Positions 1-64,000 of a stretch of 64,000 nt of DNA are shown piece after piece. The position numbers were made by a program, and so were the translations under genes. The stretch is from Candidatus Woesebacteria bacterium GW2011_GWB1_33_22 (GTDB lineage: Bacteria; Patescibacteriota; Microgenomatia; UBA8517). Positions within the stretch are counted from its first letter, which is position 1, and every line of letters starts with the position of its first letter. The notes below the pieces were generated by a model. The model was given only the letters and a program-made list of their open reading frames with translations. It did not search any database and was not told where the DNA came from. The stretch is from assembly GCA_000989765.1 (NCBI GenBank), contig LBOW01000001.1:118538-182537 (forward strand). Reading direction: 5' to 3'.

Positions 1-71
1 CTAAGATAATTGGCGAGCGAAAAAACAAAAATCCAAATTATAAACTAGGTAGAGCAAGGCTGTTTCAGTAA

Positions 72-581
72 ATGAATAAAATTTTAAAAATCTTGTTTTT
101 TATATTCAGTTTACCTTTATTTTATTATGTCTCACTTTCAAATTCTGAGTTTCCAGATATACCACCAAATTCTGTTCAATCAAATCAACCCGCTGATGTG
201 GAGACACCTTTTAGACGCGGATATTATACAAATCTGACTCGTGAAGAGGTTATCGAGCATTACAAAAAGGAATTTAATAATAAAAATAATTTATATACAC
301 TTCGTCTAAATTATCCACCTGAAGAGTCACAAACCATAATTCGTGATCAAACCAGGAGTACATATTTGGAAGAATTGACGCATCCTTTAAGAGAGTCGCT
401 TTATATCAGTGGTTTAGAAGCCAAAAATTCAATATATCAATTTAATATAAATGGAGTTGATTGGCAACAAAAAATAATAATCAGATACATTCCCAGCAAT
501 GTTTATGTTCGGATACTAGTTATGATTTTGACTATTGGATCTAGTTTATTTTTAATAAAGGAGTTTTTATATGTCAAATAA
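72..581 (+). CDS. hypothetical membrane protein (N- and C-terminal hydrophobic segments)
   Basis: ORF with a signal/TM-like N-terminus and a C-terminal TM segment; no recognisable motif. Confidence 0.4.
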   Translation: MNKILKILFFIFSLPLFYYVSLSNSEFPDIPPNSVQSNQPADVETPFRRGYYTNLTREEVIEHYKKEFNNKNNLYTLRLNYPPEESQTIIRDQTRSTYLEELTHPLRESLYISGLEAKNSIYQFNINGVDWQQKIIIRYIPSNVYVRILVMILTIGSSLFLIKEFLYVK

Positions 582-1848
582 TATTCATAAATTTTTACTA
601 ACAGCACTTTTAATTATGATACCTTTGTTTCCCAAATTCCCACTTTTTGGTGTTTCGGGAACTTATGTTTCTATTAGACTTGAAGACATTTTAATTGCTG
701 TTAGTTCGATTGTATTTCTTCCTTTATTAATTAAGGAAATTAAAAATTTGTTGAATGACAAAATTATCAGGTCTATTATAATCTTTTTATTTATAGGATT
801 GGTTTCGTTTATTTCAGCTGAATTTGTCACCCAAACAATATCGCCAACTATTGGTTTATTGCACCTAGTTAGACGGGCAGAATATTTCTCTTTATTTGTT
901 TATGGATATTTGTATATTAAATATTTATCAAAAAAGGAAGATATTGAATTTTTTGTCAAAATCTTGGCCCTAATTATTGGATATATATTTATATATGGAT
1001 TATTACAACGATATTTTTCTTTTCCGATTGTTATTACTCAAAATTATGAATATTCAAAAGGAATTGCGCTTCGTTGGATACCAGGTTCACATATCAATTC
1101 AACATTTGCTGGTCATTATGATTTGGCAAATTATTTAGTATTAGTAATACCTATATTTATAACTGGCCTTTTTACTTTTAAAGAAAAATTGATAAAAGTT
1201 TGTTTTGGAACAGTGTCTTTATTTGGATATTGGTTATTTTCAAACGCTTTATCACGTATTTCTATAGTTTCATTTATCGTAGCCACAAGTATTTCATTGT
1301 TATTGCTAAAAAAATATAAAGAGATCCTTATTTTTGGAACAATCTCATTAATTTTATTAGGTTTTTCAGAGGGGTTAAGGGACCGATATATGCGTATTTT
1401 TGATTTAATTAAAGATAAGATTTCGACTGTTGTTGTTGTCTACGCAGAGGAATCAAATATTTTTGAAGATAGGTCAACTTCAATCAGACTTAATGTTGAA
1501 TGGCCAAGAGCAATTCGTGCGTTTTCCAAAAACCCCCTTTTAGGAACTGGATATTCTTCAATTTCATTAGCAACTGATAATGATTATCTTAGAGCGTTGG
1601 GAGAAGTTGGTATTCTTGGCTTTTTTTCTTTTATTTTGATTTTTGTAAATATTTTTAAACTATTATATTCAACAGATTTTAATGGTCAAATGAATAATGT
1701 TGAAAAAATATTTTTTGCATCAATGGTAGGTGGCACAATTGGTATTTTAATAAGTGCATTATTTATAGATATTTTTGAAGCATCTAAATTTGCATCAAGT
1801 TACTGGTTGTTGATGGGAATGCTTGTAGGGAGGGTAAAAACTAGTTGA
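571..1848 (+). CDS. O-antigen ligase/polymerase-like polytopic membrane protein (Wzy_C-like)
   Basis: about 10 predicted TM helices with a large loop containing RWIPGSH...AGHYDLANY; sits in a glycan cluster. Confidence 0.5.
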   Translation: MSNNIHKFLLTALLIMIPLFPKFPLFGVSGTYVSIRLEDILIAVSSIVFLPLLIKEIKNLLNDKIIRSIIIFLFIGLVSFISAEFVTQTISPTIGLLHLVRRAEYFSLFVYGYLYIKYLSKKEDIEFFVKILALIIGYIFIYGLLQRYFSFPIVITQNYEYSKGIALRWIPGSHINSTFAGHYDLANYLVLVIPIFITGLFTFKEKLIKVCFGTVSLFGYWLFSNALSRISIVSFIVATSISLLLLKKYKEILIFGTISLILLGFSEGLRDRYMRIFDLIKDKISTVVVVYAEESNIFEDRSTSIRLNVEWPRAIRAFSKNPLLGTGYSSISLATDNDYLRALGEVGILGFFSFILIFVNIFKLLYSTDFNGQMNNVEKIFFASMVGGTIGILISALFIDIFEASKFASSYWLLMGMLVGRVKTS

Positions 1849-1849
1849 T

Positions 1850-3244
1850 ATGAACAAATTATTGGTTCGAGTAAGAACTGTATTAATTAATGAGTATTTT
1901 ATACTGTCAATTATACTTGTATTAGGCTTTATTTTGAGACTATATAAAATTGATAATCCAATAGCTGATTGGCATTCGTGGCGTCAGGCAGATACCTCAT
2001 CCGTTTCTCGCAATTTTGTAAAAAATGGCATTAATATGTTTTACCCAGAATTCGACGATATAAGTAGTATACAAACAGGGATTGATAATCCCACAGGAAT
2101 AAGGATGGTTGAATTTCCAGTTTATAATGCAATTCATGCAATTATTTACAAAAATTTTTCAATTTTTAATCTAGAGAAATGGGGAAGAATATTAACCACA
2201 ATTATTTCTCTTTTAACTACAGTATTTTTATTTTTACTTGCAAAAAAACATTATTCGTCAAAAGTGGGACTCTTGACCGCCTTTTTCTTTACTTTTATTC
2301 CATTTAATATCTATTTTTCAAGAGTAATTTTACCTGATCCTTTAGGTATTCTATTTGCCGTAGCAGGACTTTATTTTTTTGGTATCAATATAGTAGTTTC
2401 GGGGCTTTTATTTGCACTAGCATTTTTACAAAAACCTTATTTTGGAGTTTATTTATTTCCTATAATTCCAGAGTTAATAAAAAAAGAGAATTTAAAGCGT
2501 AATTTTGCATTTATATTTTTAACATCTTTGCCTTTTCTTTTATGGCGTTATTGGACTTCACTTCATCCAGAAGGTATTCCTTTTTATGAATGGGCCTTTA
2601 ATGGAGATAGAATAAGGTTTCATCCTGCATGGTGGAGATGGATTTTTGGAGAAAGAATAGGAATTTTAATTTTAGGTGGTTGGGGGTTAGTACCCTTTGC
2701 CGCAGGTTTGACCAGGAAACTTAAAAATAAATTCAGTTTGCTTTTGAATCTGGGAATGCTTACATCTTTGATAGTTGTAGCTACTGCCAGTGTTAGACAT
2801 GATTATTATCAAATTCTAATTATTCCAGCTGTTTCAATTTCACTAGCGTTAGGATCGCTTTGGTTTTGGAAAAGATCTAAAATAATTTTAGTATTGAGTA
2901 TTTTGGTTATGTTTCTTGTAGGTTGGGATAGAATTAAGCCTTTTTATATGATTAATCATCCAGAACTGATGGAAATTGGTAGGGTAGTAGACACCACCTT
3001 ACCTAAGGATGCCAAGGTTGTCGCTCCATATAATGGTGATACTGCATTTTTGTATCAAATGAATCGTAAGGGCTGGCCTGCAGTTGATAATTCAATTGAC
3101 AATATAATTAAAAGAGGTGCAACTCATTATGTTTCGCTAGATTTAGGAAGTTTGGACTCCGTCAATTTTAGTAAAAGATTTAAAACAGTATTAAAAACCG
3201 ATAAATTTATAATTTTAGATTTAAACAAAGAAATTAAAAAATGA
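1850..3244 (+). CDS. GT-C fold membrane glycosyltransferase (GT39/ArnT-like)
   Basis: polytopic membrane protein with an N-terminal DWHSWRQAD-type loop typical of ArnT/PMT-family lipid-linked sugar transferases. Confidence 0.5.
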   Translation: MNKLLVRVRTVLINEYFILSIILVLGFILRLYKIDNPIADWHSWRQADTSSVSRNFVKNGINMFYPEFDDISSIQTGIDNPTGIRMVEFPVYNAIHAIIYKNFSIFNLEKWGRILTTIISLLTTVFLFLLAKKHYSSKVGLLTAFFFTFIPFNIYFSRVILPDPLGILFAVAGLYFFGINIVVSGLLFALAFLQKPYFGVYLFPIIPELIKKENLKRNFAFIFLTSLPFLLWRYWTSLHPEGIPFYEWAFNGDRIRFHPAWWRWIFGERIGILILGGWGLVPFAAGLTRKLKNKFSLLLNLGMLTSLIVVATASVRHDYYQILIIPAVSISLALGSLWFWKRSKIILVLSILVMFLVGWDRIKPFYMINHPELMEIGRVVDTTLPKDAKVVAPYNGDTAFLYQMNRKGWPAVDNSIDNIIKRGATHYVSLDLGSLDSVNFSKRFKTVLKTDKFIILDLNKEIKK

Positions 3245-4428
3245 AGATTTTAATGCTTGTGCCATTTTTACCAATTGATCAAATGTCTGGTGGGCAGACA
3301 AGATGGTTCCATTTAATTAAACATTTAAGTGAAAAACATGAGATAACTTTAATGTCTTTAATCAAAGATGAAGAAGAAAAAGAATACTTACCCCAAATAG
3401 AAAAATATTGTAAAAAAGTATACGTTTTTAAAAGGCCAAAATCCCCTTGGACTTTTAGAAATTTATTTTTAACTTTAATTAGTTTTAATCCCTTGGTTGT
3501 TATTCGAAATTTTTCAATGGAAGAAAGATCTGCAATTTATAAAGAATTGTCGACTAATGAATATGATCTTATTCATGCCGAAACTTTTTATGTCATGCCC
3601 CATATTCCAAAAACTAAAATCCCAATTATTTTGGTTGAGCCAACTATTGAATATTCTGTTTATAAACATTATGTGGATAACGAAGTTAATCCAATTTTAA
3701 AACCAATTTATATGTTTGATATATTAAAGCTTAAATTTTGGGAAAAGTTTTACTGGCGTCGAGCCAGCAGACTTTTTGCTGTTTCTGAAGATGACAAAAA
3801 GGTTATGCAAAAAGAGATACCAACAAAAGATGTTGGTGTTATTTCAAACGGTGTAGATCTTGAATTTTTTGATAGTAAAAAAGTTGTTAAAAAAAATCCG
3901 CCTCGGATTTTATACCATGGTAATTATAAGTGGATGCAAAATGTAGAAGCAGTTAATCTTTTAGTTCATGAAATCTGGCCAAAAATAAAAAAAGAAATTA
4001 AAGATGTAAAACTTTGGATTTCGGGTCGTAATGTTCCTCCAGAAATAATTGCATATTCTAAATTAGATAAAGACATAGAAATTTCCGAAAGCATTAAAGA
4101 TAATAGAGATATTTATAAAGCGTCAACTGTTTTAGTTACTCCTATTCGAGGCCCAGGGGGAACTAGACTTAAGGTTTTAGAAGCAATGGCCTCAGATTTG
4201 CCTGTCGTTTCAACCCCAGTTGGTGTTGCAGGTCTTGGAATTATCGAGGGAAAGCACGCTTTAGTTTCGCCAAATATGGAAACTTTATCTGAAATGGTTA
4301 TCGATCTTTTAAAAAACAAAGACAAAGCAGAAAGAATAGGAAAAGCAGGTAGAGAATTTGTTAAAATTAACTTCGATTGGAGTGGAATTGTAGCTAAACT
4401 AAATAAAGTATATGATGCAACCAAATGA
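3241..4428 (+). CDS. glycosyltransferase family 4 (GT-B, group 1)
   Basis: C-terminal EAMASDLPVVSTPVGV...G motif of GT1/GT4 enzymes; start overlaps the upstream stop. Confidence 0.8.
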   Translation: MKILMLVPFLPIDQMSGGQTRWFHLIKHLSEKHEITLMSLIKDEEEKEYLPQIEKYCKKVYVFKRPKSPWTFRNLFLTLISFNPLVVIRNFSMEERSAIYKELSTNEYDLIHAETFYVMPHIPKTKIPIILVEPTIEYSVYKHYVDNEVNPILKPIYMFDILKLKFWEKFYWRRASRLFAVSEDDKKVMQKEIPTKDVGVISNGVDLEFFDSKKVVKKNPPRILYHGNYKWMQNVEAVNLLVHEIWPKIKKEIKDVKLWISGRNVPPEIIAYSKLDKDIEISESIKDNRDIYKASTVLVTPIRGPGGTRLKVLEAMASDLPVVSTPVGVAGLGIIEGKHALVSPNMETLSEMVIDLLKNKDKAERIGKAGREFVKINFDWSGIVAKLNKVYDATK

Positions 4429-5466
4429 AAATATTAATTGACGCAAGGCTTTGGGGACCAAAAAACACTGGAAATGGTAGGTATACAAAAGAATTAATTG
4501 AAAATTTGGCAAAAATAGATCTAAAAAATAATTATATTATTTTATTGAGAAAAGATAATTTTGATAAAGTTATTTTGCCTAATAATTTTCAAAAAGTTTT
4601 AGCTGATTTTAAACATTATTCTTTTGAAGAACAATTTAAACTACCACTTTTGATAAATAAATATAAGCCAAACTTGGTTCATTTCCCCCACTTTAACGTT
4701 CCAATTTTTTACTTTGGAAAGTTTGTTGTTACCATTCATGATCTTATAATGCATAAATTTACTGGTGGGGAAGCAACGACAAGAAAATTTCCAATTTATC
4801 AAATTTGGAGAATAGGATATTACCTTTCTTTTACAAAAGCAGTTTTTGGGTCAGTTAAAATAATTGTTCCAAGTAATCTTGTTAAAACAGAATTAGTCTA
4901 TTATTACAACATTGATTTAAATAAAGTGGAGGTAACCTATGAGTAAATATTTTATATACACGGGGAATGCCTATCCTCATAAGAATTTAAGTAGACTTAT
5001 TGATGCAGTTGTTTTGTTAAAGACGAACCTAAGAATTGTTTCTGGTAGAAGCGTGTTTATTGAAAGACTGGAAAATGAGATAAAACTTAAAAATGCAGAA
5101 AAATATGTTGAGGTTTTAGGGTTTGTAGATGACGATGATTTAACAAAACTCTATAAAGATTCAGTAGCTTTTGTTTTTCCCACACTTGCAGAAGGTTTTG
5201 GATTGCCTCCCATGGAAGCCATTAATGCAGGAACATTGGCAGTTGTGTCTGAAATTCCAGTATTAAAAGAAGTTTACGAAGATTCTGTTTTTTATTTTGA
5301 CCCACTAAATGTAAATTCAATAAAAAATGCTTTGGAAAAAATATTAAAAATTAAGGATGAAGAAAAAGAAAAAATAATAGCAAAATCACAAAAATTCTTA
5401 AAAAGATATTCATGGCTTAAAATGGCCAAAGAAACACTTGAGGTTTATAAGTTAATAAAGACATAA
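4425..5466 (+). pseudogene. GT4 glycosyltransferase split into two overlapping ORFs (4425-4946 N-domain, 4939-5466 C-domain), apparently by a frameshift
   Basis: the first ORF carries a GT4 N-terminal domain and the second carries the conserved C-terminal GFGLPPMEA motif; together about 348 aa, the size of one enzyme; the ORFs overlap by 8 nt. Confidence 0.55.
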
Positions 5467-5488
5467 TATTTGGAGTAAAATACTTCTA

Positions 5489-6619
5489 ATGGATCTTAAT
5501 AATCTGAAAATTGCAATTGTATATGATAGGGTAAATAAATTTGGTGGGGCGGAGAGAGTGTTGTTGTCATTTCATGAGATGTTCCCAAAAGCACCACTTT
5601 ATACATCTGTTTACGATCCCAAAAAGGCTTCTTGGGCGTCAGTTTTCTCAAAAATTTACACAACTTTTCTACAAAAGATACCTATATTACGAAATTATCA
5701 TGAACTAATGGGGTGGTTGATGCCAATAGCTTTTGAGACTTATAATTTTGACAATTACGATTTAGTGATTTCTGTTACTTCTGAGGCCGCAAAGGGAATT
5801 ATTACGGGCACAAAGACGTTACATGTTTGCTACATGTTAACTCCCACTCGCTACCTTTGGTCACACTATGAGTCATACTTTAAAGGTTCAACCTTTAAAG
5901 GTCTGACTAAACCAATTGTTAATTATTTAAGATGGTGGGATGAGGTTGCAAGTAAAAGACCCGATAAAATAATAGCAATATCAACTGAAGTGAAAAGAAG
6001 AATAAAAAAATATTATGATCGTGATAGTGAGATAATATTCCCTCCCGTTAATTCTCCCGAGGTGGCATTAGTAAATCACCCCAGGGGTGGAATTTATTAT
6101 TTATACGTAGGGAGATTGGTTGGTTATAAAAAAGTTGATTTATTAATTGAGACTTTTAATGATTTAGGTTTACCACTTGTTGTGGTGGGAATTGGTGCAG
6201 AATTATCTAAATTAAAACGTAAAGCTCATAACAACATCAAATTTTTATGTCAAGTAACAGATAAAGAGTTAGTCAAAATATATCAAGGTGCAAAGGCATT
6301 GATAATGCCCCAAATAGAAGACTTTGGAATTACTTCAGTTGAGGCTCAGGGAATTGGAGTTCCTGTTATTGCATATAATAAAGGTGGAGCAATGGATACT
6401 GTCATACCAAATAAGACTGGAATTTTTTTTAATAACCAAACAAAAGAAAGTTTAAAGCAGGCAATTGCAAAATTTGATACAATGAGATTTAATAATATAG
6501 ACTTAATAAACAATGCTAAAAATTTTTCAAAAGAGAAATTTAAAAGAAAACTACAAAGATCACTTGTACGCTCTTATAGTAGTTGGTGGAGGAGGAACAC
6601 GTCTTTGGCCAGTATCTAA
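5489..6619 (+). CDS. glycosyltransferase family 4
   Basis: N-terminal KIAIVYDRVNKFGGAERV and C-terminal GT1 signature; contains an in-frame REP palindrome at 5878-5900. Confidence 0.75.
   Translation: MDLNNLKIAIVYDRVNKFGGAERVLLSFHEMFPKAPLYTSVYDPKKASWASVFSKIYTTFLQKIPILRNYHELMGWLMPIAFETYNFDNYDLVISVTSEAAKGIITGTKTLHVCYMLTPTRYLWSHYESYFKGSTFKGLTKPIVNYLRWWDEVASKRPDKIIAISTEVKRRIKKYYDRDSEIIFPPVNSPEVALVNHPRGGIYYLYVGRLVGYKKVDLLIETFNDLGLPLVVVGIGAELSKLKRKAHNNIKFLCQVTDKELVKIYQGAKALIMPQIEDFGITSVEAQGIGVPVIAYNKGGAMDTVIPNKTGIFFNNQTKESLKQAIAKFDTMRFNNIDLINNAKNFSKEKFKRKLQRSLVRSYSSWWRRNTSLASI
5878..5900. repeat. REP-like palindrome copy 1 (CTTTAAAGGTT-C-AACCTTTAAAG), in-frame inside a GT4 gene
   Basis: perfect 11-bp arms; encodes FKGSTFKG. 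Confidence 0.85.
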
Positions 6620-7649
6620 AATTTCATCTCCAAAACAATTTTTGAAATTATTTAATAATCAAACTTTAACGCAGATCACCTCGTATCGTTTTAATAAAAT
6701 TCTGGCTTGGGAGAAAATATTTGCAGTTACAACCAGCGAAGAATATAAAAAGGAGATTCTTAAAGAAGTACCAGAATTTATAGCGAAAAATATCATTGTC
6801 GAACCAATAAAACGAAATACTGCGGCAGCTCACGCCTTAGGTTGTGTTTATATTGTACAAAAAGATTCCAAAGCCATAATCTTAAATGAAGCAGCTGATC
6901 ACTTAGTAGATCCACAAAGAGAGTACTTAAAGAATTTATTATCCGCCGCTAAAGCTGTTTTTGATAAAGATTTACTTTTAGCCATTGGAATAAAACCAAC
7001 TTACCCAAATGTTGGGTATGGATATATAAAATTAGGCGAAAAATTAGCTGAATATGATGGAAAACATGTCTTTAAACTAGATGCTTTTACCGAAAAACCT
7101 GAACTTGAAATTGCAAAAAAGTATTTAGCTTCTGGCAAATATTTTTGGAACGGAAATCAGTATGTCTGGGGAGCCCAAACTTTTCTTAAGGCATTAGAAA
7201 AATATGCTCCAGATATCGCCTCAGGAATGAAACTAATTGCAGGTGTGATTGGAGAAAAAAAAGAGAAAGAAATTATTAAAGAAGTTTATGAAAAACTTCC
7301 TGATATCTCTGTTGATTATGCAGTAAGCGAAAAGGCTAAAAACTTTATAATGATTGTTGCAGATTATGGTTGGACTGATATAGGAGATTGGAAAGAAGTT
7401 TGGGAAAATAGTCCAAAAGATCACAATGGAAATGTAGTAATTACTGAAAATAGTGAAAAAGTAATTAATATCGACACAACTGATGCCTTAATCCATTCTG
7501 ACGGAAGGCTAATAGCTGCAATTGACGTAGATAATTTAATTATTGTAGATACGGAAAAGGCACTACTAGTTTGTTCAAAAAGCCACGCTCAATCGGTTAA
7601 AAAAATTGTCGAGTTTTTAAAGGAAAAGAATAGGAAAGATCTTCTTTAA
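6513..7649 (+). CDS. mannose-1-phosphate guanylyltransferase-like sugar nucleotidyltransferase
   Basis: ALIVVGGGGTRLWP nucleotidyltransferase G-loop; ManC-like length; the annotated ATG overlaps the upstream gene by 107 nt, so the true start may lie downstream. Confidence 0.7.
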   Translation: MLKIFQKRNLKENYKDHLYALIVVGGGGTRLWPVSKISSPKQFLKLFNNQTLTQITSYRFNKILAWEKIFAVTTSEEYKKEILKEVPEFIAKNIIVEPIKRNTAAAHALGCVYIVQKDSKAIILNEAADHLVDPQREYLKNLLSAAKAVFDKDLLLAIGIKPTYPNVGYGYIKLGEKLAEYDGKHVFKLDAFTEKPELEIAKKYLASGKYFWNGNQYVWGAQTFLKALEKYAPDIASGMKLIAGVIGEKKEKEIIKEVYEKLPDISVDYAVSEKAKNFIMIVADYGWTDIGDWKEVWENSPKDHNGNVVITENSEKVINIDTTDALIHSDGRLIAAIDVDNLIIVDTEKALLVCSKSHAQSVKKIVEFLKEKNRKDLL

Positions 7650-7655
7650 ACTAAA

Positions 7656-8306
7656 ATGTTTTTTGAATTTATAAAACGAACAATAGATTTTACCTCGGCG
7701 ATAATATTAATTATTATTTTTTCCCCAATAATGTTACTCACTGCAATAATTATTAAAATTACGTCCCCTGGCCCTATTTTGGTTGAAGGTACCAACAAAA
7801 CTGCACAAAGAGTTGGGAAAAATGCTAAAGTCTTTTATCATTTTAAATTTAGATCGATGATGGTTAATGCTTATGAAATTATTAAAAATCATCCTAGATT
7901 TAGAAAATTATACTCTGAATATAAAAAATCAAACTTCAAACTAAGTAAGGACCCTCGTGTTACCAAATTTGGAAAATTTATTCGAAAATATTCAATAGAT
8001 GAAACTCCCCAATTTTTCAATGTCTTAATGGGGGAAATGAGCCTGGTTGGGCCTAGACCGTGTTTTGTGGAAGAACTTGAGGAACAAAAGAAGAGGTTTC
8101 CTGAGTGTGAGAAATACATCAAGGAAATGTTAAAAGTTAAACCTGGAATTACAGGATATTGGCAAGTATCAGGTAGAAGTGAAGTTAATTTTGACAAACG
8201 CGTTGAGATGGACGCTTATTATGCCAGAAAAAAGTCACTTTTTTTTGATCTTTTGATAATATTAAAAACTCCATGGGCTATGATTAGTGGAAAAGGTGCT
8301 GTATAA
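7656..8306 (+). CDS. bacterial sugar transferase (polyprenyl-phosphate hexose-1-phosphate transferase, WbaP/WcaJ C-domain type)
   Basis: N-terminal TM segment, LVGPRP and KPGITGYWQVSGRS motifs of PF02397. Confidence 0.85.
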   Translation: MFFEFIKRTIDFTSAIILIIIFSPIMLLTAIIIKITSPGPILVEGTNKTAQRVGKNAKVFYHFKFRSMMVNAYEIIKNHPRFRKLYSEYKKSNFKLSKDPRVTKFGKFIRKYSIDETPQFFNVLMGEMSLVGPRPCFVEELEEQKKRFPECEKYIKEMLKVKPGITGYWQVSGRSEVNFDKRVEMDAYYARKKSLFFDLLIILKTPWAMISGKGAV

Positions 8307-8318
8307 TTTTTATTCAAT

Positions 8319-10268
8319 ATGAAAGAAGAACCTGCTATCTTAATTCCTAAAATAGAGCCTGATAAGCTTGAGGTTGTAACTAAACCAAAATCTAAATTAA
8401 AGATTAAATTTTTTGTAATACCTTCAGTAATTTTATTAATTATTTTCCTTTTATTACTCCCGATTTTACTGTTTGGTGCTAGGGCAAACAAGGCTTATAA
8501 ACAAATATTACCAATTGTAGAAAATATAAACATTGAAGATACGAACAAGCTTAAAAGCGATTTAGCCTTAGTTAAAACTTCAGTTTCTGATTTAAAAAAG
8601 TCGTACAAATTGTTTTCTTGGATGAAAATATTTCCAATCGTTGGAAAGTATGTCGGAGATTTAGGTCATTCGATTAACGCTGGAACATATGTAATAGACG
8701 CTGGGGAAATTATGTTAACTACAGTTGAGCCTTATTTGGAAGTGTTGGGCTTTAAGGATGATGGAAAGGATAGTACACAAACATCTCAGGAAAGAATTGA
8801 TTTCATTATAAATTCCATTCCTGAAATATTACCTAAAGCTGGGGACATTTCGGAAAAATTCAAAAAAGCTGAAGAAGAGATGTCAAATATTAATCCTAAT
8901 GATTATCCTGAAAAATTTAAAGGCATTGATTTAAGAGAAAAATTGAAAAAAGGACTTGATCTTTTTAAAGAAATTTCTGGATATATTTCTGAAAGTAAGC
9001 CACTTTTGGAAACGGCACCATACCTTTTAGGTGTTGATAGTGAAGATGGTACATCGAATGATAGAAAATATTTGGTCCTTTTTCAAAATGATAAGGAACT
9101 TCGAGCAACTGGTGGATTTTTAACTGCATACTCAATAATGAAAGTATCTAAAGCAAAATTTGAACCCGTTTCTTCCGATGATATATATAATCTTGACGCC
9201 AAATATAAGCCTTCTCTTCCTGCTCCAACCGCAATTGTTGATCTTATAAAAGGCCCGTATGTCCTTTCCCAAAATATCAGACTTCGTGACATGAATTATT
9301 CTCCTGATTTTAAAGTTGCAATGGATCTTTTTTTTGAGGAAGCAAAAGATCTTGGATTAAAAGACGTAGATGGAATAATTGCGGTTGATACGGGACTTTT
9401 GGTAAATTTGCTTGATGCTTTGGGCGAAATTGGAGTCCCTGGATTTGGAAATTTTTCAACTAAGATAGAACCTAAATGTAATTGTCCTCAAGTTATTTAT
9501 GAACTTGAAAGTTTTGCAGATGTTGAAGGCCCAATTATCTGGGATCCATTGACAGGTGAGATTATATTAAGACCTAAAAATTCAGATAACAGAAAAAAAA
9601 TAATTGGACCATTAATGAATTCAATTTTAGCTAATTCATTTGGCTCGACTAAAGACAAACTTCCCAAATTGATTAATGCGGTTTTTAAATCTATTACTGA
9701 AAAACATGTACTTTTTTACTTGCATAATGAAGATGCCCAAAAAGCAGTTGAGGGGTTTGGAATTGCAGGAAGAATGGAAACTGGTGCATCAGATTATCTT
9801 CATATAAACGACTCAAATTTAGGTGGTCGAAAATCAAACCTTTACGCGAAAGCGGAAGTTGAACAAGATATTGTAGTCAATAAAGAGGGTTTAATTGAAA
9901 AAACAATTACAATTACTTATAAAAATCCAGAAAAACATGATGGCTGGCTTAACTCAGTTCTTCCTAATTGGGTAAGAGTATATGTGCCTGAAGGCAGTAA
10001 ATTAACAGACGCCGAAGGGTTAGAAAAACAATATGAAACAACAACAGAATTAGGTAAAACTGTTTTTTCCGGGTTTTTTAAATTAAGACCAGAAGGGGTT
10101 TCCAAAGTTATTTTTAAATACATTTTGCCATTTAAGAAGTCTAATGATTATAAAATATATATGCAAAAACAACCTGGAACTGATGCTCCACTTTATAGAA
10201 TTATAACTTCGAAAAGTGAGGAGGAGTTCTTGTTAAATATAGACAAAGAAATTAGAATCAAGTTGTGA
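8319..10268 (+). CDS. large membrane-anchored exported protein, DUF4012-like
   Basis: single N-terminal TM segment, then a LVLFQNDKELRATGGF-type core resembling DUF4012 proteins found next to polysaccharide loci. Confidence 0.45.
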   Translation: MKEEPAILIPKIEPDKLEVVTKPKSKLKIKFFVIPSVILLIIFLLLLPILLFGARANKAYKQILPIVENINIEDTNKLKSDLALVKTSVSDLKKSYKLFSWMKIFPIVGKYVGDLGHSINAGTYVIDAGEIMLTTVEPYLEVLGFKDDGKDSTQTSQERIDFIINSIPEILPKAGDISEKFKKAEEEMSNINPNDYPEKFKGIDLREKLKKGLDLFKEISGYISESKPLLETAPYLLGVDSEDGTSNDRKYLVLFQNDKELRATGGFLTAYSIMKVSKAKFEPVSSDDIYNLDAKYKPSLPAPTAIVDLIKGPYVLSQNIRLRDMNYSPDFKVAMDLFFEEAKDLGLKDVDGIIAVDTGLLVNLLDALGEIGVPGFGNFSTKIEPKCNCPQVIYELESFADVEGPIIWDPLTGEIILRPKNSDNRKKIIGPLMNSILANSFGSTKDKLPKLINAVFKSITEKHVLFYLHNEDAQKAVEGFGIAGRMETGASDYLHINDSNLGGRKSNLYAKAEVEQDIVVNKEGLIEKTITITYKNPEKHDGWLNSVLPNWVRVYVPEGSKLTDAEGLEKQYETTTELGKTVFSGFFKLRPEGVSKVIFKYILPFKKSNDYKIYMQKQPGTDAPLYRIITSKSEEEFLLNIDKEIRIKL

Positions 10269-10810
10269 GACCACGAATTTATTCTTCAGAGGGAATTATC
10301 TTAAAAAGAAAAAATTATGGTGAGGCAGATAGAATTTTAACTGTATTTTCAAAGCATTTTGGTAAAAACACATTTCTAGCTAAAGGTGTAAGAAAATTGG
10401 CATCAAAAAAAAGAGGACATTTAGAAATATTTACACAAATTAAATTTTCAGCCGTGACAGGTAAAGGGTTTGATATTTTGACTGAAACCATAAGTATTAA
10501 TAACTTCAGTAAAGTAAGGCTAAGTTTAAATAAAGTTTCACTTGCATACTATTTTTGTGAAGTTGTAAACAAAATAACCAGGGAGGGAGAGAAACAGTCA
10601 ATAGTCTATGGTCTACTGTCCACGGCCCTTGAACAGTTAAGTACTGCAAAAAATTTAAAAATACTTCGAAAACAATTTATTTTAGATTTATTAATTGATC
10701 TAGGCTTTTGGCCTGAAAGCAGAAAAATGATTGACCATGATATTGAATTAGAGGAAGTTTTGGAGAGACAAATATACTCTGTCAGAGTTGGTAAAAAAGT
10801 ATTAGAATAA
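10265..10810 (+). CDS. recO: DNA repair protein RecO (short form)
   Basis: N-terminal OB-fold signature EGIILKRKNYGEADRILTVFSKHFGK...AKGVRK; GTG start overlapping the upstream stop (GTGA). Confidence 0.7.
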   Translation: MRPRIYSSEGIILKRKNYGEADRILTVFSKHFGKNTFLAKGVRKLASKKRGHLEIFTQIKFSAVTGKGFDILTETISINNFSKVRLSLNKVSLAYYFCEVVNKITREGEKQSIVYGLLSTALEQLSTAKNLKILRKQFILDLLIDLGFWPESRKMIDHDIELEEVLERQIYSVRVGKKVLE

Positions 10811-10815
10811 CAACT

Positions 10816-12075
10816 ATGGATTTGATGGAAAAGATTACAGCCCTAGCGAAGAGAAGGGGATTTATATTTCAGTCTTCTGAAATATACGGAGGTTATCAGG
10901 GCTTTTGGGATTATGGGCCAGTTGGTGTTGAGTTAAAGAAAAATATTAAGAATGAATGGTGGAAAACCATGGTTTATGGAAGGGAAGATGTTGTAGGTGT
11001 TGATGCTTCAATTATAATGAATCCAATTGTTTGGGAAAAATCAGGACATTTGAAAGCTTTTACCGACCCGTTGGTTGAATGCAAGATTTGTCATAAAAGG
11101 TTTAGAGAGGACCAAAAAGATATTCATGAACATAATAATTGGACTGAGAGCAAAACCTTTAACTTAATGACGGAAGTTTTATTGGGTACAATTGAACCAA
11201 AAGAAAAGTCTTATTTAAGGGGAGAAATAACCCAAGGTGTTTTTGTTAATTTTAAAAATGTGGTTGACTCTACGAGAGTTAAAATACCTTTTGGTATAGC
11301 ACAGATTGGTAAAGCATTTAGAAACGAAGTAACTCCAGGGAACTTTACATTTAGGTCAAAAGAGTTTGAACAAATGGAACTTGAATATTTTGTTAAACCT
11401 AATGAGAAAGAAAGCAAAAAAACATTTGAAGATTTTAAAGAGATAAGAATTAACTGGTATAAAAATTTAGGCATGAATCCAAAAAAGTTGCATTTTAAGG
11501 ACCACGAACCTGAAAAAAGAGCCCATTATGCAAAATATGCAACAGACATTGAATACGAAGCACCGTTTGGTTGGAGTGAAATGGAAGGAATACACCATAG
11601 GGGAGACTATGATCTAAGTAATCACAACTTGAAATACAAAGATAATTTAAACAATGAAGAATATACCCCATGGGTTATTGAGACATCAGGAGGTGTGGAC
11701 AGAGCTACACTCTTCTTTTTAATTGATGCTTTCACCGAAGGTGTTGACGGTAGAGTGGTACTAAAACTTAATCCTAAAATTGCCCCTTACAAAGTGGCAG
11801 TTTTCCCACTTCTGGCAAATAAGCCTGAGTTAGTAGAAAGAGCTAGATCTGTCTATAGTCTATTGTCTACGGTCTACAGTTGCGCGTGGGATGATAGAGG
11901 AAACATCGGCAAACGTTACTTTGCTCAAGATGAAATAGGTACTCCTTGGTGTGTCACTGTTGATTTTGACTCACTTAAGGACGATTCTGTAACAGTTAGA
12001 GATAGAGATACTGGAAAACAGGAAAGAATTACGGTCGTCAAATTACAAAGCTATTTTGAAGACAAGTTTCAATGA
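10816..12075 (+). CDS. glyQS: glycine--tRNA ligase (dimeric class II type)
   Basis: N-terminus ITALAKRRGFIFQSSEIYGGYQGFWDYGPVGVELK is diagnostic of GlyRS. Confidence 0.9.
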   Translation: MDLMEKITALAKRRGFIFQSSEIYGGYQGFWDYGPVGVELKKNIKNEWWKTMVYGREDVVGVDASIIMNPIVWEKSGHLKAFTDPLVECKICHKRFREDQKDIHEHNNWTESKTFNLMTEVLLGTIEPKEKSYLRGEITQGVFVNFKNVVDSTRVKIPFGIAQIGKAFRNEVTPGNFTFRSKEFEQMELEYFVKPNEKESKKTFEDFKEIRINWYKNLGMNPKKLHFKDHEPEKRAHYAKYATDIEYEAPFGWSEMEGIHHRGDYDLSNHNLKYKDNLNNEEYTPWVIETSGGVDRATLFFLIDAFTEGVDGRVVLKLNPKIAPYKVAVFPLLANKPELVERARSVYSLLSTVYSCAWDDRGNIGKRYFAQDEIGTPWCVTVDFDSLKDDSVTVRDRDTGKQERITVVKLQSYFEDKFQ

Positions 12076-12581
12076 TTAATCAAAAACCTTTTGTTCATAA
12101 ATTAGTTATCTGTGCAAATGTTTTCGTTAGAAAAGATGGTAAGTATCTTTTGATGAAAAGATCTCCAGAAAAAAAATATGCACCAAATAAGATCCATCCC
12201 TTTGGTGGAAAAATAGACAAGGATGAAAATCCTTATGTTGGGGCTGTTAGAGAAATTAAAGAAGAAATTGGAATTGATATAAAGAATTTGAAACTCGAAG
12301 CTGTTATTTTGGAAAAAACGGATGAAAAAGATTTACCAGTAAATTGGTTAGTTTTTTATTTTTCTGCAGATTATGACAAAGGCGAAGTTAAAATTAATGA
12401 AGAAGGAGAAGCAGTATATTTAACCGAAAATGAAATAAAAAATTCTGATCAGTTCCCTTCAGTCAAAAGTATTCTTGACCATATTTTAAATCCCAATGAT
12501 GGTACTGTATTTACTACAAATAGTTACAAGGGATTTGAAAGTGGGATGCAAGAAATTTCAAAAAATGTCTGTATTGTATAA
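12072..12581 (+). CDS. NUDIX hydrolase
   Basis: Nudix box GGKIDKDENPYVGAVREIKEEIGI. Confidence 0.8.
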   Translation: MINQKPFVHKLVICANVFVRKDGKYLLMKRSPEKKYAPNKIHPFGGKIDKDENPYVGAVREIKEEIGIDIKNLKLEAVILEKTDEKDLPVNWLVFYFSADYDKGEVKINEEGEAVYLTENEIKNSDQFPSVKSILDHILNPNDGTVFTTNSYKGFESGMQEISKNVCIV

Positions 12582-12639
12582 ACCTGTAACTTTATTTTAA
12601 GTATTGACATAATATTGAAAATAATTGCACAATGAATAA

Positions 12640-13317
12640 GTGAAAAAATATCTTCCATTTATTTTTCTAGGTGTTGGGATTTTAATATTAGTTTTGGTTT
12701 TTGTTTTTATTAGAAGTAAAAAATCTGCTGATGTGACAGATGATAATGGAACACTTGTAGAACTAGCTTTTTCAGATAGACCATTTGCTTCTCTTACTCC
12801 AACCACAGATGGGCATTACTTAAATTTAAAGATTGAAAAGATAAAGGTGCCTAAGGCTACCTCAATGGATTATGAGCTTCTTTATTCACTACCTGATGGT
12901 AGGGCGCAAGGTGTACCTGGTACCGCAGATCTTAAAAATCAAAGCACATTTGAAAGAAAACTTCTTATGGGGTCAGAATCAAATGGTAAATTTAGATACG
13001 ATGAAGGGGTTGAAGAAGGTGCTTTAACAATCAGGTTTAGAGATTCAAAGGGAAAACTTCTTGCTAAATTTTCTACCAAGTTTCATCTACAATCTAATGT
13101 AACAGAGTTAACTTCAATTGATACAAACTTTACTTATGTCTTAGACAAAAAACCAAAAGGAATTTTCTTTATTACCATGGAAACCTTTGGCTTGCCTAGC
13201 GAAGCTTCTGTTTCAGAAGCGAAGGGGGGACCATATGGCGTCTTTGCCTCGGACATTCTACCTTCAGGTTCCGCCTCAGGCTGGCAAAATACTGCTTCAA
13301 ATATCTTCTATAAATAG
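12640..13317 (+). CDS. hypothetical exported/membrane-anchored protein
   Basis: N-terminal TM helix followed by a hydrophilic domain; no recognisable motif. Confidence 0.4.
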   Translation: MKKYLPFIFLGVGILILVLVFVFIRSKKSADVTDDNGTLVELAFSDRPFASLTPTTDGHYLNLKIEKIKVPKATSMDYELLYSLPDGRAQGVPGTADLKNQSTFERKLLMGSESNGKFRYDEGVEEGALTIRFRDSKGKLLAKFSTKFHLQSNVTELTSIDTNFTYVLDKKPKGIFFITMETFGLPSEASVSEAKGGPYGVFASDILPSGSASGWQNTASNIFYK

Positions 13318-13390
13318 CTAATTCAAAAAAGTCTTATGATCTTTCGCTTGTGAAATTGGGTACTTGACAAGGCGTGAAAGAAATATCAAA

Positions 13391-13420
13391 ATGGATAGTA
13401 ATGGTGAAAGATGGAAATTC
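13391..13420 (+). promoter_or_regulatory. three direct ATGG(A/T)-containing decamers at exact 10-bp spacing upstream of mraZ; candidate MraZ operator
   Basis: ATGGATAGTA ATGGTGAAAG ATGGAAATTC lie 36-65 nt upstream of the mraZ start; MraZ is known to bind three direct repeats at 10-bp spacing in its own promoter. Confidence 0.35.
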
Positions 13421-13455
13421 TTTTAACCTTTAGTACTGCCCGATACTAAAAATAT

Positions 13456-13887
13456 ATGTTACTTGGAAATTATCAGGCCGTACTAAGCGATTCACGAAGA
13501 GTCGCAGTACCTAAAAAATTTATGAGAGAACTAGGTGAAAACCTAGTTTTGGCTATGTGGTATGAAGATTGTCTGATATTGGTTAGAGATAATTTTTGGG
13601 AAACATTATCAAAAGACTTAGTTGGAGACAGTCGAAAAGGTTGGGGAGTCAGAGATCTGGAAAGATTTATATTAGGCTCGGCCTTTGAAGTAACGCTTGA
13701 TGATCAGGGAAGAATTATTATCCCTGAAACCTTAGCCGAGTATGCCAAATTAGACAAAAACCTATGTTTTTTGGGATTAATTGATAGAGTTGAGATTTGG
13801 CCAAAAGAGATTTGGGATAAAAAAGCTAAGGAATTATCAGTGACAACAAAAGAATATATTGAAGAATTAGTCAAAAATGCAAAATAA
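13456..13887 (+). CDS. mraZ: division/cell-wall cluster transcriptional regulator MraZ
   Basis: two SpoVT/AbrB-like halves; N-terminus MLLGNYQAVLSDSRRVAVP. Confidence 0.85.
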   Translation: MLLGNYQAVLSDSRRVAVPKKFMRELGENLVLAMWYEDCLILVRDNFWETLSKDLVGDSRKGWGVRDLERFILGSAFEVTLDDQGRIIIPETLAEYAKLDKNLCFLGLIDRVEIWPKEIWDKKAKELSVTTKEYIEELVKNAK

Positions 13888-14695
13888 CTGGCACGAATCC
13901 GTAATGATTGAGGAGGTAATTAAAGAAATGCCAAAAGGCAAAGTTATTGACTGTACTTTAGGAACTGGGGGGCACACAGAAGCGCTATTGAAAAAAGGCT
14001 GTGAAGTCCTAGCAATTGAAGTAGATCCGAAGATTTTGGAAATTGCAAAAAAACGCCTTGGTAATAAAGCAAAGCTGGTTTTAGGTAATTTTAGTGAGCT
14101 AGATAAAATTGCAAAAGAAAATAGTTTTGACAAAGTTGACGGAATTTTGTTTGATTTAGGAGTATCGAATTTGCACCTTAAAGAAGATAGTCGAGGATTT
14201 TCATTTACAGAAAGTGAGCAGGAACTTGATATGAGGTTAAACCCTGAAAATCAAGGAGTAAAAGCAATGGACCTTTTAAACGCCTTAAATGTGGGACAAC
14301 TTACTAATCTCTTTGGAAAAGTTATGAATAGGGATTTGTCAAGAAAATGGGCTAACGAAGTGCTTTTTAATCGCCCATTTAAGACCGTTGCTGATTTGAA
14401 AAAAACAGCTTTTAATATGCCACATAAAAAAAGTCTTGATTCAGCAACTCTACCCATGCTTGCCTTGAGGATTGCAGTAAATAGCGAATATGAAAATCTA
14501 GAAACGGCATTACCAAAAGCTTTTTCGCTTCTTAAGCGCAAAGGAAAGCTTTTAGTAATTACTTTTCATTCTGGTGAAGAAAGGATTTTGGAAGATGTGG
14601 TGGGTAGGGGTTTTATTATTTACCCATCTGAAGAAGAAATTAGAAGTAATCCAAGATCTCGCAGTGCAAAGTTACATATATATGACAAAAATTAA
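13877..14695 (+). CDS. rsmH: 16S rRNA (cytosine1402-N4)-methyltransferase RsmH
   Basis: DCTLGTGGHTEALL SAM-binding motif; conserved position after mraZ. Confidence 0.9.
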   Translation: MQNNWHESVMIEEVIKEMPKGKVIDCTLGTGGHTEALLKKGCEVLAIEVDPKILEIAKKRLGNKAKLVLGNFSELDKIAKENSFDKVDGILFDLGVSNLHLKEDSRGFSFTESEQELDMRLNPENQGVKAMDLLNALNVGQLTNLFGKVMNRDLSRKWANEVLFNRPFKTVADLKKTAFNMPHKKSLDSATLPMLALRIAVNSEYENLETALPKAFSLLKRKGKLLVITFHSGEERILEDVVGRGFIIYPSEEEIRSNPRSRSAKLHIYDKN

Positions 14696-14963
14696 TAAAA
14701 TAACATGGATAGCTAACTTAAGTTTATTTATGGTTGTTGTTTTTATGGGTATCAAACAGACAGAAAGAGGGATTGAAATCGCTAAACTTGAGGACGGTTT
14801 AGAACAGCTGATTTTGTCGAAACAACAGTTAACAGATGTAATTTTTGCTAGCAACAAAAGCTTGGACAACGAAGAGAATTTGCTATCCTTGGGATTTATC
14901 AAACCTACAACTGTTTATTATTTTAATACAGAAGATAGTTTTGCAAAGCTTCCTGTAAGATAA
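14682..14963 (+). CDS. ftsL: FtsL-like cell division protein
   Basis: small bitopic protein (TM segment plus coiled coil) between rsmH and ftsI; start moved to the internal ATG at 14682, which overlaps the rsmH stop. Confidence 0.5.
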   Translation: MTKINKITWIANLSLFMVVVFMGIKQTERGIEIAKLEDGLEQLILSKQQLTDVIFASNKSLDNEENLLSLGFIKPTTVYYFNTEDSFAKLPVR

Positions 14964-14972
14964 AATCACAAA

Positions 14973-16646
14973 ATGAGACTAAGGATAGTGATCGGAATTT
15001 TCATCTTAATGTTTATGGGTTTAATTGTGAGACTTTTCTATTGGCAGATTATAAAAGGAGAAACACTTTCCAAAGAAGCTGGTTTACAATATAAAGATTC
15101 AACAAAAGTCAAATCCTCAAGAGGAAGTATTTTAGCTAAAGATAATACATGGTTAGCAACACAACGTCCAAATTGGCTTTTGTTTGCTGAAAAACCAAAA
15201 TTAAAAAATCTAAAAATTGTTGCCAACTCCTTAGCACCAATTTTGGAGACCGAAAGTGAGGATTTATATACAATTATTACTAGACCAGAAGTTGTTTGGA
15301 TTCCAATTAAACATAAAATTACAGGTGAACAAAAAAGACAAATTGAGGAATTAAAAATAGAAGGTTTAGGTTTTGAACCAGAAGAAACAAGATTTTATCC
15401 AGAAGGATCGGCTTCTGCCCAACTCTTGGGGTTTGTCGGAAAAAACGAAGAGGGATATGATACTGGTTATTTTGGTCTTGAGGGATATTATGATATATCC
15501 TTAAAAGGTAAATCTGGTTTTGTTGAAAGAGAAAAAGATTTAAAGGGTGCTCCACTTTTATCCGGTAGTATGTCTGAAATTTCTTCAATTCCTGGAGCAA
15601 ATTTAATTACTTTTATAGACAAGAGAATAAATAGTATTGTAGATACTAAATTAAAGGAGGGAATTGAAAAATATGGAGCAAAAGAGGGCTCAGTTATAAT
15701 AATGAACCCTAAAAATGGTGCAATTCTGGCAATGAGTTCTTATCCATCCTACGATCCTACAAAATATAATGAATATGATGAGAAATTATATAAAAATCCT
15801 GCAATTTCAGATACTTTTGAACCCGGTTCAGTTTTTAAAGTCATGGTTATGGCAGCAGGAATTGACGCAGGTGCTGTAACTCCTGACACAATTTGTGATA
15901 TTTGTGAGGGACCACTAAAGGTAGATAAATACTTAATTGAGACTTGGAATCGAAAATATTTTAAAGATTCTACAATGACTGATGTCGTTGTTCATTCGGA
16001 CAATGTGGGTATGAGTTTTGTTGCACAAAAACTAGGAGCGGATAAACTATATGATTATCTTGATAAATTTGGCATTGGAAAATTATCAGGCATCGATTTA
16101 CAGGGTGAATCAAATATATCGATGAGAAAGAAAGGAACTTGGAATATTGTTGATTTGGCAACTTCCTCGTTTGGACAAGGGATTTCGACTACCCCAATTC
16201 AAATAATAAGAGCCGTTGCGGCAATTGCTAATGATGGCATATTGACTATTCCGAAAGTGGTTGAAAAAGTTGAACTTGATGGTTGGAGTGAGAAGTTAAA
16301 CGAAGGAGGGAAGTTAAGGGTGATATCTAAAGATACAGCAGAAAAAATGACCAAGATTATGGTGCAAGCTGCCAGGCACGGTGAAGCACAGTGGACCAAT
16401 CTTAAAGGTTTTAGCGTTGCGGGTAAAACTGGAACAGCTCAGATACCAATTTCTGGTCACTATGATGCTGAAAAAACGATAGCTAGTTTTGTGGGTTTTG
16501 CACCGGCTAATAATCCAAAATTTATTATGTTAGTTACATTAAAAGAACCACAAAGCAGTGAGTGGGCGTCGGAAACTGCTGCCCCCCTTTGGTATTCAAT
16601 TGCGAAAGATTTATTTATCATTTTTGGCATTCAGCCAGATAATTAG
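14973..16646 (+). CDS. ftsI: peptidoglycan D,D-transpeptidase FtsI (class B PBP)
   Basis: N-terminal TM segment, SVFK (SxxK), SDN and KTGTA motifs. Confidence 0.9.
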   Translation: MRLRIVIGIFILMFMGLIVRLFYWQIIKGETLSKEAGLQYKDSTKVKSSRGSILAKDNTWLATQRPNWLLFAEKPKLKNLKIVANSLAPILETESEDLYTIITRPEVVWIPIKHKITGEQKRQIEELKIEGLGFEPEETRFYPEGSASAQLLGFVGKNEEGYDTGYFGLEGYYDISLKGKSGFVEREKDLKGAPLLSGSMSEISSIPGANLITFIDKRINSIVDTKLKEGIEKYGAKEGSVIIMNPKNGAILAMSSYPSYDPTKYNEYDEKLYKNPAISDTFEPGSVFKVMVMAAGIDAGAVTPDTICDICEGPLKVDKYLIETWNRKYFKDSTMTDVVVHSDNVGMSFVAQKLGADKLYDYLDKFGIGKLSGIDLQGESNISMRKKGTWNIVDLATSSFGQGISTTPIQIIRAVAAIANDGILTIPKVVEKVELDGWSEKLNEGGKLRVISKDTAEKMTKIMVQAARHGEAQWTNLKGFSVAGKTGTAQIPISGHYDAEKTIASFVGFAPANNPKFIMLVTLKEPQSSEWASETAAPLWYSIAKDLFIIFGIQPDN

Positions 16647-16667
16647 GTATAATACAAAACATAAGTT

Positions 16668-17918
16668 ATGGCTAAGTTTTTAATAACAGGCGGAAAGAAA
16701 CTTGAAGGAGAAATTGACATTTTTGGTAACAAAAATTCTGCCTTAAAACTTATCCCAGCAGTTCTTGTATCTGCCTCAAAATCGATTCTTACCAATGTTC
16801 CAAACATCTCAGATGTTAGAGTTTTAATCGAAATAATAGAAAAATTAGGTGCTAAAACAAGCTTTAAAGATAATGTACTAGAGATTGATGCAACAACTTT
16901 GAATTCATATGAGCCTGATCCAGATTTGTGTTCAAAGATTAGGGCTTCAGTAGTTCTTGCAGCCCCTCTTCTTGTGAGGTTTGGTAAGGCCGTATTAACC
17001 CCGCCCGGCGGTGACCAGATTGGGGATAGGCTTCTTGATACTCATTTCTCAATGATGCAAAAGCTTGGAGCAAACTTCAGACGGGAAAATGGTAAATTTT
17101 ATCTCACATGGGATAAAAAAATTGGTGGAAAGATATTTTTAGAAGAAGCCTCAGTCACTGCTACAGAAATGGGGATTATTATGGCCTCATCAATGAACGA
17201 AGAAGTAACAATTGAAGATGCAGCTGCCGAACCACATGTCGGTAATTTGATAGATTTACTTGTCAAAATGGGAGCAAAAATTATTGGTCGTGGTACAAAT
17301 ACCTTAACTGTTTCGGGAGGAAAACTTAATGGAGTTGAGCATAAAGTTATGGCTGATCATATTGAAGGTGGAACCTTTGCTATTGCCTCTGCAATTACTG
17401 GAGGGAAAATTAAGATCAATAATTTTGAAGTTGAAAACTACCACATGATTCTAAATTATTTAGGAAATATGGGAGTTAGTTATAAAATTGAAAAGAACAG
17501 TTTAATTGTATTACCTTCAAAACTTATTGCTTCAAGAAGAAAATTTCAAACCAGACCTTGGCCAGGTTTTCCAACAGACTTGATGAGTCCATTTATAGTT
17601 CTTGCAACACAAACCGCAGGAACAGTTCTTTGCCATGATTGGATGTACGAATGGAGGATGTTTTTTGTCGATGACCTTATAGGAATGGGTGCTAACATTT
17701 TTATTGCAGATCCACATAGAGTAATAATTTCAGGTCCAACAAAACTAATGGCAGATAGACTTTTTTGTAAAGATATAAGGGCGGGAATATCAGTTATTTT
17801 GGCTGCATTGGCAGCAGAAGGAACTAGTACTATTGAAAATGTCGAAGTTGTAGATAGAGGTTATCAAAATATAGAAGATAGGTTGAGAACATTGGGTGCT
17901 TCTATTGTAAAACAATGA
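16668..17918 (+). CDS. murA: UDP-N-acetylglucosamine 1-carboxyvinyltransferase MurA
   Basis: length and conserved N-terminus FLITGGKKLEGEIDIFGNKNSALKLI. Confidence 0.9.
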   Translation: MAKFLITGGKKLEGEIDIFGNKNSALKLIPAVLVSASKSILTNVPNISDVRVLIEIIEKLGAKTSFKDNVLEIDATTLNSYEPDPDLCSKIRASVVLAAPLLVRFGKAVLTPPGGDQIGDRLLDTHFSMMQKLGANFRRENGKFYLTWDKKIGGKIFLEEASVTATEMGIIMASSMNEEVTIEDAAAEPHVGNLIDLLVKMGAKIIGRGTNTLTVSGGKLNGVEHKVMADHIEGGTFAIASAITGGKIKINNFEVENYHMILNYLGNMGVSYKIEKNSLIVLPSKLIASRRKFQTRPWPGFPTDLMSPFIVLATQTAGTVLCHDWMYEWRMFFVDDLIGMGANIFIADPHRVIISGPTKLMADRLFCKDIRAGISVILAALAAEGTSTIENVEVVDRGYQNIEDRLRTLGASIVKQ

Positions 17919-19819
17919 TTCAATTTGATTCAAGAAAAGTTAAAAAGGGCGACACCTTTGTAGCTATAAAGGGTTTGACTCATGACGGAAATGATTTTAT
18001 TCAAGATGCAATCAAAAACGGGGCCATCAAAGTATATAAAAATAGTAATTATGAAGAACTGGGGAAATTAGTTAAAGATTATTACAAGGATCCAAGTAGT
18101 AAATTAAAAATAATAGGTGTTACTGGAACAAAAGGTAAAACCACAACTTGTCATTTGATTCACCATATTTTGTTGGAAAGTGGCAAAAAGACAGGTTTAA
18201 TTTCATCGATTACTACTGATGGTTTTCATACAACTACACCCGATGTCATTTCGCTAAATCAAGAACTTTCTAATATGCTCAAAAAAGGTTATGAATATGT
18301 TGTTTTGGAAGTCAGTTCTCATGGAATAGATCAAGGTAGAATTGCTGGAATTAAATTTGATATTTCTGTTTTGACAAACATCCATCCTGAACACTTAGAC
18401 TACCATAAAACATTTGAAGAATATAAAAGAGTTAAAATGATGTTTATAAATTCGGCTAAATTTAGAGTATTTAGTCCGTCTTCTAGTAAGTTAAAGATTC
18501 TTCAGGGGGAATTTAATAATATAAATGCAGAAACAGCTGTTGAAGTAGCAATGGAATTAGGAATTAGTAAAGAGAAGGCTCTAAAATCACTTAAGACATT
18601 TAAATTACCTAGTGGTAGGTTAGAAGAAATTGATACTCACAGGGATTTTAGGGTATTTGTAGATTTTGCTCATACTCCAGATTCTTTGGAAGCTGTACTT
18701 AAATATTTAAGAACTATTACAAAAAATAGATTAATTTCTGTTTTTGGTTGTGCGGGAGAAAGAGATCCAAAAAAAAGATCAAAAATGGGAAAAATTTCAA
18801 CTGAAATTGCAGACCTTTCTATTTTTACTGCAGAAGATACTAGAACAGAATCTATTTTTGATATTCTAAAACAGATGCGATCAAAGGCTATTAAAAATAA
18901 ATTTATCTGTATTCCTGAAAGAGGAGAGGCGATTGCTCACGCGTTATCAATTGCTAAAAAAGGTGATATCGTTGGTGTCTTTGGAAAGGGGCATGAGAAA
19001 TCAATGTGTTACTTAAATTTTGAACACTCTTGGAATGATCAAAAATTTATTAAAAATTTATTATTAGGTTATAAGGATTTATCAGGAATTATCTTAGCTG
19101 CAGGTAAGGGAACTAGAATGAAATCTAATTTACCTAAGGTGATTCACACAATTTGTGGTAGACCAATGATTTCATATTCATTGGAAAATTTGAGAAATAC
19201 TGGTATTGTAAATTTATTACCCGTTATTGGATATAAGAGACATTTAGTTCTTCGAGAAATATCAAGAAATATTGACTTTGTTGTACAAATAAAAACATCT
19301 GGCACGGGAGATGCAGTTAAAATAGCTCTAACTAAAATTAATCCAAAGATGAAAAATATTTTAGTAATAAATGGTGATGATAGTGCTTTTTACAAACCAG
19401 AAACGATTAAAAATGTTATAGAAACACACATTAATAGTAAAGCTGTGATAACTTTTGTTAGCTTGATTCAAGGAAATCCTAAAGGTCTAGGAAGGGTAGT
19501 AAGAAACAAGCATGGCCAGTTTAAAGCAATAATAGAAGAAAAAGATGCAAGTGAAGAGGTAAGAAAAATAAAAGAAGTAAACGATGGACTTTACATATTT
19601 AATCAAGTTTGGCTTAGGAAAAATATTTTAAAGTTAACAAAAAGCCCTATTAGTAAAGAATATTATTTAACAGATCTTTTAAAAATTGCAGTTGATAAAT
19701 CTGAGAAAATATCAATTTATAAACTTCCAGACTCAAGTGAGTGGCAGGGAATTAATACCCCAGAACAGCTTCAAGAAGCAGAAGAAAAAATGAAAAAAAG
19801 ATTAAATGAAAAAATATAA
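17915..19819 (+). CDS. murE: fusion protein: MurE-like Mur ligase (aa 1-~375) plus GlmU-type N-terminal sugar-1-phosphate nucleotidyltransferase domain (aa ~385-634)
   Basis: Mur ligase P-loop IGVTGTKGKTTT and DFAHTPDSLEAVL C-domain, then ILAAGKGTRMKSNLPKVIHTICGRPMI, the GlmU uridyltransferase signature; no LbH acetyltransferase repeats. Confidence 0.75.
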   Translation: MIQFDSRKVKKGDTFVAIKGLTHDGNDFIQDAIKNGAIKVYKNSNYEELGKLVKDYYKDPSSKLKIIGVTGTKGKTTTCHLIHHILLESGKKTGLISSITTDGFHTTTPDVISLNQELSNMLKKGYEYVVLEVSSHGIDQGRIAGIKFDISVLTNIHPEHLDYHKTFEEYKRVKMMFINSAKFRVFSPSSSKLKILQGEFNNINAETAVEVAMELGISKEKALKSLKTFKLPSGRLEEIDTHRDFRVFVDFAHTPDSLEAVLKYLRTITKNRLISVFGCAGERDPKKRSKMGKISTEIADLSIFTAEDTRTESIFDILKQMRSKAIKNKFICIPERGEAIAHALSIAKKGDIVGVFGKGHEKSMCYLNFEHSWNDQKFIKNLLLGYKDLSGIILAAGKGTRMKSNLPKVIHTICGRPMISYSLENLRNTGIVNLLPVIGYKRHLVLREISRNIDFVVQIKTSGTGDAVKIALTKINPKMKNILVINGDDSAFYKPETIKNVIETHINSKAVITFVSLIQGNPKGLGRVVRNKHGQFKAIIEEKDASEEVRKIKEVNDGLYIFNQVWLRKNILKLTKSPISKEYYLTDLLKIAVDKSEKISIYKLPDSSEWQGINTPEQLQEAEEKMKKRLNEKI

Positions 19820-20807
19820 TCAAAAAGTAGTTACATTTGGAGGAGGAACTGGTCAATTCCACCTACTATCAGGCCTTCGTGAATTAAACAAAAACTTATT
19901 TATTACGGCAGTAGCTGGAACATGGGATTCTGGCGGTAGTTCTGGCCGTTTAAGAGCAGAAATTGGCGTTTTACCACCTGGGGATATAAGGCGTTGTTTA
20001 TTGGCTTTAATGCCTAATGAAAAACAAAGAATGGTAGCCCAAAGGCTCTTTGATGACAGATTGGAAGATATGACAGGGCCGCTTAAAGGTCATTCCTTCG
20101 GTAATCTTTTAACTGCTCGTCTTGAAAATATCTACAAAGGACAAGATAGGGGAATTGACGCTGAACGGGAACTTTTTGGAGTAGAGGCAAAAGTAATGCC
20201 TATTAGTATTACCAATTTAGAGCTGATTGCTGAAACGTCAAAAGGAAATAAAATAATTGGAGAAACAAATATTGATTTGCGAATTAAAGATAAAAATTAC
20301 GATACTGAAGATAAAATAGTCAGAATTTATTTTGATACTAGGGCTGATATAAATTCAAATGTTTTAACTGAAATTCGAAATGCAGATAAAATCATTTTTT
20401 CATCTGGAGACCTTTATACAAGTATACTTCCTCACTTACTTGTTAATGGAGTAAAAGAAGCAATAGTTAGCTCTAAGGCAAAATTAATTTATGTATTAAA
20501 TTTGGCCACGAAACCTGGTGAAACCGACCACTACAAAGCCTCAGATTTTTTAAAAGCATTTCTTTTTTACCTTGATACACCAAAAAGACTTGATTATTTA
20601 GTTGTAAACAGTAATCACCTGGATTCTGAGATATTAGATATTTATAAAGGAGAGGGTCAGAATTTAGTTGAAGTTGATAGTTCTAAAATAAGACAAATTG
20701 AACCGAGGTTAAAAATTGTTAGAAAATCAATTTCAATTTATTTCAAAAAGGACCACTTGCTTCGCCATGACTCAATAAAACTAGCCAAAGCAATTCTTAA
20801 AATTTAG
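19806..20807 (+). CDS. YvcK/CofD-like (UPF0052) protein
   Basis: FGGGTG...AGTWDSGGSSGRLR motif of the YvcK gluconeogenesis-factor family. Confidence 0.8.
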   Translation: MKKYNQKVVTFGGGTGQFHLLSGLRELNKNLFITAVAGTWDSGGSSGRLRAEIGVLPPGDIRRCLLALMPNEKQRMVAQRLFDDRLEDMTGPLKGHSFGNLLTARLENIYKGQDRGIDAERELFGVEAKVMPISITNLELIAETSKGNKIIGETNIDLRIKDKNYDTEDKIVRIYFDTRADINSNVLTEIRNADKIIFSSGDLYTSILPHLLVNGVKEAIVSSKAKLIYVLNLATKPGETDHYKASDFLKAFLFYLDTPKRLDYLVVNSNHLDSEILDIYKGEGQNLVEVDSSKIRQIEPRLKIVRKSISIYFKKDHLLRHDSIKLAKAILKI

Positions 20808-20820
20808 TAGTATTAAAATT

Positions 20821-22563
20821 CTATTTTACAGTTACGCTTTTGGCGATATTTCTAGGTTTGTCAATATCGTTTCCCTTAAAAAGGGCAATATAATATGCAA
20901 GAAGTTGTAATGACACTATATTTGATATTGCAGAAGTTTCTGATTTTTCCTTGTCTTCTAATAAATAAACATCCGCTCTCCTGGCCTTAACTTCATTCAT
21001 AGCATTTATAACATCATCTCTTACTTCATCATTTGATATTACAAATATTACAGGAACCCCCTTTTCCATTAATGTAATTGCATAATGTTTTAAATCTCCA
21101 GCAGAAATACCATGGGCGTGAATATAACTACCTTCGATTATTTTTACCATTCCCTCTTTAATAATTTGTAAATTTTGACCCTTTCCTAAAATAAAGATAT
21201 CTTTTTGCCTTGATAATATTCTGGCCAAATTTTTAAGCCTATTTATATTAGTTTTTGAATTTAATAATTTATTTATTTTTTGAGATAATTTGATTAAATT
21301 ATTAATTCCCTTTTTATATTTACCTTCAACTATTTTGGCAAGTAAATAACCCCATGAAATTTGAGAAACAAAGACCTTTGTTGACATTACACATATCTCA
21401 GGCCCAGCATTAGCCATAAATTTAAAGTCAGAAAGTCTTGACATCAAGCTTCCTTGCATGTTTACATATGATGCAAATTTAACTTTCTTTAGTTTTTTTA
21501 CCTTTTCAACAAATTCTAAAACATCCGCGGTTTCACCACTTTGAGAAGGGGCGATTACTAAGTCGTTTTTATTAATTAAATCAACATATTCGCTTGCTTC
21601 TGCGCCAATTAAAGAAATTGCATTAATTTTTCCAAAAGTTCTTAAGTAAAATGCAATCTGTGCTGCTGCAGCACCGGCTGTTCCAGAACCAATACAATAG
21701 ACGTTTTTTGATTTTTTAATTTGTGTTGCTAACTTTTTTAAACTTGTAAAATCCTGTTTTATTACCGCTCTTATGACATTAGGTTGTTCATAAATTTCTT
21801 TGATCATGAAATGTTTATATTTTCCTTTGGCGACTTTTTGTTTTTGGATTTTGTTTTTTTCATCTTTTAAATCTATATTTTTACCTGTAACTACATCCTT
21901 AAGAGTTATTTTGCCTTCTGAATAAATTGCCATATTACCATTCTCTAATGTAAGTGTTTGATCAACATATGGGGCAAACGAGAGTGTGTCCGAAGAAAAA
22001 TATATTTCAGTTTTGTCTTTTGAAAAGCCTAACACTAAAGGTGAGCCGTTTCTAACTCCAACAACTTGACCATCCTTTGTCAAAATTATTATCGTATTTC
22101 TACCCCTTAATTTATTAAATGCCTTTCTTATTGCTTCAATAATATTCTTTGCCTTTATGCTTTCCTCTTCAATTAGGCGAACAATGACTTCTGTGTCAGT
22201 TTGAGAAATAAATTTATAGTATTTTTTAAACAAGTTTACCTTTATCTCTTCGTGGTTTTCCATTATTCCGTTTTGAGCTAAAATAAAACTTTTGTCTGAA
22301 GAAAAATGTGGATGGGCGTTTAAATCAGTTACAGCTCCATGCGTAGCCCATCTAGTGTGGCCGATTGCAATACTACTTTTAGGAAGTTTAAGTAAAGCCT
22401 TATTTACTTTTCCTACATGTTTGTTCAAAAGAATTTTATGATCATTGATAACAGCAATTCCCCAGCTGTCATAACCTCGATAATCAAGCCTTTTTAAACC
22501 GTCAAAAACTGCACTTGTTGCGTTTCTTTTTTTACCTATGTATGCATATATTCCACACATTTT
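20821..22563 (-). CDS. glmS: glutamine--fructose-6-phosphate aminotransferase GlmS
   Basis: MCGIYAYIG Ntn-glutaminase N-terminus and SIS domains; the ORF track extends 13 codons upstream, but the catalytic Cys2 requires the start at 22563. Confidence 0.9.
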   Translation of the reverse strand, partial: KMCGIYAYIGKKRNATSAVFDGLKRLDYRGYDSWGIAVINDHKILLNKHVGKVNKALLKLPKSSIAIGHTRWATHGAVTDLNAHPHFSSDKSFILAQNGIMENHEEIKVNLFKKYYKFISQTDTEVIVRLIEEESIKAKNIIEAIRKAFNKLRGRNTIIILTKDGQVVGVRNGSPLVLGFSKDKTEIYFSSDTLSFAPYVDQTLTLENGNMAIYSEGKITLKDVVTGKNIDLKDEKNKIQKQKVAKGKYKHFMIKEIYEQPNVIRAVIKQDFTSLKKLATQIKKSKNVYCIGSGTAGAAAAQIAFYLRTFGKINAISLIGAEASEYVDLINKNDLVIAPSQSGETADVLEFVEKVKKLKKVKFASYVNMQGSLMSRLSDFKFMANAGPEICVMSTKVFVSQISWGYLLAKIVEGKYKKGINNLIKLSQKINKLLNSKTNINRLKNLARILSRQKDIFILGKGQNLQIIKEGMVKIIEGSYIHAHGISAGDLKHYAITLMEKGVPVIFVISNDEVRDDVINAMNEVKARRADVYLLEDKEKSETSAISNIVSLQLLAYYIALFKGNDIDKPRNIAKSVTVK

Positions 22564-22591
22564 GCTCTCATGAAGTATAATATAAAAGTAT

Positions 22592-23767
22592 ATGAAAAGC
22601 ATTCACTTAATGGGGATTTTAGGTAGTGGAATGTCTGGAATTGCTTCACTGGCATCTCAAATGGGCTACCAGGTCTCAGGTTGTGATTTAAAACTTGAAG
22701 GTCACAACAGTGAACACTTGAAAGACATTGATTTATTAGTCGTCTCTCCTGCAATTTTGTATCAGGAAAAAGAAGATCCAGAACTTATCTTAGGAAAGAA
22801 TAAAAACATTGTCACAACTTGGCAAGAATTTTTAGGGAAATATCTAATGAAAGATAAAAAAGTTATTGCAATAGCAGGAACACATGGTAAATCAACCACT
22901 ACTGCAATGGTAGCTAAAATTTTAATTGATAATGGATTTGATCCAAGTGTTGTAATTGGTGCATATGTTTTTGAGTGGAAAGGAAATTCAAGGTATGGTA
23001 AAGATAAATATTTTATAGTTGAAGCAGATGAATTCAACGATAATTTTTTAAACTACTATCCAAATATTGCTGTTATCAATAACATAGAATTTGACCACCC
23101 TGATTATTTCAAAGATGAAAAACAGGTATTTGAAAGTTTTGAAAAATTTAAAAAGAATTTAGTAGGGGAAAAAATTTTAATTACTGAAAAAGATAGTCTT
23201 AATAAACGTTTTAATTTGAAAGTTTTTGGCGAACATAATCAAAAGAATGCCAACATGGCCTACTTAGTAGGAAGACAATTAAAAATTAAAAAAGAAGAAA
23301 TAATAAAATCTTTAGAAAATTTTACTGGAATCGGTAGAAGGATGGAATTAATAGGAAAAGTAGGTAAAACTTTAGTTTTTGATGATTACGCGCATCACCC
23401 TACAGCCATAAGGGCAACTCTGGCGGGTGTTAGACAGAGATTTTCTAATAGAATCTGGGCAATTATTGAAGCCCATGGATTTAATAGAACTAATGCCTTA
23501 CTTAAACTATATAAAGGTGTATTTAGTAATGCAGACAAAGTAATTGTTGGTCCAATTTATAAAGCTAGAGATAAAAACACCTTTGAAATGACTCCTGAAA
23601 AAATTGCGATAGCTTCAGGGCATAAAGATATAAAAGCTTGTAATACAATTGAAGAAATTATAAATACCTTAAAAAATGAAGTTAAACAAAAAGATATAAT
23701 CGTGGTTATGGGTGCGGGAAATAGTAACTTATGGGCAAAACAAATACTAAAAGCTTTAAAGAATTAA
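22592..23767 (+). CDS. murC: UDP-N-acetylmuramate--L-alanine ligase MurC (short form)
   Basis: N-terminus IHLMGILGSGMSGIASLASQMGYQVSGCD and P-loop AIAGTHGKSTTT. Confidence 0.8.
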   Translation: MKSIHLMGILGSGMSGIASLASQMGYQVSGCDLKLEGHNSEHLKDIDLLVVSPAILYQEKEDPELILGKNKNIVTTWQEFLGKYLMKDKKVIAIAGTHGKSTTTAMVAKILIDNGFDPSVVIGAYVFEWKGNSRYGKDKYFIVEADEFNDNFLNYYPNIAVINNIEFDHPDYFKDEKQVFESFEKFKKNLVGEKILITEKDSLNKRFNLKVFGEHNQKNANMAYLVGRQLKIKKEEIIKSLENFTGIGRRMELIGKVGKTLVFDDYAHHPTAIRATLAGVRQRFSNRIWAIIEAHGFNRTNALLKLYKGVFSNADKVIVGPIYKARDKNTFEMTPEKIAIASGHKDIKACNTIEEIINTLKNEVKQKDIIVVMGAGNSNLWAKQILKALKN

Positions 23768-24693
23768 CAACTCTAAAAGTTGGTGGAGAAATAAAATACT
23801 TTTTTGAAGTAAAGAATCAAAAAGAATTGGTTGACAAAGTTTCTTTTGCAAAAAATAAAAGTCTCACCATTTTTATAATAGGTGGTGGAAGTGATATTGC
23901 TGTATCTGACAAAAATTTCGAAGGAGTAGTTATTAAATATGTAGGTAGTAGTGTACAGGTAATAGGTAATTTGGTTAAGGTTGAGGCGGGAATGAATTGG
24001 GATAAATTAGTAGAAGAAACAGTTAATAGAAATTTACAGGGGATAGAGTGCTTGTCAGGAATTCCCGGTAGCGTTGGGGCGTCGCCCATACAAAACATAG
24101 GTGCATATGGACAAGAATTATCAGAAACTTTTATAGAATTAAAAGCATACGATATATCAAATCAAAAGTTTGTAATATTTAAGAACGAGGATTGTAAATT
24201 TAGTTATAGAGAAAGTATTTTTAAAAGAAAAGATTATTGGCAGAAATTTATAATAGTAGATATTACACTTAAGCTAAAAAAATATACTGATAATAATCTA
24301 GAATTACAAACAATTAGGGATGAAATATTAAGAATAAGGGGAGAAAAATTGGTAAATCCTGATGAAATTCCAAATGCCGGGTCATTTTTTAAAAACCCAA
24401 TAATAAACAAGAGTAAAAAAGATACCCTACTTATAAAGTATCCCGAAATGGTAATATTTCCCTTCAACAATGAGTACAAAATTTCAGCTGGTTGGCTGAT
24501 AGAAAAAACGGGTTGGAAAGGAAAAAGTTTAGGGCCAGTTAAAGTTTCAGATAAACACTCTTTAGTATTAACAAATCCAGAAGGAAAGGGAACTTTTTCT
24601 GACATTAAAAGTCTGGCTGATACAATAATTGCTGATGTAGATAATAAATTTGGAATTAAACTTGAGCCAGAAGTACAATATATAAATTTATGA
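23731..24693 (+). CDS. murB: UDP-N-acetylenolpyruvoylglucosamine reductase MurB
   Basis: FAD-binding IIGGGSDIAV and GIPGSVGASPIQNIGAYG motifs. Confidence 0.85.
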   Translation: MGKTNTKSFKELTTLKVGGEIKYFFEVKNQKELVDKVSFAKNKSLTIFIIGGGSDIAVSDKNFEGVVIKYVGSSVQVIGNLVKVEAGMNWDKLVEETVNRNLQGIECLSGIPGSVGASPIQNIGAYGQELSETFIELKAYDISNQKFVIFKNEDCKFSYRESIFKRKDYWQKFIIVDITLKLKKYTDNNLELQTIRDEILRIRGEKLVNPDEIPNAGSFFKNPIINKSKKDTLLIKYPEMVIFPFNNEYKISAGWLIEKTGWKGKSLGPVKVSDKHSLVLTNPEGKGTFSDIKSLADTIIADVDNKFGIKLEPEVQYINL

Positions 24694-27146
24694 ATTATAA
24701 AGATTTAAGAAAAAAATATCCAGAATTTACTTATGATAGTTATTCTTGGAGATTAGATGGTAATAATTTAAATTTAAATTTTATTTATAAAGTAGGAGAA
24801 TTTGAATTTAAACATGAAATAATAATTGAGAATTTAGATAAATACTCAATTAACAAAGTTAATGAACAGATAGATACCCTTGTCTTCAATATCGGAATGG
24901 TTGAGATTTTTAATTACTGGAAAACCTTTTGTTCTCCAAAAATAGTTATCAAAGCTGGTTTCTTGAACGAGCATCAGATTAATTGGTGGAAGAAATTGTT
25001 AATAAAGGGTATGGGGCAGTATTTTTATGAAAATAAAATTGATTTCACAACAAAAAATTTTGTCGATTTTACGACTACAGGACAACCTTTAAAGGTTGAA
25101 CCTTTAAAGGTATTGGGGGAAGAAGTTTTGATACCTATTGGCGGGGGAAAAGATTCTGCTGTTACTTTAGAATTGGTTACTAAAAATTTTGAAAACAGTT
25201 TAGGTTTAATAGTAAACAAAATCAAAGCAAGAGTTGATTCTGCATCTGTTGCGGGTATTAAAACAATGGTTGTCAAAAGAACTTTAGACAAAGCAATGAT
25301 AGATTTAAACAAAAATGGCCTGTCTGCCGGCAGGCAGGGATATTTAAATGGACATGTACCGTTTACAACAGTTTTATCATTTATCTCTATTTTGGTGGCT
25401 TTTTTGAATAACAAAAAATATATAGCTTTTTCAAATGAACAAAGTTCCAATGAGGGAAATGTGACATTTAAAGGGTTATCTGTTAACCATCAATACAGTA
25501 AATCTTTTGAGTTAGAAAATGATTTTAGAGAATATAATTTTAAATATTTGACTGATATAGAATATTTTAGTTTCTTAAGGCCAATTTATGATATTCAGAT
25601 AGCTAAAGTTTTTTCTCAATATTCTAAATATTTTTACAAAATAGTAAGTTGCAATATAGGAAGAAATAATAATATTTGGTGTGGTAAGTGTCCGAAATGT
25701 TTGTCGACATTTATTTTATTTAAACCTTTTTTAAAAAATGAAACTATAACAATATTTGGGAAGGATTTATTGGCTGATAAATCACTTAAACCTGTTTTGG
25801 ATGCACTAACAAATGACAATTTAGTTAAACCGATGGAGTGTGTGGGAACAAAACATGAATTAAGAGTGGCCTTGGGTGTAGAAAACGATGACAATTTAAT
25901 AAATTTTTGGGGAGAAAACAATCTACCTGCAATTTTTAAAATTATTCTTTATTTTAACTTAAATTTCAAAGATAAAAAAATTCTAATTTTAGGGTATGGA
26001 CGTGAAGGTAAAAGTACAGAAAAGTTGATTAAAAAATATTTACCTAAACAAAAAGTTGACATAGCCGACCAAAAATTGAGTAAAGATTATTTAAAAGATT
26101 TAAATAATTATGATTTTGTTTTTAAATCACCAGGAATACCAAATAAATTAAGAGAAATTCAAAATGCTAAGAAAATGGGTACTGTTTTTGCGTCCCAGAC
26201 TAAAATATTCTTAAAATTATATCGAGATAATGTTATAGGAGTAACAGGAACAAAAGGTAAAAGTACAACAAGTTCACTAATTTATTATATATTAAAATCT
26301 GCGGGCATAAATACGACATTGGTAGGTAATATTGGCAAACCTGTTTTTGACTATTTAGATAATGATGACAAAGATAAGATTTTTGTTGCAGAGCTTTCGT
26401 CTCATCAATTAAGTGATGTTCAGGATAGTCCACATATTGCAGTTCTATTAAACATCTTTCCTGAACACCTCGATTACTATGAAGATTTTAATGATTATAA
26501 GAAATCAAAAGAGAATATATTTAAGTTTCAAAAATCAACAGATATTTATATTTCCTGTGAAGATATAAATAATTTTGAGTTACCTAAAATTAAAACAAAT
26601 TTAATAGGTCAACATAATTTAAGTAACATTAAAGCTGCTTTTCTAGTCGCATTAAAACTTGGAATTGACAAAAAAGACATTATTAAAGCACTTTCCACAT
26701 TTGAATCTCTTGAAGATAGGTTGGAAACAATAAGAGAAATAAATGGTATAAAGTTTATAGTTGATGGTTTAGCAACAATCCCTGAGGCATCTCTTGCTGG
26801 TATTGATAGTTTTGAAAACAAAAATATAACCCTAATTTTGGGAGGATTTGATAGAGGTGTAAGTTTTGCTTCTTTTGGAAAAGAGTTAATTAAAAGAAAA
26901 AACATTAAAAACATAATTCTTATTGGTCAAACTGCTGATAAAATTGAAAAATCTTTAAAAAATTCAAAAGCTAATGTTTATAATTTAGGTTTTGTTTCCA
27001 TGAATAAGATTATTCAAAAAGCATTTGAAATTTCAAAAAAAGATTATATAGTTTTATTTTCTCCTGCCGCAACGAGCTTTGACATGTTTAAAGATTATGA
27101 AGAAAGAGACAATCAATTTAAGGAGGCAGTGAAAGCTCTAAAATGA
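24690..27146 (+). CDS. murD: fusion protein: N-terminal ~420-aa PP-loop ATP-pyrophosphatase-like domain (GGGKDS) with a C-terminal Cys cluster, plus C-terminal MurD (UDP-MurNAc-L-Ala--D-Glu ligase)
   Basis: PIGGGKDSAVTLELV PP-loop; CNIGRNNNIWCGKCPKC cysteine cluster; then the MurD Rossmann KKILILGYGREGKST and P-loop GVTGTKGKSTT; contains two in-frame palindromic repeats. Confidence 0.7.
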   Translation: MNYKDLRKKYPEFTYDSYSWRLDGNNLNLNFIYKVGEFEFKHEIIIENLDKYSINKVNEQIDTLVFNIGMVEIFNYWKTFCSPKIVIKAGFLNEHQINWWKKLLIKGMGQYFYENKIDFTTKNFVDFTTTGQPLKVEPLKVLGEEVLIPIGGGKDSAVTLELVTKNFENSLGLIVNKIKARVDSASVAGIKTMVVKRTLDKAMIDLNKNGLSAGRQGYLNGHVPFTTVLSFISILVAFLNNKKYIAFSNEQSSNEGNVTFKGLSVNHQYSKSFELENDFREYNFKYLTDIEYFSFLRPIYDIQIAKVFSQYSKYFYKIVSCNIGRNNNIWCGKCPKCLSTFILFKPFLKNETITIFGKDLLADKSLKPVLDALTNDNLVKPMECVGTKHELRVALGVENDDNLINFWGENNLPAIFKIILYFNLNFKDKKILILGYGREGKSTEKLIKKYLPKQKVDIADQKLSKDYLKDLNNYDFVFKSPGIPNKLREIQNAKKMGTVFASQTKIFLKLYRDNVIGVTGTKGKSTTSSLIYYILKSAGINTTLVGNIGKPVFDYLDNDDKDKIFVAELSSHQLSDVQDSPHIAVLLNIFPEHLDYYEDFNDYKKSKENIFKFQKSTDIYISCEDINNFELPKIKTNLIGQHNLSNIKAAFLVALKLGIDKKDIIKALSTFESLEDRLETIREINGIKFIVDGLATIPEASLAGIDSFENKNITLILGGFDRGVSFASFGKELIKRKNIKNIILIGQTADKIEKSLKNSKANVYNLGFVSMNKIIQKAFEISKKDYIVLFSPAATSFDMFKDYEERDNQFKEAVKALK
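25086..25110. repeat. REP-like palindrome copy 2 (CCTTTAAAGGTT-G-AACCTTTAAAGG), in-frame inside the PP-loop::murD gene
   Basis: perfect 12-bp arms; encodes PLKVEPLKV. Confidence 0.85.
25319..25338. repeat. GC-rich palindrome copy A (CCTGTCTGCCGGCAGGCAGG), in-frame in PP-loop::murD
   Basis: 20-bp palindrome with 1 mismatch; encodes LSAGRQG. Confidence 0.8.
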
Positions 27147-27802
27147 TAAAAGTTGAGGGTGGTGTACCCTTTTTTAAATTTAATCAATTAGAAAATTCAG
27201 GTGTAATCAATTTTGTATCTACAAGAATTGGTGGAGTAAGTCAGGATTCTAGAGACGCATTGAATTTATCATTTGATAATGAAAGTGTCGGCCAAGGTTT
27301 ATTTTTGCATGAAAGTGAGATAGATGGTGTTGATGGTATGATTACAACGCTTCCAAATATTTGTTTATGTGTAGTATCAGCAGATTGTTTACCAATTGTT
27401 TTTTTTGAATCAGAAAAAAGAATAATATCAATATTACATTCAGGTTGGCGCGGATTATCAAGTGGAATTATTGAAAAAATGGTATCCAGTATAACTGAAA
27501 TTGGTGGTAATCCAAAAAAAATTAAAGTCTGTATAGGTCCATTTATAGACGCAAAAAACTACGAAGTTGAAGATGTGTATCATCTTTTTAGTGACATACC
27601 TAAAGCATTATTTCCAAAATCGCAATCGAAAAAATATTTAGACTTAGGAGTTGTGGCAACATCTAAATTAACAGAAATGAAAATTGTTAGAGAAAATATC
27701 GAGATGTCAGGTTATTCGACATATTCAGATGCACATTTATTTTTTTCGTATCGAAGAAACAAGCCGACTGGAGCAATAATGACTGGAGTGATGTTAAAAT
27801 AA
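27143..27802 (+). CDS. pgeF: peptidoglycan editing factor PgeF / YfiH (DUF152) family protein
   Basis: CVVSADCLPIVFF...HSGWRG catalytic motifs; dcw-cluster location. Confidence 0.8.
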   Translation: MIKVEGGVPFFKFNQLENSGVINFVSTRIGGVSQDSRDALNLSFDNESVGQGLFLHESEIDGVDGMITTLPNICLCVVSADCLPIVFFESEKRIISILHSGWRGLSSGIIEKMVSSITEIGGNPKKIKVCIGPFIDAKNYEVEDVYHLFSDIPKALFPKSQSKKYLDLGVVATSKLTEMKIVRENIEMSGYSTYSDAHLFFSYRRNKPTGAIMTGVMLK

Positions 27803-27805
27803 AGC

Positions 27806-28873
27806 ATGAAAAGGTTATTACAAATCTGGGTGGGTAAAGATCTACCTTTGGTACATGTAAAATTAAACAACGGTTTAAAAAAACTTTTTTATGATTTAGT
27901 ACTTCATCCAGTAAAAAGAAGAGTAGCCAAGATTTATGTGAAGTTTTTACAAAAGTTTTTTAAACTCACTGTTGTTGGTATAACTGGGAGTGCTGGTAAA
28001 ACAACTACTAAGGAAATGATTGTTAACATTTTAAAAAGAGTAGACAATACCGTGTGGAGTAAGGACAATATTGATCCTATATTTAATATTCCCACGACAA
28101 TATTAAAATGTACACCTAAAACAAAATATCTTGTACTTGAAATGGGCGTCGAATATCCAAATGAGATGGATTTTTACCTTTGGTTGGTTCGACCGTCAAT
28201 TGGTGTGATTACTAACATTTTTTCCACACATACTTTGTTTTTTGGAAATGAAAAGGGAGTTTTTAAAGAAAAAAGTAAACTAGTAAAAAGTACGAACATT
28301 GCCATTTTAAACTCAGATGACAAGTATCTCTATTCTTTAAAAGATAAGATTAAAGCAAATATTTGTTGGTTTAAAAAAGATGAAGACCCAATTTTGCAAA
28401 ATAAAAATACTGCAAGAGCAGTTTGCGAGGTATTGGGTATTGAAAAGACGTTAATTGAAGAGGGACTAAGTGATTATGAAAATCCCAAACATAGGCTATC
28501 TATGATTAAACATAAATCTGGGGCATATATTTTTGATGATACTTACAATAGTAATCCAGAAGCTTTTAGAAATAGCCTTTCATATTTTGTAAAACTGGCG
28601 GGGAAAAATAATAAAATTGCAGTTGTTGGGGATATGTTAGAACTTGGGGAGAGAGAGGTTGAAGAACACAAAAAAATCGCCAAAGAACTTAAAAATAATA
28701 ACTTTAAAAAAGTTTTTGGGGTTGGTAAATTAGTTAAATATATCACAAACGATGTTTACAATGATCCTTTGTCGGTTATGCCAAACTTGAAAAAATATCT
28801 TAAAAAGGAAAATTATATTTTTATTAAAGGATCTAGATCAATTGGTTTAGACAAACTTGTTGATAGGTTGTAA
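27806..28873 (+). CDS. murF: UDP-MurNAc-tripeptide--D-Ala-D-Ala ligase MurF (short form)
   Basis: Mur ligase P-loop VVGITGSAGKTTTKEM; position before mraY. Confidence 0.75.
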   Translation: MKRLLQIWVGKDLPLVHVKLNNGLKKLFYDLVLHPVKRRVAKIYVKFLQKFFKLTVVGITGSAGKTTTKEMIVNILKRVDNTVWSKDNIDPIFNIPTTILKCTPKTKYLVLEMGVEYPNEMDFYLWLVRPSIGVITNIFSTHTLFFGNEKGVFKEKSKLVKSTNIAILNSDDKYLYSLKDKIKANICWFKKDEDPILQNKNTARAVCEVLGIEKTLIEEGLSDYENPKHRLSMIKHKSGAYIFDDTYNSNPEAFRNSLSYFVKLAGKNNKIAVVGDMLELGEREVEEHKKIAKELKNNNFKKVFGVGKLVKYITNDVYNDPLSVMPNLKKYLKKENYIFIKGSRSIGLDKLVDRL

Positions 28874-28884
28874 TATTTATAAAC

Positions 28885-29934
28885 ATGCAACAATTCTTGC
28901 CATTAGCATTGGGACTAGTAATGTTTTCATTTTTAATAACAGGTATTTTAGTTGTTCCGTTTATTGATTTTTTATATAAAATCAAATTCACAAGACGTGT
29001 TGAGGCACCTAAAATAGGTAAGGTTCCACTATTTGATAAATTACATGATAAAAAGGCAGGTACTCCAGTCGGAGGTGGTGTTTTAATTATTGCAGTTGTA
29101 TGCTTATTATTTGCCTTTACATTTCCAGTAAGTAGATACTTAGGTGTTTTTATTCAGACTGCTTATTCTTTAAGAGTTGAATTGTTTGTTATATTTTTTA
29201 CATTTATTTCATTTGGACTTTTAGGACTTTTGGATGATTATAAAAAGATGTTGGGTAAGCCAACTCGTGGAGTACTTGGTCTCGCCTTTGGGCTATCCAG
29301 GAGAATTAAATTTATTTTGCAATGGACCCTTGCTTTGATTATATCATTAATAATTTATTTTTCTTTAGGTATTCAAATTTTGCACATCCCAATTCTGGGG
29401 ATAACTCTTCATCTTGGGCTTTGGTATATACCTTTCTCTGCTTTTGTTATAGTTTCGTTTACCAATGCATTTAACATTACTGATGGACTAGACGGTTTAG
29501 CCTCCGGACTTCTAATGATCTGCTTAATTGTTTTTGGCGTAATTGCTGCAAATAATATTGATACACCGCTCTCACTTTTTATAGCCCTGTGGATAGGTGC
29601 ATTAATTGCTTTTTTATACTTTAATACATGGCCTGCTAGAATTTGGCTTGGGGACACTGGAGCACTCTCATTTGGTGCAACACTGGCTGTTATTGGACTA
29701 TTAACAGGTAATTTAATTGCCTTACTTATTATTGGTGGAATTTTTGTAATTGAGATTGCCTCGTCAGTTATTCAAATTTTAGGCTGGAAAATTTTAAAGA
29801 GACCCATTTTTAAACTTGCACCACTGCACCACGCGTTTTTAGCAATTGGTTGGGAGGAACCTAAAATTGTTATGCGTGCCTGGCTTGCAGGAATAATACT
29901 TGCCATCTTTGGTTTGTGGTTGGCCACAATATGA
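28885..29934 (+). CDS. mraY: phospho-N-acetylmuramoyl-pentapeptide transferase MraY
   Basis: polytopic; NAFNITDGLDGLA and WPARIWLGDTGALSFG motifs. Confidence 0.9.
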   Translation: MQQFLPLALGLVMFSFLITGILVVPFIDFLYKIKFTRRVEAPKIGKVPLFDKLHDKKAGTPVGGGVLIIAVVCLLFAFTFPVSRYLGVFIQTAYSLRVELFVIFFTFISFGLLGLLDDYKKMLGKPTRGVLGLAFGLSRRIKFILQWTLALIISLIIYFSLGIQILHIPILGITLHLGLWYIPFSAFVIVSFTNAFNITDGLDGLASGLLMICLIVFGVIAANNIDTPLSLFIALWIGALIAFLYFNTWPARIWLGDTGALSFGATLAVIGLLTGNLIALLIIGGIFVIEIASSVIQILGWKILKRPIFKLAPLHHAFLAIGWEEPKIVMRAWLAGIILAIFGLWLATI

Positions 29935-31037
29935 AAAGACCGTTTGATAAACAATTTTTCTATTTAATTTTAATTCTTGTAGCTGTTGGGCTTATTTTTG
30001 TCGCAGATATTTCCGCCCCACAGGCACTAAATTTTTTTAATGATAAATTTCATTTTTTAAAATCTCAAATAATATCTGCAGTCATTGGAATTGTCATAAT
30101 GTATATTATTTCGTTTGTAAATTATTCACTTTACAAAAAAATAGCTACACCATTATTTATTTTTTCTTGTTTACTTTTACTTTTAGTTTTTATACCAGGT
30201 TTAAGTTACGAAGCTTTAGGGGCAAGACGTTGGATTAACATAGTGGGATTTAACTTTCAACCGTCTGAAGTGGTTAAATTAACCCTTGCAATCTATTTAG
30301 CAAAACTAGCTGAAATCGGTAAAAAACCAATTGCTTATTTTGCACCTTTTGTTTTGGTTGCAGGACTTATTATGTTGCAACCTGATTTGGGAACAACTTT
30401 AGTTATCTCGATAATTGCCTTAGCTCAAATTTTTGTTTCGGGAATTCCCTTTCTTTATTTCTTTATTTCTTTATTGGTGGGATTATTAGGAGTTATTGGT
30501 TTAATATTGATTTCTCCATACCGGCGGGATAGATTATTGACATTTTTTGAAAATACTGTTGATCCATTAGGAAAAGGTTATCATATTAGGCAGATTCTAC
30601 TGGCTTTGGGGTCAGGCGGTTTTTTTGGTGTAGGCTTAGGCCAGTCTAGGCAAAAGTATTTATTTTTACCTGAAGCTTCAACCGATTCAATTTTTGCAGC
30701 CATTGCTGAAGAATTAGGCTTTTTAGGATCGTTTGTTTTAATTATTATTTTTGCATTTTTTGTATATAAAGCTTTTATGATTGCAAGATATGCACCTGAC
30801 ACTTTTTCAAAAATACTTGCTGTGGGTATATCATCTTGGATCAGTGGCCAAATAATAATTAACATTTCTTCAATGACGGCATTAACACCTCTAACAGGCA
30901 TTCCACTTCCATTCTTTTCATATGGTGGCACTTCCCTGGTGATGGTTCTTGTTGGTTGCGGTATACTACTTAATATAAATCGATATGGAACAAAAAAGGT
31001 TGTTGATCACAGGAAGTCACGCCGGCACTACCGCTGA
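29916..31037 (+). CDS. ftsW: SEDS-family lipid II flippase/peptidoglycan polymerase FtsW
   Basis: 10-TM SEDS protein between mraY and murG. Confidence 0.8.
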   Translation: MVGHNMKRPFDKQFFYLILILVAVGLIFVADISAPQALNFFNDKFHFLKSQIISAVIGIVIMYIISFVNYSLYKKIATPLFIFSCLLLLLVFIPGLSYEALGARRWINIVGFNFQPSEVVKLTLAIYLAKLAEIGKKPIAYFAPFVLVAGLIMLQPDLGTTLVISIIALAQIFVSGIPFLYFFISLLVGLLGVIGLILISPYRRDRLLTFFENTVDPLGKGYHIRQILLALGSGGFFGVGLGQSRQKYLFLPEASTDSIFAAIAEELGFLGSFVLIIIFAFFVYKAFMIARYAPDTFSKILAVGISSWISGQIIINISSMTALTPLTGIPLPFFSYGGTSLVMVLVGCGILLNINRYGTKKVVDHRKSRRHYR

Positions 31038-40076: not shown

Positions 40077-41097
40077 TTGGTTACTGGTTATTCCTATTTT
40101 TTTACTACTGGTTTTTAGTTTTTTTATTTTAAATTCAATTAGTCCTTTAAGTTTTCCATCCTATTATTGGTATATTGGTTTGGGAATTTTAGCATTCTTG
40201 TTTTTTTCACTTTTTGATTTTGAGATAGTCTCTGCCTTTTCCAAATATTTTTATATATTAAGTATTTTGTTATTGGTTATTACGTTAATTATCGGTCAAG
40301 TTACAAGGGGTACTGTTCGTTGGATTCCATTGGGTTCTGTTTCAATTCAACCTTCTGAAATAGTCAGACCATTTTTACTCATTTTTTTTGCAAATTATAT
40401 AACTCAAAAAAAATTAAATTTTAAACGGCTTTTACAAATAATTATTTTAATGGGATTTCCCTTAATACTTATTTTAATTCAACCGTCTCTAGGAGTTACT
40501 GCCTTGACAGCAATAGGGTTTTTGGGTTTATTTCTAGCTTCAGAAATAGATAAGAAAAGTATATTGTATATAGTATTTAGTATATTGGTCATAGCGCCGT
40601 TTATATTCTTGGTTTTAAAGCCATATCAACAAAATCGTTTAACTGCATTTTTAGACCCTTCCAAAGATCCACAGGGTGCAGGATACAATGCAATTCAATC
40701 AACAATTTCTGTAGGATCTGGGAAGTTTTTAGGTAGGGGATTGGGGAGGGGTGTTGGAACGCAACTAGCATTTCTTCCTGAACACAGTACTGATTTTATA
40801 TTTGCTTCAATTGCTGAAGAAATGGGGTTTGTGGGAGCAGTTGTGCTTTTAGTCTTAACTTTTTCACTTCTTTATAGGTTAATAAGATATACTGAAAATG
40901 CAATTAATATTCCTGCAAGACTTTTTTTGGGTGGTCTGGTTTTAACACTTTTTGCACAAGTAACAGTTCATGTAGGTATGAACATGGGACTTTTTCCTAT
41001 TACAGGAGTTCCCTATCCACTAGTTTCTGCGGGTGGTAGTTCGTTATTGGCTACCATGACCTCCCTAGGTATTGCCATGGGAACAAAAAAAAGTTAA
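40060..41097 (+). CDS. rodA: SEDS-family protein RodA/FtsW paralogue
   Basis: second 10-TM SEDS protein, with a C-terminus similar to the ftsW product. Confidence 0.7.
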   Translation: MLQKFDWLLVIPIFLLLVFSFFILNSISPLSFPSYYWYIGLGILAFLFFSLFDFEIVSAFSKYFYILSILLLVITLIIGQVTRGTVRWIPLGSVSIQPSEIVRPFLLIFFANYITQKKLNFKRLLQIIILMGFPLILILIQPSLGVTALTAIGFLGLFLASEIDKKSILYIVFSILVIAPFIFLVLKPYQQNRLTAFLDPSKDPQGAGYNAIQSTISVGSGKFLGRGLGRGVGTQLAFLPEHSTDFIFASIAEEMGFVGAVVLLVLTFSLLYRLIRYTENAINIPARLFLGGLVLTLFAQVTVHVGMNMGLFPITGVPYPLVSAGGSSLLATMTSLGIAMGTKKS

Positions 41098-41108
41098 AAT
41101 AGCAATCT

Positions 41109-41417
41109 ATGGACAAATTTGCAGTTATAAGAATTGGTGGAAAGCAATATAGAGTTTCTGAGGGTGAAGAGATTTTGGTTGACAAACTAACTGATCTTAA
41201 AACTTTGCCTGAGGTTTTATTAATTGCAGATGGCGAAAAAGTTGAGATCGGAAAACCAGTTTTAACCAAGTCCAAAGTCACACTTAAAGTTGTAACTGAA
41301 GTTGAAAAAGGTGAAAAGATTGATATCTTTAAATATAAAGCTAAATCAAGAGAAAGAAGACATGTTGGATTTCGTCCAAAGTACACCAGACTTCTTGTAC
41401 AAAAAATATCAAACTGA
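41109..41417 (+). CDS. rplU: 50S ribosomal protein L21
   Basis: MDKFAVIRIGGKQYRVSEGE. Confidence 0.9.
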   Translation: MDKFAVIRIGGKQYRVSEGEEILVDKLTDLKTLPEVLLIADGEKVEIGKPVLTKSKVTLKVVTEVEKGEKIDIFKYKAKSRERRHVGFRPKYTRLLVQKISN

Positions 41418-41471
41418 TATCTTTTAATCACTTGACAACTGTGAAAAGGTGCATTATATTGTCATTTAAGT

Positions 41472-41723
41472 ATGTCAACTCACAAAGCAGCAGGAAAAGC
41501 TAAACAACACGTAAGTCCAACAGGCAAAAGACTTGGTACAAAAGTATCTGGAATGCAGAAAGTAAACGCTGGGGAAATTTTAGTTCGTCAAAATGGGACT
41601 AAAATTGGAGCAGGAGTAAACGTTAAAGTGGGTCGCAATCAATCTCTATACGCTGTTAAATCTGGAGTTGTTAAATTTTCAACTAAATTAGGTAAAAAGT
41701 TAGTAAATATTATTACAAAATAA
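41472..41723 (+). CDS. rpmA: 50S ribosomal protein L27
   Basis: HKAAGKAKQ...GKRLGTK...GEILVRQNGTK signature. Confidence 0.9.
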   Translation: MSTHKAAGKAKQHVSPTGKRLGTKVSGMQKVNAGEILVRQNGTKIGAGVNVKVGRNQSLYAVKSGVVKFSTKLGKKLVNIITK

Positions 41724-42541
41724 TGGCGGAAGAAGTAATACAACTTGATATAAACCAGCTCCAGCCCAATCCATTACAGCCTCGTGGTGCAATTACTCCA
41801 GAAAGTTTAGTAGATTTAGTTGATTCTATCCGTGAACACGGAATTTTAGAGCCTTTAGTAATTGCTTTAACTCCAGCAGGTTATCAAATAATTGCAGGAG
41901 AAAGAAGATGGAGAGCTAGTAAGCTTGCAGGACTAACTCATGTTCCTGTAATTATTCGTGAAACAACGCCTAAGGGAATGCTTGAGATGGCAATTGTTGA
42001 AAATGTGCAAAGGGTTGACTTAAATGCCCTAGATCGTGCCAAAGGTTTTGAAAGGTTGATGGATGAGTTTGGATTAACTACATCTGAGGTTGCAGTCAGA
42101 ATTGGTAAGTCTGTTGCCTATGTATCTAACTCTTTAAGACTTTTAACCCTCCCAGATGCTTTAAAAGATGGACTTCTCTCGGGACTTGTTTCAGAGGGTC
42201 ATGCAAGGGCCTTAGCAGCAATTGATGATGTTGATTTAATGGTTGAAGCTTATAAGATAATTCTTCGTGAATCAGGATCTGTAAGACGCGCTGAGGAACT
42301 TGCAAGACGGATGAAAGCTCAAGTCCAACAAAAACCAAGAGTTAATTTACCTAAAATGCATATAGTTTCTGAAGAAATTGATAATATGAAATTGGGTTTT
42401 GAAAAAGCATTGGGAGAAAAACATCAAGTTAGACTTGCAAGAAGTAGACGCGAGACAAGACTTACTTTTATTTTAAAAGGGTCTCTTGATGAAACTGAAA
42501 ATACACTTCAATTAATCTATAAAGCTGTTGCAAGTAACTAG
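41723..42541 (+). CDS. parB: ParB/Spo0J chromosome partitioning protein
   Basis: ParB box IIAGERRWRASKLAG and HTH region. Confidence 0.85.
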   Translation: MAEEVIQLDINQLQPNPLQPRGAITPESLVDLVDSIREHGILEPLVIALTPAGYQIIAGERRWRASKLAGLTHVPVIIRETTPKGMLEMAIVENVQRVDLNALDRAKGFERLMDEFGLTTSEVAVRIGKSVAYVSNSLRLLTLPDALKDGLLSGLVSEGHARALAAIDDVDLMVEAYKIILRESGSVRRAEELARRMKAQVQQKPRVNLPKMHIVSEEIDNMKLGFEKALGEKHQVRLARSRRETRLTFILKGSLDETENTLQLIYKAVASN

Positions 42542-42551
42542 AATCTAGTAC

Positions 42552-43094
42552 CTAGTAGCTAGGTTGGGGGACGATTCCTGCTAAATTAAATGGGAAATAG
42601 ATAAGCCAAGCCTTGCCTGTTATTACCTTTTTAGTAATTGGTCCCCAAGCTCTTGAATCTGATGAATGAGGTCTATTGTCTCCCATAACAAAATAATTAC
42701 CATCTGGAACAGTGTAATTTTCACCTTCAGATAAAAAAGCACCTGATAAAGTATCAACTTTAATATAATCTTCAATTAATTCTTGATTGTTTAAAAATAC
42801 TTTACCGTTTAAAACTGAAATATTATCCCCAGGAAGACCAATTATCCTTTTTATAAATTCATCTTCAGATATTGGGGGTTTAAAAACAACAACATCACCT
42901 CTTTGTGGATCATGTCTATAGTAATTTACTTTTTCAGTTAAAAGATATTCTCCGTCAGGAAAATTAGGATGCATAGATTGACCCTTTATCTTGTGTGGTC
43001 TTAAAATTAAAAGATAAACAATTAAAAATATTCCAACTGCAAGAACTATAACTTCCAAAATATCCATGAAAAAAGCGCCAAGTTTAGATAACAT
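42552..43094 (-). CDS. lepB: signal peptidase I
   Basis: N-terminal TM segment; SMHPNF (catalytic Ser region) and GDNRPHSSDSRAWG box E. Confidence 0.85.
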   Translation of the reverse strand: MLSKLGAFFMDILEVIVLAVGIFLIVYLLILRPHKIKGQSMHPNFPDGEYLLTEKVNYYRHDPQRGDVVVFKPPISEDEFIKRIIGLPGDNISVLNGKVFLNNQELIEDYIKVDTLSGAFLSEGENYTVPDGNYFVMGDNRPHSSDSRAWGPITKKVITGKAWLIYFPFNLAGIVPQPSY

Positions 43095-43099
43095 CTTAA

Positions 43100-44161
43100 T
43101 TAATATAATATCACATCATGAACACCATTTTCTCTTACACCATTAGGGGTTACTCTTATAAATTTTGCCTTTTTCCAAAGTTCATTAATATTCTTAGCGC
43201 CACAATATGAATAGCCAGATCTAATATTAGCTAGCCACCTTTCCATGCTATGTGCAAGTGGACCTTTATATGGAACAAGACTTTCTACCCCTTCTATATG
43301 ATTTGTATAAGTTCCTGGAAGACATTTTAAGTTTTCTACATGTTTTTTCTTTTCAGTCAAAGACGTTGAAGCGTTGTACATTTTGTATTTCTCTTCACCC
43401 TTAATAACAATTTCGCCTGGGGCTTCGTCATGCCCTGCAAATTGACTGCCAGAAATCACAGCAGACGCTCCAGCTGCTAATCCTTTGACAATATCTCCTG
43501 AATTTTTTGTTCCACCGTCACAAAGTACAGTTTTTTTATATTTTCTGGCGGCTCTAGCACAATCAATTACTGCAGTTATTTGAGGAACGCCAAAACCTGT
43601 TTCTTGTCTTGTGATACATATTGTTCCTGGTCCAACCCCTACTCTAACTGAATCGGATCCTGCCTTATAAAGAGCCTCGGCTGTTTCATATGTACCAACA
43701 ACTCCAGATATAATATCAGTTAGTTTTCCAAACTTTTGTTTAAGTTCAGCTGTTGCGTCAAGAGCCTGTTGCATACCTGCATGGGCTACATCAAGAGTTA
43801 TAATGTCAGCTCCAGCCTTGACAAGCATTTCAGCTCGTTCTAGATAATTATCTTTGCATCCAACTGCAGCCCCAACCAAAACCCCCGCCATTTTAACTTG
43901 AGATACCATATCTGCTTGTTTTTCAGCTGTGTCAAATCTAGGCAAAAACCCAAGACCGCCAAGTTTACCTAATGAAATTGCCATATCAACACCTGTAACG
44001 TCACTCATATTAATACTGATTAGAGGAATAGCTAATTTCACTCTTGGTGTAATTTGGGTTGAAAGATCTACATCAGACCGACTTTTGATATCAGAATAAC
44101 TGGGTACAAGAAGTACATCGTCATACGACAAGGCTAATGGTATGTCTTTAACTTTTTTCAC
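43100..44161 (-). CDS. IMP dehydrogenase/GMP reductase family protein (no CBS pair)
   Basis: TIM-barrel with catalytic loop GVGPGTICITRQ; 353 aa without the CBS insertion. Confidence 0.75.
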   Translation of the reverse strand: MKKVKDIPLALSYDDVLLVPSYSDIKSRSDVDLSTQITPRVKLAIPLISINMSDVTGVDMAISLGKLGGLGFLPRFDTAEKQADMVSQVKMAGVLVGAAVGCKDNYLERAEMLVKAGADIITLDVAHAGMQQALDATAELKQKFGKLTDIISGVVGTYETAEALYKAGSDSVRVGVGPGTICITRQETGFGVPQITAVIDCARAARKYKKTVLCDGGTKNSGDIVKGLAAGASAVISGSQFAGHDEAPGEIVIKGEEKYKMYNASTSLTEKKKHVENLKCLPGTYTNHIEGVESLVPYKGPLAHSMERWLANIRSGYSYCGAKNINELWKKAKFIRVTPNGVRENGVHDVILY

Positions 44162-44269
44162 AACAATTACTAAATGTAGAGTAATGTCTAACTCATGTCA
44201 ATTCTGTGAAAGGCTTCTAAAAAATGATATGATTACTCTAATATACTGGTATATTGTTAAGGATATACT

Positions 44270-44343
44270 GGTCGCATAGCTCAGCTGGTTAGAGCGTACG
44301 ATTCACATTCGTAAGGTCCTTGGTTCGATCCCAAGTGCGACCA
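44270..44343 (+). tRNA. tRNA-Val (anticodon CAC)
   Basis: cloverleaf: acceptor GGTCGCA/TGCGACC, D-arm AGCTCAGCTGGTTAGAGC, anticodon stem TACGA/TCGTA with loop TTCACAT, T-arm GGTTCGATCCC; CCA not encoded. Confidence 0.8.
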
Positions 44344-44756
44344 CAAGTTCGACCATACATAAAACTATCCATACTGAAATAATCAATTATAAAGATTGAT
44401 AAAATAATCGAAATTATGAAACCTATTATTATCAAATAAAAATTTTTCTTGTACGAAAAATCGTATTTTTTAAGCATTATTATTCCAACCACAATCCCAA
44501 TAATGGCAACAATTGGAGCCCAAATGGGGAAGTCTGATATTATCTGTTGAAATCTAACGGTTGCCATTGGACCATGTGCTTTTATTGAAAACATAAAAAT
44601 TCTAATTGAAAAAATGGTAACTATATAGCTTGATGCTAATCCAAAAATTAGTGCTAATGAGCCTAGAGTAAAATACCATCTGGGCTTCATTTTTATTTGC
44701 CCAGTTTTTATTTTGGACATAATTTTGTCTGTTAAATCTAATTTATTTTCTTGCAT
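44289..44756 (-). CDS. hypothetical membrane protein (possible anti-sigma-like partner of the upstream sigma fragment)
   Basis: short cytoplasmic N-terminus then multiple TM helices; the last ~18 codons are antisense to the tRNA-Val gene, so the true end is uncertain. Confidence 0.35.
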   Translation of the reverse strand: MQENKLDLTDKIMSKIKTGQIKMKPRWYFTLGSLALIFGLASSYIVTIFSIRIFMFSIKAHGPMATVRFQQIISDFPIWAPIVAIIGIVVGIIMLKKYDFSYKKNFYLIIIGFIISIILSIFIIDYFSMDSFMYGRTCGRTWDRTKDLTNVNRTL

Positions 44757-44804
44757 ATTTTTTTAATAAAGACATCTTACCAAAATATTTACTAACTTCA
44801 GCAG

Positions 44805-45020
44805 TTATTTCTTTTTATCAAAACTATTTAAATTAATAAAACCCTTAATTAAAGCTTCTTGAACAATGTTAGTCGATTGCTGTTCATCATTAACTAAATA
44901 ATTTGCATATCTTAATAGTTTGTTTTGGTATCTTCTGACTATTAACGTATACAATTCTTGATCTTTCGATCTAATAATTTCAACCAACTCTTCATCCGTT
45001 GTTTTTTCGTAATTGTTCAT
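44805..45020 (-). CDS. ECF-type sigma-70 factor fragment (region 2 only)
   Basis: TDEELVEIIRSKDQELYTLIVRRYQNKLLRYANYLVNDEQQSTNIVQEALIKGF is sigma-70 region 2; no region 4, so likely truncated or a pseudogene. Confidence 0.45.
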   Translation of the reverse strand: MNNYEKTTDEELVEIIRSKDQELYTLIVRRYQNKLLRYANYLVNDEQQSTNIVQEALIKGFINLNSFDKKK

Positions 45021-45055
45021 CTTTGTTCATTTAATACTTTTAAGATAAATGCCAA

Positions 45056-45085
45056 AACCCCGATCTTAATTAATCGGGGTGGCAT
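45056..45085 (-). terminator. rho-independent terminator for the minus-strand small gene (CCCCGAT-loop-ATCGGGG, then a T-run on the minus strand)
   Basis: 7-bp GC-rich stem followed by TTTTTGG on the minus strand, immediately after the stop at 45104. Confidence 0.5.
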
Positions 45086-45103
45086 ATGGATAACGATTAT
45101 CTT

Positions 45104-45331
45104 TTAAAACCTACTCATTCCAAGACCTAACTCAGCTTGTATTTTCTGAGCTTCTACAAATTTAGCAAAGTTATCCTTGTTAACAACTTGGGTAACTTTA
45201 CCTTTACCTTGCATTAAGTTTGACCTGGCGTTAAAGTCTTTGTTTTCAAAAGCATTTGACGTAGTTATAGCAAAAATACCTACTCCTACTACCAATGCTC
45301 CTAAACCTAAAACTAATGATTGTTTTGTCAT
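45104..45331 (-). CDS. small exported protein (75 aa)
   Basis: signal/TM N-terminus; ORF only. Confidence 0.3.
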   Translation of the reverse strand: MTKQSLVLGLGALVVGVGIFAITTSNAFENKDFNARSNLMQGKGKVTQVVNKDNFAKFVEAQKIQAELGLGMSRF

Positions 45332-45446
45332 TTTAATAAATCACCTCCTTGTCTACTATTAATACAAAATTCATGCCAATTTTATTTCATGCCTTTTAAC
45401 TTTTGTGATAAAATTTATTCTAGTAAAATTGTAAATCCGTAAAAAT

Positions 45447-46253
45447 ATGAAAAAAATCAAGGTTCAGGGACATAAAATAACCGTTATTTTTGGTAGTGAA
45501 CGAGATTTTATATCTTTAACTGATATGTTGAGAGCAAAAGATGGGGATTTTTTTATTTCTGACTGGCTTAGAAATCGAAACACTATTGAGTTTTTGGGGA
45601 TTTGGGAACGAATTAATAACCCAAATTTTAATTGGGGCGAATTCGCCATAATTAAAAGTCAGACTGGTTTAAATAGCTATAAAATAAGTATCAAGGAATG
45701 GGTACAAAAAACAAAAGCGATAGGACTTCGCGCAACTGCGGGAAGATATGGGGGAACTTATGCTCATAAAGATATAGCTTTTGAGTTTGGATCTTGGATT
45801 TCACCAGAATTTAAACTATATCTGATTAAGGAATTTCAGCGATTGAAAACTGAAGAGAATGAAAGATTGGTATTAGGTTGGGATTTAAAAAGACAATTAA
45901 CTAAAATAAATTATAAAATTCACACAGATTCAATTAAAGATAACTTGTTACCTAAGTCGATTACAAAACAACAAGCACAAATAATTTATGCAAATGAGGC
46001 AGATATTTTAAATGTTGCCTTATATGGAAAAACTGCTAGAGAATGGCAAATCGAAAATAAAGGAAAAGAAGGCAATATTAGAGATTACTCGGATGTTTTA
46101 CAACTTGTGGTTTTAGCAAACCTTGAAGGTATTAATGCTGAATTAATTCGGAGAGGTATATCACAGTCTGAAAGGTTAATACAACTTAATTCAATTGCAA
46201 TTTCTCAAATAAAATCATTAACAAATAATTCATCACTTAAAAAATTAAAATGA
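45447..46253 (+). CDS. KilA-N domain-containing protein
   Basis: N-terminal KilA-N signature (ISLTDM...WLRNRNTIEFLGIWE), a domain typical of phage and mobile-element DNA-binding proteins. Confidence 0.65.
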   Translation: MKKIKVQGHKITVIFGSERDFISLTDMLRAKDGDFFISDWLRNRNTIEFLGIWERINNPNFNWGEFAIIKSQTGLNSYKISIKEWVQKTKAIGLRATAGRYGGTYAHKDIAFEFGSWISPEFKLYLIKEFQRLKTEENERLVLGWDLKRQLTKINYKIHTDSIKDNLLPKSITKQQAQIIYANEADILNVALYGKTAREWQIENKGKEGNIRDYSDVLQLVVLANLEGINAELIRRGISQSERLIQLNSIAISQIKSLTNNSSLKKLK

Positions 46254-46798
46254 CAAACTTAGAAATTATTAATCTTTTACAAAGAATTACAGGTCTCGTT
46301 GCTTTGGGGTTAATTACTTTTCAAATTTATCTTGGTGCAAGTCAGAAAGCCATAAAGTTTCATAAATTAAATGGTATCTTAGCTTACACTTTTATATTAA
46401 TTCATCCTATTCTTTTCTTGTTAAGTAGGAAAATTATTTATGACAGATTTGATTTTTATTATATTTTTGTCGATGCCTGTGTTATATGTGATAAACCATA
46501 TGATTTTTTAATAAATTTTGGAAGAATTGCATTCTATTTAATAACAACTGCTGTTTTGGCTGTTAAACTTCGTGGTGTAGTGCCATGGTTAAAAACAAAT
46601 TGGAGAAAATTACACGTATTAAATTACCTAGCTTTCTATTTTGTTTCTTTGCACTCTATAAATATTGGAACTGACTCAAGAAGCACTTGGTTTATTGTTT
46701 ATTTTGCAGTTTGTCAGATAATTGTTTTGTATTCGATTATTAATCGATTAAAGAGAGCAAATTTTGCTGTAAAATTAAAGAGTATGTTTGGTCGATAA
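46250..46798 (+). CDS. hypothetical polytopic membrane protein
   Basis: 5-6 predicted TM helices; no motif. Confidence 0.35.
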   Translation: MTNLEIINLLQRITGLVALGLITFQIYLGASQKAIKFHKLNGILAYTFILIHPILFLLSRKIIYDRFDFYYIFVDACVICDKPYDFLINFGRIAFYLITTAVLAVKLRGVVPWLKTNWRKLHVLNYLAFYFVSLHSINIGTDSRSTWFIVYFAVCQIIVLYSIINRLKRANFAVKLKSMFGR

Positions 46799-48365
46799 AC
46801 CTAGGTGTATACATTCTGATTTGATTTATTAAAGATCTAATAATAATTTTATTTGGATATCTCTTATAAATCTGAAGATGCACTTTAATTGTTTGATAAA
46901 TACCTCTGTTTTTAATTAATTTGTCAGAATATGCATTATCAAGATCTTTAATAATTTCATCAATTGTAACAGCAACTTTATTTTGTGAATTGTAATTAAT
47001 ATTATACGTATCTAGATCGTTAGCAAATAATATTCCTGGAAAAGAATTTTGAGTAACATTCCCGTTTTCATCATATAAATATGAATCCAATACATAATCT
47101 CCTGTTGGCCCAGTCAGCTTTAATTTATAAATACCGTCAGCTGGCTTTTCAAATGTTAAAACTAAAAGCGATCCACCTTCATTTTTAATTGATTCTTCAA
47201 TATATTTAATAGTCTCTATAATATTTCCATTTGAATCCAATAATTCCAAATTATAATTAAAATCAACAACAAACATCATATATGAAAGATCAGAATGAGT
47301 TGGAGTGTATGAATTTATTGCTAAATAATTATCACCATAACTTTCCAAAGTATTTCTAGTCGCATAACCTGGATCATTTATAAAATATGTATCGTATTTT
47401 TTACCTGTAGCTACGATAAAATGACCAGGCTCTTTTAAAATTACAGGATGTAAGCTACTTAACTCACTGTCTAATTTGTCATCATCAACTCCTAATCGTT
47501 TATACTCAAGAGTAGGAGAAGAATTACTATCATTAATTTTTGTAAAACGAGAAACTGCAAGCCAGTTAATTAAACCATTTCTAATGTAACCATCTGATTG
47601 ACTATTTAACCAATTATTTAAAGTGTCTGGCATTGTATTATGACCATGATATTTTAAAACCATGACTGCAGAAGTTAAGGCACAGCCCCAATCTTTAATT
47701 GTTTTGATAGTGTGATCATAAACTTGATTTTCCCAACCTCCTTCGTATTGTTTGATATTTGGCACCCCCATAGGTGTTTGTGTGGGAGTTGCCGTTATGG
47801 TTGGTGTTGCAGTAACTGTGGGTGTTGAAGTAGCAGTTGCTGTAGCTGTCATCGTCGCCGTAGCGGTGGCAGTTGCAGTTGGGGTACTGACAATCCCAGT
47901 TCTTGCGCAATCTGTCCATGTTGCCCCTTCAGCTGTTGTGCCAGGAAGTACGCCATACATAATTCTTAATGATTCATATGTTGGTGAAATATTAAAATCA
48001 AGCCCATAAATACCGTTCGGTAATAGATGATATGTCCCCGAAGGGATCTCATAACTCCAATATTCGCCTGTCCCACTGTTTTGTTTACATGCAATTGTTC
48101 CTTTTCCGTTCTCATTTACACATTGCGGGTCAGAATAATAATTCCAGGGCGTACCTATGTCTGGGGAATAAACATTTGTAATAATTGCTGAACCGTTTCG
48201 GCGGATATACTGAATAACAGCTAATTTGTCTGTGTCAGATGTTATTGAAAAATCTAAATGATTGTTAGTAATAGTTGCTTCGTAAGTACAAGTAGAAGCA
48301 AATATAGGGGACGGAAATATAGTAAAATAAACAAACGTCAAAATTAATACAATTCTGTATCGCAT
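46740..48365 (-). CDS. secreted protein with Thr/Ala/Pro-rich linker and C39-like (papain-fold) peptidase domain
   Basis: signal peptide, a (T-A-T-P)n linker encoded by a locally GC-rich stretch, then a GCALTSAVMVLKYHG cysteine-peptidase C39_2-like motif. Confidence 0.55.
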   Translation of the reverse strand: MRYRIVLILTFVYFTIFPSPIFASTCTYEATITNNHLDFSITSDTDKLAVIQYIRRNGSAIITNVYSPDIGTPWNYYSDPQCVNENGKGTIACKQNSGTGEYWSYEIPSGTYHLLPNGIYGLDFNISPTYESLRIMYGVLPGTTAEGATWTDCARTGIVSTPTATATATATMTATATATSTPTVTATPTITATPTQTPMGVPNIKQYEGGWENQVYDHTIKTIKDWGCALTSAVMVLKYHGHNTMPDTLNNWLNSQSDGYIRNGLINWLAVSRFTKINDSNSSPTLEYKRLGVDDDKLDSELSSLHPVILKEPGHFIVATGKKYDTYFINDPGYATRNTLESYGDNYLAINSYTPTHSDLSYMMFVVDFNYNLELLDSNGNIIETIKYIEESIKNEGGSLLVLTFEKPADGIYKLKLTGPTGDYVLDSYLYDENGNVTQNSFPGILFANDLDTYNINYNSQNKVAVTIDEIIKDLDNAYSDKLIKNRGIYQTIKVHLQIYKRYPNKIIIRSLINQIRMYTPRFIDQTYSLILQQNLLSLID

Positions 48366-48467
48366 AGTCGACCTTATACAGTTTGTGATATGTAAAACTT
48401 TGTGTCAAGATGCAATATAAGTATTTTATGGTCTTTGACTTATGTTTGGTAAAATGTAATATATAAA

Positions 48468-49244
48468 ATGAGGCTCAATTTAATCGGAAAGTCAAAATAT
48501 ATATTTGAAATCATTAAAAGTTATAAGAATTGGTACAAAATACTAATTAATCGGTTGACTGGGTTAAATACAAACGAAATTTATCTTAGGAATGGAATTA
48601 TTATAACAGGTGGAAAAAGAAGTAGCGTTTTGGATTTATCGTCTGAAATATTTATAAATCAGATATATAATCCTGACAATTTACATATCAAACAAGGAGA
48701 CACTGTTGTAGATATCGGTGCAAACATCGGAGTGTTCGGACTATATGCAAAAAAACATTCAGCTGGAAGTATCTATGAAATTGAACCCTTGTCAGAGAAT
48801 ATAACTTTAATCAAAAACAACTTTAAGAATAATAATTTTAGAACCCCAACTATTATTAATGTGGCGGTATCAAATAAAAATGGTTTTAGTAAACTTTATT
48901 TAGGAAATCTAGATTCTCATGGGTTACTTTTTGATCATAATTATCAGCAACAATTTACTAAGTATAAAATAGTAAAAACAATGACATTGGACACGATAAT
49001 TAAAATGTATAAAATAAATCATATTAACTATTTGAAAATAGATTGTGAAGGTAGTGAAGGTGATATTATCAAGTCAATAAATAATAAGACTTGGAAGATA
49101 ATAGATAAAATTGTATTAGAATATCATGATGGAGTATCAACATTACATCATACTGGAATAATGCAATATTTGAAGGTAAATGGTTATAAGCTAAAAGTAA
49201 ATAAAACAGGGGAATCATTTGGATATATTTATGCATGGAAATAG
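48468..49244 (+). CDS. FkbM-family SAM-dependent methyltransferase
   Basis: VVDIGANIGVFGLYA motif and Methyltransf_21-like layout. Confidence 0.7.
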   Translation: MRLNLIGKSKYIFEIIKSYKNWYKILINRLTGLNTNEIYLRNGIIITGGKRSSVLDLSSEIFINQIYNPDNLHIKQGDTVVDIGANIGVFGLYAKKHSAGSIYEIEPLSENITLIKNNFKNNNFRTPTIINVAVSNKNGFSKLYLGNLDSHGLLFDHNYQQQFTKYKIVKTMTLDTIIKMYKINHINYLKIDCEGSEGDIIKSINNKTWKIIDKIVLEYHDGVSTLHHTGIMQYLKVNGYKLKVNKTGESFGYIYAWK

Positions 49245-49256
49245 CAACCAATTTAT

Positions 49257-50012
49257 ATGAATTCATTTTTTGATGAGGAGAGATTGAGGGATAAATTAGC
49301 TAAAAAAAGGAAATATAAAGAATTTCTAAAAACATACCAAAATCCTAGCAATATTATAGATAAAAATACTAAAATCTTTTGGAACAGTTTTACTGTGACA
49401 TATAAAGAAACATTATTAAATAGTCCAGTTTACCAAGACAAAATTAATAGGACCGTAAATTTTTTAGAAAATAAAACTGGAAATATTCTTGATATAGGAT
49501 TTGGTATAGGAGAAATTGAGAGAAGGCTTCAAACATCAGAATTAAAAATTTATGGGATAGATATATCTTCAGTTGCAGTCAAAAATGCAAAAAAAGAATT
49601 GAAAGGAATTTACAGAATCGGAAGTATTTTTAAGATTCCACATGCTACAAAATCTATGGACTTTGTATTTGCACTTGATGTTTTAGAACACATACCGGTA
49701 AATAAAACATTTGATGTATATAAAGGAATTTCAAGAGCATTAAAAGCAAAAGGGATGTTGACTATTTCAGTTCCCATAAACGAAAATTTAGAAGAATTGT
49801 ATATTGAAAATAAAAATCCAAACAACCATCTTAGAGTATATACTCCAGATATTATAAAAACTGAATTAATACTGAACGGATTTAAAATAGTCAAAACAAA
49901 CTATCTTTATGCCTTTGATAAATTTTATTTTATAAAATCATTTTTCGTAAATTTCTTTAAGTTGACTATCAGAAAACCTAATTTAATGATTATTTTTTGT
50001 CAAAAACAATGA
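49257..50012 (+). CDS. class I SAM-dependent methyltransferase
   Basis: ILDIGFGIGEI motif I and ALDVLEHIP motif. Confidence 0.7.
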   Translation: MNSFFDEERLRDKLAKKRKYKEFLKTYQNPSNIIDKNTKIFWNSFTVTYKETLLNSPVYQDKINRTVNFLENKTGNILDIGFGIGEIERRLQTSELKIYGIDISSVAVKNAKKELKGIYRIGSIFKIPHATKSMDFVFALDVLEHIPVNKTFDVYKGISRALKAKGMLTISVPINENLEELYIENKNPNNHLRVYTPDIIKTELILNGFKIVKTNYLYAFDKFYFIKSFFVNFFKLTIRKPNLMIIFCQKQ

Positions 50013-50875
50013 AAATAGTTTTTTTAACACGTAGGGCAGCTCCTCAAATTGGAGGGGTGGAAAGTCATATAGAGCAAATAGCTAAATGTCTACGGTCTAC
50101 GGCGAATGAAGTAAAAATAATTTCTGAAGCTGATATTAAATATCCTCACCTAAAGTTTATTGGCCTAATTTACATTTGGTTTTGGTTATTTAAAAACAGA
50201 AAATTAATTCTGGATTCTGACATTGTGCATATCCATGATGTTTTTATTTGGTATTTGCCATTTAAATTTATATATCCCAAGAAAAAAGTATTTTTAACTA
50301 TTCATGGACTTGAGTGGGGGAATCCTTTTAAATATTCAAGTCTTTTGCAAAAAAGAATTGCAGTTAAATTATCCACTAGTTCAATTGGGGTGGGAAAGTT
50401 TTTAGAAAAATATATTGGATGTAAATTCGACAAAATAATTTACGGTGGGCTAGATCGTTCATTAACTACTAATCACCTGCCTGCGCAGGCAGGCAAATCA
50501 CCAAACACCATTCTTTTTGTGGGAAGGTTAGAACCAGATACGGGACTTGGGGAGTTTCTGAAATGGTTACGTTCTAGTAGTCTAGTTCACGGAACTAAGG
50601 TTGATTTTGTTGGTGATGGAAGCCTCAGATCCGAATGTGAGAGATTCGGAATTGTACATGGATTTTGTGATCCTACTCCATTTTATAAAAAAGCAGAAAC
50701 AGTTGTACCGTCAGGATACTTGACTTTTCTTGAAGCAAAAAGTTATGGCTGTAAAATAAAAACTTTTTATAGTTCTCAACTTAAAAAAGAATATTGGGAA
50801 GAAATTTTAAAATTAAAAAATTTTGACACTTGGAATGATATTGCCAATGTTTATTTAAAGTTGTGGAAAAGGTAA
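49997..50875 (+). CDS. glycosyltransferase (GT4-like)
   Basis: MKIVFLTRRAAPQIGGVESHIEQIAK N-terminus; contains the GC-rich palindrome at 50476-50493 in-frame. Confidence 0.55.
   Translation: MSKTMKIVFLTRRAAPQIGGVESHIEQIAKCLRSTANEVKIISEADIKYPHLKFIGLIYIWFWLFKNRKLILDSDIVHIHDVFIWYLPFKFIYPKKKVFLTIHGLEWGNPFKYSSLLQKRIAVKLSTSSIGVGKFLEKYIGCKFDKIIYGGLDRSLTTNHLPAQAGKSPNTILFVGRLEPDTGLGEFLKWLRSSSLVHGTKVDFVGDGSLRSECERFGIVHGFCDPTPFYKKAETVVPSGYLTFLEAKSYGCKIKTFYSSQLKKEYWEEILKLKNFDTWNDIANVYLKLWKR
50476..50493. repeat. GC-rich palindrome copy B (CCTGCCTGCGCAGGCAGG), in-frame in a GT gene
   Basis: perfect 18-bp palindrome flanked by aatca on both sides; encodes PAQAGK. Confidence 0.8.
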
Positions 50876-50924
50876 CTATTTTACTTCTTGACACTTGACT
50901 AAATAGTCGGGTATATTATATATA

Positions 50925-51560
50925 ATGCAACCCATATTAACCAAAAGACAAAAAGATTTGTTACAGATAATTTACTCACATATTAAAAACGAGGGATATC
51001 CTCCCACATTTGAAGAAATGAGAAATTCTTTAAATGTCGCCTCTAACCAATCCGTAATTGATTTACTTAATAAACTTGAAAATAAAAAAGTAATAGTCAG
51101 GAACGAATCTTCAGCACGGGGATTAACAATTTTACCTTTTGGATACGAATTTTTAAACAAGAAACCTTTAACACCATTTTTAGGAGTCTCTCATGCAGGT
51201 TCACCCATAGATACAATTTCAATTCAGGGTGAATGGAAGGAAATATCAAGTGAACTAACGAAACTTGTAGATGAAGTTTTTATTCTTAAGGTTACTGGAG
51301 ATTCTATGATTAATGCTGGAATTTATGATGGCGACAATGTGTTGGTTCAAAAACAGAAAGAATATGCGTCAGGAGATATTGTTCTTGCTGATGTAAATGG
51401 CGAATCGACAATCAAGAGGTTTATGTCCGATGATAAACCTCCATACCTTTATTTGAAACCTGAAAACCCAAGTTACAAAAACATTACTTTTACAAGTAAT
51501 GTCATGCTTAATGGAAAAGTAATTTCTATCATTAAAAATAATCAATTTAGATATTTATAA
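50925..51560 (+). CDS. lexA: LexA-like transcriptional repressor (S24 peptidase)
   Basis: N-terminal winged HTH; C-terminal VTGDSMINAGI (Ser) ... K dyad of the S24 family. Confidence 0.8.
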   Translation: MQPILTKRQKDLLQIIYSHIKNEGYPPTFEEMRNSLNVASNQSVIDLLNKLENKKVIVRNESSARGLTILPFGYEFLNKKPLTPFLGVSHAGSPIDTISIQGEWKEISSELTKLVDEVFILKVTGDSMINAGIYDGDNVLVQKQKEYASGDIVLADVNGESTIKRFMSDDKPPYLYLKPENPSYKNITFTSNVMLNGKVISIIKNNQFRYL

Positions 51561-51565
51561 TTACT

Positions 51566-53515
51566 ATGCCAACTATTAAACCAAATAAAACAATTGAAAT
51601 CATAGATAAAATCTTTAAAGATCCGTCGCTTAAATTTGGCTTAAGGGAGTTTGAAGGATTAAACTTCGAAGATGTTCTTTATATTTCAAAGGGAGATGAT
51701 AATCGATATTTTGTCAAAGACCTAAAATCTGGGAATAATAAATTTGTATTCGACGAATCTACTCAAAATGGAAAACCAGAAGAAATAGTTAGACAACTTT
51801 GGCTTTATAAATTAAATAAGCAATACAAATATTCATTGGAACGAATAGATACAGAAAAAAGTGTTCATTTCGGAAGGGAGATTCATGCAAAAGCAGCAGA
51901 TATTATCATTTACAAAGAAGATAAAATAACACCTTATATTGTTGTTGAAGTAAAAAGCCCAACAGAAGAAAAGGGTATAGATCAACTTAAGAGTTATCTA
52001 AATGCCGAGGGGTGTGAAATAGGCGTTTGGTCAAATGGAATTGATAGGGTAATTCTTTATAGAAATTATCCAAATAGTTTTGAAGATACTCTTTCTGAAA
52101 TACCCGCCTCAGATAAATCGATCGATGATTTATTGTCAGAAAAAAGAACCTTAGCGGATACAAATCCTAAAGTGGATTTAAAAAGAATTATTCAAATTAC
52201 AGAAGAACTGGTTTTAGCTAATGCAGGTGTCGATGTTTTTAATGAAACTTTTAAATTAATTTATGCCAAACTTTATGATGAACAGGAAGCTGAAAACAGA
52301 GAGGATCAAGAAGTATTTTTTAGAAAGTATAAAGATCCACAAAAAACTTTTACTTCAATAAATACTCTTTTTAGAAACGCAATTCGTAGGTGGCCTGGGA
52401 TTTTCTTTGATCAAGAAGTTATAAGACTTACTCCAGAACATTTAAATGTTGTAGTTGGAGAAATGGAAAAAGTACGCCTTTTTGGATCAGATTTATCAAT
52501 TATTGATGAAGCTTTCGAATATCTTATTCCTGAGGTTGCTAAAAGTAAAAAAGGGCAATATTTTACGCCTCGTCATGTTATTAATATGGCTATTAAAATA
52601 CTAAATCCTAAACAAAATGAATATGTTTTGGATCCTGCTGCAGGATCTGGAGGATTTTTAATTTCTACTATGGCTTGGGTTATGGATCAGTACCTGAAAA
52701 ATAATAAATTAAGACAAGAATATGCAAAGGAATATTTGTATGGTATTGATTTTGCAGATGAGACAGCCAAAGTTTCTAGGGCCTTGATGCTTATAGCAGG
52801 AGATGGTCGATCGCATCTATTTAAGTTAAATTCGCTAGATGCCAGAGAATGGCAAGGTGAAGATGAAGACAAACTTCATGCAAGGCTAGAACTTAAGAAA
52901 AGACTTATAAAATACAAAGATTATGCAGAAGAAGAAACCAATCAGAAGACTTTTAAAGACTTTGATTTTGACATAGTTTTGACGAATCCACCTTTTGCAG
53001 GAGAACTCAAAGACCCCGGATTATTAAGGCAGTATGAATTTGGTAAGAAAAATGGAGAATTAGTCAGAAAAATTGAAAGGCATATTCTTTTTATTGAACG
53101 AGATTTGCAGTTTGTAAAGCCTGGAGGCCGCCTAGCTATAGTTCTTCCTCAAGGAGTATTAAATAATACAAATATGCATTATGTTAGAGAATGGTTATTT
53201 GGTAAAGCTAGAATTTTGGCTGTGGTGGGGCTTCATGTAAATACATTCAAACCACATACGGGTACTAAAACTTCTATTCTTTTTCTTCAAAAATGGAATG
53301 AAAATGATGCACCATTAAAAGACTATCCAATTTTTATGGCAGTTTCTAAAAGAAGTGGTAAGGATAATAGTGGTGAGTATATTTATAAAAAAGACACAGA
53401 AGGCAAACCAATTTTTGATTTTAGGGGAAGAAAAGTAATGGATCATGATTTAGATGAAATCGCAGACAATTTTATAAATTTTGCTAAAAAAGAAGGTTTT
53501 GAATTTTGGAAATGA
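51566..53515 (+). CDS. N6-adenine DNA methyltransferase (HsdM/gamma-class) with N-terminal PD-(D/E)xK HsdR_N-like nuclease domain
   Basis: N-terminal AADIIIY...YIVVEVKSP (D...ExK); MTase motif I DPAAGSGGFL and motif IV NPPF. Confidence 0.8.
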   Translation: MPTIKPNKTIEIIDKIFKDPSLKFGLREFEGLNFEDVLYISKGDDNRYFVKDLKSGNNKFVFDESTQNGKPEEIVRQLWLYKLNKQYKYSLERIDTEKSVHFGREIHAKAADIIIYKEDKITPYIVVEVKSPTEEKGIDQLKSYLNAEGCEIGVWSNGIDRVILYRNYPNSFEDTLSEIPASDKSIDDLLSEKRTLADTNPKVDLKRIIQITEELVLANAGVDVFNETFKLIYAKLYDEQEAENREDQEVFFRKYKDPQKTFTSINTLFRNAIRRWPGIFFDQEVIRLTPEHLNVVVGEMEKVRLFGSDLSIIDEAFEYLIPEVAKSKKGQYFTPRHVINMAIKILNPKQNEYVLDPAAGSGGFLISTMAWVMDQYLKNNKLRQEYAKEYLYGIDFADETAKVSRALMLIAGDGRSHLFKLNSLDAREWQGEDEDKLHARLELKKRLIKYKDYAEEETNQKTFKDFDFDIVLTNPPFAGELKDPGLLRQYEFGKKNGELVRKIERHILFIERDLQFVKPGGRLAIVLPQGVLNNTNMHYVREWLFGKARILAVVGLHVNTFKPHTGTKTSILFLQKWNENDAPLKDYPIFMAVSKRSGKDNSGEYIYKKDTEGKPIFDFRGRKVMDHDLDEIADNFINFAKKEGFEFWK

Positions 53516-55221
53516 AAAAGCTCAAAACTTTGGTAGTACAACTCAATCAGGATTATAAGTCTTTTAAAAATGGTTTTAATTACTCCTTCAATGGCGATTT
53601 GATAATTCTTTCAGGCGTAAACGGAAGTGGAAAATCTCAGTTGGTAGATATCGTTTCACAACGAGAAGGCTATGGAAGTAAGAAGCCTATCGCAGCAACA
53701 ATAACCTTAGATGATAAACAAATAACACTCAACGATGTTTTGCGTCGATCGTTTAAAGAAAATGTCAATGTTCCGGAGTTAACACATGCAGGAACAGAGA
53801 CAGTAAGAAGTCATAAGGATCAAGTATGGAATGCGTATAACAGTTATCGTCTGAATTATACCAACGAAAACTTATGGGATTATAAAAAATCATGTGAAAA
53901 GTCCAAAAAGATTTTGATTGAAAAGTTCGGTGAAGAAAAATTTAATTCTGGTCGGATAACACAGACGGATTTGCATGATAAATTGCCGACCGATTTTGTA
54001 TGGAAGTCAGATGATGTTTTTACCAATTTTATTGGTGAACTTTTTTTTAACTATGCGGTTGATGTATATGATGCTGAAGCCGAGGCGGGAAGATCTGGTA
54101 ACAAACTTGATTCCACTTCATTACCTATCCCACCATGGAAACAGTTAAATAGTCTTTTTTTTGACTTAGGGTTTGAATATAGATTTAAGGAGAATTTTTT
54201 TGTAAAAAGTCTTCAGATCAACGAACAACCAAATTTGTATCAAGTAAAAGGTGATGGTACGATTGATGAAAATGAACAGAGAAAGCTTGCTGACCTATCT
54301 GATGGTGAAAAAGCAATTATTTCACTTTCGTTTGCTTCACTATCGGGCGTAAAAGAGAACGACAAGAAAATTTTATTATTAGATGAGTTTGATGCCAATT
54401 TTAATCCATCTTTAACAGAGAGATTTTATAAAATAATTGACAAATATTTTATATCGCAAGGAATTTTAGTAATAGTTGCCACACACTCACCCACAACAAT
54501 TTCTTTAGCTCCAGAAAATGCTAGTTTCTACGAAGCATTTAAGCCAAATACCGGATCATCACGAATTTTGTCAGTGCAAAGGGACGATTATGACGAATTA
54601 AAAATTGCAAACAAGGAGTTTTATTCAAAAATAGCAGACCAGACGAAACGTATTGCTGAATTAGAAAAAGAAAAAACAGAATTAGATATACTTATACAAC
54701 AAACAAAACCTTCTCTATTTGTCGAAGGACCTACTGATGTCCAATATCTAAATAAGGCGTCAGAATTCTACCCCGAATGGAAACAAATTTTGAATAACAT
54801 AAACATAGAAGAGAAACATGGTAGCGAACTACATAAATACAGAAAAAACAAGTCCTACATAAAAGAATTCTTACTCCAACCACTTATATTACTTTTTGAT
54901 TGTGACACCAAGTTAGAAAATATTGATGAACAGCAAGTGTATGTCCGTTGCATACCATTTCTAAAAGAAAATTCTATTAAAAATGGTATAGAAAATCTAC
55001 TACCTGATGATCTGGTTCTTAAAGCCGAAAAATCTATCGGTGAAAAAGTTACAAACAAGTCTATACCTAATGCAGACGAAAAGGACAAACAAGAATGGAG
55101 TGTTATAGGCAGCAAAAAAACAGATCTTGCTGGTTGGATCTGTTCAAATGCGGAAAAAAAGGATTTTGAAAATTTTAAAACAATCTTTGATATTATCCAA
55201 ACAATTATTAAAACAAGATGA
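53506..55221 (+). CDS. OLD-family ABC-type ATPase with C-terminal TOPRIM nuclease domain
   Basis: Walker A GVNGSGKSQ, Walker B ILLLDEFDANFNP, H-loop ATHSPT; C-terminal FVEGPTD (TOPRIM Glu) and LLFDCD (DxD). Confidence 0.7.
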   Translation: MEMKKLKTLVVQLNQDYKSFKNGFNYSFNGDLIILSGVNGSGKSQLVDIVSQREGYGSKKPIAATITLDDKQITLNDVLRRSFKENVNVPELTHAGTETVRSHKDQVWNAYNSYRLNYTNENLWDYKKSCEKSKKILIEKFGEEKFNSGRITQTDLHDKLPTDFVWKSDDVFTNFIGELFFNYAVDVYDAEAEAGRSGNKLDSTSLPIPPWKQLNSLFFDLGFEYRFKENFFVKSLQINEQPNLYQVKGDGTIDENEQRKLADLSDGEKAIISLSFASLSGVKENDKKILLLDEFDANFNPSLTERFYKIIDKYFISQGILVIVATHSPTTISLAPENASFYEAFKPNTGSSRILSVQRDDYDELKIANKEFYSKIADQTKRIAELEKEKTELDILIQQTKPSLFVEGPTDVQYLNKASEFYPEWKQILNNINIEEKHGSELHKYRKNKSYIKEFLLQPLILLFDCDTKLENIDEQQVYVRCIPFLKENSIKNGIENLLPDDLVLKAEKSIGEKVTNKSIPNADEKDKQEWSVIGSKKTDLAGWICSNAEKKDFENFKTIFDIIQTIIKTR

Positions 55222-56606
55222 TAACTTTTTCGATAATCCAAAAATCAGGGCTTGAGGGTGCAGATCGAATTGATGCCGAGTATTACCAACCTGAATATTT
55301 AGAGGCAGAGCGAAAAATAACACACCTTAAAAACGAACCATTAGGAGAAATTTTAGAAATGCTTACGGATTATCATGCCAATGGAAGTTATAGTATATTG
55401 AAAAATTACGGAAAAATTCAAACAGAACCAGATTATGCACTAATGGTAAGAGCAGTTGATCTTCAAAATAGTAACTTTGAGAACGATGTCAGATATGTTA
55501 CTGAAAATTCTTACAACTTTTTGAAGAAAACAAAAATTTATGGCAATGAATTAGTAATAGATAAGATAGGGAATGCGGGAAATGTTTACTTTATGCCAAA
55601 ATTGAATAGGCCTGTAACATTGGGAATGAATCTTTTTATGCTTCGTTTAAAGAAAGATTTTGATTCTAGGTTTGTATATGTTTTTTTAAATTCAAAATAT
55701 GGTAAATTGTCGATTTACAGAAGAGTTACTGGAACAAACCCATCAAGTATAGATAAGGAATCAGTTAGAAGTATAAAAATACCAGCCTTCTCAATCGAAG
55801 ATCAAAATGAGATAGGCCAATTAGTTAACTTATCTTTTGATGAGAAAGAAAATTCTAAAAAAATATATCAGCAAGCAGAGAACTTACTTTTGGAAGAGTT
55901 GGGGCTAAAAGATTTTAAAATTCCTGAAGATTTGAGTTACATTGTTAATTATTCAGATACGGGAAAAGTTGGTAGAGTTGATGCGGATTATTTCCAACCT
56001 AAATATCAAGTAATTTCTGATAAAATAAAAACCAGGAATGCAAAACTTTTAGGAGAATTGGTTACTCTCAAAAAAGGTCTTGAACCCGGAAGTGAAGCAT
56101 ATCAAGAAGAAGGAAAATTGTTCATTCGGGTCAGTAGTTTATCAAAGTATGGAATTGAAGGTAAAGATCAAAAATATTTATCAGACGAACTTTATCAAAA
56201 ATTAAAATTAGATTACGAACCACAACTGGGGGAAATTTTATTAACTAAGGATGCAACTCCCGGAATTTCCTATGTTTTAAAAGAGTTCACTGAAGGGATA
56301 ATTTCAGGCGGAATTTTAAGGCTTAAACTAAAAAGTGATATCGAGCCAGAATATTTATCTCTTTGTATTAGTTCCCTGATAGGACAAATGCAGGCAGAAA
56401 GAGATGCTGGAGGGTCAATTATTGTTCATTGGAAACCAGAACAAATAAAAAATATTTTAATTCCAATTCTATCAAAAGAAACTCAAAGAAAAATTGCGGA
56501 TTTGGTTATAAAATCACATTTAGCGAGAAAAAAGTCAAAAGAATTATTAGATGTAGCAAAACGAAAAGTTGAAGAAATGATAGAAATGAATATAGATAAT
56601 AAATGA
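55218..56606 (+). CDS. hsdS: type I restriction-modification specificity subunit HsdS (two target-recognition domains)
   Basis: duplicated RIDAEYYQPEY / RVDADYFQPKY conserved regions bracketing two TRDs; start overlaps the upstream stop (ATGA). Confidence 0.8.
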   Translation: MITFSIIQKSGLEGADRIDAEYYQPEYLEAERKITHLKNEPLGEILEMLTDYHANGSYSILKNYGKIQTEPDYALMVRAVDLQNSNFENDVRYVTENSYNFLKKTKIYGNELVIDKIGNAGNVYFMPKLNRPVTLGMNLFMLRLKKDFDSRFVYVFLNSKYGKLSIYRRVTGTNPSSIDKESVRSIKIPAFSIEDQNEIGQLVNLSFDEKENSKKIYQQAENLLLEELGLKDFKIPEDLSYIVNYSDTGKVGRVDADYFQPKYQVISDKIKTRNAKLLGELVTLKKGLEPGSEAYQEEGKLFIRVSSLSKYGIEGKDQKYLSDELYQKLKLDYEPQLGEILLTKDATPGISYVLKEFTEGIISGGILRLKLKSDIEPEYLSLCISSLIGQMQAERDAGGSIIVHWKPEQIKNILIPILSKETQRKIADLVIKSHLARKKSKELLDVAKRKVEEMIEMNIDNK

Positions 56607-57487
56607 CTTCAGAAAAAATGAAAGTTTCTGTTTGTGTAACTACAAAAAATGAGAGGGAAGAAACAATTAAAAAGCTTTTTGATGCTTTAAATAATCAAAC
56701 TTTAAAGCCCAATGAAATAATCATAATTGATGCAAAGGATTATGACAACTGCAGTAGATCTATAGGTAGAAACATTGCTATTAAAAAGGCCAAAAATGAA
56801 ATCATTGCTCTAACTGATGTTGGTTGCTTACCTAAAAAAGATTGGTTAGAAAAACTCACAAAACCTTTTCAACAGAAAAATATTGATGTAGTTGCAGGTT
56901 TTTACAACATGACTTACAAAAACAATTTACAAAAAAGCATGAGAAAATTTCTTGGAGTATTACCTTCAAAATTCAATAAGCAGAGCTTGCTACTTCGTAG
57001 TAAAAATTTTTTACCTTCTGCAAGATCAATGGCTTTTACTAAATCAATCTGGAAAAAAGCCGGAGGATTCCCTGAAAAATTAAGCGGAACTGCTGAAGAT
57101 ACGCTTTTTAATGTAAATTTAATTAAAGCAGGAGTAAAATTTGTCACAGCAAAAAATGCAATTGTAGAGTGGGGGATGCCTGAAACAATTTCCAATTTTC
57201 AATTAGCAATTTTCAATTACGCTGAGGGCGACGGACAGGCAGGTATTTGGTGGCATCCTACAAAACGCTTTCAGTCGCACAATATAAAGATAAGCTTGAT
57301 CTACTTGCGTTATCTTTTAGCGTTTATCTTTTTAGCATTTGGTTATTACGGTACTTTAGGTGTCTTTACAGGGATTTATATGCTCTATGCTTTCGGCAAG
57401 GCTGGTCTCTGGGGACTTATTTTGCAACCAGTTTCAGATATTGCTGTTATGGCAGGATTCATTCGAGGTATAATGACTTCTAAATGA
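56603..57487 (+). CDS. glycosyltransferase family 2 with C-terminal TM helices
   Basis: VSVCVTTKNEREETIKKLFDALNNQT...IIIIDA GT-A N-terminus; hydrophobic C-terminus. Confidence 0.7.
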   Translation: MTSEKMKVSVCVTTKNEREETIKKLFDALNNQTLKPNEIIIIDAKDYDNCSRSIGRNIAIKKAKNEIIALTDVGCLPKKDWLEKLTKPFQQKNIDVVAGFYNMTYKNNLQKSMRKFLGVLPSKFNKQSLLLRSKNFLPSARSMAFTKSIWKKAGGFPEKLSGTAEDTLFNVNLIKAGVKFVTAKNAIVEWGMPETISNFQLAIFNYAEGDGQAGIWWHPTKRFQSHNIKISLIYLRYLLAFIFLAFGYYGTLGVFTGIYMLYAFGKAGLWGLILQPVSDIAVMAGFIRGIMTSK

Positions 57488-58692
57488 ATCTTAAATCAAG
57501 CTTACTTTGGACGGGGAGTCTTCGCATTGTTACTCGAGGATTAACAATTATTAAAACCTTAATCCTGGCCCGTATTTTAACTCCAGCACAGTTTGGTATT
57601 TTTGGGATAGCATCACTTGTTTTAGGATTTTTAGAAACAATGACTGAAACAGGTGTTAATGTTATTTTGATTCAAGAAAAAGGTGATATTAAAAACTATA
57701 TAAATACAGGCTGGGTTGTATCAATTGTAAGAGGATTTTTAATATCTTCATTAATTATTTTTATGTCCCCTTTTATAATAACCTTTTTTAATTCGCTAGA
57801 ATCTCTTTATTCACTCCGCTTGATATCTTTAATTCCAATAATCAGAGGATTTATTAATCCAGCAGTAGTTAGTTATCAGAAAAATTTAAAATTTAATAGT
57901 GAATTTAAATTTAGGGGAAGTTTGATTTTATTTGAGGTCGTCACGACCATTTTATTTGGATTGATTATGCGAAGTGAGATTGCATTTGTTTTGGGAATGA
58001 TTACATCTTCTTTCCTTGAAGTTGTGCTTTCCTTTGCAATAATATCTCCCCGTCCCAGATTAGAATTTAATTTTAAGAAACTTAAAATTTTACTGTCCCT
58101 TGGTAAGTGGATTACTTTCGCAAAAATTTTTGATTATTTATTTTCTCACGGTGATGATATTGTGGTTGGAAAGCTTTTGGGAGTATACCCTTTGGGAATT
58201 TACCAACAGGCCTATAAAATATCAACACTTCCAATAACTGAAATTTCAGAAACTTTTCAAAAAGTTACCTTTCCACTTTACTCTAAAATGGTTGCAGAAA
58301 ATGCTTCAATTAAAAAAATATATCTTAAGACTCTTTTAACTACTTCTTTAATAATTATTCCGTTTGGAATTGTTTTGTATCTATTTCCCAAAGAAATAGT
58401 TATTTTAATTTTAGGAAATCAATGGTTATCTGCTGCACCTGTTTTACAGGTTTTAGCAAGCTTTGGTGTTGTTAAAACAATTGCTAATAGTTCATTTCCA
58501 CTTCTTTTGGCTAATAAAAGGCAAGACTTAGTTATGGCACTAACGTTAATTGGAATAATAGGCCTTGGGACAACAATTTATCCCTTGGTTAATATTTATG
58601 GATTAGTTGGTGCTGGAATATCAACAATTATTGGAAGTTTAGTTATGATACCTCCTGCATTTTACTGGGTTAGAAAATTAACAAATGATTAA
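57484..58692 (+). CDS. Wzx-like polysaccharide flippase (MOP superfamily)
   Basis: 12-TM protein with the Polysacc_synt-like N-terminal pattern. Confidence 0.65.
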   Translation: MNLKSSLLWTGSLRIVTRGLTIIKTLILARILTPAQFGIFGIASLVLGFLETMTETGVNVILIQEKGDIKNYINTGWVVSIVRGFLISSLIIFMSPFIITFFNSLESLYSLRLISLIPIIRGFINPAVVSYQKNLKFNSEFKFRGSLILFEVVTTILFGLIMRSEIAFVLGMITSSFLEVVLSFAIISPRPRLEFNFKKLKILLSLGKWITFAKIFDYLFSHGDDIVVGKLLGVYPLGIYQQAYKISTLPITEISETFQKVTFPLYSKMVAENASIKKIYLKTLLTTSLIIIPFGIVLYLFPKEIVILILGNQWLSAAPVLQVLASFGVVKTIANSSFPLLLANKRQDLVMALTLIGIIGLGTTIYPLVNIYGLVGAGISTIIGSLVMIPPAFYWVRKLTND

Positions 58693-59959
58693 TTTTTTAT
58701 TTATTTTAGTAGGAATATTTTTAAGGCAATTTAATATAAATAACGACTATTACTTTACTGGTGAACTTGGCAAAGAACTTATTTTTACTAAACATTTAAT
58801 TGATAACAATATATTTCCAGTAATAGGGATGACTACTTCACATGAGTGGCTAAGTTATGGCCCAATTTATTATTGGATATTAATTCCTTTAACTAAAATA
58901 TTTTCATTTAACCCCTTAGTTTTATTTTGGTTGGCATTTGCAGTTTCAATTATGGGCTTAGTAGTTAACTATAAAGTTATTAAAGAAATAGCAAATCAAA
59001 AAATTGCTATATATTCAACAGTTTTAATTAGTTTATCGCCTTTATTCATATGGCAAACAAGGCTTTCAAAACTTCATGTGTTTTTCTTTATATTAACTCC
59101 TATCTTAATATATTTATTACACAAATTATGGCAAGCTAACTGTAAATATATTTTTTGGACAGGCCTAGTATTTGGTATATTTTTTAGTTTTCATTTTAGT
59201 CAAATTCCACTTATTTTTGTGATTCTAACTATAATGCTAATTAAAAAATATGATTTTTTAAGTTATCTAAAACTATTAATTGGAATTATTATTCCAAATT
59301 TAGGAATAATTTTAAAAGACATAAAAATTTTTCTCTGGTTACCTTATAGAAGTCTTGGTTTATCAAGTGAATCTTCAGGGCAAACGCTAGATTATTTTAA
59401 CAAATTTTTTGGAATGCAATTTTTTTGGGATCAGAAGTTTTGGTTTTTGGGAAGTATATTTTCGATTGGAATCCTAATATTTTATTATAAAAAATACATA
59501 AAATCTGTTAATAATAACTTTTTTAATTTTTATTTAATATTTTCTAGCCTAGTTGTTTTTGGAGGTTTAATATTACATAAAAATCCGCCAATTCACTACT
59601 TTCTTCCAATATTTCCTAATGTCTTTTACATGCTGTCGATTTTGATGGATAAGTATTTTAGCAATAAACAAGTCATATTTATCTTTTTAGTATTTTCAAT
59701 TATTAACATTTGGCGTTATGAAATGCCGACAGATATTGATTATGTGTCTTATAAAAAACAATTAGAAATTTCACAAAAAATTGTTGAAGAAAATAAAGGT
59801 AATTCCATCAAAATAAAAAGAGTTGGACCTTATGATTATTTTCCTGAAAATTATTCCCAAAACTATAAATTCTTAATTTGGTATTTAGGTGGTAAAATCG
59901 ATGACAATTCTGATAATGTAGTTATTATTGATGACAATGAAAATATTAACACTAAATAA
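58685..59959 (+). CDS. polytopic membrane protein (GT-C/polymerase-like)
   Basis: 10 or more TM helices; C-terminal soluble tail. Confidence 0.4.
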   Translation: MINFLFILVGIFLRQFNINNDYYFTGELGKELIFTKHLIDNNIFPVIGMTTSHEWLSYGPIYYWILIPLTKIFSFNPLVLFWLAFAVSIMGLVVNYKVIKEIANQKIAIYSTVLISLSPLFIWQTRLSKLHVFFFILTPILIYLLHKLWQANCKYIFWTGLVFGIFFSFHFSQIPLIFVILTIMLIKKYDFLSYLKLLIGIIIPNLGIILKDIKIFLWLPYRSLGLSSESSGQTLDYFNKFFGMQFFWDQKFWFLGSIFSIGILIFYYKKYIKSVNNNFFNFYLIFSSLVVFGGLILHKNPPIHYFLPIFPNVFYMLSILMDKYFSNKQVIFIFLVFSIINIWRYEMPTDIDYVSYKKQLEISQKIVEENKGNSIKIKRVGPYDYFPENYSQNYKFLIWYLGGKIDDNSDNVVIIDDNENINTK

Positions 59960-60515
59960 GAAAAATATTACAGATTTTGCTTCAGCGCGAAATGATTTAC
60001 TTGATAAATCAGCGTCTGACTGGAATTTATTTTTAGATAGTGATGAAAGATTAAGTAAAAAAATAAATCAGTCATTTAGTAAATCATTAAACCAATATGC
60101 ATTGGAGAGAAAAAATTTCTTTCTTGGTCAATATGTAGGCTCAGATAAAATTGTTAGACTGGTCAAGAAAGGAACTGGAAAATGGCAAAGAGCCGTTCAT
60201 GAAACATGGACTCCGAATAAAACTCTCCTGCCTGCCGGCAGGCAGGACTCCCGATGTGGGATTTTAGATTCTGTTATTATTCATAATACTGCTGACAACT
60301 TGGTAGATTATCTTTCAAAAATTAATAATTATTCAACTCTGCATGCAAAAGAAAATAAAAAAGAAAGTAAAATATCAAATATTTTTAAAATTATATTTTT
60401 TCCAATGGCTAAATTTATTATAACTTTAATTAAATCAAGAAATATTGTTTTTAGTATAATGCAATCACTGCATTCTTATCTTTCATGGACAAAATTATAT
60501 TTACGGCAATACTAA
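59928..60515 (+). CDS. GT2-like glycosyltransferase fragment (DxD region onward)
   Basis: WNLFLDSDERL DxD-type motif but lacks the N-terminal ~80 aa of a GT-A fold; contains the GC-rich palindrome at 60227-60246. Confidence 0.35.
   Translation: MMTMKILTLNKKNITDFASARNDLLDKSASDWNLFLDSDERLSKKINQSFSKSLNQYALERKNFFLGQYVGSDKIVRLVKKGTGKWQRAVHETWTPNKTLLPAGRQDSRCGILDSVIIHNTADNLVDYLSKINNYSTLHAKENKKESKISNIFKIIFFPMAKFIITLIKSRNIVFSIMQSLHSYLSWTKLYLRQY
60227..60246. repeat. GC-rich palindrome copy C (CCTGCCTGCCGGCAGGCAGG), in-frame in the GT2-like ORF
   Basis: perfect 20-bp palindrome; encodes LPAGRQD. Confidence 0.8.
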
Positions 60516-61525
60516 TTGTTTTCCCATTTGGACAACTTGTAAAATGGAATGGCATCAATTTGTTTGACGTCCTGGTTTTAATCCTAGCTGTCTTAACATT
60601 TTTTAAAAAAGCAAAATATCCAAAATGGTATAGATATTTTATTTATTTTATCCTAGCAGGATTATTTTCTTTGGTAGTAAATTATAAATTAACTGAAATT
60701 AAAAGTGTTTTATATTTAGTTAGATTATTAAGTTATTCTTATGTTGCTATTTATGTTGCAAATTTTGTTAAGAAAAAATTAGCTATTAGCTACTGGCTAT
60801 TAGCTGTTAGCGTGGCCGGCGCCACTTTCGGCTGGCTTCAATATTTGTTTTTACCTGATGTTAGATTTTTAAAGTTTTTCGGTTGGGACGATCATTTATA
60901 TAGGATGGTAGGGACATTTTTTGACCCCACATATTTAGCTCTCATAATTTTACTTGGGATAATAATTGCAGTCTTTACTAAAAAAACTAAAACATTTTAT
61001 TTTTTATTAATAAGCTTAGCCTTTACTTATTCTCGGGCGACATATTTAGCCTTAGGATTATTTTTAGTTTACAAAAGAAAATTTTTGGCAATTTTAGTTT
61101 TTGTAATTACTGTTTTTCTTTTACCTAAAATGCTTTCTGAAGGAACTAATTTTGGGAGAGTAGTTAGTAATCAAAATAAAATACTAAATTATGTTGAAAC
61201 AATTAAAGTTGTCAAAAAATCCCCAGCAATCGGTGTTGGATTTAACAATTTTTGCTTAGCTCGCGAAAATGTTGATCCAGATTCTCACTCCTGCTTTGGC
61301 TCAGATTCATCTCTACTTTTGATTCTTGCAACCACCGGAGTAGTTGGTTTTATTTTGTTTTTAAATTTTGTTTTGCACCTTCCTAATTCCTCTGTTCTAA
61401 TTTCTAGTTTCTTACTTGTTTTGGTGCACAGTATGTTTGCAAATAGTCTTTTTTATCCTCACATTATGTTTTGGTTATTTAGCCTTGTTGGATTAGAGAG
61501 TGAAGTTGACAGAAAACAAAGATAA
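60485..61525 (+). CDS. O-antigen ligase/polymerase-like membrane protein
   Basis: polytopic; FTYSRATYLALGLF Wzy_C-like motif. Confidence 0.5.
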   Translation: MDKIIFTAILIVFPFGQLVKWNGINLFDVLVLILAVLTFFKKAKYPKWYRYFIYFILAGLFSLVVNYKLTEIKSVLYLVRLLSYSYVAIYVANFVKKKLAISYWLLAVSVAGATFGWLQYLFLPDVRFLKFFGWDDHLYRMVGTFFDPTYLALIILLGIIIAVFTKKTKTFYFLLISLAFTYSRATYLALGLFLVYKRKFLAILVFVITVFLLPKMLSEGTNFGRVVSNQNKILNYVETIKVVKKSPAIGVGFNNFCLARENVDPDSHSCFGSDSSLLLILATTGVVGFILFLNFVLHLPNSSVLISSFLLVLVHSMFANSLFYPHIMFWLFSLVGLESEVDRKQR

Positions 61526-62206
61526 TACTTCATTTCCTGATGGGTCAATTGCCTTAACTTCAAACGAATTTAGACCCTCATTTAAAGTTGTTGTAAAATT
61601 AAATGAATTATCATCTTTTACTGTAACAAACTTGTCATTAATTCTTAAATCGACTTTTTCATCTACAGTCCCCTTGATTAACAGCTGTTTTTGACCGGAT
61701 CCGTAAAACGAATCCCCATCTTTGGGGGATGAGATTTCAAGTTTTGGTTCGGTATTATCAAATATTATATTAAAAGTTTTAGTGGGGGAACTTTCATTTC
61801 CAAAAGTGTCTTTAGCAATTGCTAAAATAGTGTTCTCTCCTTCTTGAAGATTAAATAAAAATACAAACCTACCGTCATTATTTGCAACAACTTCACTTAA
61901 ATTACCATTTGCAGTTATGGCTATCGTGGCTCCGTTTTCTGAAGTACCCTTTATATCTATAGATTCCTCTTTGCTAAATTCAGGAATCTCATCAAATTGT
62001 GGGGGTGCAGGGGGAGTTGTATCCTGAATCTCAACTGGTTTATCAGATTTGGCCACATCTCCCAGGAAACCTGCAAATTTGACCAGAGTTGGAATTCCTA
62101 AAAAGATTAAAAAAACTATACCTACTATTGTTAAAAATACGTAATAATAGGCCTTTTTAATATTTTTCTTTTCTTCAGTCATGGCCATTCTTGAATATCT
62201 TTTCAT
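61493..62206 (-). CDS. membrane-anchored extracellular protein with Ig-like (Big-type) domains
   Basis: N-terminal TM anchor then a Pro-rich spacer and two beta-rich repeats. Confidence 0.4.
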   Translation of the reverse strand: MKRYSRMAMTEEKKNIKKAYYYVFLTIVGIVFLIFLGIPTLVKFAGFLGDVAKSDKPVEIQDTTPPAPPQFDEIPEFSKEESIDIKGTSENGATIAITANGNLSEVVANNDGRFVFLFNLQEGENTILAIAKDTFGNESSPTKTFNIIFDNTEPKLEISSPKDGDSFYGSGQKQLLIKGTVDEKVDLRINDKFVTVKDDNSFNFTTTLNEGLNSFEVKAIDPSGNEVLSLFSVNFTL

Positions 62207-62209
62207 TAG

Positions 62210-62479
62210 TTGTTATTATATAATAACTATATGCCAAAAGCTCTAAAAAACTATATTTCATATAATCCAAGTATTCTTAGTGGGAACGCAACGGTTTCAG
62301 GAACAAGAATTCCTGTTGATCGTGTTTTTAGTTTAGTTAAGCAGGGATATTCAACTTCGAGTCTTGAGGAAGAATTTCCACATGTGGAGCCTAAGAAAAT
62401 CCAAAACTTAATAGCATATCTTATGCGAGCTGGACTAGATGCCTACGAAACATCACGAAAAATACAAGTTACTTCTTAA
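62210..62479 (+). CDS. DUF433-family protein (antitoxin-like)
   Basis: PSILSGNATVSGTRIPVDRVF...GYSTSSLEEEFPHV matches the DUF433 pattern. Confidence 0.6.
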   Translation: MLLYNNYMPKALKNYISYNPSILSGNATVSGTRIPVDRVFSLVKQGYSTSSLEEEFPHVEPKKIQNLIAYLMRAGLDAYETSRKIQVTS

Positions 62480-62533
62480 GGTGCAATTAGTGATAATGCG
62501 GTTTATAAATATACAATAAATGAGAAACGGATA

Positions 62534-62734
62534 TTGATAACATTTAATATAAAAGATTTCAACAACTTGGTAAAATTGAATAAACCGTCGATAATTGCAT
62601 TATCAGTAAATTTAACTAATGATCAAGCTGATAAGAAAACCTTTAAATTATTAAAAAAATTAAAGTATACTGAATCGCTTGGTCACATTATTTCAGTTTC
62701 AAATAGCCGAACTGTAATTAAAAGATTAATGTAA
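62534..62734 (+). pseudogene. truncated DUF5615/PIN-like toxin remnant paired with the DUF433 gene
   Basis: 66-aa ORF with a TTG start, no upstream ATG, a stop abutting DUF433; resembles only the C-terminal part of DUF5615 proteins. Confidence 0.35.
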
Positions 62735-62741
62735 ATACTAT

Positions 62742-63563
62742 ATGGATAAATATAAAGCTACATGGGTTTCTCATTCTTCAATTGCAGACTTTGTAGTTTG
62801 CCCGAGGGCATATTACCTTCGGAATGTTTTTAAAGACCCAAATACTGGAAACAAAATAACAGTTACTTCTCCAGCACTTTCTTTAGGTCAAGCGGTTCAT
62901 GAAGTAATCGAGGGTTTATCTACTTTACCATCTGAGGAAAGACTTAAAATATCACTTTTAAAGAAGTTTGACCTTGCTTGGGAAAAGGTAACAGGAAAAA
63001 AGGGGGGATTTAAAACGCATGAACAGGAGCAAGAATTTAAAGAAAGAGGAGTTAAGATGCTTAATAGAATAATTGCAAATCCTGGAGCAATTCTAAAAAA
63101 AGCAATTAAAATTCAATCTGACTTTATTCCTAATTATTATCTTTCAGAGGAAGACCAAATCATTCTTTGTGGTAAAATTGATTGGCTTGAATATTTAGAA
63201 AGTACAGATTCTGTTCATATCATAGACTTTAAAACAGGCAAACATGAAGAGCAAGAAAAATCATTACAACTTCCTATCTATTTACTTTTAGCAACAAATA
63301 CTCAGACTAAAAAAGTGACAAAAGCATCATATTGGTATCTAGAAAAGAACAATGAATTAACTCCAAAAGAATTGCCAAGTTTACTAGAATCAGAAGATAA
63401 AATATTAACTGTTGCCAGACGAATTAAACTTGCAAGACAACTTAAACATTTTATTTGTCCACAACTTGGTTGTATGAAATGTAGACCATTAGAGCGAATT
63501 TTAAGAGGTGAAGGAGAAAGAGTGGGTGTATCAGATACAAGACAGGATATTTATATATTATGA
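62742..63563 (+). CDS. Cas4/RecB-like PD-(D/E)xK nuclease with 4-Cys Fe-S cluster
   Basis: N-terminal CPRAYYL Cys, IIDFKTGK (D-x-K) motif, C-terminal CPQLGCMKC triad. Confidence 0.6.
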   Translation: MDKYKATWVSHSSIADFVVCPRAYYLRNVFKDPNTGNKITVTSPALSLGQAVHEVIEGLSTLPSEERLKISLLKKFDLAWEKVTGKKGGFKTHEQEQEFKERGVKMLNRIIANPGAILKKAIKIQSDFIPNYYLSEEDQIILCGKIDWLEYLESTDSVHIIDFKTGKHEEQEKSLQLPIYLLLATNTQTKKVTKASYWYLEKNNELTPKELPSLLESEDKILTVARRIKLARQLKHFICPQLGCMKCRPLERILRGEGERVGVSDTRQDIYIL

Positions 63564-64000
63564 AAAAATATATATTTCTTGTTGTTATAATTTTCAGTAT
63601 ATTTTTTCCAAAGTTTTATTTTAATTTTTTAGAAAATAAATCACAAGTTCTTTTTACTACCATAGAAGAAGCTAGAGATAAAAATGATTTTAAAAAAGTA
63701 AAAGCATTATTACTAACTCATAAATCAATTGTAAATAATCAAAAAATAATAATTTACTTATTACCTAAAAAATATGACGAGTTTTACAAATTAAAAGATA
63801 ATTTATTTAATAAATATTATCTTGCATTAGAAAAATTTGTAGTTCTAAAAGAATATGAAAATGGTCTTGAAGATGTTTTTTCTAAAAGAAATGAATTTAT
63901 TAAAACATTAAATAATTCTAAGGATCAAAAAGTTAATGCCATGGATGTTTATATTGCACTTAATACATATATTTCCCAAAAGGAAGTACTAACCAAACAT
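63560..64000 (+). CDS. hypothetical protein, 3'-truncated by the window end
   Basis: ATG overlapping the upstream stop (ATGA); N-terminal hydrophobic segment. Confidence 0.3.
   Translation, partial: MKKYIFLVVIIFSIFFPKFYFNFLENKSQVLFTTIEEARDKNDFKKVKALLLTHKSIVNNQKIIIYLLPKKYDEFYKLKDNLFNKYYLALEKFVVLKEYENGLEDVFSKRNEFIKTLNNSKDQKVNAMDVYIALNTYISQKEVLTKH

Follow-up and report, generated by a model that had tools for sequence, protein, structure and literature searches.

The window analysed here (the whole stretch of DNA, 64,000 nucleotides) carries a gene in which a MurE-type Mur ligase is followed, within one reading frame, by a GlmU-type uridyltransferase domain (Table 1). The ORF list bears out an earlier, sequence-only reading of the locus as a single 634-aa ORF at 17915-19819, and the motifs named in that reading were all recovered (GTKGKTT, aa 71-77; DFAHTPDS, aa 250-257; ILAAGKGTRMKSNLPKVIH, aa 392-410). 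The first 4 nt of the chimera are shared with the end of murA, and its last 14 nt with the start of yvcK. Pathway genes flank it on both sides, with murA upstream and yvcK/glmR and glmS downstream; glmS, which is convergent to the chimera, encodes the first step towards UDP-GlcNAc. The chimera is the sole MurE in a cluster that also has murC, murD and murF.

Table 1. Features of the chimeric gene and its neighbours (window coordinates)
Feature	Position	Strand	Basis
Chimeric murE::glmU(N); ATG, 634 codons plus stop	17915..19819	+	ORF list, Pfam, NCBIfam, full-length homologues
MurE domain 1, UDP-MurNAc-peptide binding, shortened, aa 1-62	17915..18100	+	Pfam Mur_ligase aa 1-38; alignment with full-size members
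MurE central ATPase domain, aa 63-232	18101..18610	+	Pfam, NCBIfam, alignment, motifs
MurE C-terminal domain, aa 233-384	18611..19066	+	Pfam Mur_ligase_C; alignment to T. maritima MurE 4bub; motif counts
Junction LGYKDL, aa 385-390	19067..19084	+	Junction sequence
GlmU-type GlcNAc-1-P uridyltransferase domain, aa 391-615	19085..19759	+	Profiles, alignment, structure match, residue conservation
C-terminal long helix, aa 616-634, corresponding to GlmU alpha-helical arm	19760..19816	+	AlphaFold2 helix 616-633
murA, UDP-GlcNAc consumer	16668..17918	+	Pfam EPSP_synthase
yvcK/glmR, UDP-GlcNAc-binding protein	19806..20807	+	TIGR01826 247 bits vs cutoff 196; Pfam CofD
glmS, glutamine--fructose-6-P aminotransferase	20821..22602	-	Pfam GATase_6/7 plus SIS

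A compact MurE half

Three Pfam domains mark the N-terminal half as a Mur ligase: Mur_ligase at aa 1-38, Mur_ligase_M at aa 69-182 (E 1.7e-35, covering only profile positions 1-114 of 200) and Mur_ligase_C at aa 234-359 (E 1.9e-29). The curated NCBIfam family for murE, TIGR01085, recognises the chimera at 381.8 bits (cutoff 257.3), while one mDAP-ligase equivalog is narrowly missed (371.6 against 373). The central domain contains the P-loop, E132, EHLDYH (aa 159-164) and K174, which occupies the position of the carbamylated lysine, and the C-terminal domain contains DFAHTP (aa 250-255), GERD, EDTR (aa 307-310) and GKGHE (aa 357-361). The P-loop, the Mg-binding Glu/His, the carbamylatable Lys and the D-x-A-H-x-P motif of a three-domain Mur ligase are therefore all in place.

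The description of this half as a complete three-domain Mur ligase holds for the number of domains and for membership of TIGR01085, but both domain 1 and the central domain are shortened. About 25 N-terminal residues and about 19 residues of a domain 1 loop are missing, and in the central domain some 55 canonical residues (model positions 226-281) are replaced by 26 (aa 175-200), with the loss of a subdomain that is found in every solved MurE structure. This arrangement is strongly conserved: GTKGKTT is present in 78 of 79 family members, and EHLDYH, K174 and the 26-residue spacing in all of them; E132 and DFAHTP do not vary in the family either. As the other Mur ligases of the window are equally compact, the compaction of MurE is a trait of the lineage.

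The residue motif that determines substrate specificity is DNPR in mDAP-adding MurE, where the Asn and Arg bind the distal carboxylate of mDAP (PMC3829189). In the chimera this position reads EDTR, and the 79 relatives have EDPR (70), EDSR (7) or EDTR (2). Compared with DNPR, the Arg is retained and the Asn is changed to Asp, as in the DDPR of T. maritima MurE (alignment to 4bub). The motif that had been proposed as a guide to the added amino acid can thus be read, but it gives no support for mDAP, and the database name '2,6-diaminopimelate ligase' is unproven for the chimera. Among solved structures the top sequence match is T. maritima MurE itself (PDB 4BUB, L-/D-lysine-adding; E 6e-57), although that enzyme is a full-size (~490 aa) stand-alone protein whose motif begins with Asp instead of Glu.

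A GlmU half that ends before the acetyltransferase domain

In the C-terminal half, Pfam NTP_transferase matches aa 391-628 (E 1.8e-19). The NCBIfam GlmU equivalogs score about 215-234 bits on the chimera, below their cutoffs of 367-450, and align only to model positions 2-243 of ~450, indicating that the chimera has the uridyltransferase half but no LbH half. When the domain is scored in isolation, bacterial GlmU models reach 234 bits, compared with 105 for archaeal GlmU, 66 for AglF, 50 for RmlA, 46 for MurU (NF045761, cutoff 250) and 44 for IspD. The domain is not a cytidylyltransferase of an unrelated pathway, the outcome that the sequence-only reading had named as refuting it; weak Pfam matches to IspD, CTP_transf_3 and MobA were dismissed as superfamily cross-matches.

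The GlmU half shares 37% identity with S. pneumoniae GlmU, in an alignment that stops at residue 246 of the latter, and the AlphaFold2 model superposes on GlmU with UDP-GlcNAc bound (1g97) with an rmsd of 1.5 Å over 245 columns. The uridyltransferase signature LAAGKGTRMKSNLPK at aa 394-408 conforms to L-x2-G-x-G-T-x-M-x4-P-K, and Q458, G463-T464, D489, G526, E541, N556, Y584 and N614 are in place. Across the 79 members, G397, G399, R401, K408, Q458, G463-T464, D489, GLGR, E541 and N614 are invariant (G14, G16, R18, K25, Q76, G81-T82, D105, G140, E154 and N227 in the alignment to E. coli GlmU), and N556 (E. coli N169) is retained in more than 90%. The GlcNAc- and uridine-contacting residues of GlmU are thereby conserved. 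K398, the Lys of LAAGKGTRM in the window protein, is K, R, M, L, C or V across the family.

No Hexapep match was found in the chimera with Pfam or NCBIfam, so that the LbH/trimerisation domain of GlmU (TIGR01173) is missing, and the protein stops exactly where the LbH acetyltransferase of GlmU would start. The alpha-helical arm leading into LbH is Leu230-Ala250 in E. coli GlmU (PMC10087520). Judged by its sequence, the C-terminal part of the chimera is a GlmU N-domain and not a GlmU, and in this the profile scores, the S. pneumoniae alignment and superposition, and the end at model position ~243 of 450 agree with the earlier assignment of a GlmU N-terminal-type domain with no left-handed beta-helix.

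The closest references for this half are bifunctional GlmU (E. coli, S. pneumoniae; PDB 1G97, 4AAW, 1HV9) and the truncated E. coli construct GlmU-Tr (PDB 1FWY/1FXJ). GlmU and the chimera have in common the Rossmann-like uridyltransferase fold, the signature, the uridine-, GlcNAc- and Mg-binding residues and the alpha-helical arm. The chimera differs in lacking the LbH acetyltransferase/trimerisation domain and in carrying the uridyltransferase domain C-terminal to MurE, rather than as the N-terminal part of a separate protein. N-domain-only GlmU proteins, for example from Polystyrenella longa, likewise consist of the uridyltransferase half only (Fong et al. 2026 preprint, doi 10.64898/2026.06.23.733835). 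Those are free proteins found where NagU is also present, whereas the chimera is fused to MurE and belongs to a CPR lineage; the preprint does not identify their acetyltransferase partner either.

Without LbH, the GlmU half has no means of acetylating GlcN-1-P and is not expected to trimerise as GlmU does. According to the account of E. coli GlmU truncations in PMC10087520 (citing Pompeo 2001), uridyltransfer by the N-domain is independent of trimerisation, and folding of the N-domain is aided by inter-domain contacts. A separate glmU or acetyltransferase, which it had been proposed to look for, did not emerge from the 64-kb window: Pfam searches of every ORF of at least 110 aa (except antisense overlaps) gave no GlcN-1-P acetyltransferase, LbH, GNAT or GlmM, tblastn with archaeal-type GlmU and a stand-alone LbH protein gave no acetyltransferase, and a six-frame scan of the window for hexapeptide periodicity gave no LbH. 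A hexapeptide protein encoded immediately before the window begins (L083, 8905-9501) was considered as a substitute for the GlmU C-domain and rejected, its closest solved relatives being maltose/galactoside O-acetyltransferases. It seems likely, then, that GlcNAc-1-P would come from an acetyltransferase that acts in trans and has its gene outside the window. The archaeal-type sugar-1-P nucleotidyltransferase/acetyltransferase (Sulfolobus ST0452; PDB 2GGO, 5Z09; TIGR03992) has the LbH acetyltransferase that the chimera is missing, but it belongs to another nucleotidyltransferase subfamily than the window domain (105 vs 234 bits) and is absent from the window.

Reality, distribution and origin of the fusion

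The two halves adjoin with no flexible linker between them. GKGHE and LAAG lie 32 residues apart in 73 of the 79 family members. These members average 66% identity to the window protein over the MurE half and 57% over the GlmU half; on these alignments, both halves are under constraint. The AlphaFold2 model of the chimera has a pLDDT of 91.8 and a pTM of 0.88, and matches the MurE structures 1e8c and 4bub with a TM of 0.71. From the high pTM, the two halves seem to meet at a defined interface, which could reflect functional integration instead of mere co-expression.

A frameshift or a stop lost in sequencing or assembly could also merge two genes, and this explanation draws on the unfused, frame-shifted murE and glmU-N neighbours of some relatives and on the AT-rich sequence flanking the junction. 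However, the 90% cluster of the window protein occurs on 16 contigs from four sources (NCBI, JGI, ENA, Logan), and the full-length fusion is found in at least 120 further protein clusters (90% identity) from independent assemblies, which are 55-85% identical, encode it in one ORF of 630-693 aa and keep the junction at a fixed length. These observations exclude a frameshift or misassembly at the junction, and no stop or frameshift splits the ORF; an artefact, whose probability we put close to nil, is effectively refuted. The marks of a natural Mur chimera (PMC10214165) are likewise present, namely a single ORF, occurrence in at least 120 clusters, and adjacent unfused genes in relatives.

A contig scan with MurE-only peptide patterns returned mostly unfused MurE and serves as a basis for synteny, not for fusion counts. 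In two relatives (L036, L016) murE adjoins glmU-N in a different reading frame, and in L003 the fusion is directly followed by murC-murB. Free GlmU-N genes of ~250 aa lie in the dcw cluster of L033, L034, L048 and L069, and in L002 just upstream of it, beside recO. In the close relative L004 an archaeal-type nucleotidyltransferase+LbH gene occupies the slot after murE, and in L034 an archaeal-type nucleotidyltransferase/LbH gene adjoins glmU-N. L036 carries an LbH protein at 5503-6171. A reciprocal GlmU-N::MurC chimera is present in L001 and about 55 clusters. This protein, from Curtissbacteria and relatives (P0207, P0409; annotated only as MurC), has the same LbH-less GlmU N-domain and shares with MurE::GlmU-N the dcw neighbourhood and the superphylum, but the order is reversed, with GlmU-N at the N-terminus and the downstream MurC as partner.

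In a neighbour-joining tree of GlmU-N domains the family of the window protein forms one clade, and deeper in the tree fused and free forms are mixed, at nodes that are short and lack support. The MurE::GlmU-N fusion is rare overall, yet common and old within a Microgenomates/Woesebacteria clade. Calling the architecture uncommon is therefore apt at large (it is absent from the survey of PMC10214165) but not within this clade. We propose that murE and an already LbH-less glmU were operon neighbours in the dcw cluster of a Microgenomates ancestor, and that loss of the stop between them may have produced a read-through fusion that was then retained.

Function of the chimera and relation to known Mur fusions

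[quoted passage not shown] With the two reactions this far apart channelling is implausible, and the gain from the fusion is probably a different one. The coupling of UDP-sugar synthesis to stem-peptide elongation first suggested for this protein thus stands as co-expression on one chain, but not as a hand-over of substrate. We consider it probable that the chimera consists of two autonomous active sites on one rigid chain, derived from operon read-through, with co-expression and stability as the benefit. Residues 1-384 would act as a size-reduced MurE, and residues 391-634 are predicted to convert GlcNAc-1-P and UTP to UDP-GlcNAc and PPi. Fixed 1:1 co-expression and stabilisation of an orphan GlmU N-domain would be more likely gains than channelling, and the GlmU N-domain may additionally be recruited to the Mur ligases. 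Both catalytic activities, like the selective advantage and the acetyl source of the chimera, are predicted.

The fusion could instead be a 'Rosetta stone' for functional integration, with the GlmU N-domain forming part of a cytoplasmic Mur multi-enzyme assembly and the covalent link giving kinetic or regulatory coupling; for example, UDP-GlcNAc would be supplied locally to MurA and the Mur ligases, or UDP-GlcNAc/UTP occupancy of the GlmU half would modulate MurE. The joining of GlmU-N to two Mur ligases, in opposite orders and in different lineages, is consistent with this, as are the fixed junction length, the pTM predicted for the four-domain chain, and published transient Mur-Mur interactions and a linker-less MurE-MurF (PMC10214165). 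On the other side, the reactions are non-consecutive, the partner is whichever gene adjoins glmU-N, and the domain is free in many relatives, a pattern that fits opportunistic read-through in compact operons, and we regard integration as unlikely.

Two further explanations concern the activities themselves. The GlmU half might have another sugar-1-P specificity (MurU-like UDP-MurNAc salvage, UDP-GalNAc or UDP-Glc), in which case the chimera would make no UDP-GlcNAc. In favour of this, no LbH acetyltransferase partner was found nearby, CPR bacteria are scavengers, and the archaeal-type bifunctional GlmU of some relatives could make UDP-GlcNAc alone. We nevertheless find this very unlikely given the preference for GlmU models over MurU, RmlA and AglF, the conservation of every GlcNAc- and uridine-contacting residue, and the presence of murA and murB, with which de novo UDP-MurNAc synthesis requires UDP-GlcNAc. 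Furthermore, the slot of the chimera holds a nucleotidyltransferase+LbH GlmU analogue in L004, which argues for an equivalent function of the GlmU half. The truncated MurE central domain and the variability of K398 might alternatively point to one half being catalytically dead and serving only as a scaffold or ligand sensor. This would be highly improbable: the cluster with murC, murD and murF has no other MurE, neither half shows any variation in its catalytic residues, and the compaction recurs in the other Mur ligases of the window. The arrangement of two autonomous active sites on one chain remains our preferred explanation.

Literature searches found no description of a MurE::GlmU-N fusion, and a survey of Mur chimeras that excluded unidentified species lists six types, among which it does not appear (PMC10214165). 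The nearest known kind is the linker-less MurE-MurF of Bordetella pertussis (PDB 8F5D; Shirakawa et al. 2023, PMC10214165), which likewise has MurE at the N-terminus, joined head to tail without a linker to the product of a dcw neighbour; the MurE of the chimera differs in being of the compact form. MurC-Ddl and MurG-MurC resemble MurE::GlmU-N in joining non-consecutive steps. The partner here is a GlmU uridyltransferase domain and not a Mur ligase, Ddl, MurB, MurG or FtsW.

Mur chimeras serve both as evidence for a cytoplasmic peptidoglycan-precursor complex and as tools for its study. The present family extends them to a partner that is not one of the Mur ligases, a maker of UDP-GlcNAc, which is seen twice, with MurE and with MurC. 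As a compact protein that is rigid by nature, the chimera lends itself to structural studies. It also exposes a systematic mis-annotation, since the fusion proteins are named just 'MurE' or 'Mur ligase family protein' and mDAP specificity is unsupported by the motif. A large uncultured clade would synthesise peptidoglycan with a GlmU devoid of the acetyltransferase half, the missing step being the source of GlcNAc-1-P. A bolder possibility, which we put forward tentatively and consider unlikely, is that MurE::GlmU-N and GlmU-N::MurC together are a Rosetta-stone signal that the UDP-GlcNAc-forming enzyme sits physically in the cytoplasmic Mur-ligase assembly, GlmU having lost its acetyltransferase/trimerisation domain and become a fixed part of that assembly, with acetylation passed to an archaeal-type LbH protein or bypassed by salvage. 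If true, the UDP-GlcNAc pathway would be rewired in these ultra-small bacteria, and the chimera would represent a naturally stabilised fragment of the 'Mur metabolon'.

A single chain with MurE and GlmU uridyltransferase halves

The sequence-only reading placed a Mur ligase and a GlmU-type domain within one 634-aa ORF, and this is borne out: in a window of ~31% G+C, the murE::glmU-N gene is one uninterrupted frame of 634 codons, whose two halves are recognised at E-values far beyond chance. The chimera scores 381.8 bits with TIGR01085 (murE, NCBIfam), whose cutoff is 257.3.

Features of the chimera (aa) and of other regions (nt of the window or locus)
Feature	Position	Location	Evidence or remark
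murE::glmU-N chimera	17915-19819 (+)	window	
Mur_ligase	aa 1-38	chimera	Pfam, E 2e-6
Mur_ligase_M	aa 69-182	chimera	Pfam, E 1.7e-35
Mur_ligase_C	aa 234-359	chimera	Pfam, E 1.9e-29
NTP_transferase	aa 391-628	chimera	Pfam, E 1.8e-19
P-loop GTKGKTT	aa 71-77	MurE half	
E132		MurE half	motif residue
EHLDYH	aa 159-164	MurE half	
K174		MurE half	position of carbamylated lysine
DFAHTP	aa 250-255	MurE half	
GERD		MurE half	motif
GKGHE	aa 357-361	MurE half	
GlmU equivalogs		GlmU half, scanned alone	234 and 219 bits
Archaeal GlmU		GlmU half, scanned alone	105 bits
AglF		GlmU half, scanned alone	66 bits
RmlA		GlmU half, scanned alone	50 bits
MurU		GlmU half, scanned alone	46 bits
IspD		GlmU half, scanned alone	44 bits
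GlmU-N::MurC chimera	5445-7508	L001	proteins P0207, P0397-P0450
Split GT4 glycosyltransferase	4425-5466 (+)	window	
818-aa ORF	24690-27146 (+)	window	
IS200-type Y1 transposase gene	32057-32734 (+)	window	
ORF-poor region	36160-37178	window	
tRNA-Val(CAC)	44270-44344	window	
Restriction-modification region	51566-56606 (+)	window	

All three Mur ligase domains are present in the MurE half (aa 1-384), which is nonetheless compact. Its alignment with MurE models and with T. maritima MurE splits into two stretches, 26 residues standing for ~55 central-domain residues (model positions 226-281), and its N-terminal domain is also shortened. The window's MurC (391 aa) and MurF (355 aa), as well as the MurD portion of a nearby gene, have the same shortened Mur_ligase_M match, which marks this compaction as a lineage trait rather than decay. 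Each of the four window Mur ligases (17915-19066, 22592-23767, 26000-27146 and 27806-28873) is 60-100 aa below canonical length, and their Mur_ligase_M matches end at profile positions 114-138 of 200; a subregion of the central domain has therefore been lost. Among fusion homologues from a 50%-identity library, P0121, P0122, P0124, P0125 and P0128 (671-758 aa) keep a full-size central domain.

In the DNPR motif of MurE, Asn and Arg bind the distal carboxylate of meso-diaminopimelate (PMC3829189). The window MurE reads EDTR here, and 79 family members read EDPR (70), EDSR (7) or EDTR (2). The alignment shows Arg retained and Asn replaced by Asp, as in the DDPR of T. maritima MurE, the closest solved homologue. 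The T. maritima enzyme incorporates D-lysine (PMC3829189), and the PDB lists its structure, 4bub, as an LD-lysine ligase. Read from the motif, the database name 'diaminopimelate ligase' for the window MurE is unproven.

The assignment of the second half (aa 391-634) to the GlmU N-terminal type, lacking the acetyltransferase part, also held. GlmU models fit it best, and the 11 that match the whole chimera (up to 230 bits, NCBIfam) all align over model positions 1 to ~243 only. It aligns with S. pneumoniae GlmU residues 5-246 (E 5.5e-44), contains the signature LAAGKGTRM-x4-PK and keeps the uracil-, GlcNAc- and Mg-binding positions of GlmU (Q458, G463-T464, D489, G526, E541, N556, Y584 and N614). 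A long helix (aa 616-633) closes the chimera; it is the GlmU arm (Leu230-Ala250 in E. coli; PMC10087520) that connects to the left-handed beta-helix (LbH) acetyltransferase domain, and no hexapeptide repeat follows it. Six residues, LGYKDL, form the junction between the halves. AlphaFold2, given a 79-sequence alignment, returned a model with mean pLDDT 91.8, pTM 0.88 and no disordered segments. Foldseek matched its first half to the MurE structures 1e8c and 4bub (target-normalised TM 0.71, rmsd ~3 A) and its second half to 1g97, a GlmU complex with UDP-GlcNAc and Mg (37% identity; rmsd 1.5 A over 245 columns).

The window protein shares a 90% cluster with KKP40687.1 and related Candidatus Woesebacteria GWC2_33_12 entries, and this cluster occurs on 16 contigs (NCBI, JGI, ENA, Logan). 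The best 120 database clusters are all 630-693 aa long, with 97-100% query coverage, 55-100% identity and Pfam domains of both halves, and at least 8 further clusters of a 50%-identity library have the same architecture. Across the 79 aligned members, both halves keep their catalytic residues with little or no variation. Identity to the window protein averages 66% in the MurE half and 57% in the GlmU half, and GKGHE and LAAG are spaced 32 residues apart in 73 members. Together, the 16 contigs, the full-length best clusters, the near-fixed junction and the further clusters exclude a sequencing or assembly artefact.

Gene context and origin of the fusion

The chimera is located in the division and cell wall (dcw) cluster, which runs mraZ, rsmH, candidate ftsL, ftsI, murA, murE::glmU-N, yvcK/glmR, glmS (opposite strand), murC, murB, an 818-aa murL-murD gene, pgeF, murF, mraY, ftsW, murG, the IS200-type transposase gene, a 231-aa ORF, ftsA and ftsZ; neither the candidate ftsL nor the 231-aa ORF has a family match. 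The gene for MurA, a consumer of UDP-GlcNAc, overlaps the chimera start by 4 nt, and yvcK/glmR and convergent glmS (19806-22602) sit between the chimera and murC. With these three genes around it, the chimera is embedded beside genes of UDP-GlcNAc supply, a context that supports the GlmU-type assignment of its C-terminal half. YvcK exceeds the curated cutoff of TIGR01826 ('UDP-GlcNAc-binding protein', 247 bits vs 196), and in the related loci L003, L034, L069 and L004 yvcK also accompanies murA, glmS or glmU-N. In Listeria, GlmR is reported to serve as an accessory GlcNAc-1-P uridyltransferase (PMC10128056).

Arrangements in relatives were drawn from tblastn over 82 related loci and from gene tables. 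In L036 (Woykebacteria) and L016, murE adjoins a ~250-aa glmU-N gene in a different reading frame, the pair being followed in L036 by murC-murB. L003 has a fused ORF (679-aa open frame) with murC-murB directly after, and in L001 murE is followed by a GlmU-N::MurC ORF (687 aa) and murB. Free glmU-N genes of 252-258 aa lie at other positions within the dcw cluster in L033, L034, L048 and L069; the one in L002 sits beside recO, immediately upstream of the cluster. The reciprocal GlmU-N::MurC chimera forms ~55 clusters (624-724 aa, including Curtissbacteria GW2011_GWA1_41), annotated as MurC or as sugar phosphate nucleotidyltransferase only. From these separate, MurE-fused and MurC-fused arrangements we conclude that an LbH-less glmU between murE and murC fused with one or the other of them, depending on the lineage. 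In a rough NJ tree, whose deeper nodes lack resolution, all these GlmU-N domains, which come from the candidate phyla radiation (CPR), share a single clade far from S. pneumoniae GlmU, with the window's family as one subclade.

A 2023 survey of Mur chimeras, limited to identified species and silent on GlmU, lists MurE-MurF, MurC-Ddl, MurC-MurB, MurG-MurC, MurD-FtsW and MraY-MurG (PMC10214165). Fong et al. describe free GlmU proteins with the N-domain only, their acetyltransferase unidentified (2026 preprint, doi 10.64898/2026.06.23.733835). Our literature searches on GlmU, MurE, fusion and CPR found no description of the MurE::GlmU-N chimera, whose sequences have been public since ~2015 under MurE-only names.

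Function of the chimera and the missing acetyltransferase

The chimera is best read as bifunctional, each half having its own autonomous active site. We consider it likely that the two activities would be independent, that the fusion would have arisen by read-through of neighbouring genes and that the gain would lie in co-expression or stability. The sequence-only reading had envisaged a physical coupling of UDP-sugar synthesis to stem-peptide elongation. Both domains do share one chain; direct channelling from the GlmU half to the MurE half is implausible, because UDP-GlcNAc must pass four intervening enzymes, MurA, MurB, MurC and MurD, before MurE. True functional integration of the chimera with the Mur assembly appears improbable. 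Channelling is likewise implausible for the MurC-Ddl and MurG-MurC chimeras (PMC10214165). For two autonomous sites, E. coli GlmU offers a parallel: as summarised in PMC10087520 (citing Pompeo 2001), its truncated halves are each active, uridyltransfer proceeds without the trimer, and interdomain contacts aid folding of the N-domain, so that stabilisation of an orphan N-domain by fusion would be plausible by analogy.

The separate acetyltransferase sought in the 64-kb window did not turn up: no LbH or GNAT gene was found there, nor one for phosphoglucosamine mutase. A gene for a hexapeptide protein that lies immediately before the window start was rejected, being of the maltose/galactoside O-acetyltransferase type and within a glycosyltransferase cluster. 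In three related loci, archaeal-type (ST0452-like) LbH acetyltransferases lie beside dcw, stand-alone or with their own nucleotidyltransferase domain. A stand-alone 221-aa LbH protein in L036 (5503-6171, -) adjoins mraZ and matches the Sulfolobus ST0452 C-domain (E 5e-25), GlmU C-domains more weakly. In L004, whose MurE is 53% identical, the gene order is murA, murE, X, a small HAD-like gene and yvcK; X, the position next to murE, encodes a 398-aa nucleotidyltransferase+Hexapep protein (4277-5473). Between murE and glmU-N, L034 carries a 424-aa archaeal-type GlmU (TIGR03992, 239.5 bits; 11298-12572), a type widespread in Gottesman- and Daviesbacteria. Any of these proteins is a candidate GlcN-1-P acetyltransferase to partner LbH-less GlmU, and we infer that members of this group may rely on an archaeal-type LbH protein for acetylation of GlcN-1-P in trans.

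Other features of the window

A GT4 glycosyltransferase is apparently split into two overlapping ORFs (Glyco_transf_4 N-half, 173 aa; Glycos_transf_1 C-half, 175 aa); the NCBI and ENA copies (L083, L084) show the same split, and it is either a frameshifted or a truly split gene. About 1 kb upstream of ileS, a region with no ORF >84 aa and no Rfam family at gathering score may be a divergent leader. The tRNA-Val(CAC) gene is followed by genes for a KilA-N protein and a C39-peptidase-like protein; GC skew is reversed or flat across this region (44270-48365), which may be an integrated element. A gene for a 571-aa AAA/SMC-like ATPase lies between type I restriction-modification methylase and specificity-subunit genes.

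The 818-aa ORF resembles a second chimera in the same dcw cluster. Its residues 70-397 match the MurL epimerase model NF041275 (211 bits, E 2e-62; below the equivalog cutoff) and include a PP-loop-like GGGKDS, and its C-terminal part is MurD (TIGR01087, 320 bits vs cutoff 212). The window holds no glutamate racemase, whereas L003 encodes an ordinary 442-aa MurD and also carries ddl and an Asp_Glu_race gene. This combination suggests that the organism may use the MurD2/MurL route, in which L-Glu is ligated and then epimerised, described as limited to few genera (PMC8788868). If true, a CPR bacterium would have the MurD2/MurL route in fused form.

What the first reader, a model, noticed from the sequence alone, without database searches (positions are those of the whole stretch)
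24690..27146. PP-loop ATP-pyrophosphatase-like domain fused N-terminally to MurD
The first ~420 aa carry a PP-loop (PIGGGKDSAVTLELV) and a C-terminal Cys cluster (C-x10-C-x2-C-x2-C) reminiscent of QueC/ExsB-type or other N-type ATP pyrophosphatases. The C-terminal ~400 aa are a complete MurD. PP-loop enzymes adenylate carboxylates or carbonyls for amidation or thiolation. Fused to the D-Glu-adding ligase, such a domain could amidate the D-Glu alpha-carboxylate to iso-glutamine, as MurT/GatD does in Gram-positives, or otherwise modify the stem peptide. This domain also hosts one copy of each palindromic element.
Basis: partly seen in the sequence, partly recalled or inferred. Interest (0 to 1): 0.65.

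Follow-up and report, generated by a model that had tools for sequence, protein, structure and literature searches.

The report
Fused MurL epimerase–MurD2 ligase enzyme
This single gene from a Candidatus Woesebacteria (candidate phyla radiation, CPR) bacterium joins the two enzymes of a known alternative cell-wall route: one adds ordinary L-glutamate to the wall precursor and the other flips it to the D-form using ATP. It is therefore a fused version of a known pathway, not a new amidating enzyme.

Summary
The 818-aa ORF at 24690-27146 is real, and the identical protein is called on at least 24 contigs from independent assemblies of Candidatus Woesebacteria.

[quoted passage not shown] They match NCBIfam MurL at E = 1.9e-62 and carry Pfam MurL_N and MurL_epimerase_C.

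Residues ~421-818 are a complete MurD-type ligase. Its chirality-determining positions are MurD2-like (E592, R722, L694, against D182, K348, K319 in E. coli MurD), so it most likely adds L-Glu.

A high-confidence AlphaFold model matches only PP-loop enzymes (QueC, TtuA, NAD synthetase), and GGGKDS aligns on the SGGKDS of TtuA. The amidation idea (MurT/GatD-like) is not supported.

Closest relatives keep murL and murD2 as separate overlapping genes. Fusions recur in at least 100 protein clusters, in both domain orders.

MurL is far more widespread (CPR, Bacteroidales, Firmicutes) than the published reviews state.

Verdict: a known pathway in a fused architecture that I did not find described. 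Moderate interest.

The parts
24690..27146 (+). Whole fusion ORF, 818 aa, MurL-MurD2. Its start overlaps the murB stop (ATGA) and its stop overlaps the pgeF start (ATGA).
24690..25943 (+). [quoted passage not shown] Residues 1-~125 form the N-terminal beta/alpha subdomain (MurL_N). Residues ~126-418 form the PP-loop core plus a helical C-terminal part.
   Evidence: NCBIfam NF041275 E=1.9e-62 over residues 70-397; Pfam MurL_N and MurL_epimerase_C on record; AF2 mean pLDDT 94.1
25140..25157 (+). PP-loop motif GGGKDS (residues 151-156), a variant of SGGxDS and the presumed ATP alpha/beta-phosphate binding site
   Evidence: G152, G153, K154, D155 and S156 are each at least 97% conserved in 215 MurL domains (G151 did not reach the 95% listing there, though it is invariant in the 40-sequence alignment); aligned on SGGKDS of TtuA PH0300 at E=1.8e-4
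25341..25355 (+). YLNGH motif (residues 218-222). N220, G221 and H222 are at least 96% conserved; H222 is a candidate catalytic residue.
25485..25502 (+). NHQYSK motif (residues 266-271). H267 and K271 are 100% conserved.
25647..25700 (+). Cys cluster S-C321-x9-C331-x2-C334-x2-C337, a presumed structural Zn site as in QueC
   Evidence: each Cys at least 99% conserved
25836..25850 (+). ECVGT motif (residues 383-387). C384 is 100% conserved and is a candidate acid/base for C-alpha epimerisation (inference).
25085..25111 (.). 27-nt AT-rich element ACCTTTAAAGGTTGAACCTTTAAAGGT, within the codons for QPLKVEPLKV (residues 132-141) in a variable linker. It is also present at the same place in the orthologue on L001.
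25319..25338 (.). 20-nt GC-rich palindrome CCTGTCTGCCGGCAGGCAGG, an in-frame lineage-specific insertion encoding GLSAGRQ (residues 210-216)
   Evidence: the columns for residues 210-215 are empty in 214 other MurL domains; a 7-residue gap in the closest relatives; residues 211-215 are the only segment with pLDDT below 50
25935..25967 (+). Fusion junction FKIIL|YFNLNF (residues 416-426). Relative to L001 and L002, the murL stop codon, the murD ATG and the frame offset are all gone.
25950..27146 (+). MurD2-type Mur ligase domain (residues ~421-818) with N-terminal Rossmann-like, central ATPase and C-terminal domains
   Evidence: TIGR01087 319.9 bits; Mur_ligase_M 518-627; Mur_ligase_C 677-793; PDB MurD matches to 2.5e-49
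26247..26267 (+). Mur-ligase P-loop GTKGKST (residues 520-526)
26451..26468 (+). NIFPEH. E592 is equivalent to E. coli MurD D182 and X. oryzae MurD2 E197. H593 is equivalent to the catalytic H183.
   Evidence: PMC8788868
26763..26780 (+). DGLATI. L694 is equivalent to E. coli MurD K319, where the K319T mutation lets E. coli MurD accept L-Glu.
   Evidence: PMC8788868
26841..26858 (+). GGFDRG. R722 is equivalent to E. coli MurD K348 and X. oryzae MurD2 R358.
   Evidence: PMC8788868

Best explanation
The ORF encodes a bifunctional enzyme that carries out both steps of the MurD2/MurL alternative route for putting D-glutamate into peptidoglycan. The C-terminal MurD2-type ligase domain uses ATP (giving ADP and Pi through an acyl-phosphate) to add L-glutamate to UDP-MurNAc-L-Ala. 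The N-terminal MurL domain then binds a second ATP at its PP-loop and adenylates the alpha-carboxylate of the terminal L-Glu, releasing AMP at the end of the reaction. This acidifies the C-alpha proton. [quoted passage not shown] The four-Cys cluster most likely holds a structural zinc ion, as in QueC. Fusing the two activities guarantees 1:1 stoichiometry and may hand the L-Glu intermediate directly from one site to the other. Shown here: homology of each half, the fold, conserved motifs, the MurD2 residue signature, synteny, and recurrence of the fusion. Taken from the literature: the MurL and MurD2 reactions, and AMP formation. Inferred: adenylation at the PP-loop, the identity of the catalytic base, zinc binding, and channelling.
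For: MurL homology: NF041275 at E=1.9e-62 over residues 70-397; Pfam MurL_N and MurL_epimerase_C on the identical protein; JGI names close homologues UDP-N-acetyl-alpha-D-muramoyl-L-alanyl-L-glutamate epimerase. PP-loop fold: AF2 model with pLDDT 94.1 and pTM 0.93. The top 20 Foldseek PDB hits are all PP-loop enzymes: NAD synthetase at 5e-4, QueC at 6e-4 (target-normalised TM 0.57-0.60), TtuA, carbapenam synthetase, argininosuccinate synthase, MnmA and related proteins. A profile of the family hits TtuA at E=1.8e-4 with GGGKDSAVT aligned on SGGKDSAVT. This fits the published observation that MurL consumes one ATP and forms AMP (PMC8788868). MurD2 signature: E592, L694 and R722 at the positions of E. 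coli MurD D182, K319 and K348. In X. oryzae MurD2, the E197D/R358K double mutant switches specificity from L-Glu to D-Glu (PMC8788868). The same E-[I/L]-R pattern is seen in 69 of 74 MurL-adjacent MurDs from species-representative genomes. Among 106 MurD domains from the representative search (99 fused, 5 stand-alone, 2 adjacent), Arg occupies the K348 position in 102 and Lys never occupies the K319 position. Four canonical MurDs in the PDB have Lys at K319, and three of them read D-K-K. Linkage: murD lies downstream of murL in 74 of 80 loci from many phyla. There are 96 further MurL-MurD and 8 MurD-MurL fusion clusters among the best-scoring representatives. Context: the gene sits inside murA/murE/murC/murB/.../pgeF/murF/mraY/ftsW/murG and is the only MurD-class gene in the window, and no MurI homologue is present in 64 kb. 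All family-invariant residues are intact in the window protein.
Confidence: 0.85

Rival explanations
1. One reading: the PP-loop domain adenylates the D-Glu alpha-carboxylate and amidates it to iso-glutamine, acting as a cytoplasmic analogue of MurT/GatD.
For: The PP-loop fold is shared with amidating enzymes such as NAD synthetase, GMP synthetase and asparagine/carbapenam synthetases. The proposed first chemical step, adenylation of the alpha-carboxylate, would be the same.
Against: The domain is homologous to a family whose characterised members epimerise and do not amidate (PMC8788868, PMC5808125). No glutaminase domain is found in the ORF and none appears among the neighbours that were annotated. 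The MurT model matches only the ligase half, at 28.5 bits against a cut-off of 800. The partner ligase has the L-Glu signature, which requires an epimerase downstream.
Confidence: 0.03
2. The ligase half is a canonical D-Glu-adding MurD. The MurL half is then an editing or salvage activity that corrects occasional L-Glu mis-incorporation, in parallel with the PgeF editing factor encoded next door, and is not an obligatory pathway step.
For: TIGR01087 murD is passed above its cut-off. pgeF, a peptidoglycan editing factor, is conserved immediately downstream in the window, L001 and L002. D-Glu supply in the rest of the genome was not examined.
Against: TIGR01087 cannot tell chirality, since XOO_1320 itself was annotated as MurD (PMC8788868). 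The E-[I/L]-R signature is nearly universal in MurL-linked MurDs. That signature includes both positions whose reversion switches MurD2 to D-Glu. No MurI homologue occurs in the window. Tight 1:1 fusion suits consecutive steps better than occasional repair.
Confidence: 0.08
3. The fusion is an assembly or sequencing artefact, or a recent pseudogenising frameshift, and the two proteins are really made separately.
For: The closest relatives (73% and 57% identity) have separate, overlapping murL and murD genes. The junction is A/T-rich and so prone to indels.
Against: The identical 818-aa product is found on at least 24 contigs from independent projects. The junction differs from relatives by several coordinated changes: stop lost, murD ATG lost, frame merged, and no internal ATG. 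There are 96 other MurL-MurD and 8 MurD-MurL fusion clusters, and 6 of 80 species genomes carry a fusion.
Confidence: 0.02

Closest known systems
[quoted passage not shown] 2017, as reviewed in PMC8788868 and PMC5808125)
   Same: Both domain families are the same. The gene order is murL then murD2. The MurD2 residues E197 and R358 have equivalents here. The enzyme chemistry is ATP-dependent and AMP-forming, which fits the PP-loop found here.
   Different: Here the two are one polypeptide, in a CPR (Woesebacteria) genome and not in Xanthomonadales, Alphaproteobacteria or rare actinobacteria. The match to the Xanthomonadales MurL profile is only 211 bits against its 700-bit equivalog cut-off. 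There is a lineage-specific 7-residue palindrome-encoded loop insertion. No activity has been tested.
PP-loop ATP pyrophosphatases: QueC (PDB 3bl5, 2pg3), TtuA (3vrh, 5b4f), NAD synthetase (2e18)
   Same: The Rossmann-like core is shared, with an SGGxDS-type loop (GGGKDS here). As in QueC, a C-terminal Cys cluster with CxxCxxC spacing is present. All carry out adenylate-forming chemistry.
   Different: MurL adds a ~125-residue N-terminal subdomain and a helical C-terminal part. The first motif residue is Gly and not Ser. The outcome is inversion of configuration followed by hydrolysis, not transfer of nitrogen or sulfur. Sequence identity is only 13-19%.
MurT/GatD lipid II isoglutaminyl synthase
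   Same: It also modifies the alpha-carboxylate of the stem-peptide glutamate using ATP.
   Different: MurT is itself a Mur-ligase-family protein that works with a glutaminase partner on lipid II. The N-terminal domain here is unrelated to MurT or GatD, and no glutaminase is present.
Other bifunctional Mur fusions: MurE/MurF (NF008896) and MurC/Ddl (NF011171)
   Same: These are fusions of consecutive or linked peptidoglycan-precursor enzymes encoded by neighbouring genes.
   Different: The partners differ. Those fusions join two ligases, whereas this one joins a ligase to a PP-loop epimerase.

Membership tests
[quoted passage not shown] | Sequence membership: Pfam MurL_N (PF26299) plus MurL_epimerase_C (PF26298) | tested here: met
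   Precomputed Pfam hits, unmarked (E at most 1e-5), on the identical protein. The local Pfam copy lacks these two models, so one search shows nothing for residues 1-420.
[quoted passage not shown] | NCBIfam equivalog NF041275 (MurL_Xanthmoales) passed above its cut-off | tested here: not met
   211.2 bits against a cut-off of 700, at E=1.9e-62 over 327 of 447 profile positions.
[quoted passage not shown] | Genetic pairing with a MurD-type ligase | tested here: met
   Fused in the window. murD is downstream in 74 of 80 loci.
[quoted passage not shown] | ATP/Mg-dependent, AMP-forming, unidirectional L-to-D epimerisation of the terminal Glu | not testable with these tools
   Needs an enzyme assay. 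The PP-loop fold is compatible with AMP formation.
[quoted passage not shown] | Host genome lacks glutamate racemase and D-amino-acid aminotransferase | tested here: inconclusive
   No homologue of E. coli MurI in the 64-kb window. The rest of the genome could not be read.
[quoted passage not shown] | Three-domain MurD-type Mur ligase with catalytic His183, Lys198 and Ser415 equivalents | tested here: met
   TIGR01087 at 319.9 bits, above 211.95. H593 and K607 are present, and the Ser in SPAATSFD is present.
[quoted passage not shown] | Glu at the E. coli MurD Asp182 position and Arg at the Lys348 position (E197 and R358 of X. oryzae MurD2) | tested here: met
   E592 and R722. The positions are defined in PMC8788868.
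[quoted passage not shown] | Preference for L-Glu over D-Glu | not testable with these tools
   Needs an enzyme assay.
PP-loop ATP pyrophosphatase superfamily | SGGxDS-type PP-motif after the first beta-strand | tested here: met
   GGGKDS at residues 151-156 follows strand 145-149 and starts helix 154-166. It aligns on the SGGKDS of TtuA. G152, G153, K154, D155 and S156 are each at least 97% conserved.
PP-loop ATP pyrophosphatase superfamily | Rossmann-like alpha/beta fold superposable on known members | tested here: met
QueC-like zinc site | Four Cys residues (C-x(n)-C-x2-C-x2-C) binding zinc | tested here: inconclusive
   The motif is present and at least 99% conserved. Metal binding was not testable, and the comparison with the QueC zinc site comes from memory.
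MurT/GatD isoglutaminyl synthase | MurT-type ligase with its C-terminal domain, plus a GatD glutaminase | tested here: not met
   NF052464 MurT scores 28.5 bits against a cut-off of 800 and only on the ligase half. No glutaminase domain was found.

The most novel reading that the evidence does not exclude
The MurD2/MurL route, not glutamate racemase, is the main source of peptidoglycan D-Glu across large parts of the Patescibacteria (CPR) and many uncultured Bacteroidales and Firmicutes. MurL itself is a QueC-like PP-loop adenylating enzyme that uses invariant Cys384 and/or His222 and His267 as the epimerisation base. The recurrent fusions act as channelling machines that never release the L-Glu intermediate.
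Probability: 0.45. Interest if true: 0.55.

Novelty: new variant of a known kind. Interest (0 to 1): 0.38.

Why it matters
The pathway itself is known, but three points go beyond the literature I could search.

1. The natural fusion, in both domain orders and arising many times, is independent Rosetta-stone evidence that MurL and MurD2 act as a unit.
2. [quoted passage not shown] Assigning it to the PP-loop fold explains the ATP-to-AMP stoichiometry and names specific residues to mutate: K154, D155, H222, H267 and C384.
3. The reviews promote the pathway as a narrow-spectrum antibiotic target confined to a few genera. Here MurL relatives appear at 589 or more places in species-representative genomes, including CPR, Bacteroidales from gut and rumen, and Firmicutes. 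That weakens the narrow-spectrum premise.

A single-polypeptide version would also be a convenient reagent for biochemistry and structure determination.

Tried and rejected
- Pfam scan of the ORF gave nothing for residues 1-420, because the local Pfam copy lacks the MurL models.
- A single-sequence phmmer search of the N-terminal domain against the PDB gave only non-significant hits, with TtuA at E=2. The profile search was needed to reach significance.
- Literature searches for MurL with PP-loop, CPR or Patescibacteria found nothing relevant. One apparent hit (PMC9871819) was a false match on 'Mur_ligase'. A search for 'glutamate racemase' with Patescibacteria returned no papers.
- I could not obtain the X. 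oryzae MurL and MurD2 sequences themselves. The comparison is through the NCBIfam profile and the residue numbers given in PMC8788868.
- I did not predict the full-length structure. No coordinates or PAE are returned, so the distance between the two active sites could not have been measured.
- Artefact hypothesis: considered and rejected.
- TilS-type or another unrelated PP-loop enzyme fused by misassembly: considered and rejected, because the N-terminal domain is MurL.
- The idea that both palindromes are window-specific insertions was rejected for the AT-rich element, which occurs at the same site in the L001 orthologue.
Full report
**Observation**

The window contains an uninterrupted ATG-to-TGA ORF of 818 aa at 24690-27146 on the + strand. 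Its start overlaps the stop of murB (ATGA) and its stop overlaps the start of the next gene. This suggests that translation of these genes is coupled.

- PIGGGKDSAVTLELV lies at residues 149-163.
- Cys residues lie at 321, 331, 334 and 337. The spacing is therefore C-x9-C-x2-C-x2-C and not x10.
- The C-terminal half passes the TIGR01087 murD cut-off (319.9 bits against 211.95) and has Mur_ligase_M and Mur_ligase_C. It matches solved MurD structures down to E = 2.5e-49.
- One copy of each of two palindromic elements lies in the N-terminal half.

**Is the fusion real?**

The two closest relatives of the N-terminal half are 74% and 57% identical. Both encode a 418-aa protein followed by a separate MurD-like gene. 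The two genes overlap by 35 nt in another frame on L001, and by ATGA on L002.

At the window junction (FKIIL|YFNLNF, nt 25935-25967) the murL stop codon, the murD ATG and the frame offset have all disappeared. No internal ATG remains there. That is several coordinated changes, not one indel.

The identical 818-aa product is called on at least 24 contigs in 29 blocks of the collection. These come from independent ENA (Rifle aquifer), NCBI (GCA_001793665.1) and JGI assemblies. NCBI attributes it to Candidatus Woesebacteria bacterium GWC2_33_12 (KKP40692.1), named 'hypothetical protein' or 'UDP-N-acetylmuramoylalanine--D-glutamate ligase'. The fusion is genuine.

**What the N-terminal half is**

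NCBIfam matches residues 70-397 to NF041275, the Xanthomonadales model of MurL (UDP-N-acetyl-alpha-D-muramoyl-L-alanyl-L-glutamate epimerase). The match has E = 1.9e-62 and 211 bits. That is below the lineage-specific equivalog cut-off of 700. The precomputed Pfam annotation of the identical protein is MurL_N plus MurL_epimerase_C. JGI names several close homologues as this epimerase.

[quoted passage not shown] The reaction is unidirectional, uses one ATP and forms AMP. Its partner MurD2 (XOO_1320) adds L-Glu instead of D-Glu (PMC8788868, PMC5808125). [quoted passage not shown] They hypothesise adenylation of the Glu alpha-carboxylate.

**Fold of the N-terminal half**

An AlphaFold2 model built from a 40-sequence alignment is very confident, with mean pLDDT 94.1 and pTM 0.93.

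- The top 20 Foldseek matches in the PDB are all PP-loop ATP pyrophosphatases. They are NAD synthetase 2e18 (5e-4), QueC 2pg3 and 3bl5 (6e-4 and 2.5e-3; target-normalised TM 0.57-0.60), TtuA, carbapenam synthetase, argininosuccinate synthase, MnmA and related proteins.
- A profile of the family finds TtuA PH0300 by sequence at E = 1.8e-4, with GGGKDSAVT aligned on SGGKDSAVT.
- Across 215 MurL domains that are 28-50% identical to the window, these residues are at least 95% conserved: the PP-loop (G152 to S156), R197, N220-G221-H222, E250, N266-H267-Q268, K271, E276, the four clustered Cys, and C384 in an ECVG motif. The window protein keeps all of them.

**What the C-terminal half is**

PMC8788868 reports that E197 and R358 of X. 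oryzae MurD2 correspond to D182 and K348 of E. coli MurD. The E197D/R358K double mutant switches MurD2 from L-Glu to D-Glu. K319T lets E. coli MurD accept L-Glu.

Aligned to E. coli MurD, the window has E592, R722 and L694 at these positions. The catalytic His183, Lys198 and Ser415 equivalents are intact.

| Set of MurD domains | Asp182 position | Lys319 position | Lys348 position | Source |
|---|---|---|---|---|
| 74 MurL-linked MurDs from species genomes of many phyla | Glu 71/74 | Ile or Leu 72/72 | Arg 72/72 | |
| 106 MurD domains from the representative search (99 fused) | Glu 78/106 | never Lys | Arg 102/106 | |
| E. coli, 7sir, T. maritima MurD (PDB) | Asp | Lys | Lys | |
| S. agalactiae MurD (PDB) | Thr | Lys | Arg | |

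The ligase half is therefore best read as MurD2-type, adding L-Glu. TIGR01087 cannot tell the two apart, since XOO_1320 itself was annotated as MurD.

**Linkage and distribution**

- An exhaustive HMMER search with the full-length protein lists its 150 best-scoring 50%-identity representatives. I scanned 148 of them for domain order, leaving out two stand-alone MurL proteins already numbered. There are 96 MurL-MurD fusions and 8 fusions in the opposite order, MurD-MurL.
Of the best 80 loci, 53 have murD immediately downstream, 15 have it nearby on the same strand, 6 are fused, and 6 show none within the flank.
- On a neighbour-joining tree of the MurL domains, the architecture changes at least about 36 times. 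Shuffled labels give about 77, and the largest all-fused clade has 12 members. Fusion or fission has therefore recurred often. This is a rough estimate on a biased sample.
- Hosts include many Patescibacteria: Paceibacterota, Saccharibacteria, Nealsonbacteria, Daviesbacteria, Beckwithbacteria and the cultured Minisyncoccus archaeiphilus. They also include numerous Bacteroidales and other Bacteroidota, and some Firmicutes such as Fumia xinanensis. Single MAGs are labelled Actinomycetota, Vitreimonas and Pseudomonadales.
- This is much broader than the 'relatively few bacterial genera' stated in PMC8788868. I found no paper in the held library that links MurL to CPR bacteria, to the PP-loop fold or to a fusion.

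**Genomic context**

The gene sits in a peptidoglycan-precursor and division cluster:
- murA (16668-17918)
- a murE-glmU(N-terminal) fusion (17915-19819)
- yvcK
- glmS, on the minus strand
- murC and murB
- the MurL-MurD2 fusion
- pgeF (27143-27802)
- murF, mraY, ftsW, murG and ftsA

It is the only MurD-class ligase in the 64-kb window, and no homologue of E. coli MurI is present. The rest of the genome could not be examined.

**Mechanism**

The best explanation has confidence of about 0.85.

1. [quoted passage not shown]
2. The MurL domain adenylates the new alpha-carboxylate at its PP-loop.
3. A conserved base (candidates C384, H222 and H267) inverts the C-alpha centre.
4. [quoted passage not shown]

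The Cys4 cluster is probably a structural zinc site as in QueC, a comparison I make from memory. The homology, fold, motifs, signature and linkage are shown here. The reactions come from the literature on Xanthomonas and two actinomycete orthologues. Adenylation at the PP-loop, the identity of the base, zinc binding and channelling are inferred.

**Rivals**

There is no glutaminase, the MurT model touches only the ligase half at 28.5 of 800 bits, and the family's characterised members epimerise.
- A canonical D-Glu MurD with MurL acting as an editing activity cannot be fully excluded without the whole genome. It conflicts with the near-universal L-Glu signature.
- An assembly artefact is excluded, as described above.

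**Palindromic elements (side observation)**

The GC-rich palindrome at 25319-25338 is an in-frame insertion. The gap in the closest relatives is 7 residues. The columns for residues 210-215 are empty in all 214 other MurL domains examined. Residues 211-215 are the only disordered segment of the model. The insertion sits just before the invariant YLNGH motif.

The AT-rich 27-nt element at 25085-25111 is not specific to this window, because it lies at the same place in the L001 orthologue. Its four other copies in the window lie in different reading frames of other genes. It therefore looks like a DNA-level element and not a conserved peptide motif.

**Verdict**

This is a known two-enzyme pathway (MurD2 plus MurL) in a fused architecture that I did not find described, in a CPR bacterium. 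The fold inference is correct and the functional guess of amidation is wrong. Interest is moderate, for three reasons: the Rosetta-stone fusion, the PP-loop assignment for an enzyme described as having no known domains, and a far wider distribution than published.

Noticed in passing
window 5876-5902, 25085-25111, 32234-32260, 32728-32754, 37983-38009; L001 ~1909-1935: A 27-nt AT-rich element (two tandem copies of the self-complementary 12-mer ACCTTTAAAGGT) occurs five times in the window, against 0 expected in shuffles. Four copies lie inside coding sequence in different reading frames, encoding FKGSTFKG-like peptides in three genes and PLKVEPLKV in MurL. One copy spans the gap between the ORFs at 32057-32734 and 32754-33449. 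The MurL copy is conserved at the same position in the 74%-identical orthologue on L001.
   Followed up: partly
window 25319-25338 and 60227-60246; L001 2774-2791: A GC-rich palindrome, CCTGCCTGCCGGCAGGCAGG, stands out in this ~30% GC genome and is inserted in-frame in coding sequence. It encodes GLSAGRQ in MurL and LPAGRQ in the ORF at 59928-60515. A related CCTGCCTGCGCAGGCAGG adds a DLPAQAG insertion to the murD gene of relative L001. This recalls the in-frame palindromic elements of Rickettsia, a comparison I make from memory.
   Followed up: partly
window 17915-19819: A second fusion in the same cluster: a 634-aa protein with MurE (residues 1-383) joined to the N-terminal uridyltransferase part of GlmU (residues ~388-633). 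The acetyltransferase half of GlmU appears to be missing.
   Followed up: no
L002 2284-4392; protein P0023: Other peptidoglycan gene fusions occur in related CPR genomes: a 702-aa MurC-MurB fusion on L002, and a 722-aa protein (P0023) that combines MurB and MurL domains. Fusing neighbouring mur genes seems common in this group.
   Followed up: no
window 27143-27802; L001 3962-4519; L002 7710-8270: pgeF (peptidoglycan editing factor, Cu-oxidase_4 family) is conserved immediately downstream of murD2, with overlapping stop and start codons, in the window and both close relatives. This hints at a functional link between the L-Glu route and precursor editing.
   Followed up: no
proteins P0138, P0146, P0177, P0197, P0208, P0227, P0236, P0271: Fusions in the reverse domain order (MurD at the N-terminus, MurL at the C-terminus) also exist. 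The two activities have therefore been joined independently in both orientations.
   Followed up: partly
loci L008-L087 (genome contigs): MurL with an adjacent MurD2-signature ligase is common in uncultured Bacteroidales from gut and rumen and in some Firmicutes such as Fumia xinanensis. It also occurs in the cultured CPR bacterium Minisyncoccus archaeiphilus. This contradicts the published view that the pathway is confined to a few genera.
   Followed up: partly
window 22592-23767, 27806-28873, 30985-32028: MurC (391 aa), MurF (355 aa) and MurG score below their NCBIfam cut-offs: 325 against 335, 248 against 289, and 198 against 250. The MurF match begins only at profile position 66, which suggests a shortened N-terminal end; the other two were not examined further.
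   Followed up: no
L002 4389-5198: A gene with a Bro-N domain, often phage-associated, lies between the murC-murB fusion and murL in a close relative.
   Followed up: no

Follow-up and report, generated by a model that had tools for sequence, protein, structure and literature searches.

Rickettsia palindromic elements (RPEs), imperfect palindromes of 100-150 bp that are restricted to Rickettsia, are tolerated in genes because of the surface loop that they add to the product. They are said, in work by Ogata et al. from 2000, to lie in frame in both the protein-coding and the RNA genes of a small AT-rich genome, with no linked transposase. RPEs, REP sequences and organellar GC clusters are each confined to one lineage. 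The family described here, which we name PAL, crosses phyla; it is a GC-rich palindrome with the consensus CCTGYCTGC(CG)GCAGGCAGG in the window (the whole 64-kb stretch of Candidatus Woesebacteria DNA that was analysed), where copies are found at 25319, 50476 and 60227. PAL belongs to the REP/RPE kind of short palindromic repeat, and no published description of it was found.

Like RPEs, PAL is a palindromic repeat that lies in frame in coding sequence and forms an added loop, but it is only 18-21 bp long, has a perfect dyad, and is identical across phyla and phage contigs, and its host here is a member of Candidatus Woesebacteria. With the REP/REPIN sequences and their RAYTs it shares a short GC-rich hairpin, dispersal in both orientations, a non-autonomous character, insertion without target duplication and lineage-specific variants, and single-strand hairpin recognition is the mechanism proposed for both. 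Unlike REPs and REPINs, PAL has no 5' GT[AG]G and no PAL-flanked RAYT, is not specific to a species or genus, and is perfectly symmetric, shorter and, in the window, intragenic. The Neurospora PstI palindromes and the Allomyces double-hairpin elements are further counterparts, in mitochondria. Organellar counterparts also include the GC clusters of yeast mitochondria (PMC4478555) and the repetitive hairpin-forming elements of sponge mitochondria (PMC2800124). These mitochondrial elements, like PAL, are GC-rich palindromes of AT-rich, compact genomes that occur in coding regions and beside tRNA genes, with mobility inferred by comparison; they are tens of bases long, usually longer than PAL, organellar and lineage-restricted, some with short target duplications, whereas PAL is bacterial, phage-borne and cross-phylum. 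MITEs, which are also sometimes found in frame in genes, resemble PAL in being non-autonomous, dispersed and symmetric by inverted repetition, but they measure 50-500 bp and have internal sequence and target-site duplications, while PAL has neither interior nor duplication. HIP1 of cyanobacteria (GCGATCGC) is likewise a short, GC-rich, perfect palindrome over-represented in coding and non-coding DNA, but it is 8 bp long, phylum-specific and mainly the product of substitution bias in existing sequence, whereas PAL is a physically inserted 20-bp unit.

The palindromes that the initial annotation had placed at 25319-25338, 50476-50493 and 60227-60246 are present there, all in frame, as it had said, within long plus-strand ORFs, and the peptides it gave agree with the translations (LSAGRQG, LPAQAGK, LPAGRQD and DGQAGI). 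The three host genes are essential-looking in this small groundwater bacterium, and the palindromes themselves are not assigned a strand. Copy 1 is a 21-nt insertion (25318-25338) consisting of G plus CCTGTCTGCCGGCAGGCAGG (25319-25338), which is one mismatch from a perfect palindrome; the extra G could equally well be the G at 25339. It encodes GLSAGRQ in the MurL part of a gene (24690-27146, plus strand) that fuses MurL, the UDP-MurNAc-L-Ala-L-Glu epimerase (PF26299 MurL_N, PF26298 MurL_epimerase_C), to a MurD-type Mur ligase (Mur_ligase_M/C) in a product of 818 aa. All 17 of 17 homologues compared (47-77% identity) are without these seven residues, and every member of the MurL cluster at ≥90% identity carries the insertion. 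In an AlphaFold2 model of MurL with a mean pLDDT of 91.5, the sole segment below 50 is residues 211-215 (LSAGR), which are predicted to form a disordered surface loop.

Copy 2 is an 18-nt insertion (50476-50493), the perfect 18-mer CCTGCCTGCGCAGGCAGG without the central CG; its register may be off by 2 nt (50478-50495). The host gene (49997-50875, plus strand) codes for a GT4-like glycosyltransferase, in which the insertion contributes LPAQAG to the linker between the domains; translation probably begins at the ATG at 50009, for a product of 288 aa. The linker measures 23 aa in the window gene vs 17-18 aa in most homologues, DNA alignment with a syntenic relative (L204) leaves one clean 18-nt gap, and another allele of the gene (L207, 94% identical) has the same copy. 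A direct aatca repeat at this copy had been taken for a target-site duplication; the repeat, aatca(cc), is indeed there, but the empty site in L204 already reads ...GTTCACC|GTTCACC..., a tandem 7-mer, and L204 is shorter by exactly 18 nt, so the repeat is not a target-site duplication.

Copy 3 is a 21-nt insertion (60226-60246) made of T plus the perfect 20-mer CCTGCCTGCCGGCAGGCAGG (60227-60246), and it encodes LLPAGRQ in a GT2-like protein of 194/195 aa (59928-60515, plus strand) related to the C-terminal part of family-2 glycosyltransferases. Two orthologues (L234 and L236) are without exactly these 21 nt, the empty site reading AAATCCC|ACTCCCGATG and the flanking bases not being duplicated, and a third (L235, 74% amino acid identity) has C plus the same 20-mer. 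Outside the immediate lineage, then, orthologues lack exactly 21, 18 and 21 nt, in agreement with the earlier proposal of a single family inserted in coding sequences, and the palindrome is not kept as coding sequence in unrelated orthologues. These alignments show each window copy to be a clean, lineage-specific insertion, which lengthens MurL-MurD by 21 nt, the GT4 gene by 18 nt and the GT2-like gene by 21 nt, with a target-site duplication in none of the three when tested against empty orthologous sites. A tRNA-Met gene on a phage contig, in which the variable loop reads AGG|PAL|TC, also carries a clean 20-nt insertion without duplication. In the window's gene-dense genome, the surviving copies lengthen their genes by 3n bases (18 or 21 nt) at points that correspond to disordered or linker loops in the proteins. 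A half-site, GACAGGCAGG at 57234-57243, had been counted with the family, and we reject it as a member; its product, GDGQAGIWWHP, is conserved in a relative's orthologue, and it is ordinary coding sequence.

Within the 64-kb window, the 20-mer with up to three mismatches matches the two 20-nt copies alone, and no 20-mer match was found in any of 100 dinucleotide-preserving shuffles, which excludes chance as the source of the palindromes. The 10-nt arm with at most one mismatch occurs seven times (0.73 expected), and the palindromes rank among the strongest local GC spikes of the window, which has a GC content of 31.7%. The arms, CCTGCCTGC/GCAGGCAGG, are constant around a centre of 0-2 nt, and as DNA the unit folds into a stem of 7-8 bp with a 4-nt loop (-6.5 to -8.0 kcal/mol). 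All six reading frames of PAL are free of stop codons, so it could serve as a natural model of tolerated peptide insertion. The bases on the 3' side of copies 1, 2 and 3 are GATATT, CAAATC and ACTCCC, respectively. Two readings of the sequence were set aside: all three window copies lie inside ORFs and have no T-run, unlike an intrinsic terminator, and a recognition site of the NaeI/NgoMIV type (GCCGGC), which had been suggested, fits poorly because 18-nt and 19-nt versions of PAL, window copy 2 among them, have no GCCGGC core. No Rfam family overlapped PAL in 18 PAL loci, and the sole Rfam match in the window was a tRNA.

PAL was found between unrelated flanks in at least 120 8-kb blocks of species-representative genomes, and among the matches listed the carriers belong to Patescibacteria, Bacteroidota (including cultured isolates), Omnitrophota, Planctomycetota, Acidobacteriota, Proteobacteria and others, more than a dozen phyla. 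In IMG/VR there were 78 viral-contig loci, vs 8, 1, 1 and 12 for matched control palindromes. Among the viral loci, 42 have CG at the centre, 29 have no central base, 14 have a single base and three have 3-4 nt, and 18-mers made up 29 of the 91 viral hits; the 126 genome hits listed comprised 81 20-mers, 31 19-mers and 14 18-mers, none with a centre of 3-4 nt. With unrelated flanks in over a dozen phyla as well as in phage contigs, PAL behaves like an extremely small mobile DNA element. That a perfect 20-bp palindrome is identical over phyla and phage contigs points to an insertion activity which they share and which can be transferred; it could be traced by phylogenetic profiling. The initial annotation did not include this spread. 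Most carriers are metagenome-assembled genomes, and the matches listed also include long-read complete chromosomes and the cultured Algoriphagus taiwanensis, Winogradskyella echinorum, Flagellimonas yonaguniensis, Robertkochia flava, Longitalea luteola and a Flavivirga strain; since several carriers are cultured, the question is open to experiment. No recent presence/absence polymorphism of PAL that would point to ongoing mobility was seen in this species.

Asymmetric variants peculiar to one genome occur there in both orientations, which shows that copies are templated from existing copies. At locus L173 a variant beginning CGTG occurs five times in both orientations, at L198 a variant beginning CATGCCTA is found in both orientations together with a 21-bp tandem array, and the chromosome OZ251218 has a variant with T at the centre. 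PAL is also nested inside PAL-like sequences (L036, L068, L135).

The sites themselves show some preferences. At 11.3% of sites vs 4.6% of controls (p = 0.001), the place of insertion is the loop of a hairpin (stem ≥6) that was already there, and 3.7% of copies vs 0.9% are within 100 nt of a tRNA gene; these enrichments are real, yet they concern only a minority of PAL sites. Leftover partial tRNA copies have PAL in their D-loop or T-loop at loci L006, L012, L030, L050, L061, L194 and L120, and at L063 a 3' tRNA remnant has a PAL-containing insertion in its T-loop. The first base outward is T in 40% and A in 9% of cases, a weak preference, and there is no other flank consensus.

We tentatively favour, with a confidence somewhat below an even chance, the reading that PAL is a non-autonomous insertion element, only 18-21 bp long, that forms a hairpin and is copied in trans by a putative enzyme. 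The unit is pasted into DNA without duplicating its target, and it may be recognised and moved as a folded single strand, a form suggested by the constant stem and variable loop and by the enrichment of sites in unpaired loops of hairpins and in tRNA-gene remnants. A putative structure-specific enzyme, for which HUH/Y1-type (IS200/RAYT-like) activity is the best known model, would be supplied in trans; in favour of this, no recurring gene family was found near PAL among the 120 loci listed, and multi-copy PAL phage contigs had no protein in common. Passage between phyla would be by phages or other transferable DNA. Several points count against this reading. PAL does not have the conserved 5' GT[AG]G of classical REPs, and the enzyme was not found in PAL loci; substrates of the IS200/IS605 and REP kind, from work on IS608 and RAYTs, require guide bases beside the hairpin, and the bare 20-mer offers no obvious ones. 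A perfect dyad would also be expected from a dimeric double-strand DNA-binding protein or from abutted inverted repeats, and the hairpin model leaves 7-nt direct repeats at ~10% of sites unaccounted for. A bolder form of the idea, which we regard as possible but doubtful, is that no mobile DNA unit smaller than PAL has yet been seen in bacteria: it would be a bare hairpin of 18-21 nt, lacking both interior and target duplication, that an unrecognised, horizontally transmitted, hairpin-specific activity copies into unpaired DNA. The same 20-mer would thereby have come to be in more than 12 phyla and their phages, and its insertions would reshape protein loops and inactivate redundant tRNA fragments.

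That PAL is instead an ordinary REP family, the cognate hairpin of a RAYT (TnpA-REP) elsewhere in each carrier that looks widespread through horizontal spread of one RAYT clade, seems to us unlikely. PAL is short, GC-rich, palindromic and dispersed in both orientations with genome-specific variants, all of which fit, and in one phage contig GTAG precedes PAL inside a longer repeat. The distribution of several Y1 subclasses is reported to be patchy and to take in phyla such as Bacteroidetes, Planctomycetes and Acidobacteria (PMC6006769), which carry PAL too. However, of 392 flanks only four have GTAG or CTAC next to PAL (0.9 expected), none of the three window copies has it, and a Y1 transposase was encountered in just one of the ~198 PAL loci examined (L015), where it is not flanked by PAL. 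The palindrome is perfect and falls below typical REP length, and we know of no REP family with an identical sequence across phyla. The window does have a RAYT-like Y1 transposase gene (32057-32734, PF01797), but AAGGTTCAACCTTTAAAGG lies on either side of this gene, at 32027 and 32735, and interrupts it at 32241; its flanking repeats are of the AAAGGTTCAACCTTTAAAGG REP family and not PAL, which upholds the distinction that had been drawn between the two families. The window shows no enzyme for PAL, consistent with the suggestion that it is moved by an unseen one.

We consider it quite unlikely that PAL is the remnant of a cut-and-paste DDE transposon, in which excision or internal deletion brought two TIR tips of ~9-10 bp together as a solo-TIR footprint or zero-length MITE, and end joining produced the centre of 0-2 nt. 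The perfect dyad and the confinement of length variation to the centre suit such an origin, as does an excess of 7-nt direct repeats abutting PAL (≥5/7 identical; 21 of 193 sites vs 3.1 in controls), an excess that was not found at 6 nt. These repeats are often arrays of more than two heptamers, however, and not simple duplications, the 7-mer pair flanking the GT4 copy was already in the empty site, and neither the three window insertions nor the tRNA cases have a duplication. A search of 1.6 Mb around PAL copies revealed no recurrent transposase, and nowhere in PAL loci did separated PAL half-sites enclose an element.

Spread by a homing-type nuclease, for example a small GIY-YIG protein that cuts at or near the target so that repair copies PAL from another locus, or a role for PAL as a nuclease recognition site, is in our judgement very unlikely. 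Seven of the eight small GIY-YIG genes (PF01541) in PAL loci lie within 400 nt of PAL, in sequence that makes up ~14% of PAL-locus DNA, and they sit between a leftover tRNA fragment with PAL and an intact tRNA. Some GIY-YIG restriction enzymes, such as Eco29kI, cleave GC-rich palindromes. Against this, such a gene is present in only ~4% of PAL loci and none was found in the window or the 20 kb around it, the link is explicable by both elements piling up at tRNA remnants, and the variable spacing of the half-sites speaks against a fixed dimeric duplex site.

It is highly improbable that PAL is a hairpin or protein-binding site useful to the host (a terminator, RNA stabiliser or regulator operator) that is kept by selection, with exchange or repeated origin giving the appearance of mobility. 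In phage contigs PAL is often intergenic and sometimes belongs to a longer repeat between genes that has a terminator-like hairpin (L156, L187), and the perfect 20-mer is the same in the window and in L235 despite differing flanks. The window copies, however, are all inside essential-looking coding sequences with no T-run, convergence cannot yield identical 20-mers in more than 12 phyla, and the variation in centre length and the nesting in PAL-like sequences are unlike an operator. No conserved neighbour gene was found near PAL among the 120 loci listed.

The chance that PAL is a technical artefact, either an assembly error or a palindromic linker or adapter of the kind used as junction linkers in some mate-pair chemistries, is close to negligible in spite of the many metagenome-assembled carriers: the flanks are collinear coding sequence with no chimeric junctions, all copies keep the reading frame, a point difference in copy 1 is stable, MurL with its insertion is recorded from ENA, NCBI, JGI and Logan assemblies of many samples, carriers include cultured isolates and long-read complete chromosomes, and genome-specific variants exist. 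PAL can itself break assemblies and create spurious small ORFs, and it is a source of in-frame loop insertions of 6-7 residues in essential genes of reduced genomes.

The window is gene-dense, with 31.7% GC and genes mostly on the plus strand, and the three GC-rich palindromes reported in the initial annotation (the element hereafter called PAL) are present there: CCTGTCTGCCGGCAGGCAGG at 25319-25338 in an 818-aa MurL-MurD fusion, CCTGCCTGCGCAGGCAGG at 50476-50493 in a GT4-like glycosyltransferase, and CCTGCCTGCCGGCAGGCAGG at 60227-60246 in a GT2-like protein of 194/195 aa. All copies read in frame within their ORFs, as had been proposed, and the PAL-bearing host proteins are recorded in many independent assemblies. 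None of 100 dinucleotide-preserving shuffles of the window matched the 20-mer with up to three mismatches, and the PAL arm, with at most one mismatch, occurs seven times in the window versus 0.73 expected. A 10-nt half-match at 57234, in frame in a GT2 protein, had also been counted as a family member, but the orthologue in L204, a syntenic Woesebacteria relative, conserves its peptide GDGQAGIWWHP, and we treated it as ordinary coding sequence.

Comparison with orthologues upheld the view that the palindromes were inserted into coding sequences, with 21, 18 and 21 nt absent from relatives. The seven residues GLSAGRQ are absent from all 17 MurL homologues compared (47-77% identity), and taking G plus the 20-mer out of the MurL DNA gives back the consensus N-G-Y; in an AlphaFold2 model of the MurL part (mean pLDDT 91.5) the sole segment below 50 is residues 211-215, LSAGR, between two helices. 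The GT4 inter-domain linker has 23 residues in the window protein versus 17-18 in most homologues, and alignment with the syntenic region of L204 (~83% DNA identity) leaves a single clean 18-nt gap, the empty site there being ...GTTCACC|GTTCACCAAAC.... Because this empty site already has the 'aatca(cc)' direct repeat, the repeat predates PAL copy 2, and the suggestion that 'aatca' at 50476 is a target-site duplication fails. For the gene of the 195-aa protein, the orthologues at L234 and L236 are shorter by exactly 21 nt (T and the perfect 20-mer), and that at L235 (74% protein identity) carries C plus the same 20-mer. The evidence for three in-frame palindromic insertions in the window is solid; all are multiples of three (+21, +18 and +21 nt) and none duplicated its flanking bases, so that PAL is an 18-21-nt unit added to DNA without target duplication. 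In the L204 orthologue of window positions 49997-50875, this GT4 gene has an in-frame insertion of its own, ~96 nt long and different from PAL (L204 10730-10827), made up of several hairpins (cctcgcagaaagctgcgagg, cctcgcatttaaaatgcgagg and gacatcctcc...ggaggatgtc), which represents another palindromic element family within coding sequence.

All members of the protein clusters at 90% identity or more carry the PAL insertions, with no empty alleles within the species among them, and neither 20 kb outside the window nor 21 kb of the syntenic relative contained a further copy. Copies in this species are fixed and few, at about one per 28 kb of the sequence examined. Direct reading of PAL gives no stop codon in three frames, and hence, as it is a palindrome, none on either strand, and its end bases cannot complete a stop codon with flanking bases. 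In this compact genome PAL survives only where a multiple of three bases enters a tolerant protein loop.

A scan of one genome per species with the pattern CCTGCCTGC-N(0-4)-GCAGGCAGG matched at least 120 8-kb blocks. Carriers among the matches listed include, from the CPR, Parcubacteria/Paceibacteria, WWE3, Saccharibacteria, Peribacteria and Wolfe-, Uhr-, Davies-, Doudna-, Roizman- and Beckwithbacteria; the Bacteroidota listed include the cultured Winogradskyella echinorum, Flagellimonas yonaguniensis, Robertkochia flava, Longitalea luteola, Algoriphagus taiwanensis and a Flavivirga strain. Other carriers among these matches belong to Omnitrophota, Planctomycetota, Acidobacteriota, Nitrospirota-like lineages, Chloroflexi, Elusimicrobiota, Armatimonadota, Ignavibacteriota, and uncultured Gamma- and 'Delta'-proteobacteria. 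Long-read complete chromosomes are among the carriers, IMG/VR holds 78 PAL loci, and flanks are unrelated from locus to locus. Control palindromes of the same composition matched 1-12 viral loci versus 78 for PAL (arms swapped, 8; half-site reversed, 1; CCTACCTAC analogue, 1; CCAGCCAGC analogue, 12), and with these matched controls the spread of PAL across phyla is well supported. The exact 20-mer had no match in 7.3 Gb of plasmids or 2.3 Gb of GenBank phages, mostly from cultured hosts, where 18-nt exact matches fell only across the artificial junction of the tandem query, and searches of the literature by sequence and by keyword found no published description. The finding is real and more interesting than could be seen from one window. 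PAL is common to distant bacteria and phages.

The centre of PAL varies within narrow limits. Genome matches listed comprise 81 20-mers (nearly all with centre CG), 31 19-mers and 14 18-mers, with no 3-4-nt centres; viral matches divide into 42 with centre CG, 29 with none, 14 with a single base, three with another dinucleotide and three with 3-4 nt, where chance would give an even spread over five spacings. Some genomes have their own versions: PAL locus L173 has five dispersed sites with CGTGCCTGCCGGCAGGCAGG or its reverse complement, viral contig L198 carries CATGCCTACCGGCAGGCAGG in either orientation and ends in a tandem array of 21-bp units, and chromosome OZ251218 has a version with centre T. 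Dispersed copies share asymmetric changes, and PAL copies are therefore made from existing copies. The L198 array (3916-4142) runs to the contig end with at least ten units (GCCATGCCTACCGGCAGGCAG), each an asymmetric PAL variant, and may be real or an assembly effect.

Hairpin loops and tRNA remnants are over-represented among insertion points, though they account for a minority of sites. The variable loop of a phage-contig tRNA-Met reads AGG|PAL|TC, a clean insertion of exactly +20 nt, and PAL repeatedly occupies the D-loop or T-loop of a partial tRNA copy beside an intact one (L006, L012 twice, L030, L050, L061, L194 and L120), with a PAL-containing insertion in the T-loop of a 3' tRNA remnant at L063. 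Overall, 3.7% of cases are within 100 nt of a tRNA gene, versus 0.9% of random positions. When PAL was deleted in silico, the junction fell in a pre-existing hairpin loop (stem of at least 6 bp) at 11.3% of sites versus 4.6% of controls (p = 0.001). Of two paralogous copies at L020 that share a hairpin, one has PAL in the loop and the other does not, PAL is nested at the centre of PAL-like sequences at L036, L068 and L135, and the MurL site is bracketed by ATTTAAA and TTTAAAT. Upstream of the intact tRNA-Leu at L012 (4340-4700), two 5' tRNA fragments follow one another, both interrupted by PAL where the D-loop begins and with no mobile gene between them, which suggests repeated rounds of insertion and local duplication. 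Other GC-rich palindromes were seen in such remnants, ACCTACCTCAGGTAGGT in a T-arm remnant adjoining a PAL 19-mer (L120, ~3170-3230) and CCCGCCCGTACCGAACGGGTACGTTCGGGCGGG in a D-loop remnant (L063, ~880-915), and PAL may be one of several palindrome families at these sites.

We favor, tentatively, a reading in which PAL is handled as a folded single strand, since its stem stays constant and only the centre of its loop changes, by 0-2 nt, unpaired loops are over-represented among its insertion points, and both ends of PAL meet at the foot of the hairpin. A dimeric protein on duplex half-sites would normally be intolerant of such a change in spacing. A structure-specific enzyme could cut and rejoin at the hairpin foot, and the best known model for such movement is the HUH/Y1 family (IS200/IS605 TnpA, RAYT), whose members mobilise single strands bearing hairpins and leave the target unduplicated. 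Several Y1 subclasses have a patchy distribution across phyla (PMC6006769). We put this reading somewhat short of an even chance because no enzyme was found. When 3,038 ORFs from 120 PAL loci among the matches listed were compared all against all, no gene family recurred in more than five loci, and multi-copy PAL phage contigs shared no protein, their functions being only ordinary phage ones (terminase, tail, HNH).

That PAL is an ordinary REP family of an unseen RAYT appears unlikely: REP sequences are what PAL works most like, but it has no GT[AG]G, is not species-specific, and flanks no RAYT among PAL loci; when these were searched by jackhmmer with the window RAYT as query, Y1 genes turned up at a single locus and were not flanked by PAL. 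The window RAYT-like gene (32057-32734; PF01797, motifs NHFH and YIHLNP) has AAGGTTCAACCTTTAAAGG repeats on both sides and another copy interrupting it in frame (VTLKGSTFKG), and REP insertion inside a tnpA-REP gene is typical of Y1 subclass 2.4 (PMC6006769). Repeats of this type are at 5883, 25086-25111, 32027, 32241, 32735 and 37984, and one reads in frame within MurL, 230 nt upstream of PAL copy 1. In its effect on genes PAL most resembles Rickettsia palindromic elements (RPEs) and mitochondrial GC clusters. We file it with short interspersed palindromic elements, outside every named family, because it lacks the traits that define REP/RAYT (a guide tetranucleotide, a cognate flanked RAYT and lineage specificity), MITEs (an interior and target duplication) and RPEs (their length and host), and no Rfam family overlaps it. 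Identity as a fragment of rRNA, SRP RNA or RNase P RNA, a CRISPR repeat, integron attC, dif or telomere-resolvase site, or a mate-pair linker was dropped for lack of resemblance to those sequences or because flanks were collinear.

A solo-TIR footprint of a DDE transposon would fit the perfect dyad, the variable centre and a 7-nt signal in the flanks, where near-identical 7-mers abut both sides of PAL in ~10% of sites (at least 5/7 identical in 21/193 versus 3.1 expected; absent at 6 nt), but clean empty sites contradict it, as does the lack of any full-length element among PAL loci, and we consider it distinctly improbable. The first base outward is T in 40% and A in 9%, with no longer flank consensus, and the flanking heptamers are frequently part of longer heptamer arrays. 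PAL often lies exactly at a unit boundary of 7-nt-period tandem arrays (L081, L056, L093, L126, L174, L147, L160, L132, L166 and L073), whose repeats differ by locus (GAGTGAT, GGTACGA, GGTGAGA, CCCGAGT, TTCGTCA and others) and at L126 are followed by their complement. On a complete gammaproteobacterial chromosome (L032, 6491-6983), an IS630-type DDE_3 transposase ORF has two in-frame PAL 19-mers (TCLLQAG) that bracket the DDE domain, each followed by a similar stretch of ~15 nt.

Nuclease-driven homing linked to GIY-YIG genes is a slightly poorer prospect. At five tRNA-remnant PAL loci the fragment and the intact tRNA are separated by a small GIY-YIG gene (PF01541), and across all loci 7/8 such genes are within 400 nt of PAL, but the link, although real, is rare and confined to tRNA remnants, and no GIY-YIG gene was found in the window or its surroundings. 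These ~80-90-aa genes interrupt tRNA genes at the anticodon loop and are flanked by a partial copy and, opposite it, an intact tRNA (L061 2080-2500, L194 470-820, L120 3150-3650, L063 780-1300 and L087 6600-7000). They were seen in CPR, in Bacteroidota (Algoriphagus taiwanensis) and on a phage contig, and resemble a mobile cassette that targets tRNA genes and regenerates the target. That PAL is a functional hairpin under selection we rate as very improbable. An artefact is hardly credible, being excluded by collinear flanks, the in-frame status of copies, genome-specific variants, and presence in isolates and long-read chromosomes.

Between the GT4 and GT2 genes (51566-56606) is a type I restriction-modification-like cluster encoding an N6_Mtase/Eco57I protein of 649 aa, an SMC_N/AAA_21 protein and an HsdS-like protein of 462 aa; in L204 the SMC/AAA gene is absent, and the methylase and S subunit are present. 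MurL (UDP-MurNAc-L-Ala-L-Glu epimerase; PF26299/PF26298) and a MurD-type ligase form the single 818-aa ORF at 24690-27146; the MurL homologues found are mostly stand-alone proteins of ~420-460 aa, and one (P0023) is fused to MurB instead.

What the first reader, a model, noticed from the sequence alone, without database searches (positions are those of the whole stretch)
51566..56606. Restriction-modification-like operon in which an OLD-family ATPase/TOPRIM nuclease takes the place of HsdR
Three translationally coupled genes with overlapping stops and starts. (i) An N6-adenine MTase with both HsdM motifs (DPAAGSGGFL, NPPF) and an N-terminal PD-(D/E)xK HsdR_N-like domain. (ii) A 571-aa protein with ABC-type Walker A, Walker B and H-loop, a coiled-coil segment and a C-terminal TOPRIM (FVEGPTD, DCD), which is the architecture of OLD / Gabija GajA-type nucleases. 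(iii) A canonical two-TRD HsdS. There is no SF2 helicase/translocase HsdR anywhere in the window. The HsdS implies a sequence-specific M2S1-like methylase complex, so the OLD-like ATPase/TOPRIM protein and/or the N-terminal PD-ExK domain are the only candidates for the restriction or abortive activity. An OLD-type nuclease directed by a type I specificity subunit has not, to my knowledge, been characterised. Alternatively, this is a type I R-M locus with an embedded independent OLD-type defence gene and a lost hsdR.
Basis: partly seen in the sequence, partly recalled or inferred. Interest (0 to 1): 0.85.

Follow-up and report, generated by a model that had tools for sequence, protein, structure and literature searches.

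The report
OLD nuclease nested in R-M operon
This is a two-gene restriction-modification system whose methylase carries its own DNA-cutting domain and so needs no HsdR, with a separate, optional OLD-type ATPase-nuclease defence gene inserted between its two genes; defence genes nested in this way are already known.

Summary
The three genes and their domains are real. No SF2 helicase is present in the window. The main interpretation, that OLD replaces HsdR and is steered by HsdS, is not supported.

(1) The "HsdM" is an RM fusion. A diverse family profile matches the type IIB enzyme RM.BsaXI at 1.8e-59 across both nuclease and methylase domains. All four proven BsaXI catalytic residues align with invariant E97/D112/E128/K130.

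(2) None of the 80 closest relatives of this RM gene has the ATPase. S follows RM directly in 26 loci. In 39 loci a variable insert separates them, and the inserts examined encode other known or candidate defence genes.

(3) A syntenic Woesebacteria locus (RM 92% identical) has RM and S 9 nt apart with no ATPase. DNA homology breaks exactly at the RM stop codon.

(4) ATPase homologues 65-68% identical also sit between type III Mod and Res genes, after S, or alone.

The middle protein is a genuine OLD-family ABC ATPase-Toprim. A functional tie to R-M, as for mad3 in MADS, cannot be excluded.

Side finding: lexA with a conserved operator-like palindrome directly precedes this RM gene in many Patescibacteria.

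The parts
50888..50917 (+). Promoter-like site (TTGACA-18-TATATT) upstream of lexA. It contains the palindrome GACTAAATAGTC (50897-50908), a candidate LexA-type operator.
   Evidence: Best promoter-like match in 50500-57600, 11 of 12 positions. The promoter and palindrome are conserved upstream of lexA in six loci. There is a single exact copy of the palindrome in the window.
50925..51560 (+). lexA homologue (LexA DNA-binding domain plus S24 peptidase), 5 nt upstream of the RM gene.
   Evidence: Pfam LexA_DNA_bind 1.5e-14 and Peptidase_S24 3.6e-25. lexA lies directly upstream of the RM gene in 25 of 62 related loci.
51566..53515 (+). RM fusion subunit: N-terminal PD-(D/E)xK endonuclease domain (residues ~71-180; E97, D112, E128, K130), helical connector, and gamma-class N6-adenine methyltransferase (residues ~312-601; DPAAGSGGF, NPPF).
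   Evidence: Pfam HSDR_N_2 plus N6_Mtase. PADLOC MTase_I PDLC03034 full length, 7.9e-168. Family profile against PDB: RM.BsaXI 1.8e-59 over both domains, with catalytic residues aligned (PMC11997821).
53512..55221 (+). Embedded OLD-family gene. ABC ATPase with helical insert (residues ~1-357 in the 571-aa numbering from 53506), helical hairpin (359-397), and C-terminal Toprim (~400-571; E407, D465-x-D467, E496).
   Evidence: Absent from the syntenic locus L156.
55218..56606 (+). Specificity subunit with two target-recognition domains. The central conserved region lies at about 55856-56006.
   Evidence: Pfam Methylase_S. PADLOC Specificity_I full length. EcoKI HsdS matches over both TRDs, E = 0.0041. 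TRDs are swapped relative to L156: 37.5% identity overall, with the central region 81% identical at DNA level.

Best explanation
The locus contains two separable systems.

(A) A two-gene restriction-modification system similar to type IIB BsaXI/BcgI. The 649-aa protein is an RM fusion: an N-terminal PD-(D/E)xK endonuclease, a helical connector and an N6-adenine methyltransferase. With the two-TRD S subunit it presumably forms an (RM)2S complex that methylates a bipartite site and cuts unmethylated DNA itself. No HsdR translocase is needed. It is probably transcribed from the lexA promoter.

(B) A self-contained OLD-family defence gene (ABC ATPase sensor plus Toprim nuclease effector) nested in the junction between the RM and S genes. 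In relatives, that junction is a slot for interchangeable defence cargo.

Shown here: the domain architectures, the conservation of catalytic residues, presence/absence of the ATPase gene at one chromosomal locus, the variable slot, and the occurrence of the same ATPase in type III operons and alone.

Inferred: that the RM fusion cuts DNA; that the ATPase-Toprim acts autonomously as a second-line, possibly abortive, nuclease triggered by a phage cue; and that LexA controls the operon.
For: RM fusion. Pfam HSDR_N_2 plus N6_Mtase. A profile of 27 diverse family members hits RM.BsaXI at 1.8e-59 in two collinear stretches, against at best 3.9e-28 for the other methyltransferases in PDB, including type I HsdM, which match in the methylase domain only. 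BsaXI catalytic residues E73/D90/E105/K107 (PMC11997821) align with E97/D112/E128/K130, which are invariant in that alignment.

No HsdR. None in the window. None of ten large neighbouring ORFs sampled from the 80 RM-relative loci (736 kb) is HsdR-like; one is a generic DEAD-box helicase.

ATPase is optional:
- 0 of 80 closest RM relatives (44-73% identity) carry it.
- Of 65 resolved loci, S is adjacent in 26 and separated by an insert of more than 100 nt in 39.
- The inserts examined include an Old/AriA-like protein, PDC-S06, PDC-M36A, PDC-M04A/DUF3800, PD-T7-4 and Schlafen-like proteins.
- Syntenic locus L156 (RM 92%, LexA 88%, flippase 84% identical) has RM-TAA, 9 nt, then the S ATG and no ATPase. 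Homology to the window stops at 53516.

ATPase is autonomous and mobile. Contexts of homologues at 64-68% identity:
- RM-A-S, four loci counting the window.
- RM-S-A, one locus.
- Type III Mod-A-Res, two loci plus one with a variant C-terminal domain.
- Solitary, one locus.
At 30-47% identity, the homologues whose surroundings were annotated are solitary or in other contexts, and none of the 64 genome loci has an adjacent relative of the window's M or S.

OLD identity of the ATPase.

Precedent: defence genes embedded in Hma systems, including a validated ABC ATPase-TOPRIM fusion (HEC-04), and further embedded genes in BREX, DISARM and type I R-M (bioRxiv 10.1101/2024.01.29.577857).
Against: In MADS, the mad3 ATPase-Toprim lies between the methylase and S genes and is required for defence, and deleting mad5 is lethal unless mad2 or mad3 is also deleted. 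So a gene in this position can be functionally integrated.

Seven of nine close ATPase homologues (eight of ten counting the variant in L009) are attached to an R-M operon. That is more than simple hitch-hiking would predict, although the sample is small and comes from CPR genomes with few defence loci.

No solved structure or assay exists for this RM family. My structure model of it failed (pLDDT 52.7). The protein also lacks the C-terminal 'paddle' that BsaXI needs for cleavage.
Confidence: 0.7

Rival explanations
1. The ATPase-Toprim is a functional partner of the R-M system, not independent cargo. It could act as a PrrC-like or PARIS-like guard held latent by the R-M complex and fired when a phage blocks restriction. 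Alternatively it could be a restriction-enhancing component, like mad3 in MADS.
For: Seven of nine close homologues are inside or next to R-M operons, of two different types. The best PADLOC hit is mad3 at 7e-16, and the RM and S genes hit MAD2 and MAD5. In MADS, mad3 is needed for defence. Ocr and Stp trigger PARIS and PrrC.
Against: The ATPase is dispensable for keeping RM-S. It occurs alone at 65% identity. Its partners belong to two unrelated R-M architectures, so a specific protein-protein interface is unlikely to be shared. HEC-04, the embedded ATPase-TOPRIM fusion of Payne et al., conferred phage defence when tested, apparently as the candidate alone.
Confidence: 0.2
2. One reading: the OLD-like protein is the restriction subunit that replaces HsdR and is directed to DNA by the M2S1 complex.
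For: There is no HsdR in the window. The three genes are tightly coupled. The gene order resembles MADS.
Against: The RM protein has its own conserved nuclease domain. None of 80 RM-S relatives has the ATPase, and they have no HsdR either. A syntenic sister locus lacks it. The same ATPase occurs with type III Res-containing systems and alone. The tight coupling also extends to the unrelated downstream glycosyltransferase.
Confidence: 0.05
3. This is a decayed type I locus. M and S survive as an orphan methylase, the N-terminal nuclease-like domain is inactive, and hsdR was lost or lies elsewhere in the genome.
For: Public records label family members 'Type I Restriction Enzyme', 'type I restriction enzyme M protein' or 'N-6 DNA methylase'. 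PADLOC files the protein as MTase_I. The rest of the genome was not seen.
Against: The four catalytic residues are invariant across a family diverged down to 31% identity. The family has at least 7,900 members, and all 120 members listed have the same two-domain architecture. None of the neighbours examined in 80 loci is an HsdR. The family is far closer to RM.BsaXI than to HsdM.
Confidence: 0.05

Closest known systems
Type IIB restriction-modification enzymes with separate RM and S subunits (BsaXI, BcgI)
   Same: An RM fusion with an N-terminal PD-(D/E)xK endonuclease, a helical connector and a gamma-class N6-adenine methyltransferase, plus a separate two-TRD S subunit and no translocase. The profile match to RM.BsaXI is 1.8e-59 over both domains, with all four catalytic residues aligned (PMC11997821).
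   Different: The protein is 649 aa against 916 aa for RM.BsaXI and lacks the C-terminal 'paddle' implicated in BsaXI cleavage. Cleavage pattern and stoichiometry are untested. The gene is linked to lexA and has a cargo slot between RM and S.
Embedded defence genes ('guilt-by-embedding', Payne et al., bioRxiv 10.1101/2024.01.29.577857), including HEC-04 (an ABC ATPase-TOPRIM fusion) and PrrC in type I R-M loci
   Same: A single-gene ABC ATPase-nuclease nested on the same strand between core genes of a multi-gene defence system. Homologues also occur non-embedded. Slot cargo in relatives matches PADLOC candidates derived from that approach: PDC-S06, PDC-M04A and PDC-M36A.
   Different: The host system is a type IIB-like RM-S pair in Patescibacteria, not Hma, BREX, DISARM or classical type I. 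HEC-04 is not among the top 25 PADLOC hits of the window protein, so this is a different clade.
MADS (methylation-associated defence system) mad2-mad3-mad5 core
   Same: The order is methylase, then AAA_21 ATPase with a C-terminal OLD-type Toprim, then S subunit (with mad4 before mad5 in MADS). All three window proteins give mad2/mad3/mad5 or MAD2/MAD5 hits.
   Different: Scores are far below the NCBIfam equivalog cut-offs (313 against 720 bits; 140 against 400 bits). The mandatory MAD6 kinase, MAD7 DptG-like and MAD8 HerA-like genes, and mad4 (DUF4276), are absent from the operon.
OLD family nucleases (P2 Old, T. scotoductus OLD, GajA, retron Eco8/Ec67 Toprim effectors)
   Same: An N-terminal ABC ATPase with a helical insert plus a C-terminal Toprim with conserved E and DxD. 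There are full-length structural matches. The Toprim is most similar to that of retron Ec67.
   Different: There is no helicase partner (class 2), no retron RT (class 3) and no separate AriB (PARIS). Unlike the class 1 definition it is not solitary here, although a homologue 65% identical is.

Membership tests
Classical type I R-M (HsdR/HsdM/HsdS) | An SF2 translocase-nuclease HsdR subunit encoded with hsdM and hsdS | tested here: not met
   No helicase among window ORFs of 541 aa or more. None of ten large neighbours sampled from 80 RM-relative loci is HsdR-like. The rest of the genome was not seen.
Classical type I R-M (HsdR/HsdM/HsdS) | A two-TRD HsdS specificity subunit and a gamma-class N6-adenine MTase | tested here: met
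   Methylase_S, N6_Mtase and PADLOC Specificity_I/MTase_I matches; EcoKI HsdS match.
Type IIB R-M (BsaXI/BcgI-like, RM + S) | An RM fusion polypeptide: N-terminal PD-(D/E)xK endonuclease with conserved E, D and ExK, followed by an MTase | tested here: met
   The A6 profile matches RM.BsaXI at 1.8e-59 in two collinear stretches. E73/D90/E105/K107 align with invariant E97/D112/E128/K130.
Type IIB R-M (BsaXI/BcgI-like, RM + S) | A separate (or fused) S component with TRD1-CR1-TRD2-CR2 organisation | tested here: met
   Full-length Specificity_I matches; two Methylase_S stretches; a conserved central region.
Type IIB R-M (BsaXI/BcgI-like, RM + S) | Cleavage on both sides of a bipartite site; (RM)2S assembly | not testable with these tools
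   Needs biochemistry. My structure model of the RM protein was unusable (pLDDT 52.7).
Type IIB R-M (BsaXI subfamily) | A C-terminal double-helical 'paddle' required for cleavage | tested here: not met
   The window protein ends near BsaXI residue ~760 of 916; nothing aligns to the paddle.
OLD family nucleases | An N-terminal ABC ATPase with Walker A, signature motif, Walker B and H-loop | tested here: met
   AAA_21/SMC_N/ABC_tran hits. K43, S265/E268, D293/E294 and H327 are invariant. The fold matches SMC, Rad50 and OLD heads.
OLD family nucleases | A C-terminal Toprim domain with a conserved glutamate and DxD | tested here: met
   E407 and D465 are invariant. The domain profile hits the Ec67 Toprim at 9.5e-5 across all motifs. 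Eight of 20 members hit Pfam OLD-like_TOPRIM. Full-length Foldseek matches to 9lpa_B, 6p74 and 8x5i.
OLD class 1 (solitary) / class 2 (Gabija) / class 3 (retron) | Genetic context: alone; next to a UvrD-like helicase; or next to a retron RT and ncRNA (PMC10568477) | tested here: not met
   In the window the gene is flanked by the RM and S genes. No helicase or RT is adjacent. A homologue 65% identical is solitary.
MADS | Presence of MAD6 (kinase), MAD7 (DptG-like) and MAD8 (HerA-like), which are mandatory in the authors' detection model | tested here: not met
   The operon's neighbours are LexA, glycosyltransferases, a flippase, PMT_2 and Wzy_C. The large window ORFs are housekeeping genes. 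MAD2 and MAD5 scores are below the equivalog cut-offs.
Embedded defence gene (Payne et al.) | Nested on the same strand between core genes of a defence system, with homologues also found non-embedded and the host system found without it | tested here: met

The most novel reading that the evidence does not exclude
This OLD clade may be a dedicated R-M companion. Its recurrent nesting inside R-M operons of two unrelated architectures (type IIB-like RM-S and type III Mod-Res) could reflect a functional coupling. One possibility is a guard that senses inhibition or failure of restriction and then releases its Toprim nuclease. Another is a restriction-boosting component like mad3 in MADS. In the window all of this would sit under LexA/SOS control.
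Probability: 0.2. Interest if true: 0.6.

Novelty: new member of a known kind. Interest (0 to 1): 0.3.

Why it matters
The finding matters mainly as a correction. A locus that looks like 'type I R-M without HsdR, with OLD in its place' is really a self-sufficient type IIB-like RM-S pair carrying optional defence cargo.

Three smaller points are useful:
- The RM-S junction of this very large Patescibacterial family (at least 7,900 members) is a natural slot for swapping defence genes. It could be mined for new ones by 'guilt by embedding'.
- One OLD clade shows a marked preference for R-M operons of different types. That makes the question of R-M/OLD cross-talk testable.
- The conserved lexA-RM linkage suggests an SOS-linked restriction system in organisms with minimal genomes.

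Tried and rejected
- Structure prediction of the RM protein from a shallow alignment (67-92% identity) gave pLDDT 52.7. I did not use it for fold searching and replaced it with a diverse profile search of PDB sequences.
- A single-sequence PDB search of the ATPase found only generic ABC/SMC heads. The Toprim needed a domain profile.
- Pfam on the window ATPase alone gives no Toprim hit.
- I had recalled that AAA_13 cargo (L153) meant PrrC/RloC. PADLOC instead assigns it to candidate PDC-S06, so I withdrew that claim.
- The ATPase family is essentially absent from plasmids (one weak hit) and from viral contigs (no hits), so there is no support for a plasmid or phage origin.
- GC and GC3 content of the ATPase gene (0.33/0.265) is not clearly different from its neighbours, so composition gives no evidence of recent transfer.
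- The number of promoter-like sites in the region is not above chance (35 against 29.8 +/- 6.3). Only the site upstream of lexA is supported, and that by conservation.
- tblastn with the window's M and S proteins found no adjacent relatives in 64 genome loci encoding ATPase homologues.
Full report
OBSERVATION

The 649-aa product of 51566-53515 has Pfam HSDR_N_2 (residues 71-180) and N6_Mtase (312-601).

The product of 53506-55221 has AAA_21, SMC_N and ABC_tran. Its ABC motifs are invariant across 42 homologues that go down to 35% identity: K43; S265/E268 in the signature motif; D293/E294; H327.

Its C-terminal domain is a Toprim, on these grounds:
- E407 (VEG) and D465 (DxD) are invariant, and E496 nearly so.
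- NCBIfam and PADLOC match the C-terminus to retron Ec67/RT-Toprim models.
- A profile of the isolated domain hits the retron Ec67 protein at 9.5e-5 across EGxTD, DxD, IENLF and the terminal DF-x-F helix.
- Eight of 20 family members individually hit Pfam OLD-like_TOPRIM.
- A confident AlphaFold model (pLDDT 87.7) gives full-length Foldseek alignments to the retron Eco8 effector, T. scotoductus OLD and GajA.

The product of 55218-56606 is a two-TRD specificity subunit.

No window ORF of 541 aa or more is a helicase. These ORFs are Mur ligases, a PBP, tRNA synthetases and the like.

Two corrections:
- The middle gene probably starts at the ATG at 53512, which overlaps the upstream stop as ATGA.
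- The same ATGA overlap joins S to the unrelated downstream glycosyltransferase. Tight coupling is therefore a property of this compact, 31% GC, CPR-type genome and not of the trio.

WHAT THE 'HsdM' IS

Single-sequence search of PDB puts the type IIB enzyme RM.BsaXI far ahead of every type I HsdM: 2.7e-33 against about 1e-15.

With a profile of 27 diverse family members (alignment A6, down to 31% identity), the match rises to 1.8e-59. It splits into two collinear stretches, the N-terminal nuclease domain and the connector plus methylase.

The four BsaXI residues shown by mutagenesis to be essential for cleavage, and described as absolutely conserved in type IIB enzymes, are E73, D90, E105 and K107 (PMC11997821). 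They align with E97, D112, E128 and K130, all invariant in A6.

BsaXI works as an (RM)2S heterotrimer without any translocase. The window protein is shorter and lacks the BsaXI C-terminal paddle.

The family is very large: at least 7,900 proteins at E <= 1e-20. All 120 members listed have the same two Pfam domains, and most of those that carry an organism name are from Patescibacteria.

Across 80 related loci (736 kb), ten large neighbouring ORFs were sampled. They are PolA, a PBP, STAND NTPases and one generic DEAD helicase. None is HsdR-like.

The missing HsdR is therefore not a loss. This family does not use one.

IS THE ATPase PART OF THE SYSTEM?

Reciprocal neighbourhood surveys say it is optional cargo.

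Starting from the RM gene:
- None of its 80 closest metagenomic relatives (44-73% identity) has a relative of the ATPase.
- In 65 loci where both gene ends could be placed, S follows RM within 100 nt in 26. A variable insert of more than 100 nt separates them in 39.
- In 33 of the 35 inserts longer than 250 nt there are same-strand ORFs of 66-752 aa.
- The inserts examined include a different OLD/AriA-like ATPase-Toprim, PADLOC candidates PDC-S06, PDC-M36A and PDC-M04A/DUF3800, PD-T7-4 and Schlafen-like proteins. Others have no match.

The closest relative is decisive. Woesebacteria contigs L156-L158 are syntenic with the window on both sides: RM 92% identical, LexA 88%, flippase 84%. Yet there the RM stop is followed by 9 nt and then the S start, with no ATPase. 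DNA homology to the window ends at 53516, the RM stop. It resumes only in the conserved centre of S and from its 3' end. The S TRDs are also swapped (37.5% identity).

Starting from the ATPase, homologues at 64-68% identity are found in these contexts:
- RM-A-S, four loci counting the window.
- HTH-RM-S-A, one locus.
- Between a type III Mod and Res, two loci plus one with a variant Toprim-like C-terminus. PADLOC confirms MTase_III at 7.6e-125 and REase_III at 8.9e-23.
- Alone, between opposite-strand genes, one locus.

At 30-47% identity the homologues whose surroundings were annotated are solitary or in unrelated contexts. In 64 species-representative genome loci, none has a relative of the window's M or S next to it.

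RM phylogeny and ATPase phylogeny disagree. Several RM relatives at 67-73% identity lack the ATPase, whereas RM genes only 47-64% identical to the window's carry an ATPase that is 65-86% identical.

MECHANISM

The best-supported account is two separable systems.

The RM fusion and S form a type IIB-like enzyme. It methylates its bipartite site and cleaves unmodified DNA through the PD-(D/E)xK domain. This is inferred from homology and from conservation of the catalytic residues.

The nested OLD-family protein is a one-gene ABC ATPase sensor with a Toprim nuclease effector, of the kind reviewed in PMC10568477. It is probably a second-line or abortive defence. This is inferred by analogy.

Nesting of such genes inside defence operons is documented. 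Payne et al. (bioRxiv 10.1101/2024.01.29.577857) report the following:
- Hma, BREX, DISARM and type I R-M operons frequently contain embedded genes.
- An embedded ABC ATPase-TOPRIM fusion (HEC-04) is a working defence that depends on both its active sites.
- PrrC is found almost exclusively embedded in type I R-M.

WHAT KEEPS THE RIVAL ALIVE

In MADS (bioRxiv 10.1101/2023.03.30.534895) the order is mad2 methylase, mad3 AAA_21 ATPase with a putative OLD-type Toprim, mad4, then mad5 S subunit.
- mad3 is required for defence, but plasmids prepared in the mad3-deletion strain are treated as methylated.
- mad5 cannot be deleted unless mad2 or mad3 is also deleted.

The window proteins give their best named hits to mad3, MAD2 and MAD5, but far below equivalog thresholds. 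The mandatory MAD6-8 genes are absent.

Seven of nine close ATPase homologues are attached to some R-M operon (eight of ten counting the variant in L009).

VERDICT

- Observation: confirmed.
- Headline interpretation: not supported.
- The fallback interpretation is right about the embedded gene and wrong about a lost hsdR.
- Novelty: a new member of known kinds, namely a type IIB-like RM-S pair and an embedded OLD-family gene.
- Interest: modest.

SIDE FINDING

lexA ends 12-38 nt upstream of the RM gene in 23 of 62 related loci. Two further loci have lexA at -13 nt and at 210 nt, giving 25 of 62 in all. In one lineage the order is recA-lexA-RM-x-S-recX.

Upstream of lexA there is a conserved promoter with the palindrome GACTAAATAGTC between the -35 and -10 elements. 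It is present in six loci and occurs once in the window.

This suggests that the RM-S module and its cargo are under LexA control. That may be the more original lead in this region.

Noticed in passing
window 50888-51560 (promoter, palindrome 50897-50908, lexA) and loci L072, L076-L108, L128, L139, L145, L156-L160: A lexA homologue lies directly upstream of this RM gene in 25 of 62 related loci; in 23 of them it ends 12-38 nt before the RM start. LexA and RM diverge in parallel. A conserved promoter, TTGACA-N3-4-GACTAAATAGTC-GGTAT(A/T)AT, precedes lexA in six loci, and the palindrome occurs once in the window. This suggests an SOS/LexA-controlled restriction-modification operon in Patescibacteria.
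   Followed up: partly
L159/L160 4222-11013: In one lineage the RM-[GIY-YIG + 187 aa]-S module sits between recA-lexA and recX. The R-M system is itself nested inside the recombination/SOS gene cluster.
   Followed up: no
loci L076-L155, junction between the RM and S genes: The RM-S junction is a variable cargo slot. Thirty-nine of 65 resolved loci carry inserts of more than 100 nt, and the ORFs found in them are 66-752 aa. Roughly half of the inserts scanned have no Pfam or PADLOC match (for example L123 347 aa, L094 317 aa, L082 294 aa, L081 238 aa) and are candidate new defence genes by 'guilt by embedding'.
   Followed up: partly
L009 10001-11833; also P0023, P0038, P0046, P0048, P0056, P0090: Many ATPase homologues match only residues 1-420 and carry a different, longer C-terminal domain. 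That domain still shows Toprim-like motifs (for example VVED...DFDGEG). The effector domain has therefore been swapped on a conserved ATPase. One such variant also sits between a type III Mod and Res.
   Followed up: partly
window 55218-56606 compared with L156 9960-11300: Between two otherwise syntenic loci the S subunits are only 37.5% identical, apart from the conserved central and C-terminal regions. Both target-recognition domains have been exchanged, which implies a different recognition sequence.
   Followed up: partly
L005 7952-9979 (Flavobacterium tistrianum): A 675-aa ORF with no Pfam match ends 21 nt upstream of the ATPase homologue on the same strand. It may be an uncharacterised partner gene.
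   Followed up: no
window 46740-48365 (- strand): A 541-aa Peptidase_C39-like protein with a long Thr/Ala/Pro-rich repeat linker (TATATATATMTATATATSTPTVTATPTITATPTQTP). It is conserved in synteny with L156.
   Followed up: no
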